This document shows positions 1 through 64,000 of a DNA stretch of 64,000 bases, piece by piece. The notes under the pieces were generated by a model. It worked only from the letters and a program-made list of their open reading frames with translations. It did no database searches and was not told the DNA's origin. Positions within the stretch are counted from its first letter, which is position 1. The number at the start of each line of letters is the position of its first letter. This DNA comes from a virus (taxonomy: Duplodnaviria; Caudoviricetes), in IMG/VR virus record IMGVR_UViG_2615840593_000003, positions 90,765 to 154,764 of that record, one strand, 5' to 3'. A program made the position numbers and the translations under genes.

Positions 1-197
1 TCAAATATGAATGAAATGATATTCTTTATTATTCTACACGTTTCGACAATATTTCTTACCATTTAATAGAAAATAGTAGATGATTATTATTTTTTATTTT
101 ATTATTTAAATTTATTTTGTAACTTCACTAGCTGTTTGACTAGTTTCGTATTATTATATAAGTAGACACAAATTAAATAATAAAATACATAAAGATG

Positions 198-225
198 TTG
201 ACTTTATATTTACCTATGATATTAT
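198..225 (+). promoter_or_regulatory. putative sigmaA promoter (TTGACT-16-TATTAT, extended -10 TG)
   Basis: Near-consensus hexamers upstream of RBS AAGGAG and ORF 251. Confidence 0.45.
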
Positions 226-250
226 TTAATTAAATACATAATAAAGGAGA

Positions 251-493
251 ATGATATTATTGGAAAACTATGAAACTATTAATGAAGAGGTATTTGAAAT
301 GACTAAAACTAAGGAGGATAACTTTAGTAACAGTGAGATCATGTATTACTTGGAAGAAATGATTAGTATGGGTATGGTAGAAGATTATGAATTAGAAGCA
401 TATCAGGATATTAAGCGATATGGGAAAGTTAAAAAAAGTTCCTTGAAGAAAATTAAGCGTAACATGTTTAATTTATATAATGAGAAATTTTAA
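251..493 (+). CDS. hypothetical phage protein (80 aa)
   Basis: ORF with AAAGGAG RBS. Confidence 0.7.
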   Translation: MILLENYETINEEVFEMTKTKEDNFSNSEIMYYLEEMISMGMVEDYELEAYQDIKRYGKVKKSSLKKIKRNMFNLYNEKF

Positions 494-696
494 GAAAAAT
501 ACATATGAAGTATGAATTGAAATTGTCAGGAATTAATACAGCGTTTTAGGAAATGATACTTACTATTAGAAAAGAATAAAGACTTGTTAAATCAATTGGA
601 ATTAATTAAAAATGCATACATAAGTAATATGAAGTTAAGTTTTAAAATTAATGCACTAAATACATAAAATATAATTAAATAAGGAGCAGCTGAATA

Positions 697-2445
697 ATGA
701 ATGTAAATCTATGGTTTGCAAGAGATAATCATGGTGAGATTGCAACAATTTTGAATTCAAATATTGAAAATACATATACATGTCCTATTTGTAATAGCGA
801 AGTAATTCCAAAAGCATTACAGTCAAAACAAATCACTCCGCACTTCGCACATATTGATAGAAATAAATGTACAGGCGAATCATTTGTACACTTTTGGATG
901 AAGCATGGATTTATTGAACGTGGAGATACCTTTACGATCATTTCAGATGATAAGCACACTTTCACATGCAAGGATTTTAAAACTGAGGTTACTTTTAACT
1001 TAGAATCCGGAGTGTATCGTCCTGATATTCTAGTAGAAACTGAATGTGGTAATGAAATTGTTTTTGAAATGGCTAATACTAATAAGAAGCAAGTTAAAGA
1101 TTATATTGATCGTTGGATCGAGTTAGATAAGATTATTGTTGAAGTAGATGTTCCTACTTTGACTGGTCAAAATGAAGTAAAAGAATTTAAAGCCTTGTAC
1201 TATAAAGGTAAATGTTTCAACTTTAATAAACGTGATGGTGGTTATTACAATACAATAGGTAAGTTGAAAGAGGAAATGATTAGAAGTAACAAGTACGATA
1301 TTGAAAAGGTTAAGAAGTTGGACTGGTTTTGGGACACTGTAATAGATTATCGAACAGGAAAATTAAATATCATTGATTTAACAACTTGTATCGATGAAAT
1401 ACTATCTAATGATACTGAATCTGAATTAAGAGAGCTTTCTAGAGAATTTCTAATAAGTAAAAAGTGTTCTAATATATTCACTGACTACCTTAAATATAAA
1501 GCTTCAAAAATAAAAGAAGAAGTTATGAATGGCGTAGTTATCCCTGGGTATATGAGAGATTTTATAGAAGTGACTGAAAATGCTTATTTTAATAAGTATA
1601 ATCAAAGCTATTCAGTGGCAGTAAAAGATAACTACAATTTCTTTAATGAAACATTTTATAAATATGAGGTGAATTCTGCTAGAGAAAAACTAATAAAAGC
1701 CATTGATTCAAATATAGATAATCCTGAAATATTGTTATATAGAAAAATACAAATAAATAAAGATTTGATTCAAAATGCTATTGAACAAGCTAAAATTGAA
1801 ATAAACAATGATAAGGTAGAATTAAGTTTAAGTGAATCATTATCTAAATTTAATCTAAACAGAATTATTATGAAATACAAAGGTTGTTATATACAACAGT
1901 ATATAGAGATTACAGAAGATGTAGCTGAAAGCAGTGATTTAAATTATATAGTTAGTTTTATTATTAACCAATTCAAAAAGTATGAATGTTTATTAAAGGA
2001 TAGTAATGATTATGAATATATTGAAAAAATTCTGAGTTTGAATTTTAGAGTAAGTGATAGTTATATTGTATCCAATAAGATAACTCCTAATCTATTCAAT
2101 ATACACAGTATTAATTCTAAGGCACGTATAGATCTATTAATTTATGATGGAAATGTGTACCTAGATAAGAAACCAAATGAATACTCTTATAGTAATTTTG
2201 AAAAACAATTAAGTAGAATGGATTTACATAATCCGATAATTCGTAAAGTTGAATGTGAGAACCTAACGGATAAAATAAAGAGTTACATAGAATATAAATT
2301 GCACCACTTCAAAATGTGTAAGGACTGTTATATGGAGTTTGAAATATGTGAAAGTGAAATGGATTTCTTTAATAAGAACGGACTTCAATTACCGAAGAGA
2401 TGTAAGTCATGTCGCAATAAACGTAAACTAGGAGGAGTAAAATGA
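697..2445 (+). CDS. CoiA-like PD-(D/E)XK nuclease with N- and C-terminal zinc ribbons
   Basis: YTCPIC..PHFAH..ESFVH, YRPDI..FEMA core; C-terminal CKDC..PKRCKSCR; AAGGAG RBS; overlaps yonO start. Confidence 0.6.
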   Translation: MNVNLWFARDNHGEIATILNSNIENTYTCPICNSEVIPKALQSKQITPHFAHIDRNKCTGESFVHFWMKHGFIERGDTFTIISDDKHTFTCKDFKTEVTFNLESGVYRPDILVETECGNEIVFEMANTNKKQVKDYIDRWIELDKIIVEVDVPTLTGQNEVKEFKALYYKGKCFNFNKRDGGYYNTIGKLKEEMIRSNKYDIEKVKKLDWFWDTVIDYRTGKLNIIDLTTCIDEILSNDTESELRELSREFLISKKCSNIFTDYLKYKASKIKEEVMNGVVIPGYMRDFIEVTENAYFNKYNQSYSVAVKDNYNFFNETFYKYEVNSAREKLIKAIDSNIDNPEILLYRKIQINKDLIQNAIEQAKIEINNDKVELSLSESLSKFNLNRIIMKYKGCYIQQYIEITEDVAESSDLNYIVSFIINQFKKYECLLKDSNDYEYIEKILSLNFRVSDSYIVSNKITPNLFNIHSINSKARIDLLIYDGNVYLDKKPNEYSYSNFEKQLSRMDLHNPIIRKVECENLTDKIKSYIEYKLHHFKMCKDCYMEFEICESEMDFFNKNGLQLPKRCKSCRNKRKLGGVK

Positions 2446-5195
2446 TTAAACTGCAACAATATTATGTTTTCAAACTAACTACCTCTAGACTTGCAGAATT
2501 TGATTATGATATTAAAGATTTAACTGTCTCCCATGCTAGATTAAATGGAGAGCTAGTACAGATCGGTGATAACCAAGTGTTTAGGATGATTCGCAAGATA
2601 AAAAATACTAAAACAGAATTTGAATCATTAAATTTAGCAATCAATGAGCGTAACGATCTTAAGAAGTTAGATTCAAATGATGAAAACTCTATAAAAATAG
2701 CACAGAAACAAAAAAACATAGATGACATCTTATTTGTTCCAGACATTATCAATATTAAAGTTGATGATAAAAAAGTTTATAAAAAGATATTCAAAGAAGG
2801 ATTCACTGTAAATGGTATCACTTTTAAACGTTTTTGTAGTGGTGCAGGACAATCGAGACAATCTGTAGCGTCATTCTGTAATATTGACATTATAGAAGAA
2901 TTAACAAGACGCTTGAATTGTGGATTAAGCATTAAAGAAATTAACGTTGCAAAGTATAATGCTTACTTCGGGTTATATATGTCTGCTACATACCCTGTTC
3001 GAACTCCCAATGTATGCGTCATTCCTGATTATGAGGACGAAGAGTTAGTTAAAAAGGTTGATTGGATTGATGATGTAGAAATTGACGGTAAAGATAAGCG
3101 TATTGTGTATGAGAAAGATGATTTTATATTTAAGCCTAATATGTGGGATGGACAAGGATTGGTTTCCCCTACTTTTGCAGAAAAATGGCAAGAGGATTTA
3201 AAACTTGAATATCTCCCTTCTCAATTTGTAGTTCGTAGTAGCTTCGTTAAAGGTGCGTTAGCTGTTTTCGATTTTCATAAGTTTGCACAGGAAGAAGCTA
3301 AAACAAATAAAATTAAAGATATTTATGGAGATGAGTGGGATATTGATGATATAGATGTAATACTCTCTGCCTCTCAGTTCAAAATGAATAAATTTTACTC
3401 GTCATGGGAGCAGTTTTTACAACTTCAAGAACATCATGGTTTAACTTGGGGAGTTACTAAGGTCAATCCTAAAGCAGATAATGAAGTTAGTTTGCTGAAT
3501 TACCAATACATGCAATCATTAAATCTAGATAAAGAAAAAATTCAACAGCTTATCTCCCCTACTGTTGATTGGATTGAAAAGATTTGCCGAGGAGATAAAC
3601 TTTACACTTTGTTATTCTTACTAGGATCGTCTAATAAAACAGATACAATTGAAGCCATTTTTAATAAAACAAATAATAACTATGTAAAAGCTATCTTATA
3701 TAATGACAAATTACTGAATGATCCTTTTATAAAGAAGAAAATTTATGACAATATCTCAACGAAAATCGATGAAGCTAAGATTGGTCGCATTTGGGTGAAT
3801 GGGAACTATCAATTCATGATTAGTGACCCTTATGCACAAGCTCAATTTGCATTTGGAATGAAAGTTACTGGTCTACTGAATGAATTTGAACATTATTCAC
3901 ATTTCTGGAACGAACTCGAAGTTAATAAAGTAGATGCCTTGCGTAGCCCATTAGTTGATTTCCATGAGCATAATATGTTGAATCTAGTTGACAATGAAAA
4001 AGTAAATGAATGGTTTAAATATCAACCATCAGGAATAATTTATAATGTGTGGGGTGTTGACACAATACGTCACTCGGATTCTGATTATGATGGGGATATC
4101 GTTTTTACTACAAATAACGAAATTGTGATGGATAATATTGTACCGAATTTAAATGTCATTACTTATGATAAAGCAAGTGCAAAACCACAAAGATTAAATC
4201 CGACTAATATTCTGGCAACAGATTTACGTAGCTTTAACTCAAAGATAGGTACAATCACTAACTACTCTACTACTTTTATCTCTATGCTTGCTAATTTTAA
4301 AGAGAATTCAGATGAATATAAAGAAATACTGAATCGCATTAAATTGCTACGTCGTTATATTGGTGATTCAATAGATCAAGCAAAAGGAATTAAAACTAAG
4401 CCATTCCCTACTGAATGGAAAAAACGTAAATTCGTTGATAAGGATGATAGCGATGAGGTTAAGCAACAAAAATATTATCACAACAGATTGGTTGCTAATA
4501 AGAAACCTTACTTTATGATCTATATTTATGAAAAATTAAGAACTGAATATAGAGAACATCGGAGTAAAACTGATCGCACATGTAAAGAGAAATTTGGTTG
4601 TAATCTACATCAGCTAATGAACAAGCAAGATAAAACCAAAGATGAATCATATTATCTATATAGTTACTATCGTGACATGCCTGTGATTAAGAATGATTCT
4701 GTGATGAATATGCTGTGCAAAATGATCGAAGAAATTGACTTCAATTATAAACGAGTTAAAAATGATGAAAATGTAAATGAAATATTTGATATTCTTTATG
4801 ATTACGAAATTGGTATTGATGAAGAAAGATTGGAAAAATTAATTAAATTACGTTCAAAATTCAATAATAAGCGCAACTTCAAATTCAAATCTAATGCTAT
4901 TGAGAACGTTTCAGAAAATAATTCAGATGAATTAATTAATGAATTTTATAATGAAATACGTACTGAAGCATATGAAATTTGCTCAAATATGAAAGAACTA
5001 GCAAATCATTTAATTTACATAACTTATAAGCTATACCCTAAAGACTCTAAAAATTTCGCATGGCATATTGCAACTGAAGGCATTTTAGAAATACTTGAAT
5101 CCAAATCAGACATGAATATCGAATTACCAATGAAAGATAAAGAAGGAGTTGAGTATTTAGGTAATAGATATTCGTTAAGGAGTGTTGTTGTTTGA
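2442..5195 (+). CDS. yonO: YonO-like single-subunit DNA-dependent RNA polymerase (RdRP-fold)
   Basis: 917 aa; DGQG, RSP and catalytic DSDYDGD (DxDGD) motifs, IDQAK; SPbeta-like position upstream of HU/YonK. Confidence 0.9.
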   Translation: MIKLQQYYVFKLTTSRLAEFDYDIKDLTVSHARLNGELVQIGDNQVFRMIRKIKNTKTEFESLNLAINERNDLKKLDSNDENSIKIAQKQKNIDDILFVPDIINIKVDDKKVYKKIFKEGFTVNGITFKRFCSGAGQSRQSVASFCNIDIIEELTRRLNCGLSIKEINVAKYNAYFGLYMSATYPVRTPNVCVIPDYEDEELVKKVDWIDDVEIDGKDKRIVYEKDDFIFKPNMWDGQGLVSPTFAEKWQEDLKLEYLPSQFVVRSSFVKGALAVFDFHKFAQEEAKTNKIKDIYGDEWDIDDIDVILSASQFKMNKFYSSWEQFLQLQEHHGLTWGVTKVNPKADNEVSLLNYQYMQSLNLDKEKIQQLISPTVDWIEKICRGDKLYTLLFLLGSSNKTDTIEAIFNKTNNNYVKAILYNDKLLNDPFIKKKIYDNISTKIDEAKIGRIWVNGNYQFMISDPYAQAQFAFGMKVTGLLNEFEHYSHFWNELEVNKVDALRSPLVDFHEHNMLNLVDNEKVNEWFKYQPSGIIYNVWGVDTIRHSDSDYDGDIVFTTNNEIVMDNIVPNLNVITYDKASAKPQRLNPTNILATDLRSFNSKIGTITNYSTTFISMLANFKENSDEYKEILNRIKLLRRYIGDSIDQAKGIKTKPFPTEWKKRKFVDKDDSDEVKQQKYYHNRLVANKKPYFMIYIYEKLRTEYREHRSKTDRTCKEKFGCNLHQLMNKQDKTKDESYYLYSYYRDMPVIKNDSVMNMLCKMIEEIDFNYKRVKNDENVNEIFDILYDYEIGIDEERLEKLIKLRSKFNNKRNFKFKSNAIENVSENNSDELINEFYNEIRTEAYEICSNMKELANHLIYITYKLYPKDSKNFAWHIATEGILEILESKSDMNIELPMKDKEGVEYLGNRYSLRSVVV

Positions 5196-5950
5196 TTATT
5201 TTTGATGAAAAGAGATACGCTGAAGCATTGCTTAAAAATGGTTTTGCGACAAAGAATAAAAATGTGTATGAGTTAAATATTCTAGCAAAGTATCTATTTT
5301 ACAAAGGCTTTAAAGAAGATATTGTGAAGCAAAGATTGATTAAATTCTGTGAAAAACACCTCGAACACTTCAATATTGATGAATGGTATAAAGTGATTAA
5401 CACCACTGTATCTTATGCTAAGAATGGAAATTTGAAGACTGATAAAGAAGTCAATATTACTGAAAAAGAATTAGAAATAATAAAAGATTTAGATACTTTA
5501 CGTGAGCAAAAATTAACCTTTGTCATGTTAGTGCTGTACAAATTTTATAATTATAACAAATTCACAGTAAGTCTAGAAGATTTATTTACTTTGAGTGAAC
5601 TTACAACGATAAATTCTAAAACAAGACTACAGTTGTTACATAAGCTTACATCTAAAGGTTTAATTGATATTAATATGAAAGGAAGAAGATGGGTTAAATT
5701 CGCTGAAAAGAAAAGTGACCCAATGATTACCATAAAAACTTTTGAAAATTTCATATGGGAGTACTTATTTTATATTGGTGAAGGTAAGTATAAAAGATGC
5801 GAAGAGTGCAATTTGAATTTAGTTAAGATGAATATTCACAATCATTCATATTGTGAATATTGCCGAATAGAAATTAAAAAAATAAGAGATAGACTTTATC
5901 AAAAAGAACGATATAATTCTCGTAAAGCAAGTAAACATTCAAAGCCTTGA
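5192..5950 (+). CDS. hypothetical DNA-binding protein (wHTH-like, C-terminal CxxC..CxxC)
   Basis: Overlaps yonO stop; LLHKLTSKGLIDI helix; CEEC..YCEYC. Confidence 0.6.
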   Translation: MIIFDEKRYAEALLKNGFATKNKNVYELNILAKYLFYKGFKEDIVKQRLIKFCEKHLEHFNIDEWYKVINTTVSYAKNGNLKTDKEVNITEKELEIIKDLDTLREQKLTFVMLVLYKFYNYNKFTVSLEDLFTLSELTTINSKTRLQLLHKLTSKGLIDINMKGRRWVKFAEKKSDPMITIKTFENFIWEYLFYIGEGKYKRCEECNLNLVKMNIHNHSYCEYCRIEIKKIRDRLYQKERYNSRKASKHSKP

Positions 5951-6083
5951 TAATATTGGTTTTTGTTGGTAATGAGTCTGAATACATATATGATAGAAAG
6001 AATAATAAAGACTATTTAACAAATTTTTTAATCTAATAAATACATAAACTAACTTTAAGTGGAGAAAAGGAGAAAATTAAATT

Positions 6084-6434
6084 ATGACAGTAAAAATTAA
6101 CACTCAAGAATTAGGTAAAGATTTACAAGAAATTTTAGAAACAAAAGGAATCGTTATTAAAGCTAAAGAAGGTAAAGAAATTGTAGATGAATTTGTAGAT
6201 GCAATTTTCGAACGAGTAAACAAAGGCGAAACTGTAAAATTAGGAGCATATGCTGACTTAGTTCCTAAAACTCGATCAGCTCGTAAAGGTCATAACCCTA
6301 AATTGCTTAAAGATTTAAAAGATCAAGGTGTACCAGAAGTAGAAGCTAAAAAACAAGCTGAAATTGACATTGCTGAAAAACGTGCTGTAGGTTTAAAATC
6401 TCATAAGAAATTAAATGACTTATTAGAAGGTTAA
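6084..6434 (+). CDS. hup: HU family histone-like DNA-binding protein (YonN-like)
   Basis: GETVKLG..RSARKGHNP..IDI HU signature; strong RBS. Confidence 0.85.
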   Translation: MTVKINTQELGKDLQEILETKGIVIKAKEGKEIVDEFVDAIFERVNKGETVKLGAYADLVPKTRSARKGHNPKLLKDLKDQGVPEVEAKKQAEIDIAEKRAVGLKSHKKLNDLLEG

Positions 6435-6531
6435 TTTTAATACATAGCGAATTAATACAGACGTTTTAAATACAAAATGGAGTTAGTGGTAGGGTTATCC
6501 CCTACTCTTCTCTATTAATTAAATTTTAATT

Positions 6532-6596
6532 AAATAATCCTATCTGTAAAATCAGAACAATTAGTTCCTTAAAATTTTGCAGATAGGATTATTTTT
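6532..6596 (+). terminator. long hairpin / intrinsic terminator after HU
   Basis: AAATAATCCTATCTGTAAAAT pairs with ATTTTGCAGATAGGATTATTT, followed by T tract. Confidence 0.7.
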
Positions 6597-6631
6597 GTAC
6601 TTTTACTATACGGAGAAAAGGATGATGAAAT

Positions 6632-6829
6632 ATGGCTAAAATAAAAAAGAACTATGAATATAAAAACGCAGAAGTGAATTTAGAAGAAGGTTTGATCTAT
6701 GAATATGGTAAAACTGATGATGATTTAAAAACTCATTCATTAAATGAAGTTTTAAAAGAATTGGCTTCTTGTGGGCGTACTGATTTTTCTGTTAATACAA
6801 CTACTACTCCTACACCAATTGAAGAGTAA
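6632..6829 (+). CDS. yonK: YonK family protein
   Basis: 65 aa, LEEGLIYEY..HSLNEVLKE pattern; synteny with SPbeta. Confidence 0.7.
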   Translation: MAKIKKNYEYKNAEVNLEEGLIYEYGKTDDDLKTHSLNEVLKELASCGRTDFSVNTTTTPTPIEE

Positions 6830-6840
6830 GGAGTGATTGA

Positions 6841-8058
6841 ATGACTTCTTATGATTTAAAACGTAAAAATACAGAATCACTCGACGATTACCACGTGCGT
6901 TTATTTGAAGATATACCAATACATGAATTAGGTTCGGATGAATTGGCTGAAATACTTAATAAAGAGTATGGTGTTAACTATTCTGAATCTAAATGGCGCA
7001 AGGATTATGCTCAATATGCAAAATGGAAAGATTATATCCTATCCAAACATGTAGATGATTCAGAATTAGATAAGCTTACCGTTAAAAAGCTAGAATTACA
7101 AAAAGAACGCAATAAATTGTCTTCAGAGAAAAATGAGTTGAATAAATGGATACGTGAACAAGCTCGTGCTGAGAACGTGTATGAGAAAATTGAACAAGCA
7201 ATTACAAACCTCTCCACTATTCAAGTACCTGAGATTCAAATCAAAGAATACAACAGTAAACGTACAGCTATTATTGATATTGCCGATGCTCATGTAGGTA
7301 GTCAATGGAAGATTACAGGATTTAATAATGAAGTTATTTCAGAATACAGTATAGAAATATTTAAACGTCGTATGTGGGAACTGTTAGAAAGTACAATTGC
7401 AATTATTGATAAAGAAAAATTGACTAACGTTACCGTATTAAACTTATCAGATTCGATTGACGGATTAATACATATGAATCAATTGCAGTATCAGCAATTA
7501 GGGGTAGCAGATCAAGTAATGTTCTTTGCTGAATTTATGAGTGAATGGCTAAACGCCTTGTCTGAATACGTGACAATTGAATATCGTTCAGTGTTAGGAA
7601 ATCACTCTGAAAATAGATATTTAAATAGTTCTCGTGGAGAACTTCCTCAAGAAAATATGGAACGTTTAATGGTATGGTATTTGAAGACAAGATTGCATGA
7701 AAATAAAAGAATTACAGTACATGATGCTAATAATATCATCTACTTTGACGTTTTAGGCACTAAATTACTTTGTACACATGGTCAAGATGAGAAAAATTTA
7801 GAGTCATCAATTAAAGATTATATGATGATTTATGATGTGAAAGTGCATATGTTGAAGACTGGACATCTACATCATTTACATAATAAAGTAATTGGTGTGG
7901 ACGGATTACAGAATATTGAACATGTACAATCCCCTGCTATCTGTGGATTTAATTCATATAGTCTAAAACTTAAAAAGACAGCTAATGCAGGTACACTAAT
8001 TACCATTTTTGAAGAAGGTTACGGTAAAAGTAATACATATGATATTCGATTTAAATAG
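6841..8058 (+). CDS. calcineurin-like metallophosphoesterase with N-terminal HTH/coiled coil (YonJ-like)
   Basis: DAH, D, GNH, THG, GHLH metallophosphoesterase motifs. Confidence 0.8.
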   Translation: MTSYDLKRKNTESLDDYHVRLFEDIPIHELGSDELAEILNKEYGVNYSESKWRKDYAQYAKWKDYILSKHVDDSELDKLTVKKLELQKERNKLSSEKNELNKWIREQARAENVYEKIEQAITNLSTIQVPEIQIKEYNSKRTAIIDIADAHVGSQWKITGFNNEVISEYSIEIFKRRMWELLESTIAIIDKEKLTNVTVLNLSDSIDGLIHMNQLQYQQLGVADQVMFFAEFMSEWLNALSEYVTIEYRSVLGNHSENRYLNSSRGELPQENMERLMVWYLKTRLHENKRITVHDANNIIYFDVLGTKLLCTHGQDEKNLESSIKDYMMIYDVKVHMLKTGHLHHLHNKVIGVDGLQNIEHVQSPAICGFNSYSLKLKKTANAGTLITIFEEGYGKSNTYDIRFK

Positions 8059-8067
8059 GTGGTACAT

Positions 8068-8160
8068 ATGAAAAGTTTAATATTTGAAATTAAATTTACT
8101 GCTTTTGTATACATACAGCAATTTAAAAATTTATTAAAACGGTTATTTTATTTAAATTAA
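8068..8160 (+). CDS. small ORF (30 aa, MKSLIFEIKFTAFVYIQQFKNLLKRLFYLN)
   Basis: AGGTGG RBS; fills the intergenic gap; below ORF-track cutoff. Confidence 0.4.
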   Translation: MKSLIFEIKFTAFVYIQQFKNLLKRLFYLN

Positions 8161-8213
8161 TACATAATTATACTTACATTTAAGGTAAGTTATTGGAATG
8201 AGGTGAATTATAT

Positions 8214-9215
8214 TTGTCTACTATTCTAGATAAGGATAAATATAAAAACTGTTCCATGTGTGGAGATAATAAACGGCTCACTGACTATTATAAATCGTAT
8301 AGCCCTATGGATAAAATTGATGAGCGTTTGCGTGTTTGTAAGAAATGCTTAAAAGATAATACAGACAATAATAATATTGACAGTGTAAAGAATACTCTTA
8401 GACAAGTAGATAAGCCATATAACATGCATTTATGGGAGTCTGCTTTAACAAAACCAGACGTTATTGGTGAGTATTTTAAGCTTATCAATGCTAAAGATTA
8501 TAGGCATGATACATGGGAACAGAGCATTTTCGAAGAAGATTCATTGGTAAATGACAATAATTTAAATATCTCCATAGAAACGAAAAATACATTCATGAAA
8601 TCCAAGTTCATTTTAACAGATGAAATAATGGATAAATGGGGATACGGTTACACTGAAGAAGAATATCAAAATTTCGAAAAAAAATATGATAAATTAATTC
8701 GAAATTACGGTGAGAAAACAGCACTACATACTGAAGGTTTACTTATCTATATTAGATTTCGTGTTAAAGAAGAAATGGCAACAGCTAAAGGTGACGTTAA
8801 AGAAGCTAAAGAATGGGGTCAATTGGCTCAAAAACAAGCTCTCGACGCTAAAATAAACGTTTCTCAATTGAGTAAAAGTGATATCAGTGGCGGAGTCGAT
8901 GTTCTTTCACAATTATTTGAAGCAGTAGAAACTGAAGTCGGGGTAATACCACTTCTCCCTAAGATCACTGAACAACCTTATGATGATGCAGATTTAATCA
9001 TTTGGTCTATTATCAATTATTATCGAAGACTAGAAGACAAGCCAAAAGTTGCTTATAAAAATATTTATGATTTTTATGATGAAATGCTTTCAGAGCATTT
9101 TGCTACTCATGGATATACGGATATTGAAATAGAAGAATTCAAAGCAAAAAGAAATAATGTCTTTCGGGATTTAGAGAACGTTTACAAAGAGCCATTATAT
9201 GAAGGTGATGAATAA
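8214..9215 (+). CDS. zinc-finger protein, probable terminase small subunit
   Basis: CSMC..VCKKC; directly upstream of and overlapping terL. Confidence 0.55.
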   Translation: MSTILDKDKYKNCSMCGDNKRLTDYYKSYSPMDKIDERLRVCKKCLKDNTDNNNIDSVKNTLRQVDKPYNMHLWESALTKPDVIGEYFKLINAKDYRHDTWEQSIFEEDSLVNDNNLNISIETKNTFMKSKFILTDEIMDKWGYGYTEEEYQNFEKKYDKLIRNYGEKTALHTEGLLIYIRFRVKEEMATAKGDVKEAKEWGQLAQKQALDAKINVSQLSKSDISGGVDVLSQLFEAVETEVGVIPLLPKITEQPYDDADLIIWSIINYYRRLEDKPKVAYKNIYDFYDEMLSEHFATHGYTDIEIEEFKAKRNNVFRDLENVYKEPLYEGDE

Positions 9216-10978
9216 TGGTAAGCCACAAAAATTTTACTTCTAAAAATAAAAAACATTCTAATGATAGGAATAATATCTATGAATCAGCATTTAATTCTCC
9301 TGTAAATCCTACTGATAATACTAATTTAATAACTAGAAACATCAGTAAATGGACTGAGTTTTGTGCATTTATTAGGTTTTACCCCGACATTTTTTACGAT
9401 ATGTTGAAGCCTGATACAGGTGGAATTGAATTAGATCTATATCAACGTGTCATGATGAGAACTTTAAGTAGATTTCAAGAAAATTATTTTTGTATACCTC
9501 GTGGAGGCAGTAAAACGCTGACTCAAATTATGGTAGCATATCATACTGCTATATGTTTTCCTAACATTACATTAGCGATTACAGCGAGTACAAAAGAATC
9601 TGCTGTTAAAATATGGAAGGAAAAACACGACGAAATACTAAGATTTTACCCTTCAATTAAAGACGAAATTAGAACAGAGAACTTTTCCAAAGATAGTGGT
9701 CGAGTTATATTTCAAAATGGCGCAATAATTGATAACTTAGCTAATGCTCAATCTTCAAAAGGTTTGCGTAGACGTAGAGGTAGTTTAGAAGAAAGTGCAT
9801 TAATTGATAAAGATTTATATGAAGATGCAATTGAGCCAATTTTCAACGTACCTAGAACCACTATGACAGGAGATACTGACCCTACTGAATTGAATGGACA
9901 GATTAATAGATTTTCTACATCTGGATATAAAAATAGCGATGAGTACGAAAAGATTCTGAAAATGGTAAAAGATACAGGTGACTTAAAAGGCACATTTGTA
10001 TTTGGTTCTGATTGGCGTATCCCTATTCATTTTGGTAGACAAAAGATGTCCACAATCAATAAAGCTAGACAAGGTAATGTAACACGATTCCGACAAAATT
10101 ATTTGTGCGATTGGATCGGTGCGTCGTCAGGAGCGTTAATCAACATAAGTAAGCTAATTAAAGCCAGAACATTAACTATGCCTGAATTAGAGTGTCCTAA
10201 AGATAAGAAAGGTAATTTAGCGTTAGTCGAGTATGTACTATCAGTAGATGTAGCCCGTTCATCGTCAGATTCAAACAATAAGAGTGCAATTGTAGTCTTG
10301 AAAATAATTAGAAATGCGAATGGTATTATTAGACAAATTCACATAGTTAATATAATTACTCCACCTAATGGATTAAATTACAAGGAGCAAGCAACGATTG
10401 TGAAACAGACTTTTTATAAGTATGGTGGAAATTTAGACTTGAATAAATCAAGAGTTAAAGCCGTAGTCATAGACGCAAACTCGATTGGTCAAGGTTTAGT
10501 TGAGGCTTTATTAGAGGATACTACTGATCCAGAGACAAATGAAGAATTGGGATGTTGGGCTACTATCAATACAGAAGATAAATCAGATGTTCCTAATTCA
10601 CCAGAAATAGTGTATGCATTAAAATCACAAGGTATAAATGGTGCGATCATTAGAACATTTATTGATAATGTAGAATCAAATAGACTTAAATTAGTGAAGC
10701 AGTTCAGTGATATTAAGGAACATTTAACTAAGGAAGATGACGAAAATGAAGTAGAAGTTACTTCTACTCAAACTCAATTGTTTATTGATGAAGTGGCTAA
10801 TCTAAGATTAAAAGAAACACAAACAACGATAACTGTGGAGCAAGTTGTGAAAAGGATTGATAAAGACCGCTATTCAGCTACAGCTTACGGTTTATACTAT
10901 ATTAGCTTATTCTTGGAAAAAGAAGAAGATAACGAAAGCTTTGAAGACTACCTTTTCTTTATGCAATCAGGTTTTTAA
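9215..10978 (+). CDS. terL: terminase large subunit
   Basis: Walker A PRGGSKT, GLRR..EES Walker B, RNaseH-like SVDVAR and KDRYSA. Confidence 0.9.
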   Translation: MVSHKNFTSKNKKHSNDRNNIYESAFNSPVNPTDNTNLITRNISKWTEFCAFIRFYPDIFYDMLKPDTGGIELDLYQRVMMRTLSRFQENYFCIPRGGSKTLTQIMVAYHTAICFPNITLAITASTKESAVKIWKEKHDEILRFYPSIKDEIRTENFSKDSGRVIFQNGAIIDNLANAQSSKGLRRRRGSLEESALIDKDLYEDAIEPIFNVPRTTMTGDTDPTELNGQINRFSTSGYKNSDEYEKILKMVKDTGDLKGTFVFGSDWRIPIHFGRQKMSTINKARQGNVTRFRQNYLCDWIGASSGALINISKLIKARTLTMPELECPKDKKGNLALVEYVLSVDVARSSSDSNNKSAIVVLKIIRNANGIIRQIHIVNIITPPNGLNYKEQATIVKQTFYKYGGNLDLNKSRVKAVVIDANSIGQGLVEALLEDTTDPETNEELGCWATINTEDKSDVPNSPEIVYALKSQGINGAIIRTFIDNVESNRLKLVKQFSDIKEHLTKEDDENEVEVTSTQTQLFIDEVANLRLKETQTTITVEQVVKRIDKDRYSATAYGLYYISLFLEKEEDNESFEDYLFFMQSGF

Positions 10979-11010
10979 ATTATTAAATACATAAAGAAAG
11001 GAGGAATAAG

Positions 11011-12519
11011 GTGTCAGAAGAAAATTTTCAGGATTTTAATGAGTGGATTGAAGTTGCAGGATTAACAGATTTTATTACTCAATATGGCTCAGGTAGTTCT
11101 TTGCGTGATATAGCGCTTACGGATCTATACAAATACTTACAAAACCCATATTCAAATATAACAGAAATTCAAAAAGCATCCAAGTATCTTACAAATAAAC
11201 ATGGAATAATCAAAGAAGTATTACGCTCTCTAAAGTCCCTCCCATCACTTGACTACATTATTTCATGGTCAACAGTAGATGATGAAAAGAAACTTAAAAA
11301 TTACGAAAGAAAAGTAAATGATTTTCTCAAAGAAATCGATATAAAAACTTTCGTAAGAGATGGTCTTTTTGAAGTCGGAGAAATGGGTACGATTGTTACC
11401 TGCTTAAGAAATAAAAGATACGTTCAATTTTTAGATCTAGATGATTTACGAATTAATAAACAAAGAAATGGACGTTGGGTAGTTGAATATGACTTAAATT
11501 CTATAAAACAGCATAAAACTGTAAATGACAAGTTAGTTATTATCGAGTCATTACCAGACGAAATAACATTGGCAAAATATAACCTTTTTATTAATAAAGG
11601 TGAAGATTACAGATACATAGAATTAAGAGATGCTGATGTTATTAATATTGACGGAAATAGAAATATGCCATATGGATTACCATTGACTATAGGTGCATGG
11701 TCATCTATTTTACAAAAGGAAATCATTGATAGAGTTGAACGTTCTGTAGCAGATCGATTATTAAAAACAATCGTTATCTTATCCGCAGGACATTTAGATA
11801 AAGAAGGAACAAAGCCTGTACCTAAAGAAGTAATTACAGCTTACTTCAATGAGGTAAGTAAATTATTTAACAAAAAGAATGGTATGAGTTTTAATACAGG
11901 TAAAGAAAGTTCTGGAACTGGCACAATTGCCCTCCCCCACTTTTTTAAATTAGACACTTTAGAAGTTAATACTGAGTTATTTAAAAAAGAACTGTATGAC
12001 AAAATCGAAAATGACATCTATTCTAATCTAGGTATAAGTCCTGCTGTTCTATGGGGTGGTGGAGGAAATAACTTCAGTTCAGCACAATTAAACAGTCAGA
12101 AATTTTTCAGATACATATTCACTTTATTAGAGAAATTTGAAGTATTAATTAACAGATATTTAAAGCAGATATTACCTAAGTCTGTTTCTTGTGAATTTGT
12201 CTTTGCTAAATCAACAATGTTAGATAAAGATAAATATGTTGATAAGTACAAGGATTTATATATGCAGACTGGAATTTCTAAGTTTTGGATTGAATCTCTT
12301 ACTGGTCTTCCTTATGAGAATGTTATTGGACAAGCAGAATATGAGCGTAAAGTATTGAAAACAGAAAGTATCATATACCCTGCCTCTAATGCTTATACTC
12401 AAAGTGGAAATGGTGACAATAAAGGTGGAGCGCCTACAGTTGATGAGCCTACCAATGAAAATACTATAAAAAGTAAGTCTAATGGAGGCAATAATAATCC
12501 AAAACCATCCACTAGCTAA
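11011..12519 (+). CDS. portal protein
   Basis: 502 aa after terL; IYSNLGISP..NFSS portal-like motif; synteny. Confidence 0.75.
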   Translation: MSEENFQDFNEWIEVAGLTDFITQYGSGSSLRDIALTDLYKYLQNPYSNITEIQKASKYLTNKHGIIKEVLRSLKSLPSLDYIISWSTVDDEKKLKNYERKVNDFLKEIDIKTFVRDGLFEVGEMGTIVTCLRNKRYVQFLDLDDLRINKQRNGRWVVEYDLNSIKQHKTVNDKLVIIESLPDEITLAKYNLFINKGEDYRYIELRDADVINIDGNRNMPYGLPLTIGAWSSILQKEIIDRVERSVADRLLKTIVILSAGHLDKEGTKPVPKEVITAYFNEVSKLFNKKNGMSFNTGKESSGTGTIALPHFFKLDTLEVNTELFKKELYDKIENDIYSNLGISPAVLWGGGGNNFSSAQLNSQKFFRYIFTLLEKFEVLINRYLKQILPKSVSCEFVFAKSTMLDKDKYVDKYKDLYMQTGISKFWIESLTGLPYENVIGQAEYERKVLKTESIIYPASNAYTQSGNGDNKGGAPTVDEPTNENTIKSKSNGGNNNPKPSTS

Positions 12520-12533
12520 ATGAGGTGAACTAT

Positions 12534-12680
12534 ATGAAGGGTTACTCCCCTACTTTTAATATTAATCCTAAGTCAGAAATTGCTTCGAAAGTACAATCAG
12601 CATTTTTTGAGTTAGGAGTTAAAAATATTAAACACAAAGAAAATTGCACATGTGAAGAATGTAATAACAAAAATACATAA
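12534..12680 (+). CDS. small ORF (48 aa) with C-terminal HxxxCxCxxC
   Basis: GAGGTG RBS; MKGYSPTF...KHKENCTCEECNNKNT; not in ORF track. Confidence 0.55.
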   Translation: MKGYSPTFNINPKSEIASKVQSAFFELGVKNIKHKENCTCEECNNKNT

Positions 12681-12710
12681 TAATTTAATTAATTTAAAGG
12701 AGGTGAAATA

Positions 12711-14156
12711 TTGAACGAGATTTTAAGTATTAAACCAATATCACTTGAATTAAATGAATCAAATGATATTTATATGCTTTTGAATATAGGTATTCTATCA
12801 AATGTTGCTAACTACAATGATGCACAATTTACGGATGAATTCATTGAATATATTGTTTCGAATAAAGATACATATATTGGACTTCCACTTCAAGTTAATA
12901 AGGAAAAGTTAGAAAATGCTGAGTACGAGAATCTAACTCACGAATTAGTAAATGGTAAGTTGATGACAGATTCTATTGGTTCTTTTGTGGACTATTGGAC
13001 TGAAATTGTTGATGATGCAACAGTTCTGATGGGCAGTGTTAAGATTTGGAAGAGATACCCTAATACATGTAATGCCATTCTTGAATTATATGAGAACGGA
13101 GATTTAGAATCCTCTTGCGAAGTAATGGTTAAAGAATATAAAGAAATTACTGAAGACGGTATTCGTATCATTGACCACGCAGAAGGAAGCAACGCATTCA
13201 TTGGTTCTGCAATTGTTTCTAGTCCTGCTGAAGTTAGAGCAAAAGCTACCCTATTAGTTGCAGAAGCATATGAAAAAGATTTGAGTATTGAAAATGAAGG
13301 AAAAGGAGATGACAATGTGGCTGAAAAAGAAGTATTTAACAAAGGTCATAAAATTCAGTATAAAGGAAAATTTGAAACAGCTTCACTTAAATACAGTGAG
13401 ATTTCAAATCAAATTTATAATAAATTGAATCCAATTAACGCAAAAACAAATGGTCGTCAGTACAACTATTATATTCATACAATTTATAATGACAATGTTA
13501 TTGTTGAAGATTGGGACGATTATGAGGTATTATTCAAAATTCCTTATTCAATTGAGAATGATGAAGTAATTATTTCACCATCAGACCAATGGGAACAAGG
13601 TAAGTTAGGGTTTATTCCTGACAACACTACAGAATTAGCTAATATCTTAGCTGATAAAGAGAAAGAATTAAGTGATATTCAAGATGAATTGACACAGGTT
13701 AAAGAGGAGTTAGCATCGATGAAAAATAACGAAACAAAAGAAGTGACCGACTTTGACGATAAAATCAAAGAGCTTAATGGTACTATCGTAAATCAAGCGC
13801 AAACTGAATCTGAATTAAAAAATGAGATTGCCGAACTTAAATCTACTATTGATGATTTAAATCAATATAAGGAGAAAGTTGAAAAAGCTGAAAAAGAAGC
13901 TGAGATCACTGAGTTAAGTAACAAGTATTCCAAATTACTTTCAGAGGAAGCATTTAAATCAGAAGAAGTTCAAAATGCTATTCAAGAATTGAATTCTGAA
14001 AAATTAAATGAAATTGTTGTGAATGAAGTAACAAAGCAAAAAAATGATGTAGAAGTTGCATCTAAACAGAATGATGATGTTGTCGTTGTGGCAAACAAAC
14101 AAGAAGATTTAATTGTAAAAGATAAGCGTGAGTTCTGGGCTTCCCCTCGCTCATAA
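12711..14156 (+). CDS. prohead protease/scaffold protein (YonD-like)
   Basis: Between portal and capsid genes; N-terminal protease-like region (SSCE), C-terminal coiled coil. Confidence 0.65.
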   Translation: MNEILSIKPISLELNESNDIYMLLNIGILSNVANYNDAQFTDEFIEYIVSNKDTYIGLPLQVNKEKLENAEYENLTHELVNGKLMTDSIGSFVDYWTEIVDDATVLMGSVKIWKRYPNTCNAILELYENGDLESSCEVMVKEYKEITEDGIRIIDHAEGSNAFIGSAIVSSPAEVRAKATLLVAEAYEKDLSIENEGKGDDNVAEKEVFNKGHKIQYKGKFETASLKYSEISNQIYNKLNPINAKTNGRQYNYYIHTIYNDNVIVEDWDDYEVLFKIPYSIENDEVIISPSDQWEQGKLGFIPDNTTELANILADKEKELSDIQDELTQVKEELASMKNNETKEVTDFDDKIKELNGTIVNQAQTESELKNEIAELKSTIDDLNQYKEKVEKAEKEAEITELSNKYSKLLSEEAFKSEEVQNAIQELNSEKLNEIVVNEVTKQKNDVEVASKQNDDVVVVANKQEDLIVKDKREFWASPRS

Positions 14157-14209
14157 ATATTTATTTAAAATAATACATAAAAATTTAAATTAAATGGAGG
14201 AATTATATA

Positions 14210-14644
14210 ATGGCAGGTTTTGTAGCTTTAGGAAATGATTTATATATTGGTACTTACAAAAGTACAGTTAAAAATGGAGTAGAAAATGGTCAATGGGTAG
14301 TCTTAGATCATAAGGCAAAAACAGGCACATTGACAGACGCTACAACTGGTGATAAGGAAGTTTATTTTGTAGTTAATGAAGTTGATACAGTCGATGAGCA
14401 ATCTATCGATACTATTGATTATGAAGTCAAGGAAGGTGTATATCTTCGCCTGAAAAAACCACAAGAAGGTGAAATTCTTGTAACTACAAAGTTCAATGGT
14501 ACTTTAGCTGAAGGTGATGAAGTTGCAGTGGGTGTAGATGGAAATGTTGAAGCAATCGGCTCTCGTACCCCTTCTACTAAATTAGTAGTAAAAGAGAAAA
14601 CAAATGAATATGGCGTAGAAACTCTACGTTTATTAGTTCTTTAA
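14210..14644 (+). CDS. capsid-associated (decoration) protein
   Basis: 144 aa beta-rich, immediately before major capsid gene. Confidence 0.55.
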   Translation: MAGFVALGNDLYIGTYKSTVKNGVENGQWVVLDHKAKTGTLTDATTGDKEVYFVVNEVDTVDEQSIDTIDYEVKEGVYLRLKKPQEGEILVTTKFNGTLAEGDEVAVGVDGNVEAIGSRTPSTKLVVKEKTNEYGVETLRLLVL

Positions 14645-14683
14645 TATTAAATAATACATAAATTATCGGAGGAATTAGAAATT

Positions 14684-15664
14684 ATGACTATTAGTAAAGA
14701 TTCTCGTATTGTAGAGGTATTTTCAAAAGATTTATTAAAAGCACAAGTTGAAGTAAATGAATTAAAGAATGCAAATGAATACATCAAAGAATTAGCTTCA
14801 AACCCTAGTCCAGATAACCGTTATGAAATTGCACAAATCATGTCTTATGTAATTGACGAAGGTTTACGTCAACGTCTGAACTATTTCGAAGAACTAGCAG
14901 ATGTAAAAAATACAGGTCTTGGAGAAAAGGCTCAATTTAAAATTAATGTTAATGGAATTAAAGCTATGTTCCAAGCTAAATCAGCATCTACTGAACGTTC
15001 TAAAGTTTCAAATAAGTTCGTATCTCTTGATACTGAAGAAGTTTCTGTGCGACCAGTTGTCAATTTCCTTGACTTAGCTACTGGTAAAGTGGATTTAATT
15101 AAAATTGCAGAACAAGCAGTCGTTGAAATGGAAATGGCAATTGTAAAACGTATCCAAGATTCTATTTATGCGGCATTTTCAGCAATGGCGACACCTAACT
15201 ATGCTCCTGGTTCTGGTATTGTTAAAGGTACATTTGACCCTATTTTACATGCAATGAATCGTGTTGGAGGTTCTGCTTCTATCGTAGGCGATATCGAAGC
15301 ATTAAGTAAATTTACTGCAATTGCAGGTTTCAATAATAATATTCCAGATGCATTAGCTGTAGAACATAATCAAAATGGTATGATTGGTTCTTATTTAGGT
15401 GGTAAATTAATGAAGTTGAACAATCCGTTTATTCCAAACTCTTTAACTGAGACAGAGTTACGAAAAGATTTAATCTATGTAATTCCATCAGGAGACTCTT
15501 CATTACGTCCAGTTAAGGTTCATTTCGAAGGTGGAGTTCAAACTACAGATGCACCTGTAAATATCAACTCTAAAGAAGTAGAATTCCGTTTTGACCAATA
15601 TGTTGGTGTAGGCGCTGTCGGAGTTCGTAAATTACTTGGAGTATATGAAGATACAACTCTATAA
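14684..15664 (+). CDS. major capsid protein
   Basis: 326 aa, strong RBS, position in head module, followed by terminator. Confidence 0.8.
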   Translation: MTISKDSRIVEVFSKDLLKAQVEVNELKNANEYIKELASNPSPDNRYEIAQIMSYVIDEGLRQRLNYFEELADVKNTGLGEKAQFKINVNGIKAMFQAKSASTERSKVSNKFVSLDTEEVSVRPVVNFLDLATGKVDLIKIAEQAVVEMEMAIVKRIQDSIYAAFSAMATPNYAPGSGIVKGTFDPILHAMNRVGGSASIVGDIEALSKFTAIAGFNNNIPDALAVEHNQNGMIGSYLGGKLMKLNNPFIPNSLTETELRKDLIYVIPSGDSSLRPVKVHFEGGVQTTDAPVNINSKEVEFRFDQYVGVGAVGVRKLLGVYEDTTL

Positions 15665-15680
15665 AATTCAATAATACATA

Positions 15681-15719
15681 AGTGAGAGGAATCGCACTTC
15701 CTCTCTACTTTATTTTTTT
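15681..15719 (+). terminator. intrinsic terminator after capsid gene
   Basis: AGTGAGAGGAA..TTCCTCTCTACT followed by T tract. Confidence 0.6.
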
Positions 15720-15748
15720 CACAAGATTTACAAGGAGGATATACTAAA

Positions 15749-16180
15749 ATGGTTAAATACAAAGTTTTAAATGATAACCCTTTTAATGTAGGTATTCGTT
15801 TTGAAAATGAAGCAAATCGAGAAATTACAATTAGAAGTAAATCATTCGTTTTAATGGAAGAAGATGACGTTCTTTATACAGATTCAGTAAGTAAATTATT
15901 TCGCAATGGTGTAATTACTGTAGATGACAGTGATTTAATGATTAAGATGGGGTATATGGAGAAAAGCTCTAATGCTATTTCTGAATCAGAAATTGAAGCA
16001 TTATTCAAAGGTACTCCACAAAAGATTAAAAAGGAACTTGAAAAAATAGATGCTAAACATGCCATCGAAAAAATAGTTGACTATGTAAAAAAATCAGATT
16101 TGCCACCATCAAAATCAAAAGTTGTTAAAGAAGTATTTAATATTGAAATTTTCGAAGAGCTTGACCAAGAAATTGTTTAA
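15749..16180 (+). CDS. virion morphogenesis protein (hypothetical)
   Basis: AGGAGG RBS; synteny. Confidence 0.6.
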   Translation: MVKYKVLNDNPFNVGIRFENEANREITIRSKSFVLMEEDDVLYTDSVSKLFRNGVITVDDSDLMIKMGYMEKSSNAISESEIEALFKGTPQKIKKELEKIDAKHAIEKIVDYVKKSDLPPSKSKVVKEVFNIEIFEELDQEIV

Positions 16181-16195
16181 AGTAGGTGTTATCTT

Positions 16196-16621
16196 ATGAC
16201 ATTTACATCTTATTCAGAGATTTATGGTTCATTCTTGGATAAAATCAATGACTATTATATAAAGAATCAATTAGAAACTAATCCAGTTTTTGCAGATGAA
16301 ATACTTCTAGGTTATTTAAGGTCAGCTATTCCAAAGTTCACCTACTCTACAAAAGATTTATCTAAAAGAGACGATGTTTTATTTCAGTTTAATACTTGTT
16401 TGTCTGATATGGAGAAAGAAATATTAGCAACTTTGATGATTGCTGAACATCTATCTCCTAAAATCAATAGTGAAGACTACATGTATAATAAAATTGGTTC
16501 AAAAGACTACAATCAATTTTCTCCTCACAATCAATTAGCTCAGTTGAGATTACTCCGTAAAAGTATAATAGACGAAGCTAACTTATTAATGATTGAGTAT
16601 TATTATAGGCAAGGTGTTTAA
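16196..16621 (+). CDS. head-tail connector/adaptor-like protein
   Basis: Helical 141 aa; synteny. Confidence 0.5.
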   Translation: MTFTSYSEIYGSFLDKINDYYIKNQLETNPVFADEILLGYLRSAIPKFTYSTKDLSKRDDVLFQFNTCLSDMEKEILATLMIAEHLSPKINSEDYMYNKIGSKDYNQFSPHNQLAQLRLLRKSIIDEANLLMIEYYYRQGV

Positions 16622-16622
16622 T

Positions 16623-16919
16623 ATGAATATTTCAGTTGAATACATTAAATATTTAAAAGATAGATTCTATGAAACTCTTTGCTTATTTGAAGAGAAAAAT
16701 GACGGGCTTTCACGTTATATTGAATCATTTAGTTATGAGTTATATGGGCTACAGTATTTAGTAGAAGATACAAAAACAATCATTACTCTATTGAGTATTC
16801 TAGAACATTTTTATGATGATAGTCTTGCTCCTGAACCAGATGTAAAAGTAATCCGAGGAGAAGTTTTTCATTGTATTAGTTTAATAAATAGGATGTTTAA
16901 AGTTGGTGATAGCACTTGA
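16623..16919 (+). CDS. hypothetical structural protein
   Basis: Likely start ATG 16623 after AAGGTG RBS (track start 16593). Confidence 0.6.
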   Translation: MNISVEYIKYLKDRFYETLCLFEEKNDGLSRYIESFSYELYGLQYLVEDTKTIITLLSILEHFYDDSLAPEPDVKVIRGEVFHCISLINRMFKVGDST

Positions 16920-17608
16920 ATTACAGAGCTAAATATATACAGCGTTTGAATAGTGATGGACATAATTCAAGAGATGCTTATCATAATAAGTCTAAAATTA
17001 TTGCTAAACAGCAAATTTTAAACTCTCCTAATAGATATGACGTTTATTTAAATTTGGATAAATCAGTAACACATTATTCCATCACTAAAGATAGAGACAC
17101 ATACAAAAAACGTAAATTTATCTTCATTCCTGATACAAAAGTTGACATGGGACATTATGTAACTCAAGGAGAACTTACTTATTTACTGACAGGTAAAGAC
17201 ACAAATGAAATTACACCTCAATTTTTAGGCGAGCTTTGTAGTGCTGAATTTCCAGTTAAATATGCTGATGAACAAAAGTTTCTAAGTTATGACAAACTTG
17301 ATAGACCTGTTTATAAGACTATTCCAGGAGAAGTTACAAATTTACCTTGCGTGGTTAAAATGAATGATGCCTCTACAGCGATTGCAGATGCAAATGAACC
17401 TGTTAACTTATTAGCTAATCAGGTAATGGTAACTATCCCATACACTGAAGCACCTTCTATAGAGTTAAATGAACAATTTGATTTATATAACGAAACATAT
17501 CGCATCATAAGAATTGACCCTTCTAGCTCAATCAATAAAGTAGGCATTTTAAGAATTACTGGCGAACGTGAAGGAAGAAAGAATTCTAGTGAGGAGGTGT
17601 ATGAATGA
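16916..17608 (+). CDS. head-tail joining (stopper-like) protein
   Basis: Overlaps neighbouring genes; beta-rich C-terminus; synteny. Confidence 0.5.
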   Translation: MNYRAKYIQRLNSDGHNSRDAYHNKSKIIAKQQILNSPNRYDVYLNLDKSVTHYSITKDRDTYKKRKFIFIPDTKVDMGHYVTQGELTYLLTGKDTNEITPQFLGELCSAEFPVKYADEQKFLSYDKLDRPVYKTIPGEVTNLPCVVKMNDASTAIADANEPVNLLANQVMVTIPYTEAPSIELNEQFDLYNETYRIIRIDPSSSINKVGILRITGEREGRKNSSEEVYE

Positions 17609-18150
17609 AGCTAAAAGAATCACTAGAGAAATTATTCATAGAGTTGTCTAAAGACGAAGAATTGTTAAGACTTCTTCATTATGTTCCAAAAGATGCATTA
17701 GATGATCCCTTAGATAAATCAAAAGCTGATATCACTAGTTTAAAAGATAAGTATAAAATCATTTCAAAAGCAATAATACCATCAGATAAAACCTATGATT
17801 TAGTCTTAGAATCTAAAATGTCTCGTATTTGCTTTTATACTGGCACTCGTAAACCTCAAACAAGTAATAATAGTTATACAGGAAGATTACAAGACAATCC
17901 ATATTCATCTAACCAAGTTTATAATTTTGACGTATATGTACATGTGGATATTGATATAGTTGATTTTCGTATGACTTGGATTTGCGATAGATTAGATGAA
18001 TTACTACTCCTCAACAAGATTACAGATGTTGGGGATTTTATTTTGGCATTCAGCTCCCCTATTAATAATACACCCAAAGGTTTTATCGGGTATAAATTAG
18101 CCTATGCTACTACTTCACTTCAAGAATCACCTAAGAGAGTCCAAAAATGA
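17605..18150 (+). CDS. tail terminator-like protein
   Basis: FDVYVH..DRLDELL pattern; synteny. Confidence 0.5.
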   Translation: MKLKESLEKLFIELSKDEELLRLLHYVPKDALDDPLDKSKADITSLKDKYKIISKAIIPSDKTYDLVLESKMSRICFYTGTRKPQTSNNSYTGRLQDNPYSSNQVYNFDVYVHVDIDIVDFRMTWICDRLDELLLLNKITDVGDFILAFSSPINNTPKGFIGYKLAYATTSLQESPKRVQK

Positions 18151-18905
18151 AAATTGATTTGGATAATGTATGGGGGAATCCTAAATACCATCGCAACATT
18201 CCAGTATATCCTGTTCAAATGGAAAATATTGAACAGTTGTATGATGCAGTACAATGTCTACTTATTCCTAAAAATACAATTCAAGATCCAATGATTATTA
18301 AGATGTCTTATTTGGCATTTTTGATACTTATCAGTTCAGACGGTGTGAACAAGCACTTCTTCGATAAATTAGTAACTCTAATAAAGTTAATTAGTAGAAG
18401 TGAAAATATCAGGTTTGATGTTGACGAAAAGAATAAGTACACAATTGTAATTGATGATGAAATTGTAATTAGAGAAAGAGACTTCGACAAAATAAAGGTG
18501 ATTATTGGAGAGCAAAATCTAATCGATGTTTCAGATGAAAGTTTAGGTACTGAGTTTGATAGAGCAAAGAGTGAAGCTAGAGCGTTTATGAATAAAAGAA
18601 ACAAAAAAATGGCTGATTTAGAACAACAAATAATTGCTTATAAATGTGTATCGAAGTCTTCTTATGAGGATATCAAAAATATGACAATCTATCAATTCAG
18701 AAAAGAATTAGAGAGATATGATCTAATCAAGTCTGCTGATATTCTTCAGAATGCACAATATTCTGGAATGGTTTCATTTAAAGAAGGTGCAGAAATTCCG
18801 CATTGGTTAGACCAAATTGAAACTAAGAATCCAGATGATGACATCGTTATGTCAAAAGAACAATTAGATAAATTGGTGTCTGATAAGGGATTAGCTAATA
18901 ATTAA
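18147..18905 (+). CDS. hypothetical tail-region protein
   Basis: Overlapping ORF with MTIYQF motif resembling tail chaperones. Confidence 0.55.
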   Translation: MKIDLDNVWGNPKYHRNIPVYPVQMENIEQLYDAVQCLLIPKNTIQDPMIIKMSYLAFLILISSDGVNKHFFDKLVTLIKLISRSENIRFDVDEKNKYTIVIDDEIVIRERDFDKIKVIIGEQNLIDVSDESLGTEFDRAKSEARAFMNKRNKKMADLEQQIIAYKCVSKSSYEDIKNMTIYQFRKELERYDLIKSADILQNAQYSGMVSFKEGAEIPHWLDQIETKNPDDDIVMSKEQLDKLVSDKGLANN

Positions 18906-18944
18906 CAAAATACATATAATCAAAAGAAAGAAGGAATATTATTA

Positions 18945-19925
18945 ATGAAAAAATTATTCGCAGTATCAGTTGCCGATGCTCTACTTTTAGACCCTAATAC
19001 TGATAACCTCTTAGTAAAAGGTAAAGCACTTTTAAGTTCTTCTATGGAACAAACTATTCAAGAACAAGAGTTATTTGCAGGTCGAGGCTCTCAGTTACAA
19101 TATGTACACAACTATCAAAAAGTTATTGCATTCCAAATTGAAACTGCTGACTTCTCCCCTACTTACCTAGCTCTACAAACAGGCTCAGAAATCAAAAATA
19201 AATTAAGTAAATACTTTACTGAAGAGACAGTGGAATTTGATGCTAACGGTAATGGTACGCTTAAAGAAAGTCCAATTGGAAACGTGTATGTTGAAATGGA
19301 TGCAGGTAATCAAACTATTGTACCAAATGTAAAAGATGTGACTGTTCCTGCGCTAGCTGATAAGAAGGCTTTGGTTGTATACCAATACGAAGCAACTGTA
19401 GATGTAATGACAATTCCTGCTAACTCATTCCCGAAAGCTCTTAAGTTAGTATTAACTTCAGGTTTATTTGACGAAGATGGTGACCATGTTTACGAAGTAC
19501 AAATTGAAGTTCCTCGCTACAAACTTGATGGTGCAATGTCATTATCATTATCACATGATGGTGTATCACAATCCACTCTAAACGGTAAATCATTAGTTGA
19601 TGATGAAGGTAACTATGCTTACGTTAAATATTTAAAACTTGCAGGTCAAAAAGTAGAAATTTCAATGTTGGCAAGTAATCCTTCAGAAGTTGTATTAGAT
19701 TCTGCAATTCCTAATGACTCTGAACAAGTAACTGTTTATGGTATCCGTGGTGGTGGATACGGTAACATTATCATGAATAATGCAGACCTAACATTTAGTT
19801 CGGATGATCCTACAATTGCAACAGTAGACGTCAAAGGTAAAATTACTGCTGTAGCTGTCGGTAATACAACTGTTCGTGTTACAGATGGTAAATACAAAGA
19901 AGTAATTGATGTAGAAGTAGTTTAA
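18945..19925 (+). CDS. major tail tube protein with C-terminal Ig-like (Big_2) domain
   Basis: C-terminal TFSSDDPTIATVDVKGKITAVAVGNTTVRV; followed by terminator. Confidence 0.8.
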   Translation: MKKLFAVSVADALLLDPNTDNLLVKGKALLSSSMEQTIQEQELFAGRGSQLQYVHNYQKVIAFQIETADFSPTYLALQTGSEIKNKLSKYFTEETVEFDANGNGTLKESPIGNVYVEMDAGNQTIVPNVKDVTVPALADKKALVVYQYEATVDVMTIPANSFPKALKLVLTSGLFDEDGDHVYEVQIEVPRYKLDGAMSLSLSHDGVSQSTLNGKSLVDDEGNYAYVKYLKLAGQKVEISMLASNPSEVVLDSAIPNDSEQVTVYGIRGGGYGNIIMNNADLTFSSDDPTIATVDVKGKITAVAVGNTTVRVTDGKYKEVIDVEVV

Positions 19926-19940
19926 TAAATACATATTAAC

Positions 19941-19971
19941 GAGTAGGGTTAACTCCCCTACTCTATTTTTA
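19941..19971 (+). terminator. intrinsic terminator (GAGTAGGG..CCCTACTC family)
   Basis: GAGTAGGGTTAACTCCCCTACTC followed by TATTTTT. Confidence 0.75.
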
Positions 19972-20000
19972 TTATTTGAGGAGAAAAGGAGAATCTACAC

Positions 20001-20489
20001 ATGGGACAATTAAAATTATCTGAAGTAAAAAAGCGAATTGAAGAGTTACACAAGAAACAAAAATTCTATCTAGATAAAGAAAATGATGAATTCATCTATT
20101 ATTATCCTAAGTTCTCTGAGAAAAAAATTAATGAACTTTTAGATGAATTGCTTATAACAATTAAATATTGTCAAGAAAACAAATTAGACAAATTAAAAGA
20201 TGAAGATAAAATTTTACAGTATCTTCAATTTCTCATCATAAAACATTTCACTTCTTTAAAAGATGAGTTAGATAATAAACCTTTTAATATTCACCTTGAA
20301 ACAAAGGAATCTTTAGAGGAATCTGGATTATATCGGATATTCTTAGACCATATGTTTGATCCATCTGAGGTACATGACGTGTTAGATAGATTCAATGACA
20401 TTGTTAAGTTAGGTGCTGATATTATAAATGAATTAGAAAAAGAATCTGAAGATAAAAACCTAAAAGTTGTAGATAAATTAGGTAAGTAA
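20001..20489 (+). CDS. tail assembly chaperone-like protein
   Basis: Follows tail tube gene; strong RBS. Confidence 0.5.
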   Translation: MGQLKLSEVKKRIEELHKKQKFYLDKENDEFIYYYPKFSEKKINELLDELLITIKYCQENKLDKLKDEDKILQYLQFLIIKHFTSLKDELDNKPFNIHLETKESLEESGLYRIFLDHMFDPSEVHDVLDRFNDIVKLGADIINELEKESEDKNLKVVDKLGK

Positions 20490-20490
20490 T

Positions 20491-20991
20491 ATGGTTCAGG
20501 TAAAAGATTTAAGCCAATTGAAACGCTACTTAGAACGTGGAGACATTATTAATAATGTGTTTAAAGATAAAGGTATTGAAAATGTATTAGCTAAAGAAAT
20601 GTCTAAAGCAGTACAAGATGTAGTTTATCGTCGTTACATACCAGTTGAATATTTACGTAGAGGTAATGATGGTGGTTTATCTGATGTTCGTAATATGAAG
20701 ATCACTAAGGTTGAAGTTAATAATGGGAAAGTAAGAGTTCTATTTGAAAACTTAACATTAGGGCAAGGACACTTTTCCCCTATCTATGAACAAAGTTACG
20801 ACTCGCTACGAGGCGACTTTATTACTGACACTATAGAAGATGGAATTACTGAAAATTGGTATCGTACTGGTAAATGGAGTGAAGCGAGACCATTTGTACA
20901 AACTACAATTGAACGTATACAGACAAACCCTATACCACTTATAAACGCAATTAAAAATGCATATAGAAAACTTGGATTTGAAGTTAGATAA
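20491..20991 (+). CDS. hypothetical tail-completion-like protein
   Basis: ARPF motif near C-terminus. Confidence 0.45.
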   Translation: MVQVKDLSQLKRYLERGDIINNVFKDKGIENVLAKEMSKAVQDVVYRRYIPVEYLRRGNDGGLSDVRNMKITKVEVNNGKVRVLFENLTLGQGHFSPIYEQSYDSLRGDFITDTIEDGITENWYRTGKWSEARPFVQTTIERIQTNPIPLINAIKNAYRKLGFEVR

Positions 20992-21036
20992 GCTTCAAGT
21001 CTTTTTTATTTCATTCTTATGAAAGGAGAATGATTA

Positions 21037-22065
21037 ATGAGTAAAATTACAAAAATACGATATTTCACTAAAGAAAAGCTAAACAAAGTAAATCCTGACA
21101 ATGTGAAGTTGTATGATAAATATTTAAAAAGTAATATACAGAAAAATAGAGATGTCAAGGACACAACTTACAAAGTATACAAGAACTACTTCAATCAATT
21201 TTTAGTATACCTTATGGAAGAATGCGACAACATTAACCTATACGATGAAGACTTTTTAGAGGATGCTGTTGATATTATGGAAGGCTTTATTAGCTTCTGT
21301 CAAGAAACTCTTGGTAATAATAAAAAAGTAATTAACACTAAACTAAGTGTAATTTCTAGCTTCTATAATTGGTCTGAAAAGAGACAATTTATTGATAAGC
21401 ATCCATTTGCAAATAAATTGGAACGGATGAAAGGTGCTAACGAGGAAAGTATCATCACATCTCATTATCTCACTCAAGAAGAGATTGATATGATTACAAA
21501 TGGATTAATTGAAGATAAAAGATATGATATTCAAGATAGACTTATTTGGAACATCATGATTCAATCTTGCAATCGTGTAGGAGCTATTTCAAAGTTAACT
21601 TTATCATCTTTAGATTTAGAAGGAATGTTATTTGAAGATATTCGTGAAAAGCGTGGATATAAAGTTGAAGTAATATTCGAAGAAGATACTAAGTCTTTAA
21701 TTGAAGAATGGTTAGAGATACGTAAAGAAATGGATAGCTCTGAAGTAGATGCATTATTTATAACTAAACATAACGGCGAATATCGACAAATGGTTAAAGA
21801 GACAATTCAATGGAGAATTAAACGTTTCGGTGAAATTATTGGAATCGATGATTTTCGTTCACACAGCATTCGCAAAACTGCACTAAATCAAATTTATGAA
21901 ACAACTGGAGACTTAGCTTTAGCGGCCGAAATGGGCAATCATAAATCTGTAGAGACCACTCGACAATCATATATTAAACCTGCATCCAAAGCCGATGTTC
22001 GTAAAAAGATCGCTAAGTTAAAAGAAGAGAAAGCTAAAAAGAAATTAGAAGAAGCAAATACATAA
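21037..22065 (+). CDS. tyrosine recombinase (XerC/D-like)
   Basis: Catalytic set R (CNRVG), K, HSIR, GNH, Y (RQSY); N-terminal core-binding domain. Confidence 0.9.
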   Translation: MSKITKIRYFTKEKLNKVNPDNVKLYDKYLKSNIQKNRDVKDTTYKVYKNYFNQFLVYLMEECDNINLYDEDFLEDAVDIMEGFISFCQETLGNNKKVINTKLSVISSFYNWSEKRQFIDKHPFANKLERMKGANEESIITSHYLTQEEIDMITNGLIEDKRYDIQDRLIWNIMIQSCNRVGAISKLTLSSLDLEGMLFEDIREKRGYKVEVIFEEDTKSLIEEWLEIRKEMDSSEVDALFITKHNGEYRQMVKETIQWRIKRFGEIIGIDDFRSHSIRKTALNQIYETTGDLALAAEMGNHKSVETTRQSYIKPASKADVRKKIAKLKEEKAKKKLEEANT

Positions 22066-22156
22066 ATAACTGAACTACTCCCCTACTCTTTTTAGGGGTT
22101 TACTTGAGTTATTTATATGATATCAGGTTTTTATTTAACAAAATACATAAATACAC

Positions 22157-22185
22157 TTGAAATAATTTAACTCTCCTGTTATTAT
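22157..22185 (+). promoter_or_regulatory. putative sigmaA promoter (TTGAAA-17-TATTAT, extended TG)
   Basis: Consensus spacing upstream of the antirepressor gene. Confidence 0.55.
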
Positions 22186-22255
22186 TGATTTGTAGGTAAG
22201 AATTTCACATGACATCTACTAATTAATAAAATACATAATTCAAGGGAGAGATTCA

Positions 22256-23179
22256 GTGACAGAAATTAAACTATTTCAAAGTGGTATGGTAAAAAGCAAG
22301 GACAGAGAATTTACTCGTCTAGTCGGTGGATTTAATGAAAAAGAAAGTATAATTACAACTAAACAAATTGCAGAGTTGATGGGTTATGAGAACAGTATAG
22401 TTAATAGAACTATAAAAAGAAATTTTGAATCATTTGAAGAAAACGTTGATATCATTGACTTGAAATCTGCTATGCCTGAGTGGCAGAGCGAAATTGGGTA
22501 TACTAAAAATGCTTTTAATGCTAGTAAGAATATCTACATTTTATCAAAATCTGGATTCTTACTCTACTTAAAGTTTGCTGAAGGTGAAAAAGCTGTTGAA
22601 GTTTACAAAGACTTCTTAGAGGATTACTTCCAGACTAAAGCCGAAAACGAACATATGAAAACAGGCATTCATGATCAGATTGAAAAGTGGAAAGAAAAGA
22701 AAGCTCTCGCATTTGGTATGAGTATTATGGCTAAGTCAGATGATGACAGGTTAAAGTATTTAACTGATGTTGAGGAAGCTGATACTCAAATTTTAGAATT
22801 AGAAAAACTCTCTTCTAAGGAAGAAGTCATAAAAAGTTTACAGTCTAAAATTCATATGAGCGAATTGATTGAAAATACAAACGATCATTACGATATCGGA
22901 AACTTTGCTAAGATAATAAGTATCAATGGTCTTGGTAGGAATAATTTATTTAAATGGTTACGTGAACAAAAGATTCTACAAGGTGATAATATCCCCTACC
23001 AGAAATACATGAATTACTTTAAAGTCATCCCTGTCGTAAATCAATTTGGTAAAACAAACAATAAGCCTTTACTGAAATCAAAAGGTGTAGACTTCCTAGT
23101 TAAAAGATTAATTAAGGATGGTAAAATTGTAACCAAAACTGTTAGTCAAATACTTAATGAATTACCTCAAGCGAATTAA
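22256..23179 (+). CDS. phage antirepressor (ORF6N-like N-terminus + KilAC/ANT C-terminus)
   Basis: GGFNE..KQIAEL..IYILSKSG; C-terminal GRNNLFKWLR..PYQKY..KGVDF. Confidence 0.8.
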   Translation: MTEIKLFQSGMVKSKDREFTRLVGGFNEKESIITTKQIAELMGYENSIVNRTIKRNFESFEENVDIIDLKSAMPEWQSEIGYTKNAFNASKNIYILSKSGFLLYLKFAEGEKAVEVYKDFLEDYFQTKAENEHMKTGIHDQIEKWKEKKALAFGMSIMAKSDDDRLKYLTDVEEADTQILELEKLSSKEEVIKSLQSKIHMSELIENTNDHYDIGNFAKIISINGLGRNNLFKWLREQKILQGDNIPYQKYMNYFKVIPVVNQFGKTNNKPLLKSKGVDFLVKRLIKDGKIVTKTVSQILNELPQAN

Positions 23180-23227
23180 TTTAACAAATACATATATTTA
23201 ATTTATAAAACAAAAGGAGATAATTCA

Positions 23228-23428
23228 ATGACAGAAGAACAGTTATTTTTTATCGATGATTTAATTCATATGTTATCAGATACATGTCAAGATAAGAGTG
23301 AATCTTATGAAATTATTACGACTAATAAGAACGGCAAGGGTAGACGAGTGCTTAGTCGTGAAGAATATTTAGAGCATGTTATTTCTACAACGATCGAAGA
23401 CTTAAGGAAATATGTTTCATCATGTTGA
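23228..23428 (+). CDS. hypothetical protein
   Basis: AAGGAG RBS, 66 aa. Confidence 0.6.
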   Translation: MTEEQLFFIDDLIHMLSDTCQDKSESYEIITTNKNGKGRRVLSREEYLEHVISTTIEDLRKYVSSC

Positions 23429-23485
23429 TTACATGAAGCACATAAAAAGGTGAGAAAATAATCACTCTCACCTTTCTTATTAAAA

Positions 23486-23930
23486 TTAATAAATATCAAT
23501 TACATTAATTTTGACAATTTCAACTACTTTCATATCCAATTCAAAGAAGAATGCTTCATCCTTGAACATAAAGTTTTGAATTGTAATATTGTCAGGTTTA
23601 AGTAAATTATCAATATCATTAAGTAGATCATCGTGTACATTTTCAATCGATACACATAAATCAAATTCAGCTCTCCCCTTCTTTATTACGTTGAAGGTAA
23701 AGTAATTGGTGAATTTGTATGTAGAGTTAGGTAGGCTATTTATTGACATATTAAAGTTTTCGATACTGAAATCTAAGTGGTTATCTTCGTCATAATTGTA
23801 TTCTTGGTAGATGACTTCAAACGTTTTAATTTTACCATTTTCATAAATTGGCTTTCCCATTAGCTCAACTTGTGATGGAATATTACCTTTTGCAATAAGT
23901 TTGATTGATGCGATTAATGTATTCATTTTC
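23486..23930 (-). CDS. hypothetical protein
   Basis: Minus-strand ORF; AAGGGGAG RBS at about 23933-23941 favours a start near MKMNTL rather than 23986. Confidence 0.55.
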
Positions 23931-24058
23931 ATTCTCCCCTTCTTTTGTGAATTATATTGTGTACGTTTGTACGTATTTAAGTACAAATAAAATGTATCAT
24001 GAACTGAAAAATTATGTCAATACATTTCTGTACGGAAATTCGTAAATAAGATATAATC

Positions 24059-24307
24059 ATGTTAAGTACTTTTAGGATGGAGCGTTTAGTTACTATGAGA
24101 ACAATAGAAGTTAAACTTAAACAGCTAATGAAAGAAAACAATCTAACCCAAGAACAACTATCTGAGATGACTGGTATTAGAAGAGCGACCATTAGTGAAA
24201 TTAGTACAAATGGAAAAACTGCAATGAATAGAGTACATTTGACTCGTATAGCAGAAGTATTAGAAATTGACGACATACGAGAACTTATAGACTTTAAAGA
24301 AGAATAA
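24059..24307 (+). CDS. XRE/Cro-C1 family HTH regulator
   Basis: LTQEQLSEMTGIRRATISEI; likely start ATG 24094. Confidence 0.85.
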   Translation: MLSTFRMERLVTMRTIEVKLKQLMKENNLTQEQLSEMTGIRRATISEISTNGKTAMNRVHLTRIAEVLEIDDIRELIDFKEE

Positions 24308-24511
24308 TAAGTTAATATAATCTTGAATTTATATTCCCCTATTGTATGTAAATGTATCTTGGTATTATTTTGAATAATTGTGAAATTTAGTAAAAAAGAA
24401 CTACTTTTACAAAATTAAAATTGAATATAAACGCCCTCTTTTTACAGCAAATAAAATAAAATCACATCAAAAATATAACATAATTACAGAAATACGTAAA
24501 TATGTAATAAA

Positions 24512-24540
24512 TTGAATTCTATTCCTCTTGTGCATATAAT
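24512..24540 (+). promoter_or_regulatory. sigmaA promoter TTGAAT-17-TATAAT
   Basis: Near-perfect consensus upstream of the second XRE gene. Confidence 0.65.
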
Positions 24541-24566
24541 GATTTTTAGTAGATTTTTATATACAT

Positions 24567-24809
24567 TTGAGGTGTAGAATATTGATAAAATTAACAATTG
24601 ATAAAGCAGCTAGTTCTAAAGGAGTTAGTTCTCAAAAAGAATTGAGGGAATTGATCATAGAAAAAACTGGAGTAGAATTACGAGCAGCTACTATTTCAGA
24701 TTTATACAGAAACAATAAAAACCAAATTAACAGAGAACACCTTTTTGCTGTAATGGACGCATTAGAAATAACAGATTTCAATGAAGTACTTACAATAAAG
24801 AGGAGATAA
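24567..24809 (+). CDS. XRE/Cro-C1 family HTH regulator (paralog)
   Basis: LRAATISDLY..INREHL..ALEITDFNEVL, similar to 24059 product. Confidence 0.8.
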   Translation: MRCRILIKLTIDKAASSKGVSSQKELRELIIEKTGVELRAATISDLYRNNKNQINREHLFAVMDALEITDFNEVLTIKRR

Positions 24810-24884
24810 CTTCAAAATCTTTCATAAATTACATAAACATGTTATCATTTAACCAAGAGTATGCTTATTCTTGGAGGTGTTTTT

Positions 24885-25397
24885 ATGCAATTTAGGAAGT
24901 ATTTTTTATTCATTATTTTATGTGCAACCATTCTGTTAACTGCTTGTGGGAAAGAAAGTGATGAAAAAGCGAGTGCTAGTAGTGAAGCAAAAGTAGATTT
25001 ATCAGGATACCCTATTGGTGTACAAGAAGCGAAAGTTTCACTTGAATATTTCACTATTTTAGATGAAACTATGACAGAGTATTTTACTATTGACAAGAAT
25101 ATTAAAAATCTAGTTAGCAATGATGCTGAAGCTAAGAAGGAACTATACAGGGATTACTTGTTGTATATAAACGGTTTAAATTACGCTTTGTCAAATGATG
25201 TTGAAAAGGAAATTGATAATTATTTCTCTTCATTTCTTTATAACACTAAACATTGGGCAGAATACAGAATTAAAAATATCGATACTAAATCTAGTTCGGA
25301 TAATTCTGTAGCAAGTGATTATTTTACTAATGCTAAAAATGATATGATGATGGTTACTGAAATCATGCAAAAATATCAATTGTTCCATGAGGATTAA
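24885..25397 (+). CDS. lipoprotein (moron; possible superinfection exclusion)
   Basis: GGAGG RBS then MQFRKYFLFIILCATILLTAC lipobox. Confidence 0.7.
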   Translation: MQFRKYFLFIILCATILLTACGKESDEKASASSEAKVDLSGYPIGVQEAKVSLEYFTILDETMTEYFTIDKNIKNLVSNDAEAKKELYRDYLLYINGLNYALSNDVEKEIDNYFSSFLYNTKHWAEYRIKNIDTKSSSDNSVASDYFTNAKNDMMMVTEIMQKYQLFHED

Positions 25398-25485
25398 AAT
25401 CAGTGAAATTTATACAAATAAAAAGAAGAAGTTGAGTGATTTATTTCGCTCGCCTTCTTTTTATTTTGCAAATTAATAAAGGAGG

Positions 25486-27786
25486 ATGAAAATGGCTACC
25501 AATAACCCAATCGAATTGCTAATTGCATTAGGAGTTAACGATGCTAAGTCCAGAAGCAACATTCAAAGCTACTTAGACAATATAAAAAAAGATTTAAAAT
25601 TAGATGTTGAATTAAATGCAATAAAAGGCAATGGGAACACCTTTGATAATATGCGTAAAAAAATTGAGTCTTTACAAAAGCAAGTATCTCAATTAAATCA
25701 AGAGCTAAGTAATATAGGTATGGGTAAGTCTCACTCCCCTACCCTATCTCAAGGAATCAAACAAGATGTTGTAGAGTCAATGAAGTCTCTGGATCAGTTG
25801 AAGAATCACATCAAACAGCAAAATGGTGAATACAGAATTAAGACCGTTGTAGATGCACAAGGATTAGAGAAGATTGATTCTGTTGTTACAAGAGTTAAAA
25901 CTGGTTTAAATCAGATTCAGGAAACGCATCTGAAGCCAATATTAGATACTAATAACCTAGTCGTGGGATTGAAGCAAGTAGGTCAAACTGTTCACGATAT
26001 CAGCTCTAAAGATTTAAAATTGAATGTTTCTAAAGGTATTGAAGAGTTAAATAAGTTTGCTCGACAAGGTGAATTATCTAAAGAACAATATGAGAAGTTT
26101 AAAAGCAGTATATCTTCTTCAATCAACAATACTGAGCTAAGTAAAGTTCTGGAATCGATGAGGAGTATCAACAAAGAAACTGCTCATGAAAACAAGATGC
26201 AAAATTCAATGGCTAATATTAACCAACAAGCTATTGAATTATCTCAAAAGCTAAATCAGTTTACTAAAGATAAAAATAACGCTTTCGATCCCGTTATTGT
26301 AGATAAATTTATTGGCAAATTGGATAAATTAGCAGGTGTAAATTTTGATTCAGTTAAAGGTATGAAATCTGCTAATAATGACTTCTCTTCCGTTGAAAAA
26401 GAAATAAATACATATATTAAGCTACAAGAAAAATATAAAGATGTTACGGATAATTTAGAATTACTTCAACGTCAAGGTAAAATTACATCATCTGATTTAG
26501 CTAAATTCACTCAAGATGCGAAGGTTGCTAATACTGTAACTGAGTTAAACAATTTAAATAAAGAAATAAATAAATTTGCTAAGAATACACAAATTGACGC
26601 TCAAACGTCAAATGCTTTTAAGAATATTGGTAATGAAGTTGAACAATTAAATAATAAATTTAAAAATGTTACAAACAAGTTCACGGTATCTCCAAATAAT
26701 ACTTTATTTACTCAGATCAAATCAGATATTTATTCTATCAATAGTATGAAGATCAATACACCTGAATGTATTAAAACTCTTAATAAATTGATTACTGATA
26801 CGTCTAAGAATATTCGACAACTCGGACAAGACAGTAACAATTTACAGCAATTTGAAACTAAGACTCGTGAAATAAATACCTTGCTACAACAAATGAAAGA
26901 GTCTGGATTACTTACTAATAAAGAAATACATAAGTTTACTGATTCATTATCAAGAATTGAAACTGGTAATTTAGCTAATGTTAATAACCTGTTAACTCAA
27001 ATGAGTGATAAGTTTAATAAGTTAAAATCCAGCGAAAAGAATTTAGATACATTTGAAAAACAGCAAAATTCGCTTTCTCGACTTAACAGTGAGTTAACTA
27101 GAACTGAAAAACTTTTTCCTCGTACAATGGATAAATCCAAAGCTGAAGAGTTAAGAAAAGAAATTGAGAAGCTTAGTAAGTTAAACCTTATTAATCCAAC
27201 TGCATTAAAAGATAACCAGAAAGAAATAGATAAATTAAAAGAAAAAGTTAAACAGTTTAACGCTGAATCTACTCAGGCTTCTAAAGGCTCTACAGGAGTA
27301 CTAGAGGCGTTTGGTGTGGCAATGCAAAAATTCCCAATTTGGATGTCGGCAACAACGATTTTCTATGGAGCTGTTCGCACAGCCAAGGAATTTGGAACTG
27401 TATTGGTTGATATTGATTCTAAATTAGTATCCATTCAAAAAGTAGTAGATAACGGTACAGATATGGGTGCAATATTTGATAGAGCAACTCAATCTGCTGA
27501 GAAATTTGGACAATCAATTTCTCAAGCGTTAGATGCCTATATCGAATTTGCACGACAAGGATATAAAGGTGCTGAGTTAGGGACTCTTGCAGACGCAGGT
27601 TTAGTTGCTTCTAATGTAGGCGAGATCTCAGCACAGCAAGCAAGTGAGTACATGACGGCAAGTCTCGTGCAATGGAAGAAAGATGCATCAGAGGCTATGG
27701 GTATTATTGATAGTTGGAATAACATTTCCAACAATTTCGCAACAACGACAGAAAAGTTAGCTCGTGGTCAAGCTCGCGCAGGCGCT
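25486..27786 (+). CDS. tape measure protein, exon 1
   Basis: Coiled coil followed by TP901-type core (FARQG..NNFATTTEKLARGQARAGA), cut off by group I intron. Confidence 0.9.
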
Positions 27787-28061
27787 TAATAAAATAGGCA
27801 TTCGTAGAAGCGATTCTACGTCTAAACTTCCCTAAACGGTGGAACTCTCTTTGAGACAATACCGTGCTAAATCGAAATAAATATTTTCGTAAATGCCGAA
27901 CGACTAGTAAGACCTATTTATATAGGCATACACTACAAGCTAATGGTAGTGGAAATGGGAAGGCTCTCAATGAGAGTTTGATATAGTCTACTCTTTATGG
28001 TGACATAAAGCAGTTCATAAGAGAACGATATAAGTTTTGCGAACTTATATGAATATAAAGG
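27787..28061 (+). ncRNA. group I intron 1 (275 nt, no ORF) in tape measure gene
   Basis: Exon ends in U with P1 GCU/AGGC; P AAACGGTGGAA, Q AATACCGTG, R CGACTA, S ATATAGTC; terminal G; removal restores the frame. Confidence 0.9.
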
Positions 28062-28142
28062 ACTGCCAATGCTATGGGACTTGAGTATGACCAACTCAAT
28101 GCAATTATCGGAACCGTTACAGCGTCAACCAAACAATCGGGT
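28062..28142 (+). CDS. tape measure protein, exon 2 (27 codons: TANAMGLEYDQLNAIIGTVTASTKQSG)
   Basis: Continues the TP901 core between RAGA and DEVGNFVK. Confidence 0.9.
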
Positions 28143-28550
28143 AAACTTTATCGCCCCTTTGCACAGCAATGTGCATAGCAAACCCTGAATATGCTGGGAA
28201 CTCCTTAGAGCCATCATTAGTAGTTATATTTAGAAATTTATATAACACCTCAAAATATGAAGGATTGGACAATCAGCAGAGATAGACCTAAGTGTAATTT
28301 ACATATGGTAAGCTCTCAACGACTATCAAGGGGTAACTCATAATTAAATTAAAATTAATCACATTCCACTTTTTAATAAACAAAATACATAAAATCATAT
28401 TTTTACATTGTGCATAATTATATATTATGTTAATATTTAACTATAGGGATTGATTAGGGAGTAGTTAACCTAATTGACAAGTAAAGCCTCCTAACTTTAC
28501 TTCCATATTTAATATAATTAGGAAAATTACTGTAGGAGGTAATTTAATTT

Positions 28551-30392
28551 ATGTGTGAAAATACATATGTAAACATTCAAACTAGTGAAGTTTTAGACTT
28601 AAACAGACTGGAAGATATAAAATCTAATGCATTATTAAAACACTCCCCTCACCTATTCGAAGAATGGGATTTTGAGAAGAATAATGAATTGGGATTGGAC
28701 ATATACAATGTTACAAAAGGTAGTCAGAAAAAAGCTTGGTGGTACTGTACTAAATGTAAAAGTAAGTATGATATGGAAGTAGTATACCGCAAAAAAGGTT
28801 CTAATTGTCCATTTTGCTCAGGAAGAAGAGTGAACAATACGAATTCATTAAAAACTATTAAGCCATTATTGGCTGAAGAATGGGATTATGTCAGAAATAA
28901 CAAGTCACCAAGCGATGTTACATGTAATTCTAGAGAAGTTGTATGGTGGAAATGCATAGACTGCAAAGAGTCATATGATATGGCAGTTTATAATAAATCA
29001 AAAGGTAAAGGCTGTCGTTACTGTAGTGGAAGAACAGTATCGTTATCAAACTGTCTTGCAACTAAAGATTTAAAGTTAGCAAAAGAATGGCATCAGAAGC
29101 TAAACGGCGAATTAACTCCTTATGATGTTACTTGTGGAGAAAGTAGAGTTGTTTGGTGGCTATGTCCAGATTGCGAAAGTTCTTATAACATGAGTTTAAA
29201 TGACAGAACTTCTAAAAAATGCAATTGTCCTTATTGTAATGGTCGAAGAGTAAATATAACAAATTCTTTAAAGTCAATGAACACTGTAATAGCATCTCAA
29301 TGGCATCCAACAAAGAATGGTGATTTGACTACAGAGAGTATACATTATCATTCTTCTGAAGTTGTCTGGTGGTTAGGAGAATGTGGTCATGAATGGGAAA
29401 ACGCAGTAAGGAATAGGAGATTTGGAAATGCAGATTGTCCAGAATGTAGTAAATTATCTAATAAAGCACCTCACATTGCACGTCTCTTACTTAATAAAAG
29501 TGAATCATGTGAATTCACTGTAGGCAGTAATAAAAAGGTTGACTGGCAATGCGATTGCGGACAAATAGTAAAAAATAAAACTATAAATGAAATTTGTAGT
29601 AAGGGTTATTTACCATGTGCGAATTGTTCAGATGGCAAATCGTATCCTGAAAAGTACATGTTCACTGTTTTAAAATTATTGAAGGTGGATTTTGAATGGG
29701 AGAAAGTTTTTGAGTGGTCGAACAACAAAAGGTACGATTTTTATATAGAATATTTAGGAAGTAAAATATTAATAGAATGTCACGGCATGCAACACTATGA
29801 ATCTAGTTTCGAATACTTAGGCAGTAGAACACTAATAGAAGAAATAGAAAATGATGCAGTTAAATATAAAATGGCAATCAGTAATGGTATAGATAAATAT
29901 ATTATTATTGACTGTAGAAAATCTTCATCTACATTTATAAAAAACTCCATACTAAACAGTGAACTAGTTAAGATATTTGATATAAAAAACTTAGAATGGA
30001 ATAAAGTTTCATTATTGGCAGAAAAAAGCCTAGTATTATACATCAATGAAATATGGAACAATGGTAACAAGAGTATAAAAAATATATCTAAAGAGATGAA
30101 TTTATGCTCAGCCACTGTAACTTCGTATTTAAAAAGAGGTATGGAAAATGGGTGGAATGATTATTCTCCTAATAAATCAAGGAAAAATGGCAGTAAGTCA
30201 AGAAAGAAGGAAATTGTCAAGATTGATTACGATACTATTGTTATTTTTGAAAGTGCTAGTAAAGCATACCTTGATACCAACATAGACTCTTCTAGTATTA
30301 TTGCAGTTTGTAGAGGTAAGAGAAAAACAGCAGGTGGATTTAAATGGATGTATCTAGAGGATTATGAAAAAGAATATGGAAAACTTTCATGA
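28551..30392 (+). CDS. intron-encoded putative homing endonuclease (zinc-ribbon repeats + Vsr/DUF559-like nuclease + NUMOD1)
   Basis: Repeated WWxCxxC..CPxC units; RYDFYI..IECHGMQHY; C-terminal IIAVCRGKRKTAGGFKW. Confidence 0.75.
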   Translation: MCENTYVNIQTSEVLDLNRLEDIKSNALLKHSPHLFEEWDFEKNNELGLDIYNVTKGSQKKAWWYCTKCKSKYDMEVVYRKKGSNCPFCSGRRVNNTNSLKTIKPLLAEEWDYVRNNKSPSDVTCNSREVVWWKCIDCKESYDMAVYNKSKGKGCRYCSGRTVSLSNCLATKDLKLAKEWHQKLNGELTPYDVTCGESRVVWWLCPDCESSYNMSLNDRTSKKCNCPYCNGRRVNITNSLKSMNTVIASQWHPTKNGDLTTESIHYHSSEVVWWLGECGHEWENAVRNRRFGNADCPECSKLSNKAPHIARLLLNKSESCEFTVGSNKKVDWQCDCGQIVKNKTINEICSKGYLPCANCSDGKSYPEKYMFTVLKLLKVDFEWEKVFEWSNNKRYDFYIEYLGSKILIECHGMQHYESSFEYLGSRTLIEEIENDAVKYKMAISNGIDKYIIIDCRKSSSTFIKNSILNSELVKIFDIKNLEWNKVSLLAEKSLVLYINEIWNNGNKSIKNISKEMNLCSATVTSYLKRGMENGWNDYSPNKSRKNGSKSRKKEIVKIDYDTIVIFESASKAYLDTNIDSSSIIAVCRGKRKTAGGFKWMYLEDYEKEYGKLS

Positions 30393-30420
30393 GTAGGGCT
30401 AACTCCCCTACTCTTTTTTT
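30391..30420 (+). terminator. intrinsic terminator inside intron 2, after the endonuclease
   Basis: GAGTAGGGCTAACTCCCCTACTC followed by TTTTTTT. Confidence 0.75.
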
Positions 30421-30544
30421 ATTTATCTCACCTTATTAAGCAGTGGAATGTGATTAAAGGTGATTTATATTATGAGTTAATGGTATAGTCTACTCCCACT
30501 TCTTTGTGAAGTGTTAAAATATAGCGAAAGCTAGGGTATATTTG

Positions 30545-33500
30545 GATGAAGTTGGTAACTTCGTAAAAAATGTGCTACCTCGTTTAGTTAGTGCACCTGC
30601 TCAAGATGCATTAAGTATGGTTAATGTTTCTCTAACAGACAAACAAGGAAACATGCGTGACATCATTCAGGTTTATACTGAAGTAGCTAATAAAGTTAAA
30701 GATCTGAATGATACTGAACGGATTTCAGTAATGGAAGGTCTTGCAGGAAAATATCACATATCTCGTATGCAAGCATTACTAGATGACTTAGGTTCTGCTA
30801 AATCAATGTACAGAGAAATGTATGAGACATCTAAAAATTCAGCAGGTTCAGCAATGCGAGAAAATGAAATCTACATGAAATCATTAGAAGCACGTATTGC
30901 ATTAACACGAGTGGAATTCGAGAAGCTCGCAGTCTCAATAGGAGACGCTTTTCTGACAGATGGCATGGTATCATTCCTTCAATTAGCTTCAGGTGGATTA
31001 GGTGTAATAACGAGTCTTGTGAATGGAGTTGGATTACTCCCTGTAGTTTTAGGTACAACAGGAATGGCAACTTTTTTATTATCTACCAAGTTTAAAGAAC
31101 TAAGCGTAAGTGTCGGAAGCTCTATTGTTTCATTAGTAGGATTTAGAGGAACTGCGACAGCAGTAACTACGGCTACCAACCTATTATCTGTAGCGACAAA
31201 AGGTCTAGGAAATGCGTGGAAAGGATTCTTATCATCTCTTGGCGTTGGACTACCTCTTGTTGCCATCGGTTTTGTTATTGAAAAACTAATGAGTAAGATG
31301 GGTGAAGCTCGTCAAAAAGCCGAAGAATTAGAATCTGCTAACAAGGAAATGCTTAATTCATATAGTCAAAATGCTTCTAATATAGATGAGTTATCAAAGA
31401 AGTATGAAGAATTAGAAGAAAAAATGGCATTACCTAATGTAGATTCTAAAACTATTAATGAATATCGTGACATCCAAAATGAAATAGGTACAAAGCTTCC
31501 TTCTTTGGTTACTGGGGAAGATTCGTATGGTAACAAATTAATAGGTACTAGTAATGCACTTAAAGTTAAAATCGATTTACTCAAACAGCAACTAGAGATA
31601 GACAAGCAGATAGCTGAAGCAGAAGCAAATTCTAGAAGAAATGAAGACATTGAAACTTATAATTCAGATATGAGTTCGGCTAATGATAAAATGCAAGGAC
31701 GTCTACAGGTATTAGCAAACTATGATGAAAATTCTTTAAAATGGGCGGATAAATTTGATATTCCTGATAAATTAGTTATTAGATTAGCTGATGAAAATGG
31801 AAAACCATTATTAACTACTGCTGATGAGATTGCAAAAAAATTAAATGATATTAAAACTAAACACCTTGAAGCTAAAAATTCAGGTGATGATGGCTTAGTA
31901 GAGTACTATGGTAAATTATTATTCATGTTAGAAGATACGTATAAGGCTGTATTACCACATGAACTTGAGATGAATAAATCAACTGCTAACCTAAAATCTC
32001 AATATGTAGCATCCTTAAATGCAATGATAGGAACAAACTCATCATTGCAAGATTCTACAAAAGAAATGGCTCAAGTCTTCTCATCACAATTACTTTCAAT
32101 GTCTGATTCCAGTAACATTAATGATTTAAAAAGTGGCTTAGAAACACTATTCTCTTATAACGGTAATGATGAACTATCTAGCAAGGCAAATGAGATTACT
32201 ACCAATATTTCTAAATCATTCAGCGATATGGCTAATGCTACAGAAGAAGATTTCGGAAAATCTTCAGCAAGCGTCAAAACTATGTTGGATGGATTGCCAA
32301 AAAGTCTAGAGGCAGTTATTAGTAAAGAAAAAGACAGAAAAGCTGTAATGGATTTACTAAACAAGACATATGAAAATGCCATTACAGAGCATAGTAAACT
32401 GGCTAACGAAGCTAAAGCGACTGGCAAAAGCTTCGATGAAGTAAGAGCAGGTATGGATGCAGTCAGTGAAGGTGCAGAGCAATCTTCTGAATCAGTATCG
32501 GAATTAGCCTCAAAAATGCAAGACTTCAAAGATGTAACTGAGCAAATGGCAGGTGTATCTCAATCTGGAGTCGATGCGTTAAACGACCTAATTTTCCAAT
32601 ATGACTCACTTACTAACAAATTAGCAGGTTACACACAACAACAACTTCAAGATATTTACACTAAAGAAAATTTAACATCCAAAGAACGAGAAGTTAAAAA
32701 GGTTCTAGATGATCGTGTAGCTATAATGAAGGAATTATCCAGTGTCTACCCTGACTTATTAGGTAAAGATGGTAAAGCTATTGTCTTATCAGATGAGAAG
32801 CGTAGTGCTATCATAGCAGAAAATAAAGCAAATGAAATACTATTAAAAGGTTACAAACTTGCTCGTGATGGAAAGTTAACTGCTGAACAGCAAGCTACAT
32901 TAGCATCTGCTAGTGGGGCTAAAGCACGTATCAATAACTTAAAAGTAGAAATTTCGATGCTTGAAAAGTATGTCAGAGCTAATGAAATAGCATTAGGTTC
33001 TGCTGTAGCAATTAATGCAATGCCGTTATCTGGCGTTGCAGGTTCAGCCATGAAAATGGCAATGGAAGCACAACAAAGTATACTTCAAGGTAGACTTGCA
33101 GGAGCTAGAGCAGAATTAGACGGACTTGCAGGTAGTCTTAGTACTAATATTGGAAATATAAGTGATTTCTCTGCTGAAATCGAAAATTCGTCTAAATCAA
33201 CTAATAGTAATACTAAAGCTACAAAAGAGAACAATGCTGAAAAAGAGAAATCCATTTGGATTACTGACAAGTATAAGCAAAAATTAGAAGAGCTTAATTT
33301 AGCAATCGAAAAACAGCAAAAAATACAAGCTAGATTTCCTGAACATTCTAAGGAGTACCGCAAATCACTAGAAGCTCAAATTAAACTTGAAAAAGAAAAA
33401 TTAGCACTCCAAGAAAAGCAAGTCAAAGCAATACAATCTCAAATTGCATCAGGTAAAATTCAGCAAACTGGTAACATTTCAGTTAATTCCTCAAACGGTA

Positions 33501-36500
33501 AAATTAATGGATATAACGGTAAAATTTCTTCTGGTTATGGTGAACGTACAGACAATCATCGTGGTGTTGATATTGCAATGCCTACTGGTTCCCGAGTAGA
33601 TGCCCCTGTTTCTGGCAAAGTAATTCGTGCAGGTTCTGCAACTTCAAAACAAAACAATATGCACTGGTCATACGGTAATGTTGTGATGATTGAAGACCAA
33701 CAAGGTATTCGACATTTACTAGCTCACCTTGACAAAACAATGGTTAAGATTGGTGACTATGTAGAAGCAGGAGCTCAAATTGGTAATAGTGGTAGCACTG
33801 GTAAGTCTACGGGTCCCCACTTACACTACGAACAAAATAATTCAAAGGGACAGACAATTAACCCTACTGCTACATTAAATTCTATTCGTGCAGGCAGTAC
33901 CTCTACCCCATCTGCATCGAGTCAACAAGCTACAGTTTGGAACTACTTTAAAAACAAAGGCTTAAATGATAAAGCTATTGCAGGACTTATGGGTAACATC
34001 CAACAGGAATCAACCTTTAATACAAACGCAGGCAAGAACGCTCCTAAGAATGCTTACGGATTAGTTCAATGGAGAGATGGTCGCAGAGAAGGACTTAACT
34101 CTTACGCAAAAAGTATGGGTAAAAGTGCTAATGATTTACAAGTTCAATTAGACTACATCTGGAAAGAATTAAATGATAAAGAGAAAAGCGCTCTTGCTTC
34201 CCTTCAACGTTCTGATTTGTCATCTTCGCAACATGCTTCTGAATTTGAAAGATTATTTGAGCGTTCAGGCGGTTCGCAAGTTGGAAAACGTCAAAACTAT
34301 GCTAATCAATATTACAGTCAATATGCAGGTACTAATGGCGGTGCAGGAGTTGGTATTGACTCAGGACAACAAGCTATTGACCAAGCTAAATCTGATTTTT
34401 TAAGCTTACAAAAAGACGTACTTAACTCTAAGGAAACAATTGAAAACTTAAATGACATGTTGGTTAAAGCTAACGTTGCTTATTACGATGACCTTATTAA
34501 TGGTATAGATCGTTCTATTAATAAGTCTAATGTTTTAGCCGAACAACAATTAGAGCACTCACAAGCATATCGAGATGAATTAGATAAACAAACTAAACAT
34601 CTAAAATACAAACAATCTTTACTACATAAAGAAGCTAATTACATTCGTGAGCAACTTAAACGTACTGACATCTCCCCTGCTTACAAAGATGAATTAACTA
34701 ATCAACTAAGCGAATTATCTTTAGCTTGGTGGGATGTTAACGAAAGTATTACGGAAGTAGACGAGAAGATTCAAAATAGTAAAGTTGAATCAATCATAGT
34801 TAAATATGAAGAACTACGTCAAATACAAGATAAAGCTATTAACAGTGAAAAAGCAAAAATTGAAGAATTGGACACTTCTTCTGCTAGATATGTAAAAACT
34901 CTCGCAAATATAAACAATGCAATGAGAGAAAAGCAAAATTCCAATCGCTATGAATTGACTCAGTTAACTGCTTTGGTAAATGGCAATAAGCTATCTGGTG
35001 AAGCTTTAGAATCTGCTAAAAACCGTATAGAAGAATTGACTACTGGTATTAAAGAATTACAAATTGCCATTCAGAATGGTGATTACGATATTTTAATTAA
35101 TATTAAAACTCAATCTGACGAAAAAGTCGGTTTAATGGAATCTGCTATAAATCAAGCTGAAGCAATTCGTAAAATGTTTGACGAAGGTTCTGCCGATTAC
35201 GTTAAGTATACAAAAATTATTCTTGAAGAGTATGAAAAAATAGCTGATCAGCATTTAGTAACTAGAGATGCTTTAGCTGAAGAATTACAGCAACGTGATA
35301 TTACTGCCGAACGTATCAAAGAAGTAAAAAAACTAATAACAGATGAACAACTTGCATATCTGAACGCTACCCTATCAATTAAAGATTATACAAAGCAAGT
35401 CGAGGAAGCTAATAAATCTCAACTCGAGAGTATTGCAGATAAAGCTATCAATGCATATAAGGAATATATCCAAGAGCGTAGAGATGAACATATAAAAACA
35501 CTAGATGATGAAATTAAGAGAGAAAATGAAAAGCATGAGCAAATCATAAAAAATCTTAATGATGAGATGGATTTATTTAGAAAGAATGTAGATGAGAAGC
35601 TAAAACTTATTGATCGTCAAGAATCGCAGCGAAGTTATGACATGGAAATTTCTGATTTAGAAAAAGAACGTAATGATATTCAAAGTCAATACGATAATCT
35701 AGCCTTAGATAAATCTCATGAAGGTAAGGCGAAACGCAAAAAGCTTAAAGAACAACTAGATGAAATTGACAAGCAAATTGAAGAAAAACGCCATAATCGT
35801 GAAATTGAATTACGTAAAGAGTCTTTAAATGATGCACTGGAAACTAAAGAAGAAGAAGTAAATGAAAAAATTGAGCTTCAAGATAAAGAGCATGAGAATG
35901 TAATCAATAAGATTAATCGTGAAAAAGAATATTGGGAAAAGCATTATAAAGATCTGCTTAATGATGAACGAAAGTTTGCCGAAATAAGAGAAGCTATATT
36001 ATCTGGTCATTTTGAAAAAGTAGATGCTGAATTCAAAAAGTTTGCGGATGAAATGAAAGCTACAATGCCTGAACTTGCCGATACGCTTGATGACACAATG
36101 AAAGCTGTAGGTATGACGATTCGTCAAAATGTAATTGATAATTTGGAAGAAGCACTCAAATTATTTGAAGACTTCAACAAAAGTCAAATTTCAAAGGATG
36201 ATGGCTCATTCAATTTCAATCCTAATAACGGCAATGAAGTTAAATCATCTAATGGTAATCTATCCAAAGGCGATTTACAAGTATTACTAGGTAAATTCTT
36301 GTATGACAATGTATCTGCACAAACATCTGGAAAAGATAAAGATACTGTTCGTCAAACGGCTACACAATTAGCTGAACAGGGCAGAAAAAATGGTAGTACT
36401 CAATTCACTAAAGATGACGTTAATTTTAATGATTCGATTAAAGGTCTTACTCAAGCAGATATGGATGCTTTATATGAATATTTTGATAGCAATAAAGGCA

Positions 36501-37219
36501 TTTTAGGTGGAAAATATGACGGCTTCATTGATCAATTCATCGGTAGCATTTCTGGTAATAAACATGAATCTACAAATGACGGAAGTTTATCAAAAGCCGA
36601 TATGCAAGTTATGTTAGGTAAATTTATTTATGAAAAGGTTGTACCTGATAAATCATTAAACGCCAATACTAAAACAGCATTAAAAGCTAAAGCAGATGGA
36701 GTTGCTGCACAAGGAAGAAATGGTGATTCAAAGCTTTCAGAAAGTGTAACATTCGATTCTATCAAGAGCACATACTCATCGCTACAAGTTAATCAATTGA
36801 AATCGTTCTTTGAATCTAATCTAGGTATGATTGATAATGCTACAACTAGAGATTTAATGCAGAAAAAGATAGCTTCACTTGATACAGGTGGATTTATGAA
36901 TTGGGCTGGAACAGGTATTGACGGTAAAGGTGGGAAAGCAATTATTGCTCATCCTAATGAAATCATGTTGAATAAAGTTGATACAAAAGGATTTTTCAGT
37001 TCAATAAATGTAATGGACAAAATTATGTCTAGTCTATCCCCTCTCCTATCTAAGTTTACTCCACCACAAAAAACATCACATATTGTTAGTGGAGATACTT
37101 ATGGCGATATTAAAATAAACTTCAATATTGACAAAATGAACGGTGACAGAAACGATTTAAATAAATTTAATAAAATGATTGATGATGATCTATTACGTAG
37201 GAAAGGAATGAGAAAGTAA
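30545..37219 (+). CDS. tape measure protein, exon 3 (M23 peptidase and phage tail lysozyme domains)
   Basis: DEVGNFVK continues the core; HRGVD..HLD..GPHLHYE (M23); WNYFKNKGL..GNIQQES..GLVQW (lysozyme). Confidence 0.9.
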   Translation, partial: DEVGNFVKNVLPRLVSAPAQDALSMVNVSLTDKQGNMRDIIQVYTEVANKVKDLNDTERISVMEGLAGKYHISRMQALLDDLGSAKSMYREMYETSKNSAGSAMRENEIYMKSLEARIALTRVEFEKLAVSIGDAFLTDGMVSFLQLASGGLGVITSLVNGVGLLPVVLGTTGMATFLLSTKFKELSVSVGSSIVSLVGFRGTATAVTTATNLLSVATKGLGNAWKGFLSSLGVGLPLVAIGFVIEKLMSKMGEARQKAEELESANKEMLNSYSQNASNIDELSKKYEELEEKMALPNVDSKTINEYRDIQNEIGTKLPSLVTGEDSYGNKLIGTSNALKVKIDLLKQQLEIDKQIAEAEANSRRNEDIETYNSDMSSANDKMQGRLQVLANYDENSLKWADKFDIPDKLVIRLADENGKPLLTTADEIAKKLNDIKTKHLEAKNSGDDGLVEYYGKLLFMLEDTYKAVLPHELEMNKSTANLKSQYVASLNAMIGTNSSLQDSTKEMAQVFSSQLLSMSDSSNINDLKSGLETLFSYNGNDELSSKANEITTNISKSFSDMANATEEDFGKSSASVKTMLDGLPKSLEAVISKEKDRKAVMDLLNKTYENAITEHSKLANEAKATGKSFDEVRAGMDAVSEGAEQSSESVSELASKMQDFKDVTEQMAGVSQSGVDALNDLIFQYDSLTNKLAGYTQQQLQDIYTKENLTSKEREVKKVLDDRVAIMKELSSVYPDLLGKDGKAIVLSDEKRSAIIAENKANEILLKGYKLARDGKLTAEQQATLASASGAKARINNLKVEISMLEKYVRANEIALGSAVAINAMPLSGVAGSAMKMAMEAQQSILQGRLAGARAELDGLAGSLSTNIGNISDFSAEIENSSKSTNSNTKATKENNAEKEKSIWITDKYKQKLEELNLAIEKQQKIQARFPEHSKEYRKSLEAQIKLEKEKLALQEKQVKAIQSQIASGKIQQTGNISVNSSNGKINGYNGKISSGYGERTDNHRGVDIAMPTGSRVDAPVSGKVIRAGSATSKQNNMHWSYGNVVMIEDQQGIRHLLAHLDKTMVKIGDYVEAGAQIGNSGSTGKSTGPHLHYEQNNSKGQTINPTATLNSIRAGSTSTPSASSQQATVWNYFKNKGLNDKAIAGLMGNIQQESTFNTNAGKNAPKNAYGLVQWRDGRREGLNSYAKSMGKSANDLQVQLDYIWKELNDKEKSALASLQRSDLSSSQHASEFERLFERSGGSQVGKRQNYANQYYSQYAGTNGGAGVGIDSGQQAIDQAKSDFLSLQKDVLNSKETIENLNDMLVKANVAYYDDLINGIDRSINKSNVLAEQQLEHSQAYRDELDKQTKHLKYKQSLLHKEANYIREQLKRTDISPAYKDELTNQLSELSLAWWDVNESITEVDEKIQNSKVESIIVKYEELRQIQDKAINSEKAKIEELDTSSARYVKTLANINNAMREKQNSNRYELTQLTALVNGNKLSGEALESAKNRIEELTTGIKELQIAIQNGDYDILINIKTQSDEKVGLMESAINQAEAIRKMFDEGSADYVKYTKIILEEYEKIADQHLVTRDALAEELQQRDITAERIKEVKKLITDEQLAYLNATLSIKDYTKQVEEANKSQLESIADKAINAYKEYIQERRDEHIKTLDDEIKRENEKHEQIIKNLNDEMDLFRKNVDEKLKLIDRQESQRSYDMEISDLEKERNDIQSQYDNLALDKSHEGKAKRKKLKEQLDEIDKQIEEKRHNREIELRKESLNDALETKEEEVNEKIELQDKEHENVINKINREKEYWEKHYKDLLNDERKFAEIREAILSGHFEKVDAEFKKFADEMKATMPELADTLDDTMKAVGMTIRQNVIDNLEEALKLFEDFNKSQISKDDGSFNFNPNNGNEVKSSNGNLSKGDLQVLLGKFLYDNVSAQTSGKDKDTVRQTATQLAEQGRKNGSTQFTKDDVNFNDSIKGLTQADMDALYEYFDSNKGILGGKYDGFIDQFIGSISGNKHESTNDGSLSKADMQVMLGKFIYEKVVPDKSLNANTKTALKAKADGVAAQGRNGDSKLSESVTFDSIKSTYSSLQVNQLKSFFESNLGMIDNATTRDLMQKKIASLDTGGFMNWAGTGIDGKGGKAIIAHPNEIMLNKVDTKGFFSSINVMDKIMSSLSPLLSKFTPPQKTSHIVSGDTYGDIKINFNIDKMNGDRNDLNKFNKMIDDDLLRRKGMRK

Positions 37220-37815
37220 TGTTGGAGTCTATTCATTTTATGTATGATAACATTTCATCGAAAGAGATGGGTGTTAAAATTGCTTGGTCTAAAGGTGGAT
37301 TGTACGAAGAAAACTTTCTCCCTACACGTAAAATAATTGAAAAAAAAGTAGCTAATAATGAGAAACCTTACTTTCAGAGAGTGGAACACGAACCACTCTC
37401 TTTTAGTTTGTCTTTTTATCTAGAAAGTTGGGTTGAAGATAATGATATAAGGAAAATTGCACGTTGGTTATTTCAACCGTATTACAAACCTTTAGTCTTT
37501 GAAAGTAATCCTAACAGAGTATTCAACGCTCTTGTTGAAGGTGATTCTAAATTACTACATAACGGGTTAAAACAAGGTCATGTCGAGTTTAACATTAGAT
37601 GTGACTCACCTTACACCTATTCACATGAACATGTATTTAATAACTTAGAATTTAGAGATTCTAATACAGGTTATCAGATTGTTGATGATATTAATACCTT
37701 TGAACAAGGAAGTTTCATCAATACAAAAGTCACATCTAATGGATTAACTATTGATAAAGTAGACAACTCTTGGGGTGCATTATATCCCAACGTAAAGAGA
37801 TGGGGTGAATTATAG
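37219..37815 (+). CDS. distal tail protein (Dit), N-terminal part
   Basis: Follows TMP; FMYDNISS..PLSFSL..RCDSPY Dit pattern. Confidence 0.75.
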   Translation: MLESIHFMYDNISSKEMGVKIAWSKGGLYEENFLPTRKIIEKKVANNEKPYFQRVEHEPLSFSLSFYLESWVEDNDIRKIARWLFQPYYKPLVFESNPNRVFNALVEGDSKLLHNGLKQGHVEFNIRCDSPYTYSHEHVFNNLEFRDSNTGYQIVDDINTFEQGSFINTKVTSNGLTIDKVDNSWGALYPNVKRWGEL

Positions 37816-37817
37816 AT

Positions 37818-38474
37818 ATGGAAACTACAAATCAACTTGAATTAAATATTACAACTGAATCATCTTTTAGTGATGATGATATAAAACAAACCATTGTAAG
37901 TTATGGAGACAATTTCAAAAAAATAGAAGAGTATTTGAAGAATTCAATCAACGATATTGAAGATTTAAATGATAACAAGCTTTATAAAATCGGTCATATA
38001 CTATGGAATAAAACTCCTGTAATTAACTCATTTATTGGATGGGTTGTAACTAGAGAAGGTATTCAAGCTAAAAAATGGTTACCTAATAAAAGTTATAGTC
38101 TCGGTAATCTAGTTAAGCCTTCTGTTGATAATGGTGGATTGTATAAATGTGTTGTAGATGGTAAAAGTTCAACCACTCCACCTACTTTTCTAACCACTTT
38201 AAATCAAGAGTTTTATGAAGTGACAGGATTGACATGGCGTAACGAATCTAACTATGAAGTAGGAAGTCTAGTATTCCCTACAAATGGTAGTAAAACACAT
38301 TATTATATATGTGAAACAGCAGGTTACTCCTCCCCTACTGAACCTGAATGGTCATCTGTTCAAAACGATACTGCATTTATAGATGGTTCAGTTGTATGGC
38401 GAAAGGCTAAAAATATTATTTGGAAAAAGGTCGGAACTAATTGTGAATTTAGACCATTTGGAAAAATAGAATAG
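37818..38474 (+). CDS. tail protein with two Trp-rich carbohydrate-binding-like repeats
   Basis: W..YxxGxLVxP..YxC..G.S..P repeated twice. Confidence 0.6.
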   Translation: METTNQLELNITTESSFSDDDIKQTIVSYGDNFKKIEEYLKNSINDIEDLNDNKLYKIGHILWNKTPVINSFIGWVVTREGIQAKKWLPNKSYSLGNLVKPSVDNGGLYKCVVDGKSSTTPPTFLTTLNQEFYEVTGLTWRNESNYEVGSLVFPTNGSKTHYYICETAGYSSPTEPEWSSVQNDTAFIDGSVVWRKAKNIIWKKVGTNCEFRPFGKIE

Positions 38475-38485
38475 GAGTTGTTTGG

Positions 38486-39124
38486 ATGAAATGGGGTTCT
38501 TTAATAAAATCAACAGGTTCTTATGTGTCTAAGAACTACGAAATCTCCAACGTTTCGTCTAAGTATTTAACTACCATACTTTCAAATATTATAAACATAC
38601 ATAATCAAAAAGTAGATTTCTTCTTTTCTATTTCTTATGACTATACTAATTGGACTGACTGGAAGCATATAAATTTCAATGATACTGACTTATTGAATGG
38701 TTATGAAATAGATGGGTTAATTTTCAGATACAAGATTGTCATGGATTCAGAGAAAGATAATGAAAAGCCTTATATCCAATCTTTCTCTATCTCCTTTGAC
38801 CCTTGTGAGTCTTTTGAAAACTTAGGTGACTTTGATGTAAAGCCGAAGCTATGGATTAGAAAAAAGAATGGTAACGGTGCAATAGAAATTACAAATATAA
38901 TAACGAATCAAAAAATTGTTGTTGAAAATCTTATAGACAACGAAGAAGTTTTTATTGATTGCCAAAAAGAAGATATCATATCAGATAGGCAAAATTTAGG
39001 TGTGTATCGGTATGATGACCATAATGACGAATACCTTGAATTAGTAATTGGTGATAACTTCTTGAAAGGTAAAGGAGATTTTGACATGGATATTAGACAT
39101 CAATATGTCTTTTTACAAGAGTGA
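38486..39124 (+). CDS. distal tail protein C-terminal-like part
   Basis: NLGDFDVKP..IDCQKE..YLELVIGDN Dit C-domain pattern. Confidence 0.6.
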   Translation: MKWGSLIKSTGSYVSKNYEISNVSSKYLTTILSNIINIHNQKVDFFFSISYDYTNWTDWKHINFNDTDLLNGYEIDGLIFRYKIVMDSEKDNEKPYIQSFSISFDPCESFENLGDFDVKPKLWIRKKNGNGAIEITNIITNQKIVVENLIDNEEVFIDCQKEDIISDRQNLGVYRYDDHNDEYLELVIGDNFLKGKGDFDMDIRHQYVFLQE

Positions 39125-39136
39125 GGTGATGAATAG

Positions 39137-42100
39137 TTGAAATTAGGTGAAATAGATTATAATTTAAAGCCAGACGATGCTAGAATTTTCCTTTGTAGAC
39201 CTGACAAAAAAACAATTGCCAGAATTAGCGAAGCTTATGATATTAATTATAGCACTAAGCTTTCCATCTTAAATGAAATATCATTTAAAATTCCAACAGT
39301 ATTAATTGAAGATGGTGTTCCTATTGATAATAAAAATATTGATAAGATAAAAAATCGATACCTTTTTAAATTAAAATACGGACATGTTACAGAGTACTTC
39401 TTAATAAATGAATCCAATAAATCATACAGCGATGACGAATATATTGAATTCACTTCCCTATCACTTGGCGTCCAATTAAGTGATAAAAACATAAGACAAT
39501 TTGAAGTTGTCAGTAAGACGTTATCTCAAGTAACAAATGAAATTTTGTCATCAGTTAATACAAAATGGAAATTAGGTTACGTGGACAGTTACTTCGAAGA
39601 AATTTACCGAAGCTATGAAGTTGCCTCTAATAATGTCTTAGAAATAATATATGATTTGGCTAATGTTTGGAATTCATTGATTGTATGGGATTCAGTTAAG
39701 TATGAAATAAACTTCTACAAACCTAATAATATTGGTAAAGATAAAGGATTTTACTTACGAGATGGAAAATACTTAGAGTCTTTTAATTTAGCTACAAATA
39801 CCATCGATACTATAACGCGCTTAAAAGTTTATGGTCAAGATGGCTTATCGATACATAGATTAAATCCTACTGGTCAATCTTACCTTGAAGATTACAGATA
39901 CTACCTATACCCTTTTAAGCGTGAAAATGGAGTTATTGTTAGTCATTCAAAACACTTGAGTGATAGTTTATGTATTGCATTAGAAGATTTTAAAGAACTA
40001 GTAGAATCATTATCAGAAAGGTTTACTAACTTGACTGAGATGATCACTACTCAAAAATCAATTATTCAAACAGAAGAACAAAGACTAAGTATTTTAAATA
40101 CACAGAGGATAATAATTGAGGATGAATTAGATTTATCTAATGCTAACTTTCAATCCTCCTCCCCTAACCATCTAGACGTCATTCAACGCCTAGAAGCAAA
40201 AAGAGACGAAATATCAAATCAAGAAGCATTCATTAGAGAATTAAAATACCAATTATCAAATTATGAAGATGAATTAGACGATTTAAGAACAAAGTTGTCT
40301 AGAGAAAATAACTTTACTATTGAGCATTTAGAAGAGTTATCTGACTTTGAAATCGAAAAAGAATATACTAATGATTCCATCGTATACGATGAAGATTTAA
40401 TTGAAGATGGTAAAGAGGTATTTAGACAGTATCTTGAACCCAAAATCAAACTAGATGTTAATTTAATTGATTTTCTAACTATAGTCGAATGTCAAAATGA
40501 TTGGGATAAGTTAGGTCTAGGAGATATTGTAAGAGTTAGATATGACAGGTTACAGGTAGATGTAAAAGCAAAAATTACTGAGATTACACGTGACTTTGAA
40601 AACGGAAGTATTTCAGTTGTCATCGAAAATGAATTTGATGAAGGTAATAATTGGCTAGAACAACTTAATAAAGCAGGTAACACTTCTACTATTGTTCAGA
40701 TGGATAAGTGGAAATGGAATCTGTCTGAAGAGAATAATGGCGCTATCAATGACATCATCAATAATAAATGGGATGCATTAAAGAATGCTGTAATGGCAGG
40801 GTATGATCAAAAAATAGAAATAAGTGAACGAGGTATCATCGTTAAAAGCTTGGAAGATCCCTTAAGTTGGCTTGTTATCCAAAATGGATTTTTGAGCATC
40901 ACTAACGATTCTGGAAATACATGGAAGTACGCTATATCAAAAGATGGTATATTTGGTGAGCGCATTTTTGGAAAAATAATTTCTGGAGTTAACTTGATTA
41001 TTGAAGATGAATCAGGTATATGGCTAACACAAGGATCAAGAACTACTATTTATAATCGTTATGGTGACGAGGTTATGCGCTTAGGATTAGTTTCTGATAA
41101 CGAAAAAGATAAAGACGGAAACTTAATTCCACAGGAAAACGAATGCTTTGGACTTGTCTCATGGAATAATATTACCAGAGTTGCCTTAACAACGTGTGAA
41201 GGGTTCTCAGTAAGCAAAAGAAACGGTGATGATTGGAAAAAAGTATTGTGGGCTAATACTGACGGTACGCTATATTCTCGAAACATGGTAGCTGAAAACA
41301 TAAAAATAGTAAATAATTTAGATGAAGTAATTTTGGATGCAGAGAATGATTATTTTAATATCGGATTATTTGACAAGATTGTAGCAGATGGAAAATTAAC
41401 GACACTTGAAAAATTAGAAATCATTAAAGAGCTATATAAAATCCATTCTGACTATAAGTTACTTCTTCAACAGGCACAAAAATACATCAGGAGTGAAAGA
41501 GATAATGTTACAGACGTAGATGGTCAATTTGATACTTCTACGCAAACCTTCCCTACCGTTTATTCTACTACAGATAAGTACTCAACTAGCGCTTTGAAAA
41601 ATGCCTATCTAGAATTAATGAATTATATTTCAAACTATATAAAAGTCATCAATAACGGTTATCTAGAATCAGATAACTTGAATATAGATATGGCTGATCC
41701 ACTTACAGAATCCACGAGTCAAATTGAGAATCGTGGTATTTTTGTGCAAAAATTTAAAAATTACTACGATGAAGCTACTCGTCTACGTCAAGAAATTGAA
41801 GACTCCCTATTCTATTCGGGTATTGCTATGGGGAGATATCATAATAATCTTATAATGAATGATTTTGGTTTTATTGCTGTACGAAGCGATGGTAAATATC
41901 GAGCATACCTCAATGCTACCAACGGTCTTGCTTTACAAAAATGGGAAAATGGAAAATGGACAAGTAAATTATTTGCAACTTTAGGTGATTCGAAATGGGA
42001 AGATGGTACGCTTTATGCGGAAGGACTCGTAACTAAAAATCTTCGCATTGTTGATGGGGATTTAGGTGACGCAATTACCCTTGATTGGAAAGACGGTATT

Positions 42101-42985
42101 ACCATCTATGGTGATCCTGATGGAGATGGAATAAAAGAATCAATAATCAGATTAAATGCTAAAGTCGGAATTTCTATTCATGTAAAAGAAGATAAAAAAT
42201 TTTGGGTTGGTACAGATGGTAGACTTTACGCAAAAGACATTACTACACATAATCTAAAGATTGTTGATGGTAAATTAGGTGAGAAAATAATCTTTGACCA
42301 TGATAAAGGTATCACAATCAATGGTAACAATGGTGAACAAATTCGTTTAAATGCTAATGAAGGTATTGCTATTGATGTAAAGAAAGAGCCTAGATTCTGG
42401 GTAAATAAAGATGGTAACTTGTATGCTCGAAAATTATTTATCATGAACGGTGAGTTAGATGAATCTGTTCTAGAATCATTAGATAAAGATGATAGCTTTA
42501 TTTCTGACTTAACTGTTACTAGATTAAGGACTTATGATAAGAATGACCCTTACAATTACGTTCATATAAAACAAAAGTTCCTAAGATTTATGACAAGATT
42601 TGATTTAAGCAATCCATCTTCAGAAAAAGCAAAATATGAAATGTACTTTGAAGGTTCTGGAGTAGAAGCATATCCTGTTGCTATTTGGGGAACAGGTTCT
42701 GGTAACAATATCGATAATAACAAAGCTAAACAATATAAAACACCAAATGGATTCTTTACTGAATATAAAGATGAATATGGCGAGAAACATTCAATTAACT
42801 TAACAACAGATAGAGAAAAGTCTATAGAGCTTTTAAGTCCTCGTACAGTTTCTATTAAAGGTGGAAATGGTAGTGGAAGCATTACAATAAACAACTCTAA
42901 ACTAGAATTAAGCTTTGGTAACAATGTAATATCTATGACTGCTAATGGTATAAAAATAAATGGTAATCGCATTGACATTAACTAA
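39137..42985 (+). CDS. tail hub/spike protein (Tal-like) with coiled coil and beta-helical C-terminus
   Basis: ITRLKVYG and LGDIVRV motifs; C-terminal repeats ending IKINGNRIDIN. Confidence 0.75.
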   Translation: MKLGEIDYNLKPDDARIFLCRPDKKTIARISEAYDINYSTKLSILNEISFKIPTVLIEDGVPIDNKNIDKIKNRYLFKLKYGHVTEYFLINESNKSYSDDEYIEFTSLSLGVQLSDKNIRQFEVVSKTLSQVTNEILSSVNTKWKLGYVDSYFEEIYRSYEVASNNVLEIIYDLANVWNSLIVWDSVKYEINFYKPNNIGKDKGFYLRDGKYLESFNLATNTIDTITRLKVYGQDGLSIHRLNPTGQSYLEDYRYYLYPFKRENGVIVSHSKHLSDSLCIALEDFKELVESLSERFTNLTEMITTQKSIIQTEEQRLSILNTQRIIIEDELDLSNANFQSSSPNHLDVIQRLEAKRDEISNQEAFIRELKYQLSNYEDELDDLRTKLSRENNFTIEHLEELSDFEIEKEYTNDSIVYDEDLIEDGKEVFRQYLEPKIKLDVNLIDFLTIVECQNDWDKLGLGDIVRVRYDRLQVDVKAKITEITRDFENGSISVVIENEFDEGNNWLEQLNKAGNTSTIVQMDKWKWNLSEENNGAINDIINNKWDALKNAVMAGYDQKIEISERGIIVKSLEDPLSWLVIQNGFLSITNDSGNTWKYAISKDGIFGERIFGKIISGVNLIIEDESGIWLTQGSRTTIYNRYGDEVMRLGLVSDNEKDKDGNLIPQENECFGLVSWNNITRVALTTCEGFSVSKRNGDDWKKVLWANTDGTLYSRNMVAENIKIVNNLDEVILDAENDYFNIGLFDKIVADGKLTTLEKLEIIKELYKIHSDYKLLLQQAQKYIRSERDNVTDVDGQFDTSTQTFPTVYSTTDKYSTSALKNAYLELMNYISNYIKVINNGYLESDNLNIDMADPLTESTSQIENRGIFVQKFKNYYDEATRLRQEIEDSLFYSGIAMGRYHNNLIMNDFGFIAVRSDGKYRAYLNATNGLALQKWENGKWTSKLFATLGDSKWEDGTLYAEGLVTKNLRIVDGDLGDAITLDWKDGITIYGDPDGDGIKESIIRLNAKVGISIHVKEDKKFWVGTDGRLYAKDITTHNLKIVDGKLGEKIIFDHDKGITINGNNGEQIRLNANEGIAIDVKKEPRFWVNKDGNLYARKLFIMNGELDESVLESLDKDDSFISDLTVTRLRTYDKNDPYNYVHIKQKFLRFMTRFDLSNPSSEKAKYEMYFEGSGVEAYPVAIWGTGSGNNIDNNKAKQYKTPNGFFTEYKDEYGEKHSINLTTDREKSIELLSPRTVSIKGGNGSGSITINNSKLELSFGNNVISMTANGIKINGNRIDIN

Positions 42986-42997
42986 GGAGGTAGTTAT

Positions 42998-43465
42998 ATG
43001 GCTTTAATTGTACTAAATGGAGCTTCCATAAACCAATCAACAGCTTACTCTCACATTAGTACAGAAAGATATATTCAAACAGGTACAGAATGTACATCAT
43101 GGGACGATGATGGTTACTGTACTAATCGTGAGCCTGTTTACAATTGGGTTGGAGGATACAGTGTTAATGCTACTATCGACGGAACTATAAAAGCTAAACA
43201 GTCCAATGTATTCATTCAAGGGAAAAATCCTGCCCTACTTGGAGACAGTACAGTTGAGTCTGATTCTTATAATTTGTCGTCAAACGAACGCTATGCAAGT
43301 GGACAGCATACTAATGCTACTGGAAAAATATCAAGTGGAAACGGTAAGAATGTTTACATTGGCGGAGTACTGGTTGCAACTAAAGATTCCGCAATTCAAA
43401 CACATGCAAATACTAATACAACGATAAAAGATGGATTCAGTTCAAATGTACATATTGGAGGATAG
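42998..43465 (+). CDS. PAAR-like spike tip protein
   Basis: SNVFIQGKNPALLGD, GKISSG..NVYIGGVLVATKD, GFSSNVHIGG repeats. Confidence 0.6.
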   Translation: MALIVLNGASINQSTAYSHISTERYIQTGTECTSWDDDGYCTNREPVYNWVGGYSVNATIDGTIKAKQSNVFIQGKNPALLGDSTVESDSYNLSSNERYASGQHTNATGKISSGNGKNVYIGGVLVATKDSAIQTHANTNTTIKDGFSSNVHIGG

Positions 43466-43480
43466 AAAGAAGGTGATAGA

Positions 43481-44641
43481 GTGTCACTGCCAATAAATTA
43501 TTTAGAATTTAATAACCCTATTCATATTGTCTGGCGTAGTGGATTACCAAACGATCCATTTATAGACCGTTTAGATATTGTTCGTGTAGTAAATCAACGT
43601 GTTTTTCTGTTAGAAATACCAGATGAAATGTTTAGAGTTAGAATTTCAGGTATGTTTGAGATTAACTATGAAAAGTTTATGAAGCAAAACTTAGAGAAAA
43701 ATGAATTTTATGTAGACTATACTAATGGATTTATTTACTTTCATGCATCAAAAGAAGCCGAAACAATGTCGATAGTGTACAAAGGGCGAGGTCTTATCCT
43801 CTACCCTTCCACACGCATTGTTCATTATGACGGAACAGATTCAACTGAGACATTACATGAAATAATAGAAAAAAGTAAATCGCAAGTCCAAGAATTGATT
43901 GATAGAACTGATAATTATGAGGAATATTTAAAGAAACTTGTAATTGCTATCAATAATTCTAACGATGCTACTGACCAAGCATTAATTGCTACTCAAAAAG
44001 CTAATGATGCTACTAAGTTAGTTAATGATGCTTATGAAACAACAGTTTTAATTTATCAACCTTTCGTAAACACATACGATGAAATTTTTCAGAAGTTCCC
44101 CTACCCTGAAGTTGGATGGACAACGCAGGTATATGATACGGGTATTCGCTATAGATGGAATGGGAAAGCATGGATTCCCATTGATGCTCTAGGTGGAAAC
44201 GTCCCATTAGCGAATGAAGTAATTAACGGTTTGATGAGTAAAGAGCAATTCATTAAAGTAAAAAATATAACTAAATTCGTTAATGAAAAGACAATTGTGT
44301 TCATTATTCCAAAAGATATATTACAAGGAGTTCAAGATCCAGAGGTTGAGTTTGAATGGGATGGTGAAATAATCGATGTTAAAGCATTGGTTTCTTTAAA
44401 AGGACTACAACCTACTCCAGTTCAAATACAGAAATCTTCAAATTTAAAAGATTGGACTGATGTTACAGTCAATCCATTAACAATTGATGCAGATAGTTAC
44501 CGTAACAATAAAAAATTTACATTAATTAATACAAAAGTTAAGGAAGGTGATGTATTTAGACTATACATCCCTTCTTTTAATGTTGATGCTCAAAATTTAT
44601 CTGTTAATGTGAAAGTTTCATTGAACGACTCCCTCAGCTAA
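43481..44641 (+). CDS. tail/baseplate structural protein
   Basis: FYVDYTNGFIYF, coiled coil, NGLMSKE motif. Confidence 0.55.
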   Translation: MSLPINYLEFNNPIHIVWRSGLPNDPFIDRLDIVRVVNQRVFLLEIPDEMFRVRISGMFEINYEKFMKQNLEKNEFYVDYTNGFIYFHASKEAETMSIVYKGRGLILYPSTRIVHYDGTDSTETLHEIIEKSKSQVQELIDRTDNYEEYLKKLVIAINNSNDATDQALIATQKANDATKLVNDAYETTVLIYQPFVNTYDEIFQKFPYPEVGWTTQVYDTGIRYRWNGKAWIPIDALGGNVPLANEVINGLMSKEQFIKVKNITKFVNEKTIVFIIPKDILQGVQDPEVEFEWDGEIIDVKALVSLKGLQPTPVQIQKSSNLKDWTDVTVNPLTIDADSYRNNKKFTLINTKVKEGDVFRLYIPSFNVDAQNLSVNVKVSLNDSLS

Positions 44642-44697
44642 ATTTAATAATAGAAGGGTTTTATTTAAAATAATACATAAGAAAGAAGGAATTCTTA

Positions 44698-45447
44698 ATG
44701 AGTGAAAGACCCCTAGTTTCATGGTACGAAGGTACAAATACTACATCGACAGAAGTAAAAACTACAGTTAACTATGGTACAGTAGATGCATTTTCAGACT
44801 CTCCTCAGAAAACATACTTTATTTGGAATAATCGTGGTGGAACAAAAGACTGTTCCAAGATGGAGGATGTTAAATTTACTACTAGTGACCGTGATGGTGG
44901 CGATGGCAGTAGCGTAGGTAACGTTGTTGAAGCAGTTCGTGATAATTGGTTTAGAGTTAGAGTTGACAGTCTAAATGAACAAGTGTTTACTCCTGTTGGT
45001 AAAGGTGGCGTCGGAACAGAAAATCCGTCTGGTACAAAATTTTTAGGAACTAATGGAACTACTACAAATATCTATGCAAAATCATCTTCAACATGGACAA
45101 AAACAACTAAATTAACTATAGATACATACATTAAACCTACTGTTGATAATGGTTATATTTATAGAGCTATCAACGCAGGTGAAACTGGTGCGACTGAACC
45201 AACATGGCTAACAGAAGAAGGAAAATCTGTATTCGATAACGGTATTGAATATACAGCTATTAAAATTGAAAAAAAGCCTAACGCAAAAGAAATACTAGGA
45301 CTAGCCAATAATACTTTAGCAGATGGAAGTAATGCGAATTTAGCAGGAGGTAACTTTGTTCAGGTTACAGTGTTTGCGAAAGTACCTATCAATGCTTCCG
45401 CAGGTAAAAACACTTTACTTAAACGATGCTCGTTTAAGTATGTTTAA
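44698..45447 (+). CDS. tail appendage protein
   Basis: IWNNRGG; shares the Trp-rich repeat of 37818. Confidence 0.55.
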   Translation: MSERPLVSWYEGTNTTSTEVKTTVNYGTVDAFSDSPQKTYFIWNNRGGTKDCSKMEDVKFTTSDRDGGDGSSVGNVVEAVRDNWFRVRVDSLNEQVFTPVGKGGVGTENPSGTKFLGTNGTTTNIYAKSSSTWTKTTKLTIDTYIKPTVDNGYIYRAINAGETGATEPTWLTEEGKSVFDNGIEYTAIKIEKKPNAKEILGLANNTLADGSNANLAGGNFVQVTVFAKVPINASAGKNTLLKRCSFKYV

Positions 45448-45470
45448 ATTATAAAATACAAAAAACATCT

Positions 45471-45508
45471 TAGGGTGTGAGGTTTTATCCTCCACCCTTC
45501 TTTTTTTT
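45471..45508 (+). terminator. intrinsic terminator
   Basis: AGGGTG..GAGG/CCTC..CACCCT followed by T8. Confidence 0.7.
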
Positions 45509-45528
45509 ATTTAAAAATACTCAATACA

Positions 45529-46140
45529 ATGAGGTGTATATTAATGATATTTACAAGTTCAAATAATTTACAAGCAGTCGGACTACCTTTTAACTGGAAT
45601 GCCGATTATGCAAACGGAAAAAATTATGCTGAGTATGACCTTCTCACACATAAAAAAAATGACTTTTATCTAATACAGAAAAATCAGGTTCTACGTTTCG
45701 GTTTGTTTGGTCAAGGGATGAAGTTTTTCTTTGAGATGTCTGATGGCTCATTTTACTTACATGGTAGAAGAATAGAAATTGGATATGAAGATGGAAATGG
45801 AGAAACACATTATTTAACAACGAACTTTAGAGACAAAGATCTTATTACATATAAAAAAGCCTCTACTGATTTTAGTAATAAACAAGGCTTACAAAACACA
45901 TATATTGAGTCAATTAATTTTGGTTATAAGACATTTTATCAGAAAAATGATTTGCAATTATTCTTTCAACCGATAGTATCTTTCCCCTTCAATCAAAGTG
46001 TCTTTATTGAAGTTAAATTAACTTCCAATAAAAATTTGAATGGTCATATAGTCTTTAAATCTAGTGGGATTGAAGTAGAACGCTTCTACGCACCATTGGA
46101 AGCTAATGTATCAGGTCAAATTAATTGGACTATCAAATAA
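45529..46140 (+). CDS. hypothetical tail-region protein
   Basis: ORF; likely start ATG 45544 after GAGGTG. Confidence 0.6.
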   Translation: MRCILMIFTSSNNLQAVGLPFNWNADYANGKNYAEYDLLTHKKNDFYLIQKNQVLRFGLFGQGMKFFFEMSDGSFYLHGRRIEIGYEDGNGETHYLTTNFRDKDLITYKKASTDFSNKQGLQNTYIESINFGYKTFYQKNDLQLFFQPIVSFPFNQSVFIEVKLTSNKNLNGHIVFKSSGIEVERFYAPLEANVSGQINWTIK

Positions 46141-46152
46141 CTCAAGAAAGGA

Positions 46153-47229
46153 ATGTGCTCTATGTCAATAATTGGCGGTAATTTAGAAAAGAAAGAAATA
46201 GGACTACCGATTGGTATTTCTGGAACTCACAATAATACAGAGATTAACAAGAGTACTGGTTTTCTTCAATTAATAGAAGTTGATACTGATAGTCAAGGTA
46301 AATCTATCTATGCAGAACAAGGTTCTTGGACTTCTGATGTGATTGATCTTGAGGATAAATTTCAAGACTTCGATAAAGTATTCACAATCAATACAAACAA
46401 TGGTTCAAGTTCATTCGCTGTATTAACAAGAGTATCAGACAATGGTAGAGATTGGACTGATTGGATTGCAATTGCAGAAGATGGAGCAATACAGTCTGAT
46501 ACTAAGCAATACATACAGGTGAGAATAGATTTATTTGCAGGTTTTGTGACTGATGAATTTGTTATAGCTAAAAGTGATTTTGAGAAAAATGAGTATGTCA
46601 TGTTAAAAACAATATTCGAAGGAAAATATGCTGTACCTACTTTAACATCTAATGCACCTATTACTGATGGTTTTCCATTTTCTTCAGGTGAAAATAGTCC
46701 TAGTACTGCAACATGGATGGCTTTTGATAAAAGAGATGCATGGTATTTTTTAACAGCAAGTGGAACTGTAAAAGGATTTTTGGGATTTTACTTTAACAAA
46801 AGAAGACGAGTATCTAAATACAGACTTAAAAGCCCTGAAACAGGTACTAATTTCCCTTATATGCCTAAAACATGGTTTCTACAAGGAAGCAATGATACAA
46901 CAAACGGTATTAACGGTAAGTGGGATGACTTAGATACTCAAACTAATCAAACTTGGAATACAATAAACACTTTTAGAGAGTTTAGTATCATTAACCCAAA
47001 GCTATATAATGCTTATAGAGTTAATTGGAGCGAAAACAATGGTTATAAATCAAATACAGGAATTTGGGAACTAGATTTCTACGAAGATAGTATAACATCA
47101 CTAAGTCTTAATCGTGATTACAAGTTTGATATGACACCAGATACAACTTGGTCAGAAACAGGGAGTTTACACAAGAAAAAAGTCACTCGTAATCAATGGC
47201 TGAGAATTGACAGAATGGAGGTGGAATAA
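46153..47229 (+). CDS. tail appendage protein with F5/8-type C (discoidin) domain
   Basis: WMAFD..PKTWFLQGSND..YNAYR..ELDFY. Confidence 0.7.
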   Translation: MCSMSIIGGNLEKKEIGLPIGISGTHNNTEINKSTGFLQLIEVDTDSQGKSIYAEQGSWTSDVIDLEDKFQDFDKVFTINTNNGSSSFAVLTRVSDNGRDWTDWIAIAEDGAIQSDTKQYIQVRIDLFAGFVTDEFVIAKSDFEKNEYVMLKTIFEGKYAVPTLTSNAPITDGFPFSSGENSPSTATWMAFDKRDAWYFLTASGTVKGFLGFYFNKRRRVSKYRLKSPETGTNFPYMPKTWFLQGSNDTTNGINGKWDDLDTQTNQTWNTINTFREFSIINPKLYNAYRVNWSENNGYKSNTGIWELDFYEDSITSLSLNRDYKFDMTPDTTWSETGSLHKKKVTRNQWLRIDRMEVE

Positions 47230-48615
47230 TTGACTACTAATATTTATATAGATGCTATTAAGGGGTCTGATGCAACTGGCGATGGCACAGCACAAAAACC
47301 ATATAAAACGTTACAATACTTCTGTTTGAACAAAGCTGTTAGAGTTAGTGTCAACTATACTATTTATTTAAAAAAAGGAATCTATGAAATCACAGATGGT
47401 ACAATATTTGGTATTTTTGCTAGCGGTAATATCACTATCATTGGCAAAGACAAAGATACAGAAGTCATACAAAAAGTTGGCATGTATCCCAACAGCAGTG
47501 GTGGAAATAAAGATTTCACCTTAACAATTGCTAAGTTAAAATACAACATAGTTAAATCTCTTAGTAATGCTAACTTAAATAGCTATAAATGGAATTGGAA
47601 TTTTTATAATGTTTTAATAGAATATATGCCTGATAATGCCTACAGTGTCATGTATCCAATAGGTTCTAAGACAGTATTTAGAAATTGCGTAAAGTTAACT
47701 AGTTCAACTTCTATGTTTAGAACTACCGAAGGCATTGTAGAAGTGTACGATTCAATTGGCTACTTTACAAGCGGATATTCCACTAGTCAAACCAGCTGGG
47801 ATAAAAGAGGGAATACAATTGGTTCCATTGTTAACTATGAAGAAGTTTTAAAAAAAGGAGCATACCCTTGGAATATTAATAGAACTCTGATTCTGCATAA
47901 TAGCGAATATAAAAGATACAGTGAAGCTAAAGAAGAAATATTATCATATAAAAAAATTAATACGAATATGACTGCTAATATTTCTAATGGTTTTGAAGTA
48001 ACTGGTACTACATCCTTAGGCAGCTTACCTTTATATTATGCATTTGATGGAAAATTAGATACATGGTATAGAACTAATGATTCACCAACAGCAGATATAA
48101 CTCTTAAACTACCAGAAAAGAAAAGAATTGGTAAATTTAATCTGGCAAATCATCCTAATGGGAACCCTAATAAATTTGAATTGTATGCATCAAATAACAA
48201 TACAAGCTGGGTAAAACTAACCGAGGGGAATTTTATGGCTACCGGCACATTTAAAGGAGAATATACCTTTGATAATAAAAGCGAATATCAATATTATAAA
48301 TTATCTATTCTAGGTGTTTCTGGTTCATATGTTTATATTGTTGAACTTGAATACTTTGAAACAATAGTAGAAAAAGAAGCTACAGAAGAAGGCTGGGATG
48401 TTGTTTCATCTACAATTCCTAGTGCTTCAATGTATATTGACAATGGCATGGATACATTATCAATATTTAATAGAGCTAATGTTACATTAAAATCTCAAAA
48501 AATGACAAATAAAGATGAGATTTTAAATGGCGAGCAAGGCAAGGTTTTTAGTGCAAACATTGACTTAAAAAAATACTTTGACATTGTAAGTGTAAGAACG
48601 GAGGTTAAAAAATAA
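47230..48615 (+). CDS. tail appendage protein (GDGTAQKPYKTL N-terminus + discoidin domain)
   Basis: GSDATGDGTAQKPYKT; YAFDG..FELYASNN..YQYYKL. Confidence 0.7.
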   Translation: MTTNIYIDAIKGSDATGDGTAQKPYKTLQYFCLNKAVRVSVNYTIYLKKGIYEITDGTIFGIFASGNITIIGKDKDTEVIQKVGMYPNSSGGNKDFTLTIAKLKYNIVKSLSNANLNSYKWNWNFYNVLIEYMPDNAYSVMYPIGSKTVFRNCVKLTSSTSMFRTTEGIVEVYDSIGYFTSGYSTSQTSWDKRGNTIGSIVNYEEVLKKGAYPWNINRTLILHNSEYKRYSEAKEEILSYKKINTNMTANISNGFEVTGTTSLGSLPLYYAFDGKLDTWYRTNDSPTADITLKLPEKKRIGKFNLANHPNGNPNKFELYASNNNTSWVKLTEGNFMATGTFKGEYTFDNKSEYQYYKLSILGVSGSYVYIVELEYFETIVEKEATEEGWDVVSSTIPSASMYIDNGMDTLSIFNRANVTLKSQKMTNKDEILNGEQGKVFSANIDLKKYFDIVSVRTEVKK

Positions 48616-48616
48616 C

Positions 48617-49780
48617 ATGGTAAATTATACTGATAATATTATACCAGCCATGACTAGTGATAGTATGAATGGTTTTATAACTACTGCTAGTAGCTATTAT
48701 AGTAGTAATTATTTACCTTGGAGAGCGTTCAGCAGAGATTCTAGTACCTATTGGTCATGTTCAAGTAGCTTCCCTACAGGTTGGATTGCATGTGAATTCC
48801 CTTCTCCTAAAAGAATAATAAAGTTTACTGTAAAAAATAGGTTGGACAGCTCATCTCCCAAAGCATTTTCTTTTGATGGTTTTGATGGTACTAATTGGAT
48901 AACGCTATTTCAACAAACGGCATCAGAAACTCCAAACTGGAAAGATGGAGAAAAAAGAGAATACGTTTTTAACAATCCGAATGAGTACAAAAGATATAGA
49001 CTTAATATTACACAAATCCAAACAGCAGGATATGTGCCAGAAATAAATGAAATTGAAATGATGGAAGAGTTAATATTAGAAAAAACATTGTTTCGGTCAG
49101 ATAGTAAGACCTATGCATTAGAACATGTTAATACTCTATTTGAAACGAAAATGATATCTGATTCAGCACCAGCACCATTCAACACTACAGCTAGTAGCAC
49201 ATTCTCATCATCTTTTCTAGCGTGGAAAGCGTTTGACGAAAAAAAAGATGATGGAGCATGGGTTTCTTCAGGGTCTCCGACAGGGTGGATAAAGATTGAT
49301 TTTGGTAAGATGATTCTTGTTAATAATGTTACCATGGCTTGTAGGGGTGGAACTGATCCTGTAATCACAACATCTATGCCAAAAGACTTTAATATATATG
49401 CTTCAAACAATAATATTAATTTTGATTTAATCGGCAGTTTTAAAAATGAGACAAGTTGGATTTTCTTAGAAAGTAGAAATTTTCGTTTTGATAATTCAAA
49501 AGAATATAGATATTTCCGATTAGATGTTTTAGTTAATAATGGCTTTGCTAATTATACAAGTATTGGTGAGCTATTGTATGGATACGACAGTGCGAAGATA
49601 ATACAGCTACCAGAACCAACAAAAGATAATTTTGTAAAATATGGTCAAAATAGTAAGCAAATCATGAATAACAATTTTAAAAATAAGAATTATATTTTAC
49701 AAGATACTGTATCAAAAAACCAGAATGGTTTGTTAGAGGTTAAATTAAATAGAAAACCACTCAGCATTAGTTTTAATTGA
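48617..49780 (+). CDS. tandem discoidin (F5/8C) domain protein
   Basis: Two ASS..WxAF..W..PK.F..Y..YRL units. Confidence 0.75.
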   Translation: MVNYTDNIIPAMTSDSMNGFITTASSYYSSNYLPWRAFSRDSSTYWSCSSSFPTGWIACEFPSPKRIIKFTVKNRLDSSSPKAFSFDGFDGTNWITLFQQTASETPNWKDGEKREYVFNNPNEYKRYRLNITQIQTAGYVPEINEIEMMEELILEKTLFRSDSKTYALEHVNTLFETKMISDSAPAPFNTTASSTFSSSFLAWKAFDEKKDDGAWVSSGSPTGWIKIDFGKMILVNNVTMACRGGTDPVITTSMPKDFNIYASNNNINFDLIGSFKNETSWIFLESRNFRFDNSKEYRYFRLDVLVNNGFANYTSIGELLYGYDSAKIIQLPEPTKDNFVKYGQNSKQIMNNNFKNKNYILQDTVSKNQNGLLEVKLNRKPLSISFN

Positions 49781-49824
49781 TGCTGAGTATTTATTTCTTA
49801 ATACAATAAGAAAGGAATGATTAT

Positions 49825-50520
49825 ATGGCAACAATAGGTCAATCACTAACATCTCCTGAAGCAGGATGGAAAAGATACGATGATAGAGACACTGTTATTA
49901 CTTATGAAGGAAAGTGGTTACAACAAACACATGCTTCCCATTATTTAACAACTTTAACCTATACAAACACCCCTTCCTCAAAGATAAAATTCAACTTCAC
50001 AGGTAATAAATTAAGAATAATTGTAAATGCTTACACAAACAATGAAACAAATACAAAAATAACTATTGATAATAAAATATTTGATAGCTTTAGCACTAAA
50101 GCAGGGTCTGGTGAAGTTTTTCAGTGTCTTGCCTATGAAAAAATAGGCTTAAGCAATGGAGAGCACAATGTAGTAATTGAAACTACATCAACTTCTACTT
50201 TTAGATTTGATGCAATTGACATTGATGAAAAAGGAAAGCTTCTTAAGTTCACGACAGATTTATCAAATGCTAGACTAGCTATTAAAAATGAAAACAAATA
50301 TTATTCTCTTACAGACAGCGTTCTTATTCACCTTCCTGATAATTCATCTAAAAGCATGATTTTATATGGAATCGAGAAAGACAAAGAGATTCAATTGAAT
50401 GTTCCTTTTAATAAGCATATTTATGTAAATAATACACCTATTGTCAATACAAACAGTAAAATTTTCACAGTTCCTATTACAGACAGTTTTACAACAATTG
50501 ATATTAAAGATAATTACTAA
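49825..50520 (+). CDS. carbohydrate-binding-like tail protein
   Basis: PEAGWKRYDD..KFNFTG..GEHNV..DAID. Confidence 0.6.
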   Translation: MATIGQSLTSPEAGWKRYDDRDTVITYEGKWLQQTHASHYLTTLTYTNTPSSKIKFNFTGNKLRIIVNAYTNNETNTKITIDNKIFDSFSTKAGSGEVFQCLAYEKIGLSNGEHNVVIETTSTSTFRFDAIDIDEKGKLLKFTTDLSNARLAIKNENKYYSLTDSVLIHLPDNSSKSMILYGIEKDKEIQLNVPFNKHIYVNNTPIVNTNSKIFTVPITDSFTTIDIKDNY

Positions 50521-50537
50521 GAAAAGGAGTCAATACA

Positions 50538-52763
50538 ATGGCTAATATAAAAGATAATTTGAGTGCATATGGTAGAGCCTTTATTGGTTTTGATGAGCCT
50601 AGTGGTAATGCTATGGATTCAATTGGTGGATATACAGGAACACTAGTGAACAACCCTACTCGTGTAACTGGTTGGAATGGAAAAGGAAATGCCATGAGTT
50701 TTAAATCATCCTCTAGTAACAGGATTATGTTTAACAATAGTATACTTCCATCAGGAAATAGAAGCTATAGATTTAAAATAAAAGTAGAACAAAAGCCTAG
50801 TGTAGTAAGAATAATTTTTACTACTGGTAGTCTAAGTGCATCTCATCATGGAGATCAAATCTCAATGAGAACAAATGGCAGTATCGCTTGGCATTCCTGT
50901 AGAGCTATATCTGCTTCTTTTAATTTTGTACTAGAATCTACATTGGATATATGTGACAATCTATGGCATGACATCCTATTTGAATTAAATGATGGTATAG
51001 TATCATTATATATAGATGGTAATCTAGATAGTACAACAACTAGTGTAAACACAACTGGTATTTATAAGCACTCTTACAATTTAAATTTTGGCAGTGGTTA
51101 CGCCAACGCAGAAGGAACGACATTTGATTGGCATTTTAATGGTCAACTAGACCAAGTTGAAATCTATGATGGAGTAATTTCCCCTATTCCTGACAAATAT
51201 CTTGTATATCATATGTCTCAATACAAGTATTATGATGGAACCTCATGGAAAGTAACCACAAATACAGAAGAAAATTTTATTAAAAATGGAATGGATAACT
51301 TAGATCATGTTAAAGAAGCCCAATGGAAAGAGATATCAGGAGATAAGTCACTGGTAATGTGGACTGATTTCAAGGATAAGCAATATATTTCTATAGAAAC
51401 AAATACTACTCCGTACAGTATCTATGATTATATTTCAGAAACACCAGAGGTTCTAGTCTACACAGAAGCTACAGATGATATTATTGTATCAACAAATACT
51501 GAATCATTTGACATTTATGATGAATTTGGTGATAGTGTTGAAGTTCTTTATTACACTGACGACAAAGCTGTAACAAATGCTGAACTAATCCTAGAAGCTA
51601 ACTGGTCACCTATTGATGAATTAGAAGGTGATTTTGAGGTTGTAACATGGACTGATGAAGCTCCTGCTACTGCTCAAAGAGTATTAGAAATGACAGCAGT
51701 ACCTAAACCTCAATTCATTAAGCTAGTTAACCCTAAAAGTGTGTATGGGGCTTTAGATGATGTTATTGTTAATGACATTTCTAAATCATATCGTGATGAA
51801 GCTAGATACTTTGTCGCAGGAGAAGATGCTTCAAAATGGTACATATGGGATAATTCAACACAGAAGTTTATTGTTTCTGATACCTCATCAGAAGAAGCTA
51901 TTCTTAAAAATGGTATGAAGTATCGTGATCTAAACAATATAACCGATAGACAATGGAGAACTTGGGATAATAAATATTTAAACATCGGCATGTTCTTAAA
52001 AGATAATCCTCGTGACACGGTGGTTTCGATGGTTGAAAGTGTGTCGTATAAAGATTATCTTCCTCGTAACTCTACAATTATTAAAGATACAAGCTTTTAC
52101 ATTATAAATACTACTGCAAAAATTGATATTGAGCTAAATGGTAATATTCTTAAAGGTATTTTAAGTGACAGTGATTTAACTCGTGTTCAATACAGAGTGT
52201 TGCTGAACGGTGGTTATTATTATCCAACTGATGGAAGCTTTACTAAACTAGGTGAATCACCTCAAAATATTGAATTAATTATTGGTAGTAAAGATATTAA
52301 GATTGATGATTGGAATACTTTAAAAGTAGAGTTTCAAGATTTCTTTGGAACTACTGATTATTGGCAAACTAGCTTTATTGGTACATATTCAGGACTTATG
52401 TTTAAAAATATTCATGGTGAGTATTATTCAAGTGAAATCGGCGAGGTTTTAAAGTACCTTGATTTCGGGGTTATTATTGCAGGACAGACTACAATTGAAT
52501 ATGAAGTTATTCTTAAAAATCAATATGGATATGATGTTAATAATATTCACCTATTCGCAAACGTATCTAATTCCCCTACTGGAATGGATATAGAATTTAG
52601 TGAAAGTCTTACCCCATTCATTCCTAACAACGAATTATTACTTAATAAAATACTTAAAAACAATGAAGAAATGTCATTCTTTATTAGATTAAAAACAACA
52701 TTGGGTGTAACGCCTAACGCTAATGGTTCATTTGACATTATCGTAAGAGCAGATAAAGCCTAA
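50538..52763 (+). CDS. LamG/ConA-like lectin domain tail protein
   Basis: FDEPSG..DNLWH..LYIDG..FNGQLDQVEIYD. Confidence 0.75.
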   Translation: MANIKDNLSAYGRAFIGFDEPSGNAMDSIGGYTGTLVNNPTRVTGWNGKGNAMSFKSSSSNRIMFNNSILPSGNRSYRFKIKVEQKPSVVRIIFTTGSLSASHHGDQISMRTNGSIAWHSCRAISASFNFVLESTLDICDNLWHDILFELNDGIVSLYIDGNLDSTTTSVNTTGIYKHSYNLNFGSGYANAEGTTFDWHFNGQLDQVEIYDGVISPIPDKYLVYHMSQYKYYDGTSWKVTTNTEENFIKNGMDNLDHVKEAQWKEISGDKSLVMWTDFKDKQYISIETNTTPYSIYDYISETPEVLVYTEATDDIIVSTNTESFDIYDEFGDSVEVLYYTDDKAVTNAELILEANWSPIDELEGDFEVVTWTDEAPATAQRVLEMTAVPKPQFIKLVNPKSVYGALDDVIVNDISKSYRDEARYFVAGEDASKWYIWDNSTQKFIVSDTSSEEAILKNGMKYRDLNNITDRQWRTWDNKYLNIGMFLKDNPRDTVVSMVESVSYKDYLPRNSTIIKDTSFYIINTTAKIDIELNGNILKGILSDSDLTRVQYRVLLNGGYYYPTDGSFTKLGESPQNIELIIGSKDIKIDDWNTLKVEFQDFFGTTDYWQTSFIGTYSGLMFKNIHGEYYSSEIGEVLKYLDFGVIIAGQTTIEYEVILKNQYGYDVNNIHLFANVSNSPTGMDIEFSESLTPFIPNNELLLNKILKNNEEMSFFIRLKTTLGVTPNANGSFDIIVRADKA

Positions 52764-52775
52764 TCACAATACAAT

Positions 52776-54701
52776 GTGATGGGATGTGATTATATGGAGG
52801 AAACAAATGTAAACAGCTCCTCTCTCTCAAATGAAATATCAATTGGATCTTTTGATAGTTCATCTTTTGTAAATATTGAATATGAAGTTAAGCCAAATAA
52901 TAAATTTAAAGCAAAATATAAGTTATATGCAGTTGGTAATTCAGACACCTTAACAGAACTAACTGTAAGGCAACTTGAAAATTCAAATGTGATAACAGAA
53001 ATAACACCTAGAGCTTTTGGTATAAGTGAAAAAGAAACACATATTAATATCGTCTATCGTGGTAACTCAGATATTGTAACAGAGATACAACCATATATAC
53101 ATAATTTTATTGAGACGGAAATTGAGATACCTCCTCATAATAGAATGATGGCTATTTATGACATACAACAACCGCCTATTGTTACAGATATATTTAGTCC
53201 CACTCAAGATGCTTTCACTCGTGAAAAATTAGAATATCAATCTATTAACTATGGTAACTACCATTCTATGATAGTTGGACGTAGTGTTGATGATATATGG
53301 CGTTCATTTGTGCAATTTGATTTAAAGTCCATCCATCCATCTTATGTTTTGACTGATGCTAAATTACGTCTACACTATGATGGCATAGTTCCAAATGACA
53401 TCGTTTTAGAATTGCTAAATGCAGATAGAGTATGGTCAGAATACAGTATCACTCATTTAAATAGACCTACCCCTATTAAGTTAATTTCAAATCAATTTAC
53501 TATCAATGAAGAATTAAAACTTGTTGAGTTCAATGTATTTGATGTTGTTAAAGATTGGGTTTCGTTGAGACTAATTAATAATGGATTCATAATTCGCACA
53601 TCAGTAGAAACCTCTATTAATTCTATAACTTTTAAAACAAGAGAATCAACACTACCTCCTGAACTAATTGTTGATTATTTTGATTCAAGAATATTTAGCA
53701 CTGGTAGAAGTGATATAATAGCAGAATTATTTGTTTATAAAAATGGTAATTCAGATAAGAAAACTGAAATTATAGTTGGCTCTACATATGAATCCTCTAA
53801 TAAAGAAGCAATTATTTATGTGCATAGAAAAGAAGTTCCTTTAGATGAGGATGTGCCTACAGAAATCACTGTTACTAAAGAATTCGTTGCTACTGAATTA
53901 ACAGTAGCAATTCCTGATAAGAGCGAAATAATTTCATCTATCAGTGTTAGATTACAAGGTAAAGACGATAGTGTTATATCTGAAATCACAGTAAGTAGAC
54001 CAGATACATTAGCAGAAATATCTTGTACAAGAAAAGATCAATCTGAATTGTTATCTATAATTTCTATTAGCAAACCTGATATTGTGGTTGAAATTACTGT
54101 TCCAATAAAGGATTCCAGTGATGTATATGTTGAGATAGAAGCTAATGATGTTCATTCTAATGAAATTCCAACAGAAATTAATTTGAGTCGTGAATCAATT
54201 ATTACTGAGATTACACCAAGGGTCAGACTTGATAAAGATTTATATTCAGAGATATCTATTAGTAAGCCAGATATATCAGTTGAAATTGATATACCTTTTT
54301 CTAGCGACATATGGGTTGAGATTGAGGCTAATATCAAAAGTGACATTCCGATAGAAATTTGTGCCTCTAAGCCAAGTATTGAAGCTGAAATAGAGGTCAG
54401 AGTTCATGAGGACATAGAATTAAAGACTGAAATTTTTGTTGCTTTTAATGACGATGTCTATGTTGAGATTACTTCAAATGCCACAAGTCAAATTCATGCT
54501 GAAATCAATATTGATACAGTTAGTCAATTATCATCGAAAATTACTATTTCTAAGCCATTTATTTATGCTGATATTGTTATTCCGATTAGAGATAAGACAG
54601 ATGTATTAGTATTAATTGAGCCTAGAATTTCAACAGTTGATAATATCCCTACAATAATTACGGTGAACGGTAAAGTAACTGGATATGCATTTATTATGTA
54701 A
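52776..54701 (+). CDS. DNRLRE/CBM96-like domain protein with long beta-repeat tail
   Basis: QDAF..NYG..RSFVQFDL..AKLRL..PEL; repeated xEIxIS(K/R)PD units. Confidence 0.7.
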   Translation: MMGCDYMEETNVNSSSLSNEISIGSFDSSSFVNIEYEVKPNNKFKAKYKLYAVGNSDTLTELTVRQLENSNVITEITPRAFGISEKETHINIVYRGNSDIVTEIQPYIHNFIETEIEIPPHNRMMAIYDIQQPPIVTDIFSPTQDAFTREKLEYQSINYGNYHSMIVGRSVDDIWRSFVQFDLKSIHPSYVLTDAKLRLHYDGIVPNDIVLELLNADRVWSEYSITHLNRPTPIKLISNQFTINEELKLVEFNVFDVVKDWVSLRLINNGFIIRTSVETSINSITFKTRESTLPPELIVDYFDSRIFSTGRSDIIAELFVYKNGNSDKKTEIIVGSTYESSNKEAIIYVHRKEVPLDEDVPTEITVTKEFVATELTVAIPDKSEIISSISVRLQGKDDSVISEITVSRPDTLAEISCTRKDQSELLSIISISKPDIVVEITVPIKDSSDVYVEIEANDVHSNEIPTEINLSRESIITEITPRVRLDKDLYSEISISKPDISVEIDIPFSSDIWVEIEANIKSDIPIEICASKPSIEAEIEVRVHEDIELKTEIFVAFNDDVYVEITSNATSQIHAEINIDTVSQLSSKITISKPFIYADIVIPIRDKTDVLVLIEPRISTVDNIPTIITVNGKVTGYAFIM

Positions 54702-54720
54702 GAAAAGGAGAAAGATAATT

Positions 54721-55170
54721 ATGATGATGAAAAATTATGAAATTGGAGAGTTACAATCATTTCTATTCAATTTAATTTTAAAAGGTAAGGAATCCAGAAT
54801 GCGAACACGTTTTATTAGTTTGTTAGATAATCAAGTAGAGCTAATAGAAAAAGAAAGACAATTATTAATTAACGATTATGCTTCTAAAGATGATGAAGGT
54901 GATATTAAAACAGAAACTAAAGTGATAAATGATAAAGAGCAACATATTGTTGTATTCCCTTCTATTGAGGCAGAAAAAGAAGCACAAATCCAAATTATGT
55001 TGATGATGAATGAGGATTTTATTATTGAAGAAACGGTTGATAAAATTGAAATGCTTAAAACTTTACAGAATATAATTTTAAATTGTAATTTAGAGTTTAC
55101 TGGTCAAAAAGCTGTTTTATATGATAGATTCTGTGAGATCTTCGAAGAAATAGATTTAATTGAAGACTAA
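54721..55170 (+). CDS. hypothetical protein (DUF1617-like)
   Basis: LKGKESRMRTRF pattern; AAGGAG RBS before MMMK. Confidence 0.55.
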   Translation: MMMKNYEIGELQSFLFNLILKGKESRMRTRFISLLDNQVELIEKERQLLINDYASKDDEGDIKTETKVINDKEQHIVVFPSIEAEKEAQIQIMLMMNEDFIIEETVDKIEMLKTLQNIILNCNLEFTGQKAVLYDRFCEIFEEIDLIED

Positions 55171-55187
55171 TTGAAGGAGGTGAGTAG

Positions 55188-55475
55188 ATGTCAGTAGAAG
55201 TACAATACATAGATTATAATGAAACAATTCAATCAGCTAAAGTTCCAATCGAGAAAGATGTATTTCAAGTAATTACCCCTATTGTGAAGAAAGTTGAGAC
55301 AAATGGACAAATTGAGATTGAACGTTATGTTGAAATTGCTTTACATGATGAACGTCTAAGTAACACTATTACAAAGCGATATTCTCAAAAGGAAATGCTT
55401 GAATATATACGACTCTTACAAAGAATGGTTAAAGAAATAATGATTGAAGACGTTGCTAGTGTTTCTAAGTGTTAA
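55188..55475 (+). CDS. hypothetical protein
   Basis: AAGGAGGTG RBS. Confidence 0.65.
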   Translation: MSVEVQYIDYNETIQSAKVPIEKDVFQVITPIVKKVETNGQIEIERYVEIALHDERLSNTITKRYSQKEMLEYIRLLQRMVKEIMIEDVASVSKC

Positions 55476-55519
55476 ATCAATAAAATACATAATAAAAATT
55501 AGAAAAGAGGAATTCATTT

Positions 55520-55987
55520 ATGAAATTAAACATAGTACGTGATTTAGAAAAAGGTATTTATTCTGTAGATGTGAAGTCTGTAGTGTTGGATGAAACAGAA
55601 AAGGAACTAATTAAAGATGCAGAACCTCAAAAATTAGATATTGCAGGTGATATTGTTAAAACTACAATTGAAAATATTATTACAAAAGTTTCTATTGTGG
55701 ATGCAGATAATAAACCAGTTTTAGACGCTAATGATAATCCTACATATAATGATGTTACAGTACATACTGAAAAAGAAGAAGTGTTATTACGTCTAGGTTC
55801 AAAGTATAAAGTATTCCCTTTTGATATTCCTTTCTCACGTAGTTTCAGTTCTGCTGAATTTGGTGATAAAACACAAACTATCGCCGAAGCGTATGCGGAA
55901 ACAATTGAGAAACGCATTGAAAAAATTATGACTAATCTACGTGCTAAACCAGATACATTCAGTAAAGATGATGAAATTATAATTTAA
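55520..55987 (+). CDS. hypothetical protein
   Basis: AGAGG RBS. Confidence 0.65.
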   Translation: MKLNIVRDLEKGIYSVDVKSVVLDETEKELIKDAEPQKLDIAGDIVKTTIENIITKVSIVDADNKPVLDANDNPTYNDVTVHTEKEEVLLRLGSKYKVFPFDIPFSRSFSSAEFGDKTQTIAEAYAETIEKRIEKIMTNLRAKPDTFSKDDEIII

Positions 55988-56113
55988 TAAAATACACATA
56001 TTATCTAAAATACATAGTATATTCATACAAAAATATTGTATAAACGTTGTATAAATAGACCATTATCGAATGAATATACAATTAAATTAAAAGTGAATCA
56101 GGAAATTCAGTTT

Positions 56114-56157
56114 AGAGTAGGTGCGAGTTAATTCTCCCCTACTCTTTTATTATTTTA
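56114..56157 (+). terminator. intrinsic terminator before lysis genes
   Basis: AGAGTAGG..CCTACTCT followed by TTTATTATTTT. Confidence 0.65.
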
Positions 56158-56167
56158 ATAAAAGTCG

Positions 56168-56626
56168 GTGATTAAATTGGATAATGAAAGATTAGTCGGT
56201 GAGAGACTGGCTAGTGTTGAAACAGAATTAAAAAATCAAGACAATCGAGTTTCAAAATTAGAAGGAAATAATGAGTTACTTTATCGATTGACAGTTGTAT
56301 CTGAACAGCAACAAGAAATGAATAAAAATCAGCAAATACAATTAAACAAAATGGATGAAAATCAACAAATACAAGTTAACAAGATGAATGAAACATTCAA
56401 CAACATTAATATCAATTTGACTAAACTAAATATGTCTCAAGATGAATTACAAAACAATGTTAAAACTATCGGTAAACGTGTTGATGGGATCGAAGAAGAC
56501 TTAAAGGTTGAATCTGACAAAGGGTCAATTAAATTTAATGAAATCTTATCTAAATATCTTATGTGGTGGATTTTATTGCCAACGCTAATTATAGGTGCTT
56601 GGATGCTTTATAAATTTGGGCTATAA
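56168..56626 (+). CDS. XhlA-like coiled-coil membrane protein (lysis accessory)
   Basis: ERLASVE coiled coil, single C-terminal TM, upstream of holin. Confidence 0.6.
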   Translation: MIKLDNERLVGERLASVETELKNQDNRVSKLEGNNELLYRLTVVSEQQQEMNKNQQIQLNKMDENQQIQVNKMNETFNNININLTKLNMSQDELQNNVKTIGKRVDGIEEDLKVESDKGSIKFNEILSKYLMWWILLPTLIIGAWMLYKFGL

Positions 56627-56643
56627 GAAAGGAAATGATACAT

Positions 56644-56928
56644 ATGAAAATCAACTGGAAAATTCGTGTAACAAACTTCCACTTTTGGATTGCTATCGGT
56701 ATTGTGTTTTTTACAAATCTTTTTGCAATGGCAGGAGTAACATTCGAGGAAGTGACAAGTTGGAGTAAATTAGGCAGTTTAATTTTTGACGCATTAAAGA
56801 ACCCTTACACTTTTATTAATTTAGGAGCATTTGTTTATGTAGCCGTGATTGACTTTACGACTAAAGGTATTGGAGACAGTGCTTTGGTAATGAGTCGACT
56901 ACAAGCCAAAAGTAATATTAAGAAATAA
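56644..56928 (+). CDS. holin (phiLC3-like family)
   Basis: MKINWKIR..N..FW, two TM segments, IDFTTKGIGDS. Confidence 0.85.
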   Translation: MKINWKIRVTNFHFWIAIGIVFFTNLFAMAGVTFEEVTSWSKLGSLIFDALKNPYTFINLGAFVYVAVIDFTTKGIGDSALVMSRLQAKSNIKK

Positions 56929-57000
56929 ATCTTTTATAGGATTAGTTTTATTTTGTATCTTTTATTACTTATTGAAGATTAGCTCAAGAAAAGAAAGGAA

Positions 57001-57696
57001 GTGAACATTGTGGCATTTACAATGAGATACGATGCTAGAAATCGAAACAACATTTCAAATTTAGCAGATAATACAAAGCTTTTAACATTGAAATTGTACC
57101 AATATTGTATTGATAATAGCATTCAAATATTAATCTACGAAACTATTCGTACAATTGAGCAACAAAAAGTAAACGTTGCTAATGGAGCTTCTCAAACTAT
57201 GAAGTCATATCATATAGTTGGTCAGGCGTTAGATTGGGTTCTTGTTGATTCTAATGGAAATGCAATGTGGAATGCTTACAAAACTCCAAATGCGGATAAA
57301 GTAATCAATTACGCAAAAAAATTAGGATTTGAAAGTGGTCGTGATTGGGGTTGGGATGCTCCTCACCTACAGTATGAATATAAAGGTTATGGAACTGATA
57401 AATTCGATAAAATAAAAGAAAATGGAGAGGATCTCACTATGCAACAGTACAATGAATTAAAGAAAATGATCACTGACTTACAAACAGAAAATGTTAATCT
57501 AAAGAAACAACTAGAAAATAAACTTGATAAACAAAATGCTAGAGAGCCTTTAGATTGCCATAAAGAAGATTGGAAATGGTTTAAGTCCAATGGTATTACA
57601 GATGGTTCGAACCCACAGAATTACGTAACTCGTGAACAAGTATCTACATTGCTTCATAATATGGACTCATTTAATACTAAGAAGTTTAAAATGTAG
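57001..57696 (+). CDS. endolysin, M15 family L-Ala-D-Glu peptidase
   Basis: ETIRT..Q, SYH..GQALD, WDAPHLQ; C-terminal cell-wall-binding-like ITDGSNP..TREQ. Confidence 0.85.
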   Translation: MNIVAFTMRYDARNRNNISNLADNTKLLTLKLYQYCIDNSIQILIYETIRTIEQQKVNVANGASQTMKSYHIVGQALDWVLVDSNGNAMWNAYKTPNADKVINYAKKLGFESGRDWGWDAPHLQYEYKGYGTDKFDKIKENGEDLTMQQYNELKKMITDLQTENVNLKKQLENKLDKQNAREPLDCHKEDWKWFKSNGITDGSNPQNYVTREQVSTLLHNMDSFNTKKFKM

Positions 57697-57777
57697 TAAT
57701 AATTACTCATGTTAGCACGCAACGACATTGGCATTTAAATCAAATACATATTATAAAAAGTCAAATTAACATCATTT

Positions 57778-57822
57778 TATAAATCCCTATCAGAAATTCA
57801 CCTCTGTATAGGGATTTATAAA
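57778..57822. terminator. bidirectional terminator between convergent lysin and ftsK
   Basis: TATAAATCCCTATCAGA..TCTGTATAGGGATTTATA. Confidence 0.75.
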
Positions 57823-57845
57823 ATATCTTAACACATATACACCTT

Positions 57846-60131
57846 TCAACTTTTCCACTTTCCCTTTTCCTCTTCACTTACAATCAACTTGTATCCAGAC
57901 TGTTTAGTTTTTGGAGACTCCAACCACCCCTCTTCTACTAAATCTCGCATTAAATCATTCAATTTATTTATATTTATTTTCATATGATTACGCAAAGGAG
58001 AAATCCTTGTTTCACCTGTATTAGTTATTATCTTCTTCAATTTATCCAAATCACTTTCTTCTTTAAATTCCTCTACTTCAGGTAACTCCACAAGCACTTT
58101 TTCATGTTTAATTTGATTTGCTATTTTATTTATTAGCTTACTCTCCAAACCATCATCATATGGATCATCCACAATTAAAGCACCTTGAAACCTTATATGC
58201 TCTTCAGATTGACCTTCAAAATCCATTACTCCATCACCATTACCTATTAATTCGAATTTTGGCGAAGTATTTAGGAATGTTAAATAACTTCGTTTATTTG
58301 CACACCTAAATCCAATCTTGCTAGGTAAATTAGACTTTATTGTTCCGTTTATCACATCAACACTTGGTCGTTGCGTTGCTATTATTATATGAATTCCACA
58401 AGCACGAGAGAGTTGAGTTAATGATTGAATATAAGTATGAATATCACTATTTCTACTAGTCAGTTCTGCATATTCGTCAATAATGCACAAAATGTATGGG
58501 AGTTTATTTTTAGATTTTTTATTGTATAAGCCAATATTTTTAACTCCTGCATTCTTAAATAATTCATAACGTCTATTCATTTCGGCAATTAATTGATTCA
58601 ATAGCTTTATAGCATCATTTGCTTCTGTAATAACCGATTGAACATGATCAAATGAAGAGAAATGAACTAATTCTACTTGTTTAATGTCTATCATGAACAG
58701 TTGCAATTCAGAAGGATTCTTAATTATAAGTAGTGTTAAAATTAGTTGATTCAACCAGACACTTTTCCCTGAACCTGTTGATCCTGCAACCAGTAAGTGT
58801 TTGATTCTACTCATACAACTATAAACAGGATTACCATCCTCATCTACTCCTACAAGGAAAGGTAATGAATGATTGTTTGCGAATTCTTTAAATTCTTCAT
58901 TATCAATGTAATCCCTTAAGAATACCTTCTGTCTTTTTTCTAAAGGTAGTATTACGTCAATTTCCCCTACATCTACCCCTTGTTTAATTTGTAATTGTTT
59001 AACTCCCATTTTTATTTGGATGTCACTTATTACATTAGGCTTATTTAACTCAGAAAATTTTAATTGTTTAGGTAACTTGAATGTGATTTTCATAATAGTT
59101 GAACCTGATCGATATTTTATCATTTCCAAAGATCCTTTGAACGACTTCAATTCCTTTAATGCAAAGATAAATTTATCAGCTAAATTACTACCATCGAATT
59201 GTTCAATACCTTTTCCTCTAGGTAGTAATTTAATTAAATTGTTTGATTCTGACTTGATTACTTCAATCTCTTTTTTATCAATGCGGACTACATTTTCAAC
59301 AACTTGTGTCATGTTTTCAAGAACCATAAATGGGAGTATTTCTGACTCTGACAATGTATGATTTTTAGATTGATAATCTAATATCCTTTTATTAAACATT
59401 TCTGATCCATATTTAAAATCCATTTTGCAATCAATTAACCATTCATTTGTATATGAATATTTATTTACTTCACATTTAATCTTCGATATCGAATACTCTC
59501 TTTCTAACTTAGTGCCTCCAATTAAAGCCAATCTAATATTAAATCTAAATCCATTTTCCTCTAATTTCTGTCTAACCTCTTTAATTTCAGAGTGTTTTTG
59601 CTCCCATTTTAAAAATCCATCCATTTTCTCAGTAAAATTTCTTTGTATTTTTCTAAATAAACCATTATCAGAAGGATTCTGAACTCCGTTTAAATAGTCA
59701 TTATACTGTTCTACAATTTTATCTCTCCAGTTATCTTGTCTGTATACAAGAAGCAACTGATATTTATAGTTAATGTGCGAAGGAATAATTGAATTAATTA
59801 ATTCAAAGAACGTCGAAGAAGTATTCATTTCAATAGGAAACATTGAAGGCTTAAACAAGTGTAATTGTGCAAATGTAGTATTCTCAGAGTTTGAGTTTAA
59901 GTACTGTGCTGAGTTATTCTTAATTGTTGTTAATTTACATTCATAATTAGGTTGAGAAAAGAAAGTGATCGACTGCTGGTTAAATACCCTTAAAGCTTCT
60001 ACTCCAAATACGCCATCCATAAATGATGACACGATTTCTTTTGATTGATCAATAGTTAACGAGCTTAAAAAATAATCAACATACTTATCATTCTTGATGA
60101 CACTAGGAGTAATCAATCTATTCAGTATCAT
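57846..60131 (-). CDS. ftsK: FtsK/SpoIIIE family DNA translocase with C-terminal gamma-like winged helix
   Basis: HLLVAGSTGSGKS, IIDEYAEL, ATQRPS, LIGNGD; C-terminal RISPLRNHMKININKLNDLMRDLVEEGWL. Confidence 0.9.
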   Translation of the reverse strand: MILNRLITPSVIKNDKYVDYFLSSLTIDQSKEIVSSFMDGVFGVEALRVFNQQSITFFSQPNYECKLTTIKNNSAQYLNSNSENTTFAQLHLFKPSMFPIEMNTSSTFFELINSIIPSHINYKYQLLLVYRQDNWRDKIVEQYNDYLNGVQNPSDNGLFRKIQRNFTEKMDGFLKWEQKHSEIKEVRQKLEENGFRFNIRLALIGGTKLEREYSISKIKCEVNKYSYTNEWLIDCKMDFKYGSEMFNKRILDYQSKNHTLSESEILPFMVLENMTQVVENVVRIDKKEIEVIKSESNNLIKLLPRGKGIEQFDGSNLADKFIFALKELKSFKGSLEMIKYRSGSTIMKITFKLPKQLKFSELNKPNVISDIQIKMGVKQLQIKQGVDVGEIDVILPLEKRQKVFLRDYIDNEEFKEFANNHSLPFLVGVDEDGNPVYSCMSRIKHLLVAGSTGSGKSVWLNQLILTLLIIKNPSELQLFMIDIKQVELVHFSSFDHVQSVITEANDAIKLLNQLIAEMNRRYELFKNAGVKNIGLYNKKSKNKLPYILCIIDEYAELTSRNSDIHTYIQSLTQLSRACGIHIIIATQRPSVDVINGTIKSNLPSKIGFRCANKRSYLTFLNTSPKFELIGNGDGVMDFEGQSEEHIRFQGALIVDDPYDDGLESKLINKIANQIKHEKVLVELPEVEEFKEESDLDKLKKIITNTGETRISPLRNHMKININKLNDLMRDLVEEGWLESPKTKQSGYKLIVSEEEKGKWKS

Positions 60132-61141
60132 TTTCTCATCACCTTTGGTTTCTTCTTAGTGATCATTCTCAATGGTCTTACAACCGTGTACACCCCTTCC
60201 CACATGCTCTTGATATTAGCTCCTTTATCTACATGTCTAGAAATAATATTAGGAGGAGTATTCATTCTCCATAAGCCACCTATAATAATGCCCATCTGAA
60301 TCATGATATCCCATCCACTGTTAGGTAACTTAGTAGCAAATAACAATGTGCCAATTAATAATAGAAACACAGCGTATACCAATTGGGTTGATGCACATTT
60401 CTTAATATACTCCCACCAAGTATAAAATAAGTTTTCATGCGCCTTAAATACCCAACAAGCTAATGCTAATGGAGTCATAGCACCTAACGCCAATAGATCA
60501 AACCAACGACGAAAATTTTGTAAAAGTATCGGAATCAACATAGAAATCAACGCAATATCAAATCCAATTAAACCGATAACTTGTAGGAAAGTGACATCAT
60601 CTAATGCAATTTGACTAATCCCCTTATCCATTTGATGTTTGCCAAAGTTTAATATTATATCAGTTAGTTTATTCAGACCTTTAAATCCATAGTAAAATAT
60701 ACTAGGTGCTAACGCTGAACCTATTACTACTAAAGGGAAACGCTTAACTATTCGCTTCATATCTGAAAGATCTTTATTTTTAATTAAGTCACCAGACATT
60801 CGTTGAAACCCTTCATACATACAAATCAAAATTACCATGGCAATACTTAATCCACCGAATGTAACTACATTACTTTTAAACCAAACTGAACTGAACAAAA
60901 ATGAAGGAGTATGAAGAATAACTTTAGATAATGTTTCAAATACCCAAATAATTAAATCTGATGATATTTCAATAAGATTTTGCTTTATATTTTTGAACCA
61001 ATTTATGGTATCTGTTATGTCTTTTATTACGTTGTTTAAATCTTGCTTAGATTCTTCTGACACTGGATTAAATTTATCATACCATTTTGCAGATACTTCC
61101 ATTTGCTTGAATGATAAAACTGAAAATGGAACAGCGCACAT
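60128..61141 (-). CDS. polytopic membrane protein (VirB6/TrbL-like)
   Basis: About 6 TM segments, RWFDLLALGAMTPLALACW; start uncertain (ATG 61141 overlaps upstream stop; track ORF extends to 61354). Confidence 0.6.
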   Translation of the reverse strand: MCAVPFSVLSFKQMEVSAKWYDKFNPVSEESKQDLNNVIKDITDTINWFKNIKQNLIEISSDLIIWVFETLSKVILHTPSFLFSSVWFKSNVVTFGGLSIAMVILICMYEGFQRMSGDLIKNKDLSDMKRIVKRFPLVVIGSALAPSIFYYGFKGLNKLTDIILNFGKHQMDKGISQIALDDVTFLQVIGLIGFDIALISMLIPILLQNFRRWFDLLALGAMTPLALACWVFKAHENLFYTWWEYIKKCASTQLVYAVFLLLIGTLLFATKLPNSGWDIMIQMGIIIGGLWRMNTPPNIISRHVDKGANIKSMWEGVYTVVRPLRMITKKKPKVMRK

Positions 61142-61695
61142 TAAAAGAACGCTTCTAATCCATGGACGTTTTTGAATAGTAGAACGGTAAGGCTTGCTAA
61201 TATTAGGATTATTACAGGAGCTAATAACACTTGACCGAATCCTTTTATTATGTCTTCTGTCCACTGTTTTGATTTCACTTTGTTTCCTAACATCCAATAT
61301 ATCCCTGCAACAGACATTAGAATCATAGCTAATGCGACTGCTATTGTTCCGCAAGCTAAAATTAATTGCATCAGAATATCTATTATCTCTGGGGGAAGTA
61401 TTTCTATTGTTTTTGATGAGTCTAAGAGGGGTTGAAGTATTGACGCACTTGCATTCTGATTTGTATGTAGCAAAGGGATTAATGAAATGGATATCATCTG
61501 TAATGATTTCATTATCTTTAGTTGTGTTTTCTTTGGATGAATGTTCACCTCCTCTATTAATGATTCCATAAAAGAGAAAGAATCCTCCTTGCTAGAATAT
61601 TTAGATGACTTTACCCCATTAATACTCATTGTGCGAATCCCATCATTATAATTGAAACTTATTATTGTTTTTGTCACTCTTTTTCCCTCCTCCAT
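61141..61695 (-). CDS. two-TM membrane protein (VirB2/TrbC pilin-like C-terminus)
   Basis: AxA signal-like site, then TM-GNKVKSKQW-TM hairpin; likely GTG start at about 61677. Confidence 0.5.
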   Translation of the reverse strand: MEEGKRVTKTIISFNYNDGIRTMSINGVKSSKYSSKEDSFSFMESLIEEVNIHPKKTQLKIMKSLQMISISLIPLLHTNQNASASILQPLLDSSKTIEILPPEIIDILMQLILACGTIAVALAMILMSVAGIYWMLGNKVKSKQWTEDIIKGFGQVLLAPVIILILASLTVLLFKNVHGLEAFF

Positions 61696-61780
61696 GATAC
61701 CAATTCATCACCTTTGCCATTCCTACAAATCCAGTTAATGCAATTCCAACTTGACCTATTAAAACAACAATTCCACTCAC
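61646..61780 (-). CDS. small hydrophobic protein (44 aa, MSGIVVLIGQVGIALTGFVGMAKV...)
   Basis: AAAGGGGG RBS + GTG; one TM; first gene of the ftsK operon; not in ORF track. Confidence 0.55.
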   Translation of the reverse strand: MSGIVVLIGQVGIALTGFVGMAKVMNWYHGGGKKSDKNNNKFQL

Positions 61781-61855
61781 GATTATTCCCCCTTTTGTAT
61801 AAAATCATTTCGGTTGGGCAGATTAAGAATAAAAACCAGACAGGAGATTACTTCT

Positions 61856-62032
61856 ATGATTAGATCGTTTTACGATTGGTTACATGAACCTGAACCAGAT
61901 TGGAAAGTTAATTTAGAACAATGTGATACAAGTGTATTCCGTGTATTGAAAATGGAGAAAAGACAGGTGGAAGAAATATTAGAAGTACTACATGAGTTTG
62001 GAGTATTTGAAAAGGCAACTTCTGAAGAATGA
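61856..62032 (+). CDS. hypothetical protein
   Basis: CAGGAG RBS before MIRSFYDWL (track start 61814). Confidence 0.5.
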   Translation: MIRSFYDWLHEPEPDWKVNLEQCDTSVFRVLKMEKRQVEEILEVLHEFGVFEKATSEE

Positions 62033-62300
62033 TTTCTTGTTATTATCGAAACTGATGTATTAATTTCACATGATAAAATGCTAATTATCGCTGATAATTT
62101 GATTATTTGATAATTAGGTAAGACAAATTTTCTTATATGGTTAATGCCATATTATCTAAAATAAATTAAAAATATACCTTAACTTTTAAAAACAGTTTTG
62201 AGTTTTTATCTGTTATCCTGACTCTACCACATTGACATTATTGTAATGTGTTTTTTGTTTTAAATTATTTTGAACTTAATCGTAATTTATGTAGGCATGT

Positions 62301-62340
62301 TAAAAATAATTACAAATAATTAAAAATAATTTTAAATAAT
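62301..62340 (+). repeat. four phased 10-bp direct repeats TnnAAATAAT (parC/operator-like)
   Basis: taaaaataat tacaaataat taaaaataat tttaaataat. Confidence 0.6.
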
Positions 62341-62398
62341 TCAAACATATACTCTCCTCATATGACATAAATAATAAATATGGAGGGAGTGGTATGTC

Positions 62399-62611
62399 TT
62401 GGCGATAATCAGATCAGAGGAAGAAGCTGAACGTATAATTGAAGAACTACTGAAAAAAGGAAACGGAAAATACATCACTCAAAGCGTTTTATTTAAAAAA
62501 GATAGTCCCCAACAATTAGAATTGCTAAAGAATGTGTTAATGAGGTCTACTTCATTCGGGGCATATGCGAGAAAAGCGCTAATTGACTTCCTTGAAAATG
62601 AAAATAAATAA
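62399..62611 (+). CDS. ParR-like ribbon-helix-helix protein (short paralog)
   Basis: GKYITQSVLFKKDS..ELLK..STSF; similar to the 63692 product. Confidence 0.6.
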   Translation: MAIIRSEEEAERIIEELLKKGNGKYITQSVLFKKDSPQQLELLKNVLMRSTSFGAYARKALIDFLENENK

Positions 62612-62868
62612 AAGTATGACCATCTGCGTTCCATTACTATAAGTGACGTTTGATGGTTTTTGTTGTCTCAATCCCCTTCTAAATTAATTACTTTTAATAA
62701 AATCCCCATATTATCTAATTTTAAAGTCCTTAAAACCCAATGTTTACAAGGGTTTCGTAAATCAAAATAATTTAAAATAAGTCAAATAACTTTAAAATTT
62801 TACTCATTTTTATAAATCTTAGTCATAAGCTACATTAACATCAACAAATTGAGCGAAAGGGGATTTTA

Positions 62869-63705
62869 TTGAATAATACTATCGTAGGCGTGATCGCTAT
62901 CGATGACGGAGGCAATTCAACTTGCGTAGTGACTAAGGATATTAAAGAAAGCTTCCCTAGTGTAAAAGGTTATTACGGTAAAAGAAACCTAACTGAAATA
63001 AGACATAAGCATGATTTTATTGTTGATTATAAAGGTCAAAAATACGTTTGTGGAACGTTGGCTAAGTTTGATTGCACAATGCCTTTACAAATGCATACGA
63101 AGTCAAAACAACATGACTTTTATGACTTGTCCGTTTTAATTGCAATTCATCAATACGGTTACTTAGCAAATAATCTTGTTGTTTCTGTTCCTATTAAGAG
63201 CTACTCAACACAAGAAAGAGATGGTCGATTGCAACGCTTAAAAGGTTCACATACAATCACGATAAATGGAGTATCTAAAACTTTTTCCATCAATGATGTA
63301 AAAGTTGCACCTGAAACTGCGTCTGCCTTTTTCATTAACGAACCAAATGGTAAAACTAGGTATATTGATTTTGGATCACGTACCGTTGGTGTAGCTACAA
63401 CCTTAAAAGAAGATGATATTATTCGTTTTATCGATACAGAAAGTGATACGTACTTTGGAAAAGGACTTGAAGCATTAGACGGTAACTACAGTCCTAAAGG
63501 GTTGGCTGACTATGTATGTGGAATGGTTTCTAAAATGTGGGGTAAACATGACAAAGTATATCTTCTTGGAGGAGGAGCATTGGATGTTCAATTAGTTACT
63601 TACGTTAAAGAATTCTTTCCTAATGCGGAAGTGATGGATAATCCGAAAATGTGTAATGCTATTGGGATGTATAACTCTGGGAGGTCGGCATATGGGATAT
63701 CTTAG
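62869..63705 (+). CDS. parM: ParM/StbA-family actin-like ATPase
   Basis: IAIDDGG, SFPS, VAPE, IDFGSRT, LLGGGA, NAIG actin-fold motifs. Confidence 0.85.
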   Translation: MNNTIVGVIAIDDGGNSTCVVTKDIKESFPSVKGYYGKRNLTEIRHKHDFIVDYKGQKYVCGTLAKFDCTMPLQMHTKSKQHDFYDLSVLIAIHQYGYLANNLVVSVPIKSYSTQERDGRLQRLKGSHTITINGVSKTFSINDVKVAPETASAFFINEPNGKTRYIDFGSRTVGVATTLKEDDIIRFIDTESDTYFGKGLEALDGNYSPKGLADYVCGMVSKMWGKHDKVYLLGGGALDVQLVTYVKEFFPNAEVMDNPKMCNAIGMYNSGRSAYGIS

Positions 63706-64000
63706 ATCTGAAGAAGAAGCTGAGGCAATGATTGAAGAAATGAAGAGGAAGTCTAAAGGAAAGTACATCACACAGGGAGTCACTTTCAGCAAAGATAGTG
63801 AACGTCAAATGGAATTGTTGAAATACGCTCTTATGTATTCAACATCTTTTAGTGGATTGGGAAAAGAGCTGATTGCAGATAAATTTGAAAGTGAACTATC
63901 AAAGAATAAAATAAGAAATAACAACGCACAACAATCTAACACAGTTATTGATAATCCTGAAGTAGTTGAAAAGAAAGATACAGGAAATTTCCTTTTATAG
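63692..64000 (+). CDS. ParR-like adaptor (RHH + disordered C-terminal tail)
   Basis: GGGAGG RBS then MGYLRSEEEAE; overlaps parM end. Confidence 0.65.
   Translation: MGYLRSEEEAEAMIEEMKRKSKGKYITQGVTFSKDSERQMELLKYALMYSTSFSGLGKELIADKFESELSKNKIRNNNAQQSNTVIDNPEVVEKKDTGNFLL

Follow-up and report, generated by a model that had tools for sequence, protein, structure and literature searches.

A strand-polar TCCCCT word selected in the late block of an SPbeta-like provirus, and its possible reading as a host-type FtsK/SpoIIIE polarity signal

The 154.8-kb provirus from which the window derives (the window being the whole 64-kb stretch analysed) carries TCCCCT at a strand ratio of 50:4, and the word, often extended to the octamer TCCCCTAC, is selected at the level of codons in the late genes. 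The best reading, to which we assign a probability of about 0.4, is that host-type FtsK/SpoIIIE polarity words are maintained across the prophage. TCCCCT would then be the C-rich face of a polar G-rich word, (A)GTAGGGGA(G), of the KOPS/SRS class. This kind of signal is already known from lambdoid prophages; what is new is the word itself, the group of hosts, and the sculpting at codon level. A KOPS- or SRS-like polar DNA word had been proposed in the initial annotation, and that kind of signal best fits the evidence, but a host-type rather than phage-specific signal is indicated; a primase as reader, also suggested there, is not supported.

The element is SPbeta-like and encodes a YonO-type RNA polymerase (Pfam RdRP PF05183, 1.5e-16) with 36% identity across 99% of its length to the protein of Bacillus phage BUCT082. 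Its late block stretches over 55 kb, beginning at the YonO-like gene and ending with the lysis genes, and runs opposite to the early-arm genes; the early and late arms have GC skews of about -0.25 and +0.13. Coordinates of the words and marker genes are listed in Table 1.

Table 1. Positions of the word, its opposite copies, and two marker genes in the window.
Feature	Coordinates	Strand	Context
YonO-type single-subunit RNA polymerase gene	2442..5195	+	start of + strand late block
FtsK/SpoIIIE-family ATPase	57846..60131	-	possible divergent gamma-like C-end; weak candidate reader
TCCCCTAC	3165..3172	+	inside YonO-like gene, Ser-Pro-Thr
TCCCCTAC	3555..3562	+	inside YonO-like gene, Ser-Pro-Thr
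TCCCCTAC	6498..6505	+	intergenic; 3' arm of hairpin 6488-6506, after HU-like gene
TCCCCTAC	12546..12553	+	gap between portal gene and the one after it; Ser-Pro-Thr of a small ORF; L003, L004, L060 share the TCCCCT core
TCCCCTAC	19155..19162	+	intragenic, Ser-Pro-Thr
TCCCCTAC	19954..19961	+	3' arm of terminator-like hairpin 19941-19963, then T run; entire hairpin kept in L003
TCCCCTAC	22079..22086	+	intergenic; overlaps hairpin 22080-22098
TCCCCTAC	22992..22999	+	intragenic, second frame, Ile-Pro-Tyr
TCCCCTAC	25735..25742	+	intragenic, Ser-Pro-Thr
TCCCCTAC	30404..30411	+	3' arm of terminator-like hairpin 30391-30413, then T run
TCCCCTAC	38331..38338	+	intragenic, Ser-Pro-Thr
TCCCCTAC	44097..44104	+	intragenic, second frame
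TCCCCTAC	52572..52579	+	intragenic, Ser-Pro-Thr
TCCCCTAC	56135..56142	+	intergenic; 3' arm of hairpin 56114-56145, then T run
TCCCCTAC	58963..58970	+	antisense within - strand FtsK-like gene
TCCCCT only	7930..7935	+	Ser-Pro; core kept in L060
TCCCCT only	14142..14147	+	Ser-Pro
TCCCCT(AT)	18055..18060	+	Ser-Pro; also present in L003
TCCCCT(AT)	20776..20781	+	Ser-Pro; core kept in L003
TCCCCT	23674..23679	+	within - strand ORF
TCCCCT	23935..23940	+	complement AGGGGA 8 nt before ATG of - strand ORF; ribosome-site geometry
TCCCCT(AT)	24335..24340	+	intergenic
TCCCCT only	28644..28649	+	Ser-Pro
TCCCCT(GC)	34673..34678	+	Ser-Pro-Ala, 2225-aa tail gene
TCCCCT only	37037..37042	+	Ser-Pro
TCCCCT(AA)	40160..40165	+	Ser-Pro
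TCCCCT(T)	45983..45988	+	second frame
TCCCCT(AT)	51180..51185	+	Ser-Pro
TCCCCT	60619..60624	+	within - strand ORF; Lys-Gly on ORF sense strand
TCCCCT	62672..62677	+	intergenic
Opposite copy, AGGGGA on +	48224..48229	-	5 nt before ATG, ribosome-site geometry
Opposite copy, AGGGGA on +	62858..62863	-	5 nt before start of ParM-like gene

All 30 + strand TCCCCT sites listed by the initial annotation are present, as are its roughly 15 octamers (15 on +, 0 on - in the window); its single opposite copy at 48224 is correct, but a second at 62858 was missed, and the true ratio is 30:2. Its chance estimate of about two hexamers was too low, since dinucleotide shuffles (n = 100, both strands pooled) gave 11.1 (sd 3.2, maximum 19) and 0.50 octamers (maximum 2), although a genuine excess remains. 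A third-order Markov model of the + strand right of 85 kb predicts 12.9 TCCCCT and 1.04 TCCCCTAC, against 33 and 15 observed. The octamer occurs 16 times genome-wide, 15 of them within genome positions 93929-149727 and the remaining one at genome 7294 in the early arm. The core is strand-polar as well: genome-wide GNAGGG numbers 18 on the top and 90 on the bottom strand, GNAGGGG numbers 2 and 34 with polarity held in both arms, and no 10-kb bin is reversed for TCCCCT. The control word GAAGAAG is sense-biased (26 to 5) and not reversed against genes; the family with the GNAGGG core alone is reversed in this way, while other purine-rich words are not.

Synonymous codons of 50 late ORFs were shuffled 500 times, a null that keeps each gene's codons and protein, and the two arms behave differently. 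Late ORFs contain 19 TCCCCT against 2.28 expected and 9 octamers against 0.61, values reached in 0/500 shuffles, whereas early-arm genes, on the - strand, contain 11 sense AGGGGA against 8.33 expected and 1 sense-strand GTAGGGGA against 0.32. Selection is thus visible in the + strand late block only, and early-arm polarity is a by-product of composition and ribosome-site words (6/17 early-arm sites look like ribosome sites). The proposed independence of gene direction holds insofar as the sites at 23674, 58963, and 60619 keep their orientation inside - strand ORFs, but the early-arm polarity needs no selection. Independence of frame was contradicted: the 19 sense intragenic sites divide into 16 in the TCC-CCT (Ser-Pro) frame, three in the next, and none in the third. 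TCC-CCT encodes 16 of the 45 Ser-Pro pairs in late ORFs (1.66 expected) and 0 of 34 in early genes. The protein sequence itself is pulled towards Ser-Pro-Thr, which occurs ten times against 2.7 expected, seven of them as TCCCCTAC.

The pattern is family-wide, with lineage-specific counterparts such as GAAGGGGA in B. subtilis phages and GAGAGGG in a Paenibacillus prophage. Late regions are enriched for CCCCTNC in BUCT082 (13 vs 3.99 expected), CTCCCCT in Goe11 (10 vs 1.03), CCCTCTC in G002 (8 vs 0.43), and TCCCCT in G215 (14 vs 5.0); exact SRS lies 0 sense/5 antisense in Goe11 and 0/4 in BUCT082. In the close relatives L003, L004, and L060, shared sites read TCCCCT(T/G)C in place of the octamer. 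Site positions turn over among relatives while word density is kept.

In all five related prophages with host flanks (G042, G046, G001, G002, and G215), the leading strand of the host is the one that carries the G-rich words, and late genes are head-on; these cases represent about three independent integrations at most, and because the late genes are head-on in every one, orientation and late transcription are confounded. The initial annotation had held that equal density and skew in the host would mark a host signal. In G042, the SPbeta-like prophage (135 kb) and neighbouring host DNA (60 kb) are alike in core-word density and skew, with counts of 24/110 and 24/51 for GNAGGG, 3/38 and 1/14 for GNAGGGG, and 0/7 and 0/4 for SRS, which by that measure would make the word a host signal. 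In host ORFs co-directional with replication, the wrong orientation is depleted (CCCCTNC 2 vs 14.0 expected). Host head-on ORFs show no enrichment in the permissive orientation (CCCCTNC 8 vs 10.7; TCCCCT 12 vs 10.95), so the prophage signal is far stronger than any in host genes. Exact SRS likewise shows no excess above the codon null in host ORFs (6 vs 9.6), and across 401 Bacilli genomes GTAGGGGA comes nowhere near the late block's 273 per Mb, the highest being about 75 per Mb.

GTAGGGGA contains the GNAGGG core common to KOPS (GGGNAGGG) and SRS (GAGAAGGG), as these are given in PMC8190038. KOPS, the word of E. coli and lambdoid prophages, is similarly G-rich, polar, and kept on one strand whatever the genes; in lambdoid prophages it is over-represented and 86% co-oriented with replication, at the density of the host terminus half (PMC3603311). 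The present word differs in that its conserved block, GTAGGGGA, is shifted by two bases relative to the KOPS/SRS octamer window, that the provirus host is a low-GC Firmicute in which gamma binding of this candidate word is putative, and that it lies antisense in a head-on late operon of 55 kb, where its imprint on codons and residues is visible. Relative to SRS, the SpoIIIE recognition sequence of B. subtilis, AGTAGGG and AGAAGGG differ only at the KOPS-free position, and B. subtilis SPbeta-like phages have (G)AGAAGGGGA(G) at comparable sites, but the phage words are extended 3' (GGGGA) and not 5' (GAG). A further counter-point is that the octamer is not spread over the replicon but concentrated in the late block.

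We propose that a host FtsK-family pump, of SpoIIIE or SftA type, would read the G-rich words through its gamma domain. The words are carried on the - strand throughout the provirus; the window's record has no host flanks, and by analogy with the five related prophages this strand would, in the lysogen, coincide with the leading strand of the host replichore. The insert, 155 kb long, would then guide the pump to the terminus just as host DNA does. Early-arm genes run with the word polarity, and words arise free there as G-rich codons and ribosome sites. The late block runs the opposite way, and there coding sequence would have had to take up the words in antisense; their usual forms are Ser-Pro(-Thr), TCC-CCT(-ACN), and 3' arms of terminator hairpins, with sense-strand copies purged. 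We infer that a long head-on block needs such compensation.

Chi-type and packaging-linked readers remain rivals. A Chi-like signal for a host AddAB/RecBCD-type nuclease is unlikely, yet GTAGGGGA is short, G-rich, singly oriented, present about once per 3.7 kb, and concentrated beside the expected pac region, which in SPbeta relatives lies between yonR and yonP (bioRxiv 10.1101/2021.11.22.469490). An enzyme that enters on the pac side, to the left of the late block, and moves rightward would meet - strand GTAGGGGA from its 3' side and switch from degradation to repair, protecting the packaging-proximal 55 kb; the packaging direction is our reading of a figure legend, and the second DNA end would stay unprotected. 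As under the Chi orientation rule of phage lambda, the effect of a short G-rich word would depend on its orientation to the packaging end, but the word here is confined to one arm. None of the 401 sampled Bacilli genomes has GTAGGGGA at Chi-like density, and we know of no Chi sequence that resembles it. The true B. subtilis Chi, AGCGG (PMC3321194), is under orientation-specific selection in B. subtilis SPbeta-like phages (top/bottom 1/20 and 1/18 in BUCT082, 3/19 in Goe11). It is avoided on the + strand only (1 vs 12.8 and 0 vs 6.0 expected), and this avoidance was not found in host ORFs; strand polarity is therefore in part a property of the phage and not an imitation of the host. Because the same B. 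subtilis phages carry AGCGG alongside the G-run words, the latter are not that host's Chi.

It is similarly doubtful that the word acts in late transcription or late mRNA (UCCCCUAC), as a conserved terminator 3' arm or a pause or processing site for the YonO-type polymerase or a partner. The selected signal is limited to the + strand block that begins at the YonO-like gene, and five of the 15 octamers lie in hairpins with near-identical stems, four of which come soon after genes and lead into a T run; the YonO promoter and other signals are described as unknown in PMC5467207. Against this, the other ten octamers have no hairpin, and two octamers leave the late sense strand (58963, antisense in a - strand gene, and genome 7294). 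Upstream of the YonO-dependent operon, + ORFs carry the words at equal density (TCCCCT 2 vs 0.13 expected at window 697-6434, 0/500; 2 vs 0.28 in BUCT082). YonO-encoding relatives of 25-27% GC show no enrichment (2 sense/8 antisense; 1/4), and in G042 the 270 nt preceding the mapped YonO start contain no TCCCCT.

The initial annotation pointed to the phage's own FtsK-like pump, guided by the word through a gamma domain, which we regard as quite improbable. The motor domain is strong (PF01580, 3.1e-41), with relatives in Bacillus myophages, and the sharp octamer layer is phage-specific, with L003, L004, and L060 bearing their own variant at shared sites. The gamma domain was not recovered by Pfam, which at E up to 1 gives only the motor domain. 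Leads to a divergent gamma-like C-end fall under every threshold: a six-frame scan gives 12.4 bits (E 0.02; cut-off 30.6) at residues ~694-742, and the top three atlas clusters, all FtsK_gamma, score 0.87-0.88, where anything short of 0.9 counts as a lead at most. The SpoIIIE gamma domain of G042 matches by BLASTP at E = 10. SPbeta-like relatives with polar words have an FtsK_gamma domain in 0/5 records, and the FtsK-like protein has no match in the searched parts of BUCT082 (1-100 kb) and Goe11 (8-58 kb). A Bacillus myophage with a 33% identical homologue has no enriched polar G-rich word, a weak test because 144 of its 153 called ORFs lie on one strand. In Bacillus phages Sam46 and Sam112, it has been proposed that oriented DNA transport relies on an FtsK_gamma domain of the small terminase, which would recognise KOPS/SRS-like sites (PMC8190038). 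In the present phage the sole candidate for such a reader is the weak gamma-like end of the FtsK-like ATPase; FtsK_gamma was not found in the gene at 8214-9215, which adjoins the terminase.

Finally, an origin without function, through strand-biased mutation, codon-pair habit, or common descent of sites, is very improbable: the + strand is relatively C-enriched overall, but the codon null, the lack of excess in early and host genes, the unreversed GAAGAAG, site turnover at kept density, and the shift towards Ser-Pro-Thr all stand against it. If host-type polarity words are indeed maintained across the prophage, the inserted virus would read as host leading strand to DNA-pumping proteins.

The window corresponds to bases 90,765-154,764 of a single IMG/VR record of 154,764 bases, which is classed there as a provirus with 88% completeness. 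At the left end of the record is a gene for a large serine recombinase (genome 2390-4411, minus strand), and about 82 kb of minus-strand genes are followed by a plus-strand block that is opened by a single-subunit RNA polymerase of the YonO type (Pfam RdRP, 1.5e-16; 36% identity to Bacillus phage BUCT082) and includes a terminase (78% identity to the BUCT082 and SPR terminases) as well as portal, tail, and lysis genes. Based on this gene content and layout, the element is classified as an SPbeta-like prophage that has diverged, of which the window covers the late arm and a short trailing stretch of minus-strand genes. Close relatives of the YonO-like protein were not found in viral or genome contigs; a megablast search of 12 kb against phages gave no match; and the terminase search matched 1 of 91 genomes of the family and 1 of 401 of the class. 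The recombinase ORF is interrupted by a run of 10 Ns (genome 2585-2594). Mosaicism is apparent in a closer relative (L004), whose terminase is 93% identical to that of the window, yet whose YonO belongs to the SPbeta type (33% identity, 513 residues). The window also encodes two treble-clef zinc-finger proteins: one (697-2445; CoiA_N and zf_Tbcl) shares 4 bases with the beginning of the YonO-like gene, and the other (28551-30392) carries four DUF4379 repeats.

All 30 plus-strand TCCCCT sites reported in the initial annotation are present in the window, opposed by two copies of AGGGGA instead of the single one claimed, and the extended octamer TCCCCTAC occurs 15 times on the plus strand and never on the minus. 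The accompanying chance estimate of about two hexamers was too low, as dinucleotide shuffles give 11.1 hexamers and 0.50 octamers; a third-order Markov model of the plus strand expects 12.9 and 1.04, respectively. The enrichment does not vanish under the codon-preserving shuffle proposed at that stage: across 50 late ORFs, TCCCCT was observed 19 times against 2.28 and TCCCCTAC 9 times against 0.61 (each reached by 0/500 shuffles). CCCCTNC is over-represented too (14 against 1.52, 0/200). Independence of reading frame was not confirmed, as 16 of the 19 sense-strand sites read TCC-CCT. This spelling is used for 16 of 45 Ser-Pro pairs in late genes (1.66 expected) versus 0 of 34 in early genes, and the tripeptide Ser-Pro-Thr is in excess (10 observed, 2.7 expected), so the DNA word has shaped codons and even residues.

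A peptide motif is rejected as the cause, since the bias lies in the choice of codons and not in the residue pair; it is also contradicted by the B. subtilis relatives, which use all three frames (5, 4, 4 and 8, 3, 4). A general coding habit fails likewise, with sense TCCCCT at 0 versus 0.49 expected in early genes and host ORFs poor in the word (12 versus 20.3 expected). The word is real, selected, and polar at the level of DNA.

Over the whole genome, TCCCCT is split 50 to 4 by strand without a reversed 10-kb bin. The polarity of the early arm needs no selection, because the G-rich form in its sense strand stands at the level expected under the codon null (AGGGGA, 11 versus 8.33); ribosome-site geometry is present at 6 of 17 early-arm sites. 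The late block holds 15 of the 16 octamers in the genome, and the early arm shows no excess of the exact word. The polymerase gene is itself within the selected block (window 697-6434; TCCCCT 2 versus 0.13, 0/500). Between the two arms, an intergenic palindrome GGAGGGGATATATTCCCCTTCC (genome 86445-86461) places AGGGGA facing TCCCCT, 5 bases apart (sites 86445/86456).

Relatives carry their own versions of the word. Late-region TCCCCT is split 19/1 in BUCT082 and 21/3 in Goe11, and remains enriched with codons taken into account (13 versus 4.80 and 15 versus 4.45; 0/300), while early genes of the B. subtilis phages have 1 versus 1.18 expected. CTCCCCT is the top or a near-top enriched 7-mer in the provirus, BUCT082, and Goe11. 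The extension that follows is lineage-specific: TAC in the provirus and T(C/T) both in the B. subtilis phages and in two closer relatives (L003 and L004). The latter, at 78-81% DNA identity to the provirus, retain the core at shared sites and have new sites on other Ser-Pro codons. A Paenibacillus prophage features CCCTCTC (8 versus 0.43 expected), and the prophage of G215 features CTCCCC and TCCCCT. The late region of a low-GC relative (G060, L085-L087) has a sense word of its own, AGACCCT (7 versus 0.81 in ORFs), divided 8 to 1 between the sense and the other strand.

The complement GTAGGGGA, in context (A)GTAGGGGA(G), contains GTAGGG and thus the core GNAGGG that KOPS and SRS share (words as given in PMC8190038), although its conserved block is out of register with the SRS window. 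GNAGGGG occurs once on the top strand of the late block and 20 times on the bottom, 13 of these being GTAGGGG; genome totals are 18 top and 90 bottom for GNAGGG (bottom-strand copies of 36, 5, 42, and 7 in four genome parts) and 2 and 34 for GNAGGGG. Exact SRS in late regions is found 0 times in sense and 5 in antisense in Goe11, and 0 and 4 in BUCT082. Only the GNAGGG-type family is turned against the genes, as GAAGAAG remains sense-biased.

Host flanks, which the provirus record lacks, give this polarity a direction in relatives. By flank GC skew and gene orientation, the leading strand is the minus strand, in late-gene orientation, in five of five related prophages; their late genes run head-on, with G-rich words on the host leading strand. 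In G042, GNAGGG, GNAGGGG, and SRS are alike in density and skew between the prophage and adjoining terminus-side host DNA. B. subtilis-type hosts have AGGGGA 142 times on the leading and 24 on the lagging strand, and GTAGGGG 11 times and once. Host co-directional ORFs avoid the wrong orientation (CCCCTNC, 2 versus 14.0 expected) whereas head-on ORFs do not (8 versus 10.7), which argues for a constraint at the strand rather than the messenger level in the host. Enrichment of the permissive orientation was not seen in host head-on genes, and the signal in the prophage thus exceeds that of the host. The pps operon region, considered as a long head-on host control, was discarded as co-directional by skew. 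By word density, none of 401 Bacilli genomes was an outlier for GTAGGGGA or rich in it, and thus none emerged as a host candidate; in the literature, the complete octamer, spelled as DNA or RNA and on either strand, was found in a single unrelated paper. For lambdoid prophages, a match to host KOPS polarity and density is published (PMC3603311). We propose, with a probability of roughly 40%, that the word is a putative host-type guide of the KOPS/SRS class maintained across a head-on late block, its orientation being taken from relatives. Of the signals suggested earlier, a KOPS-like polar word agrees best with the data, which favor a host-type guide over a phage-specific word.

A Chi-like signal is an unlikely alternative. 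All 15 octamers share one orientation and adjoin the expected side of pac, as placed from SPbeta relatives (bioRxiv 10.1101/2021.11.22.469490). The B. subtilis Chi is given as AGCGG (PMC3321194), which GTAGGGGA is not, and AGCGG is split 3/1 in the late block of the provirus. AGCGG is nearly absent from one strand in both arms of BUCT082 (1/20 in L001, 1/18 in L084) and Goe11 (3/19), and in SPbeta-like phages its avoidance is confined to the plus strand (1 versus 12.8 and 0 versus 6.0 expected). Because this one-strand avoidance was not seen in host ORFs, part of the polarity pertains to the life cycle of the phage itself, such as one-way packaging from pac.

A late-transcription signal is equally improbable. 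Hairpins hold 5 of the 15 octamers as their 3' arms; in four of them the stems are nearly identical and run into T-rich tails directly after genes.

Hairpins that contain the octamer (window positions)
Feature	Coordinates
Hairpin with octamer	6488-6506
Hairpin with octamer	19941-19963
Hairpin with octamer	22080-22098
Hairpin with octamer	30391-30413
Hairpin with octamer	56114-56145

Intrinsic terminators are rejected as the general identity of the word, as the other 10 octamers lack a hairpin; 9 of them are inside plus-strand ORFs. A primase start site, suggested by the CTA within the word and the preference of primase for CTA, is also rejected: CTA is barely skewed (994 versus 875) and the signal is confined to a single arm. 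A YonO promoter is rejected as well, since the nearest TCCCCT lies 278 nt upstream of the late-operon start mapped in G042 (2225998; PMC5467207). Relatives with 25-27% GC encode YonO yet lack word enrichment, which, together with the absence of TCCCCT within 270 nt of the G042 start, means that the word is not a general YonO signal. Other literature on YonO signals was not found beyond that 2017 paper, which leaves the promoter open. The published start and the yonK start codon are separated by some 1.3 kb that contain no long ORF (L082, G042:C1:2225998-2227297), an interval for which the same paper mentions an unannotated non-coding RNA.

Still less probable is a word reserved for the pump that the phage itself encodes. 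The octamer layer (15 versus 0, late block only) would then be a private guide rather than host mimicry, read by the prophage FtsK-like protein through a divergent gamma-like end, and the pump/membrane protein/ParM-like module common to Bacillus myophages would include a sequence-steered translocase that moves or positions phage DNA. The FtsK-like protein (window 57846-60131) has a clear motor domain. The gamma domain also ascribed to it is represented by weak leads only, with BLASTP to a SpoIIIE gamma domain at E = 10, and a phmmer search of the C-terminal end against solved structures gave a single unrelated match (E 0.53). Homologues in Bacillus myophages adjoin a membrane protein and a ParM-like gene, as in the window. 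The FtsK-like protein had no match in the searched parts of SPbeta-like relatives with polar words, a gamma domain was absent from these relatives, and an enriched polar G-rich word was not found in myophage 015DV002, which has a homologue. The window module (57846-63705) comprises the FtsK-like ATPase, a 408-aa protein (phrog_3750), and a ParM/ALP-like protein, and resembles that of 015DV002 (record 20340-26628). Over the codon null, 015DV002 (L176-L177) features CCCGGGA (8 versus 1.05), TTCCCGG (8 versus 1.38), and ACCCGGG (6 versus 0.88), words that resemble the B. subtilis Noc-binding site. Finally, the absence of any function is very unlikely.

A second repeated word, AATACATA(A), has 120 copies genome-wide (50 plus, 70 minus) whose orientation follows the genes, for example at window 14936, 22994, 28384, and 44672 and on the minus strand of genome 13240-74350. 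In most cases TTAAATAATAA comes before it and a ribosome site follows after 15-30 nt, and for these reasons it has the look of a promoter or operator specific to the phage. Early genes of BUCT082 (TACATAA, 23 versus 6.2) and the G215 prophage (ATACATA, 73 versus 24) are also enriched for the word. It contains UACAU, the sequence at which B. subtilis MazF/EndoA cleaves.

Should one of the alternatives hold instead, the octamer would mark an unknown phage process. That Chi is avoided in a single orientation shows that SPbeta-like phages are shaped by at least two polar DNA systems. If the proposed host-type guide is correct, large SPbeta-like prophages of spore-forming Firmicutes would be sculpted, to the level of codons and residues, in a manner that preserves host chromosome polarity across a 45-55 kb operon running against replication. 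The late block would then be a direct readout of the host FtsK/SpoIIIE guide word, because the word there stands clear of coding bias, and the joint change of words and gamma domains could be traced across Bacillus, Paenibacillus, and their relatives.

What the first reader, a model, noticed from the sequence alone, without database searches (positions are those of the whole stretch)
25486..37219. Tape-measure gene split by two group I introns around an 81-nt micro-exon
Seen: joining 25486-27786, 28062-28142 and 30545-37219 gives one continuous frame (..ARAGA|TANAMGLEYDQLNAIIGTVTASTKQSG|DEVGNFVK..) of about 3018 aa. Both upstream exons end in U, both introns end in G and carry P/Q/R/S elements. 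ORF callers give two wrong genes and miss exon 2. Established: group I introns are known in phage structural genes, including tape-measure genes of Bacillus prophages. Two only 81 nt apart make tail assembly depend on double self-splicing.
Basis: partly seen in the sequence, partly recalled or inferred. Interest (0 to 1): 0.7.

Follow-up and report, generated by a model that had tools for sequence, protein, structure and literature searches.

The report
Two introns split a tape-measure gene

Summary
Confirmed. Joining 25486-27786, 28062-28142 and 30545-37219 gives one open 3018-codon frame. It aligns without a gap across both junctions to the uninterrupted tape-measure protein of Lysinibacillus phage LC76P1. 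35 of 38 long homologs also align gaplessly there. Pfam and PHROG profiles each lack exactly 27 positions between exon 1 and exon 3.

Intron 1 (275 nt, no ORF) scores 48.0 bits on Rfam Intron_gpI, against a cut-off of 50, with a U-G pair at the splice site. Its same-site homolog in metagenome contig L028 scores 60.6.

Intron 2 (2402 nt) carries a 613-aa zinc-finger/Vsr-like homing endonuclease in the P8 loop. Its ORF-less same-site homolog in L028 scores 51.8 bits. Compensatory changes support both folds.

Splicing itself is inferred; no RNA data exist. Tape-measure introns in Bacillus prophages, small exons between phage introns and this endonuclease type are all published. It is therefore a new member of a known kind.

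Relatives show 7 interruption sites by their DNA in this domain (3 more from two distant Clostridioides difficile phages or ORF ends alone), up to four introns per gene, and a 25-nt exon.

The parts
25486..27786 (+). Tape-measure exon 1 (767 codons); ends in U27786
   Evidence: ORF. PhageMin_Tail profile positions 2-104. PHROG 4211 tape-measure profile up to position 740.
27787..28061 (+). Intron 1: 275-nt group I intron without an ORF. It starts with TAA TAA and ends in G28061. It has P7.1 and P7.2 hairpins.
   Evidence: RF00028 scores 48.0 bits, E 1.9e-11, with U27786 paired to G in P1. Helices P1-P9.2 were verified. It is about 89% identical to the same-site intron of L028, with 8 compensatory pair changes. 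That homolog scores 60.6 bits.
28062..28142 (+). Exon 2: 81-nt micro-exon of 27 codons; ends in U28142
   Evidence: It fills the 27 missing profile positions. It is conserved in 34 of 38 long homologs and is present as an 81-nt exon in L028.
28143..30544 (+). Intron 2: 2402-nt group I intron with an endonuclease gene in the loop of an extended P8; ends in G30544
   Evidence: Verified helices are P1 (GGGU/GCCC with a U-G pair), a 6-bp P10, P2, P3, P4, P7, P8, a 13-bp P8a, P9 and P9.1. RF00028 matches model positions 60-148 at 22.4 bits. In 8 related copies, 26 of 50 predicted pairs show a compensatory change. The ORF-less same-site homolog in L028 scores 51.8 bits.
28143..28369 (+). Intron 2, 5' ribozyme segment: guide sequence, P2-P7 5' strands, P3, and the P8/P8a 5' strands
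28551..30392 (+). Intron-encoded 613-aa putative homing endonuclease. It has four detected DUF4379 treble-clef zinc-finger repeats, a Vsr/PD-(D/E)XK-like nuclease domain and an I-HmuI-type C-terminal DNA-binding tail.
   Evidence: Pfam DUF4379, E 5.5e-64, 4 stretches. PHROG families named homing/intron-encoded endonuclease. Model of residues 321-613 has pLDDT 92. Fold matches are weak: TnsA, R2 endonuclease, I-HmuI, I-Bth0305I and Vsr. Columns C14 C16 C36 C39 Y75 D76 E89 G92 D115 K118 L207 are invariant in all 45 aligned sequences.
30391..30413 (+). Terminator-like hairpin plus T-run directly after the endonuclease stop codon, inside intron 2
   Evidence: A similar hairpin follows the ORF in L023 (sequence printed).
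30443..30544 (+). Intron 2, 3' ribozyme segment: P8a/P8 3' strands, J8/7, P7 3' strand, P9, P9.1 and the terminal G
   Evidence: It is 97% identical to the L004 copy.
30545..37219 (+). Tape-measure exon 3 (2224 codons plus stop), with Peptidase_M23 and phage tail lysozyme domains
   Evidence: PhageMin_Tail profile positions 132-201, Peptidase_M23 and Phage_lysozyme2. PHROG 4211 from profile position 768.

Best explanation
The window carries the tail tape-measure gene of a large Bacillales-type prophage. Its closest named relatives are from Lysinibacillus. The gene is interrupted in its conserved PhageMin_Tail core by two group I introns that flank an 81-nt exon.

The primary transcript must lose both introns by guanosine-initiated self-splicing. 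Each 5' splice site is set by a U-G pair between the exon's last U and the intron's guide sequence, and each intron ends in G. Splicing yields one mRNA for a 3018-aa tape-measure protein. Without it, translation stops at TAA TAA right after exon 1.

Intron 1 has no ORF and cannot move by itself. Intron 2 carries a zinc-finger/Vsr-like homing endonuclease in the P8 loop. That enzyme would cut intron-less alleles and spread the intron by repair. Intron 1, 81 bp away, could be co-converted in the same event.

Shown here: the open joined frame, homology across both junctions, the RNA helices, the covariation and the homologs at the same sites. Inferred: splicing in vivo, endonuclease activity and co-conversion.
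For: Frame and homology:
- One open 3018-codon frame after joining.
- Gapless 72% alignment to the uninterrupted LC76P1 protein across both junctions.
- 35 of 38 long homologs are gapless across residues 755-810.
- Exactly 27 profile positions are missing between exons 1 and 3 in both Pfam and PHROG.

Intron 1:
- RF00028 48.0 bits, E 1.9e-11, with U27786 paired to G in P1.
- All helices are present, including P7.1 and P7.2.
- Of 29 substitutions against the same-site L028 intron, 16 form 8 compensatory pairs in P2 (three), P3, P4, P7.1, P7.2 and P9.2. Only 2 break a pair (my reading).
- 23 of 69 RNAalifold pairs are compensatory among 3 sequences.

Intron 2:
- A 4-bp P1 with a U-G pair, and a 6-bp P10 to exon 3.
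- P2-P9.1 verified.
- 26 of 50 predicted pairs are compensatory in 8 copies. In P3, 4 of 5 pairs are compensatory and none is broken.
- Its 5' half resembles a feature annotated Intron_gpI in phage phiCD211.

Same arrangement elsewhere: L028 has both introns at the same two sites around the same 81-nt exon, scoring 60.6 and 51.8 bits, both above the cut-off.

Presence/absence:
- L003 and LC76P1 lack both introns.
- L004 lacks intron 1 but has intron 2.

Gene context: distal tail protein and a 1282-aa minor tail protein lie downstream.
Against: - No RNA evidence exists; splicing is not shown.
- Intron 1 is 2 bits under Rfam's gathering score (48.0 against 50).
- A whole-window gathering scan and a 3.3-kb E-value scan gave no group I hit.
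- The 3' part of intron 2 alone gave no RF00028 hit, and the intact intron 2 cannot be scored because of its 2.1-kb insert.
- P1 of intron 1 has one mismatch and two G-U pairs, and I found no convincing P10 for it (my reading).
- A terminator-like hairpin inside intron 2 could hinder transcription into exon 3.
- The provirus record is estimated at 88% complete, so activity of the phage is unknown.
Confidence: 0.88

Rival explanations
1. The introns no longer splice, or splice too poorly. The tape-measure gene is then effectively broken and the prophage is decaying.
For: No transcript data exist. Intron 1 is just under the Rfam cut-off. There is a terminator-like hairpin inside intron 2. The record is 88% complete by CheckV.
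Against: All core helices are intact in both introns. There are 8 compensatory against 2 disruptive changes relative to L028. All 3018 exon codons and the 613-codon endonuclease ORF are open. The micro-exon is conserved at 16-25 of 27 residues in 34 of 38 long homologs.
Confidence: 0.07
2. Exon skipping is a major outcome. The 5' splice site of intron 1 is joined to the 3' splice site of intron 2. This drops the in-frame 81-nt exon and gives a 2991-aa isoform.
For: 81 nt is a multiple of 3. Skipping of an internal exon between two phage group I introns has been measured in phage SIOphi and reported for Twort orf142 (passages of PMC11878797).
Against: The 27-aa segment is conserved in 34 of 38 long homologs and none lacks it cleanly, so a skipped product is probably not functional. 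Intron 2 has its own P1 on the micro-exon, and its P10 pairs to exon 3.
Confidence: 0.05
3. The gene works as two separate proteins, of 767 aa and about 2225 aa, without any RNA splicing.
For: Gene callers report such halves for the window and many relatives. An in-frame TTG lies one codon before exon 3.
Against: The conserved 27-aa segment would be lost and the PhageMin_Tail domain cut in two. The break points differ between close relatives, as expected of mobile insertions and not of a stable split. The intervening RNA is under structural selection.
Confidence: 0.02

Closest known systems
Group I introns TMP-IVS1, -IVS2 and -IVS3 in tape-measure genes of Bacillus cereus-group prophages (Tourasse and Kolsto 2008, PMC2504315; section 8 and passages read)
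   Same: Same host gene class and same intron class. Up to two introns occur per gene. Stop codons lie at or near the intron start. Similar introns sit at different sites and different introns at the same site, and there are ORF-less copies. Insertion is in the conserved part of the gene.
   Different: This is a different phage group and a far larger tape-measure protein (3018 aa against >1200 aa). The two introns are only 81 nt apart. The endonuclease is of a different type. I did not compare the sequences with the B. cereus introns.
Closely spaced group I introns with small exons and exon skipping: phiNIT1 ribonucleotide reductase and SIOphi terminase (PMC11878797, passages read); Twort orf142 (Landthaler and Shub 1999, known to me only as cited there; the paper was not held)
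   Same: Several group I introns lie in one phage gene with a small internal exon between two of them.
   Different: Those are mostly DNA-metabolism or packaging genes and have cDNA evidence. Here there is none, and the exon sizes in those papers were not seen.
Intron_gpI feature between 'Minor tail protein' and 'Tail tape measure protein' of Clostridium phage phiCD211 (LN681537.2)
   Same: A ribozyme related to the 5' half of intron 2, in the same domain of a tape-measure gene. By my reading the gene has two interruptions around a 33-nt exon, the first at the position homologous to site B here.
   Different: The host is a Clostridioides phage and the protein is only about 25% identical. There is no endonuclease ORF, and the coding sequence is not joined in the record.
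Zinc-finger-repeat plus EDxHD/Vsr-like homing endonucleases of phage group I and II introns (PMC12350094, passages read); I-Bth0305I (PMC3239194, passages read)
   Same: Several ~60-aa repeats of the DUF4379 kind are followed by a nuclease domain with weak Vsr/I-Bth0305I fold similarity, all encoded inside a phage intron.
   Different: This protein also has an I-HmuI-type C-terminal tail. No sequence-level match to I-Bth0305I was found. I did not align it to the proteins of that paper.

Membership tests
Group I intron (Rfam RF00028) | 5' splice site after a U that pairs with G of the internal guide sequence in P1 | tested here: met
   Intron 1: U27786 pairs with G in the Rfam alignment (helix). 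Intron 2: GGGU (28139-28142) pairs with GCCC (28153-28156), with the terminal U-G pair.
Group I intron (Rfam RF00028) | The last intron nucleotide is G | tested here: met
   G28061 and G30544. The positions are fixed by the gapless protein alignment.
Group I intron (Rfam RF00028) | Conserved core: P3-P8 with the P3/P7 pseudoknot and the J8/7-P7 motif | tested here: met
   Helix tables. Compensatory changes.
Group I intron (Rfam RF00028) | Covariance-model score at or above the gathering score (50 bits) | tested here: not met
   Intron 1 scores 48.0 bits. Intron 2 gives only a partial hit of 22.4 bits because of its 2.1-kb insert. Same-site homologs in L028 score 60.6 and 51.8 bits. I still file both as group I introns because the shortfall is 2 bits for one and a technical limit for the other.
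Group I intron (Rfam RF00028) | Guanosine-dependent self-splicing with exon ligation | not testable with these tools
   No RNA run is listed. In vitro splicing or cDNA is needed.
Subgroup IA2 (intron 1) | Extra hairpins P7.1 and P7.2 between P7 and the 3' strand of P3 (rule recalled by me, from no call) | tested here: met
   P7.1 is 27913-27917/27922-27926. P7.2 is 27931-27936/27946-27951. No subgroup-specific models were available.
EDxHD/Vsr-like homing endonucleases | Vsr-like nuclease fold with conserved acidic and histidine catalytic residues | tested here: inconclusive
   Foldseek gives I-Bth0305I (3r3p) at prob 0.98, E 0.046, and Vsr (1cw0) at prob 0.96. No hit reaches E <= 0.001. D76, E89 and D115 are invariant and H95 nearly so. 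The residues were not mapped onto the EDxHD motif. phmmer against PDB found only the zinc-finger repeats.
EDxHD/Vsr-like homing endonucleases | Site-specific cleavage of the intron-less allele | not testable with these tools
   Needs a cleavage assay on an intron-less target such as the LC76P1-type or L003-type sequence.
Phage tail tape-measure protein (Pfam PF10145 PhageMin_Tail) | PhageMin_Tail domain in a very long protein, encoded upstream of the distal tail and tail-tip genes | tested here: met
   Exon 1 alone passes the Pfam cut-off (41.5 against 33.2 bits).

The most novel reading that the evidence does not exclude
The conserved core of these giant tape-measure genes is a landing pad that self-splicing introns hit again and again. 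One ribozyme lineage, the intron 2 type with guide GCCC, has moved between at least four sites that end in GGU. It travels with endonucleases whose zinc-finger arrays differ in length.

Where introns lie as close as here, splicing may not be all-or-none. In-frame skipping of the 81-nt exon would give a second tape-measure isoform. Alternatively, slow double splicing would act as a timer on tail assembly.
Probability: 0.12. Interest if true: 0.7.

Novelty: new member of a known kind. Interest (0 to 1): 0.4.

Why it matters
For annotation, the gene is reported as two unrelated ORFs and the 27-codon exon is missed. The protein collection holds 39 other such N-terminal fragments, so tape-measure lengths, and tail lengths inferred from them, are wrong for this phage group.

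For biology, an essential late structural gene here depends on two ribozymes acting 81 nt apart. Relatives carry up to four introns and exons as short as 25 nt in the same domain. That makes this phage group a convenient natural system for three questions:
- In what order do neighbouring group I introns splice?
- Are small exons skipped?
- Are ORF-less introns spread by a neighbour's endonuclease?

None of this changes current concepts.

Tried and rejected
- **Group II intron, because of the 613-aa ORF:** rejected. The ORF has no reverse-transcriptase match and the flanks fold as group I.
- **Intein:** rejected. Both intervening sequences have stops in the exon frame within 0 and 11 codons.
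- **Whole-window Rfam at gathering threshold, and a 3.3-kb E-value scan:** no group I hit. Only narrow scans found them.
- **The 3' end of intron 2 alone:** no RF00028 hit.
- **Transcript evidence:** no RNA holder is listed, only one DNA run that may be the source.
- **Host and relatives from genomes:**
  - One genome-contig scan gave 2 loci.
  - An order-level search gave 5 of 401 genomes with only distant matches.
- **A J8/7-P7 motif search in the window:** 11 matches against 8.1 expected. The third exact match (43712-43722, minus strand) lies inside a plus-strand ORF and is taken as chance.
- **RF00028 over the whole 154.8-kb record:** only intron 1.
- **RF00028 over the phiCD211 record:** no candidate, although the record annotates one.
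- **Sequence match of the endonuclease to solved structures:** only DUF4379 repeat proteins. NCBIfam gave nothing useful.
- **Scripts:** the script machine was lost. A per-helix count on the 7-sequence alignment was never obtained and was replaced.
- **Twort paper (PMC22036):** not held.
- **Supplements:** closed. Supplementary Table S1 of PMC11878797, a list of split phage genes, may already include tape-measure cases.
Full report
**The observation**

The ORF list shows a 767-codon ORF (25486-27789), a 613-codon ORF (28551-30392) and a 2225-codon ORF (30542-37219), all on the plus strand.

Reading the sequence gives these boundaries:
- Exon 1 ends in T at 27786 and is followed at once by TAA TAA.
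- The 81 bases 28062-28142 end in T.
- The bases just before 28062 and 30545 are G.

A script joined the three pieces by coordinates. The result is 3018 codons with a single, terminal stop.

**Is the joined product real?**

Pfam PhageMin_Tail matches exon 1 at profile positions 2-104 and exon 3 at 132-201. PHROG 4211 (tape measure) matches exon 1 up to position 740 and exon 3 from 768. Each profile lacks exactly 27 positions, the size of the micro-exon.

The joined product aligns at 72% identity over residues 640-900 to the uninterrupted 2732-aa protein of Lysinibacillus phage LC76P1. Its single 1-residue gap lies far upstream of both junctions.

I also examined all 38 long homologs from the protein collection:
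- 38 of 38 align.
- 37 span residues 760-802.
- 35 have no gap in 755-810.
- 34 carry a 27-residue segment that is 16-25/27 identical and ends in the same five residues (TKQSG; TKESG in one).
- The four outliers are distant, at 21-30% identity.

Downstream lie a distal tail protein and a 1282-aa minor tail protein. This fits a tape-measure gene.

**Intron 1 (27787-28061, 275 nt, no ORF)**

A narrow Rfam scan gives Intron_gpI over the full model at 48.0 bits against a cut-off of 50, E 1.9e-11. U27786 pairs with G in P1. The same score came from a scan of the whole 154.8-kb record, where it was the only hit. The window-wide gathering scan and a 3.3-kb E-value scan had missed it.

I verified P1, P2 (7 bp, GCGA loop), P3, P4, P5, P7, P7.1, P7.2, P8, P9 (GUGA loop), P9.1 and P9.2 base by base. 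P1 has one mismatch and two G-U pairs besides the splice-site U-G. I saw no good P10.

The two hairpins between P7 and the 3' strand of P3 are what I recall as the mark of subgroup IA2. That rule comes from no call.

Its 3' half is about 76-82% identical to several places in other phage genomes:
- The AR9 terminase gene, annotated as joined from five pieces.
- The gap of a split recA in Enterococcus phage ECP3.
- The gap between two large ORFs of Clostridioides phage AR1086-1. That gap scores 110.1 bits on RF00028.

**Intron 2 (28143-30544, 2402 nt)**

The 5' part matches RF00028 model positions 60-148 (P4-P6 to P7) at 22.4 bits. The 3' part alone gives nothing.

By direct pairing:
- P1 is GGGU/GCCC with the terminal U-G.
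- A 6-bp P10 joins the first six bases of exon 3 to the six bases just 5' of the guide G.
- P2 has a GCAA loop.
- P3 has 5 bp and P4 has 6 bp.
- P7 is GACUA/UAGUC.
- P8 has 7 bp and is extended by a perfect 13-bp P8a. The 2.1-kb insert sits in its loop.
- P9 is present, and P9.1 has a GAAA loop.

Eight copies of this intron type were aligned over the 5' domain: the window, L004, L023, L026, L027, L028, L030 and phiCD211. 26 of 50 predicted pairs keep pairing through changes on both sides. In P3, 4 of 5 pairs do so and none is broken; in P4, 4 of 6.

Three ORF-less copies folded whole give 23 of 69 such pairs, including P8 and P9.1. The 3' segment is 97% identical between the window and L004 and alignable in all seven copies.

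**The same arrangement elsewhere**

Metagenome contig L028 has introns at exactly the same two sites around the same 81-nt exon. Both lack ORFs and score 60.6 and 51.8 bits, above the cut-off.

Against the L028 copy, intron 1 differs at 29 positions plus a 2-nt indel. Sixteen of these differences form 8 compensatory pairs and 2 break a pair. This is my reading on the helices.

L003 and LC76P1 have neither intron. L004 has intron 2 but not intron 1. This presence/absence pattern is what mobile introns give.

**The intron 2 ORF**

The 613-aa protein has four detected DUF4379 treble-clef zinc-finger repeats (E 5.5e-64) and a weak I-HmuI NUMOD-like end. PHROG families named homing or intron-encoded endonuclease match it.

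I aligned the C-terminal part (residues 321-613) with 44 of its 87 homologs, chosen by hand across the score range. Eleven columns are invariant, counted from residue 321:
- Four cysteines (C14, C16, C36, C39).
- Y75, D76, E89, G92, D115, K118 and L207.

The AlphaFold model of residues 321-613 has pLDDT 92.

Foldseek against the PDB gives only weak matches, none at E <= 0.001. They are consistent in kind: TnsA, the R2 endonuclease, I-HmuI (prob 1.00), the I-Bth0305I catalytic domain (prob 0.98, TM 0.61 on the target) and Vsr.

A 2025 paper describes just such endonucleases in phage group I and II introns. They have three to five ~60-aa CapR/DUF4379-like domains followed by a domain distantly related to EDxHD/Vsr (PMC12350094, passages). 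PMC3239194 defines the EDxHD family (passages).

The same protein family, at 37-39% identity and with different repeat numbers, sits in the intron 2-type introns of L023 and L026. L004 instead carries a 140-aa PBECR3 nuclease ORF in the same loop.

**Mechanism**

Shown: the frame, the junction homology, the RNA architecture, the covariation and the polymorphism between relatives.

Inferred:
- Both introns self-splice from the late transcript, and only doubly spliced RNA gives the full protein.
- The endonuclease drives homing of intron 2.
- Intron 1, only 81 bp away and without an ORF, can ride along by co-conversion.

Possible regulation of the endonuclease:
- Its Shine-Dalgarno sequence (within 28533-28540) pairs with 28486-28493 in both the minimum-energy and centroid folds (z -2.18; 5 of 200 shuffles fold as well).
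- A terminator-like hairpin follows its stop codon.

Because the micro-exon is in frame, exon skipping would give a 2991-aa product. Such skipping has been measured in other phages (PMC11878797). The conservation of the segment argues that a skipped product would not work.

**The wider picture**

Eleven related loci of this family were read as DNA.
- Four have no interruption in residues ~620-865: L002, L003, L005 and L021.
- Seven have at least one: L004, L023, L026, L027, L028, L029 and L030.

Break points in the window's numbering, by my reading:

| Site (residue) | Loci |
|---|---|
| 620/621 | L023 |
| 675 | L028, L029 |
| 685 | L030 |
| 740 | L030 |
| 767 | window, L028 |
| 786 | L023 |
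| 794 | window, L004, L023, L027, L028 |
| 862 | L004, L026, L028 |

- The distant phiCD211 gene has breaks at the positions homologous to 794 and 805. AR1086-1 has one near 860.
- L028 has four introns in one gene, scoring 23.5, 60.6, 51.8 and 55.8 bits.
- L023 has a 25-nt exon between two interruptions.
- The intron 2 type occurs at 740, 794 and 862, always after GGU. By read-through tails of ORFs it also occurs at 798.
- Of 40 short N-terminal fragments in the protein collection, one is the window's own. The others end at many points, mostly between residues 738 and 863. For these I had no DNA, and some may be contig ends.

**Novelty**

The following are already in print:
- Group I introns at three sites in tape-measure genes of B. 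cereus-group prophages, two per gene in some strains, with stop codons at or near the intron start, and with similar introns at different sites and different introns at one site (PMC2504315, section 8).
- Small exons between two phage introns, and exon skipping (PMC11878797).
- This endonuclease type (PMC12350094).

My searches 'group I intron' + 'tape measure' (38 papers) and 'phiCD211' + 'intron' (4 papers), of which I read passages of only the papers cited here, showed me no description of this phage group or of the site density seen here. That is a matter of degree. I did not see supplementary tables.

**Verdict**

It is a new member of a known kind, of moderate interest.

Noticed in passing
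L028:5400-7063: One tape-measure gene on a metagenome contig has four group I introns: 5400-5621, 5898-6174, 6256-6542 and 6747-7063. Their RF00028 scores are 23.5, 60.6, 51.8 and 55.8 bits. The middle two flank the same 81-nt exon as in the window. All four follow a T and end in G.
   Followed up: yes
L023:6441-6738; L011:3550-3870: In L023 a 273-nt intervening sequence (6441-6713) gives no Rfam hit. It nevertheless has a perfect 7-bp P1 with a U-G pair and a 6-bp P10 by my reading. It is followed by a 25-nt exon (6714-6738) and then an intron 2-type intron. A look-alike element in phiCD211 (3550-3837) precedes a 33-nt exon. It may be a group I lineage that RF00028 does not see.
   Followed up: partly
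L004:5004-5426: The L004 copy of intron 2 carries, in the same P8 loop, a 140-aa PBECR3 (Barnase/EndoU/RelE-like nuclease) ORF instead of the zinc-finger endonuclease (Pfam E 1.1e-20).
   Followed up: partly
L004:6205-6520: A third intron site, after residue 862 of the window's protein, is occupied in L004 by a 316-nt group I intron (RF00028 53.0 bits). The site is empty in the window. L026 holds an intron 2-type intron with an endonuclease ORF at the same site.
   Followed up: yes
window 30391-30413: A terminator-like hairpin with a T-run lies right after the endonuclease stop codon, inside intron 2 and upstream of exon 3. A similar hairpin follows the ORF in L023.
   Followed up: no
window 28486-28540: The endonuclease's Shine-Dalgarno sequence is paired with an upstream CCUCC-containing stretch in the minimum-energy and centroid folds (z -2.18). 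This could keep the endonuclease untranslated in the precursor RNA.
   Followed up: partly
proteins P0128-P0166: Short N-terminal tape-measure fragments in the protein collection end at many different points, mostly between residues 738 and 863. Several have read-through tails typical of the intron 2 5' end, some at residue 798, four codons after site B. No DNA was available for them.
   Followed up: partly
proteins P0114, P0118, P0119, P0122, P0102, P0108, P0121: Several close long homologs begin only 23-94 residues before the position that aligns with residue 700. Their genes may be cut by a further upstream interruption, such as the 675 site seen in L028.
   Followed up: no
A7 columns 10-14 and 297-301; window 28152-28156 and about 30535-30539: The guide sequence of intron 2 (GCCC) can also pair with a GGGUA stretch near the intron's 3' end. 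Four of these five bases (GGUA) are invariant in all seven copies, and the first G is C in one copy. The meaning is unknown.
   Followed up: no
L009:1330-1582 (OR397124.1 31568-31820): Clostridioides phage AR1086-1 has an unannotated group I intron (RF00028 110.1 bits) between two large ORFs that together look like its tape-measure gene. It lies near the position homologous to residue 860 here. Exact splice sites were not resolved.
   Followed up: partly
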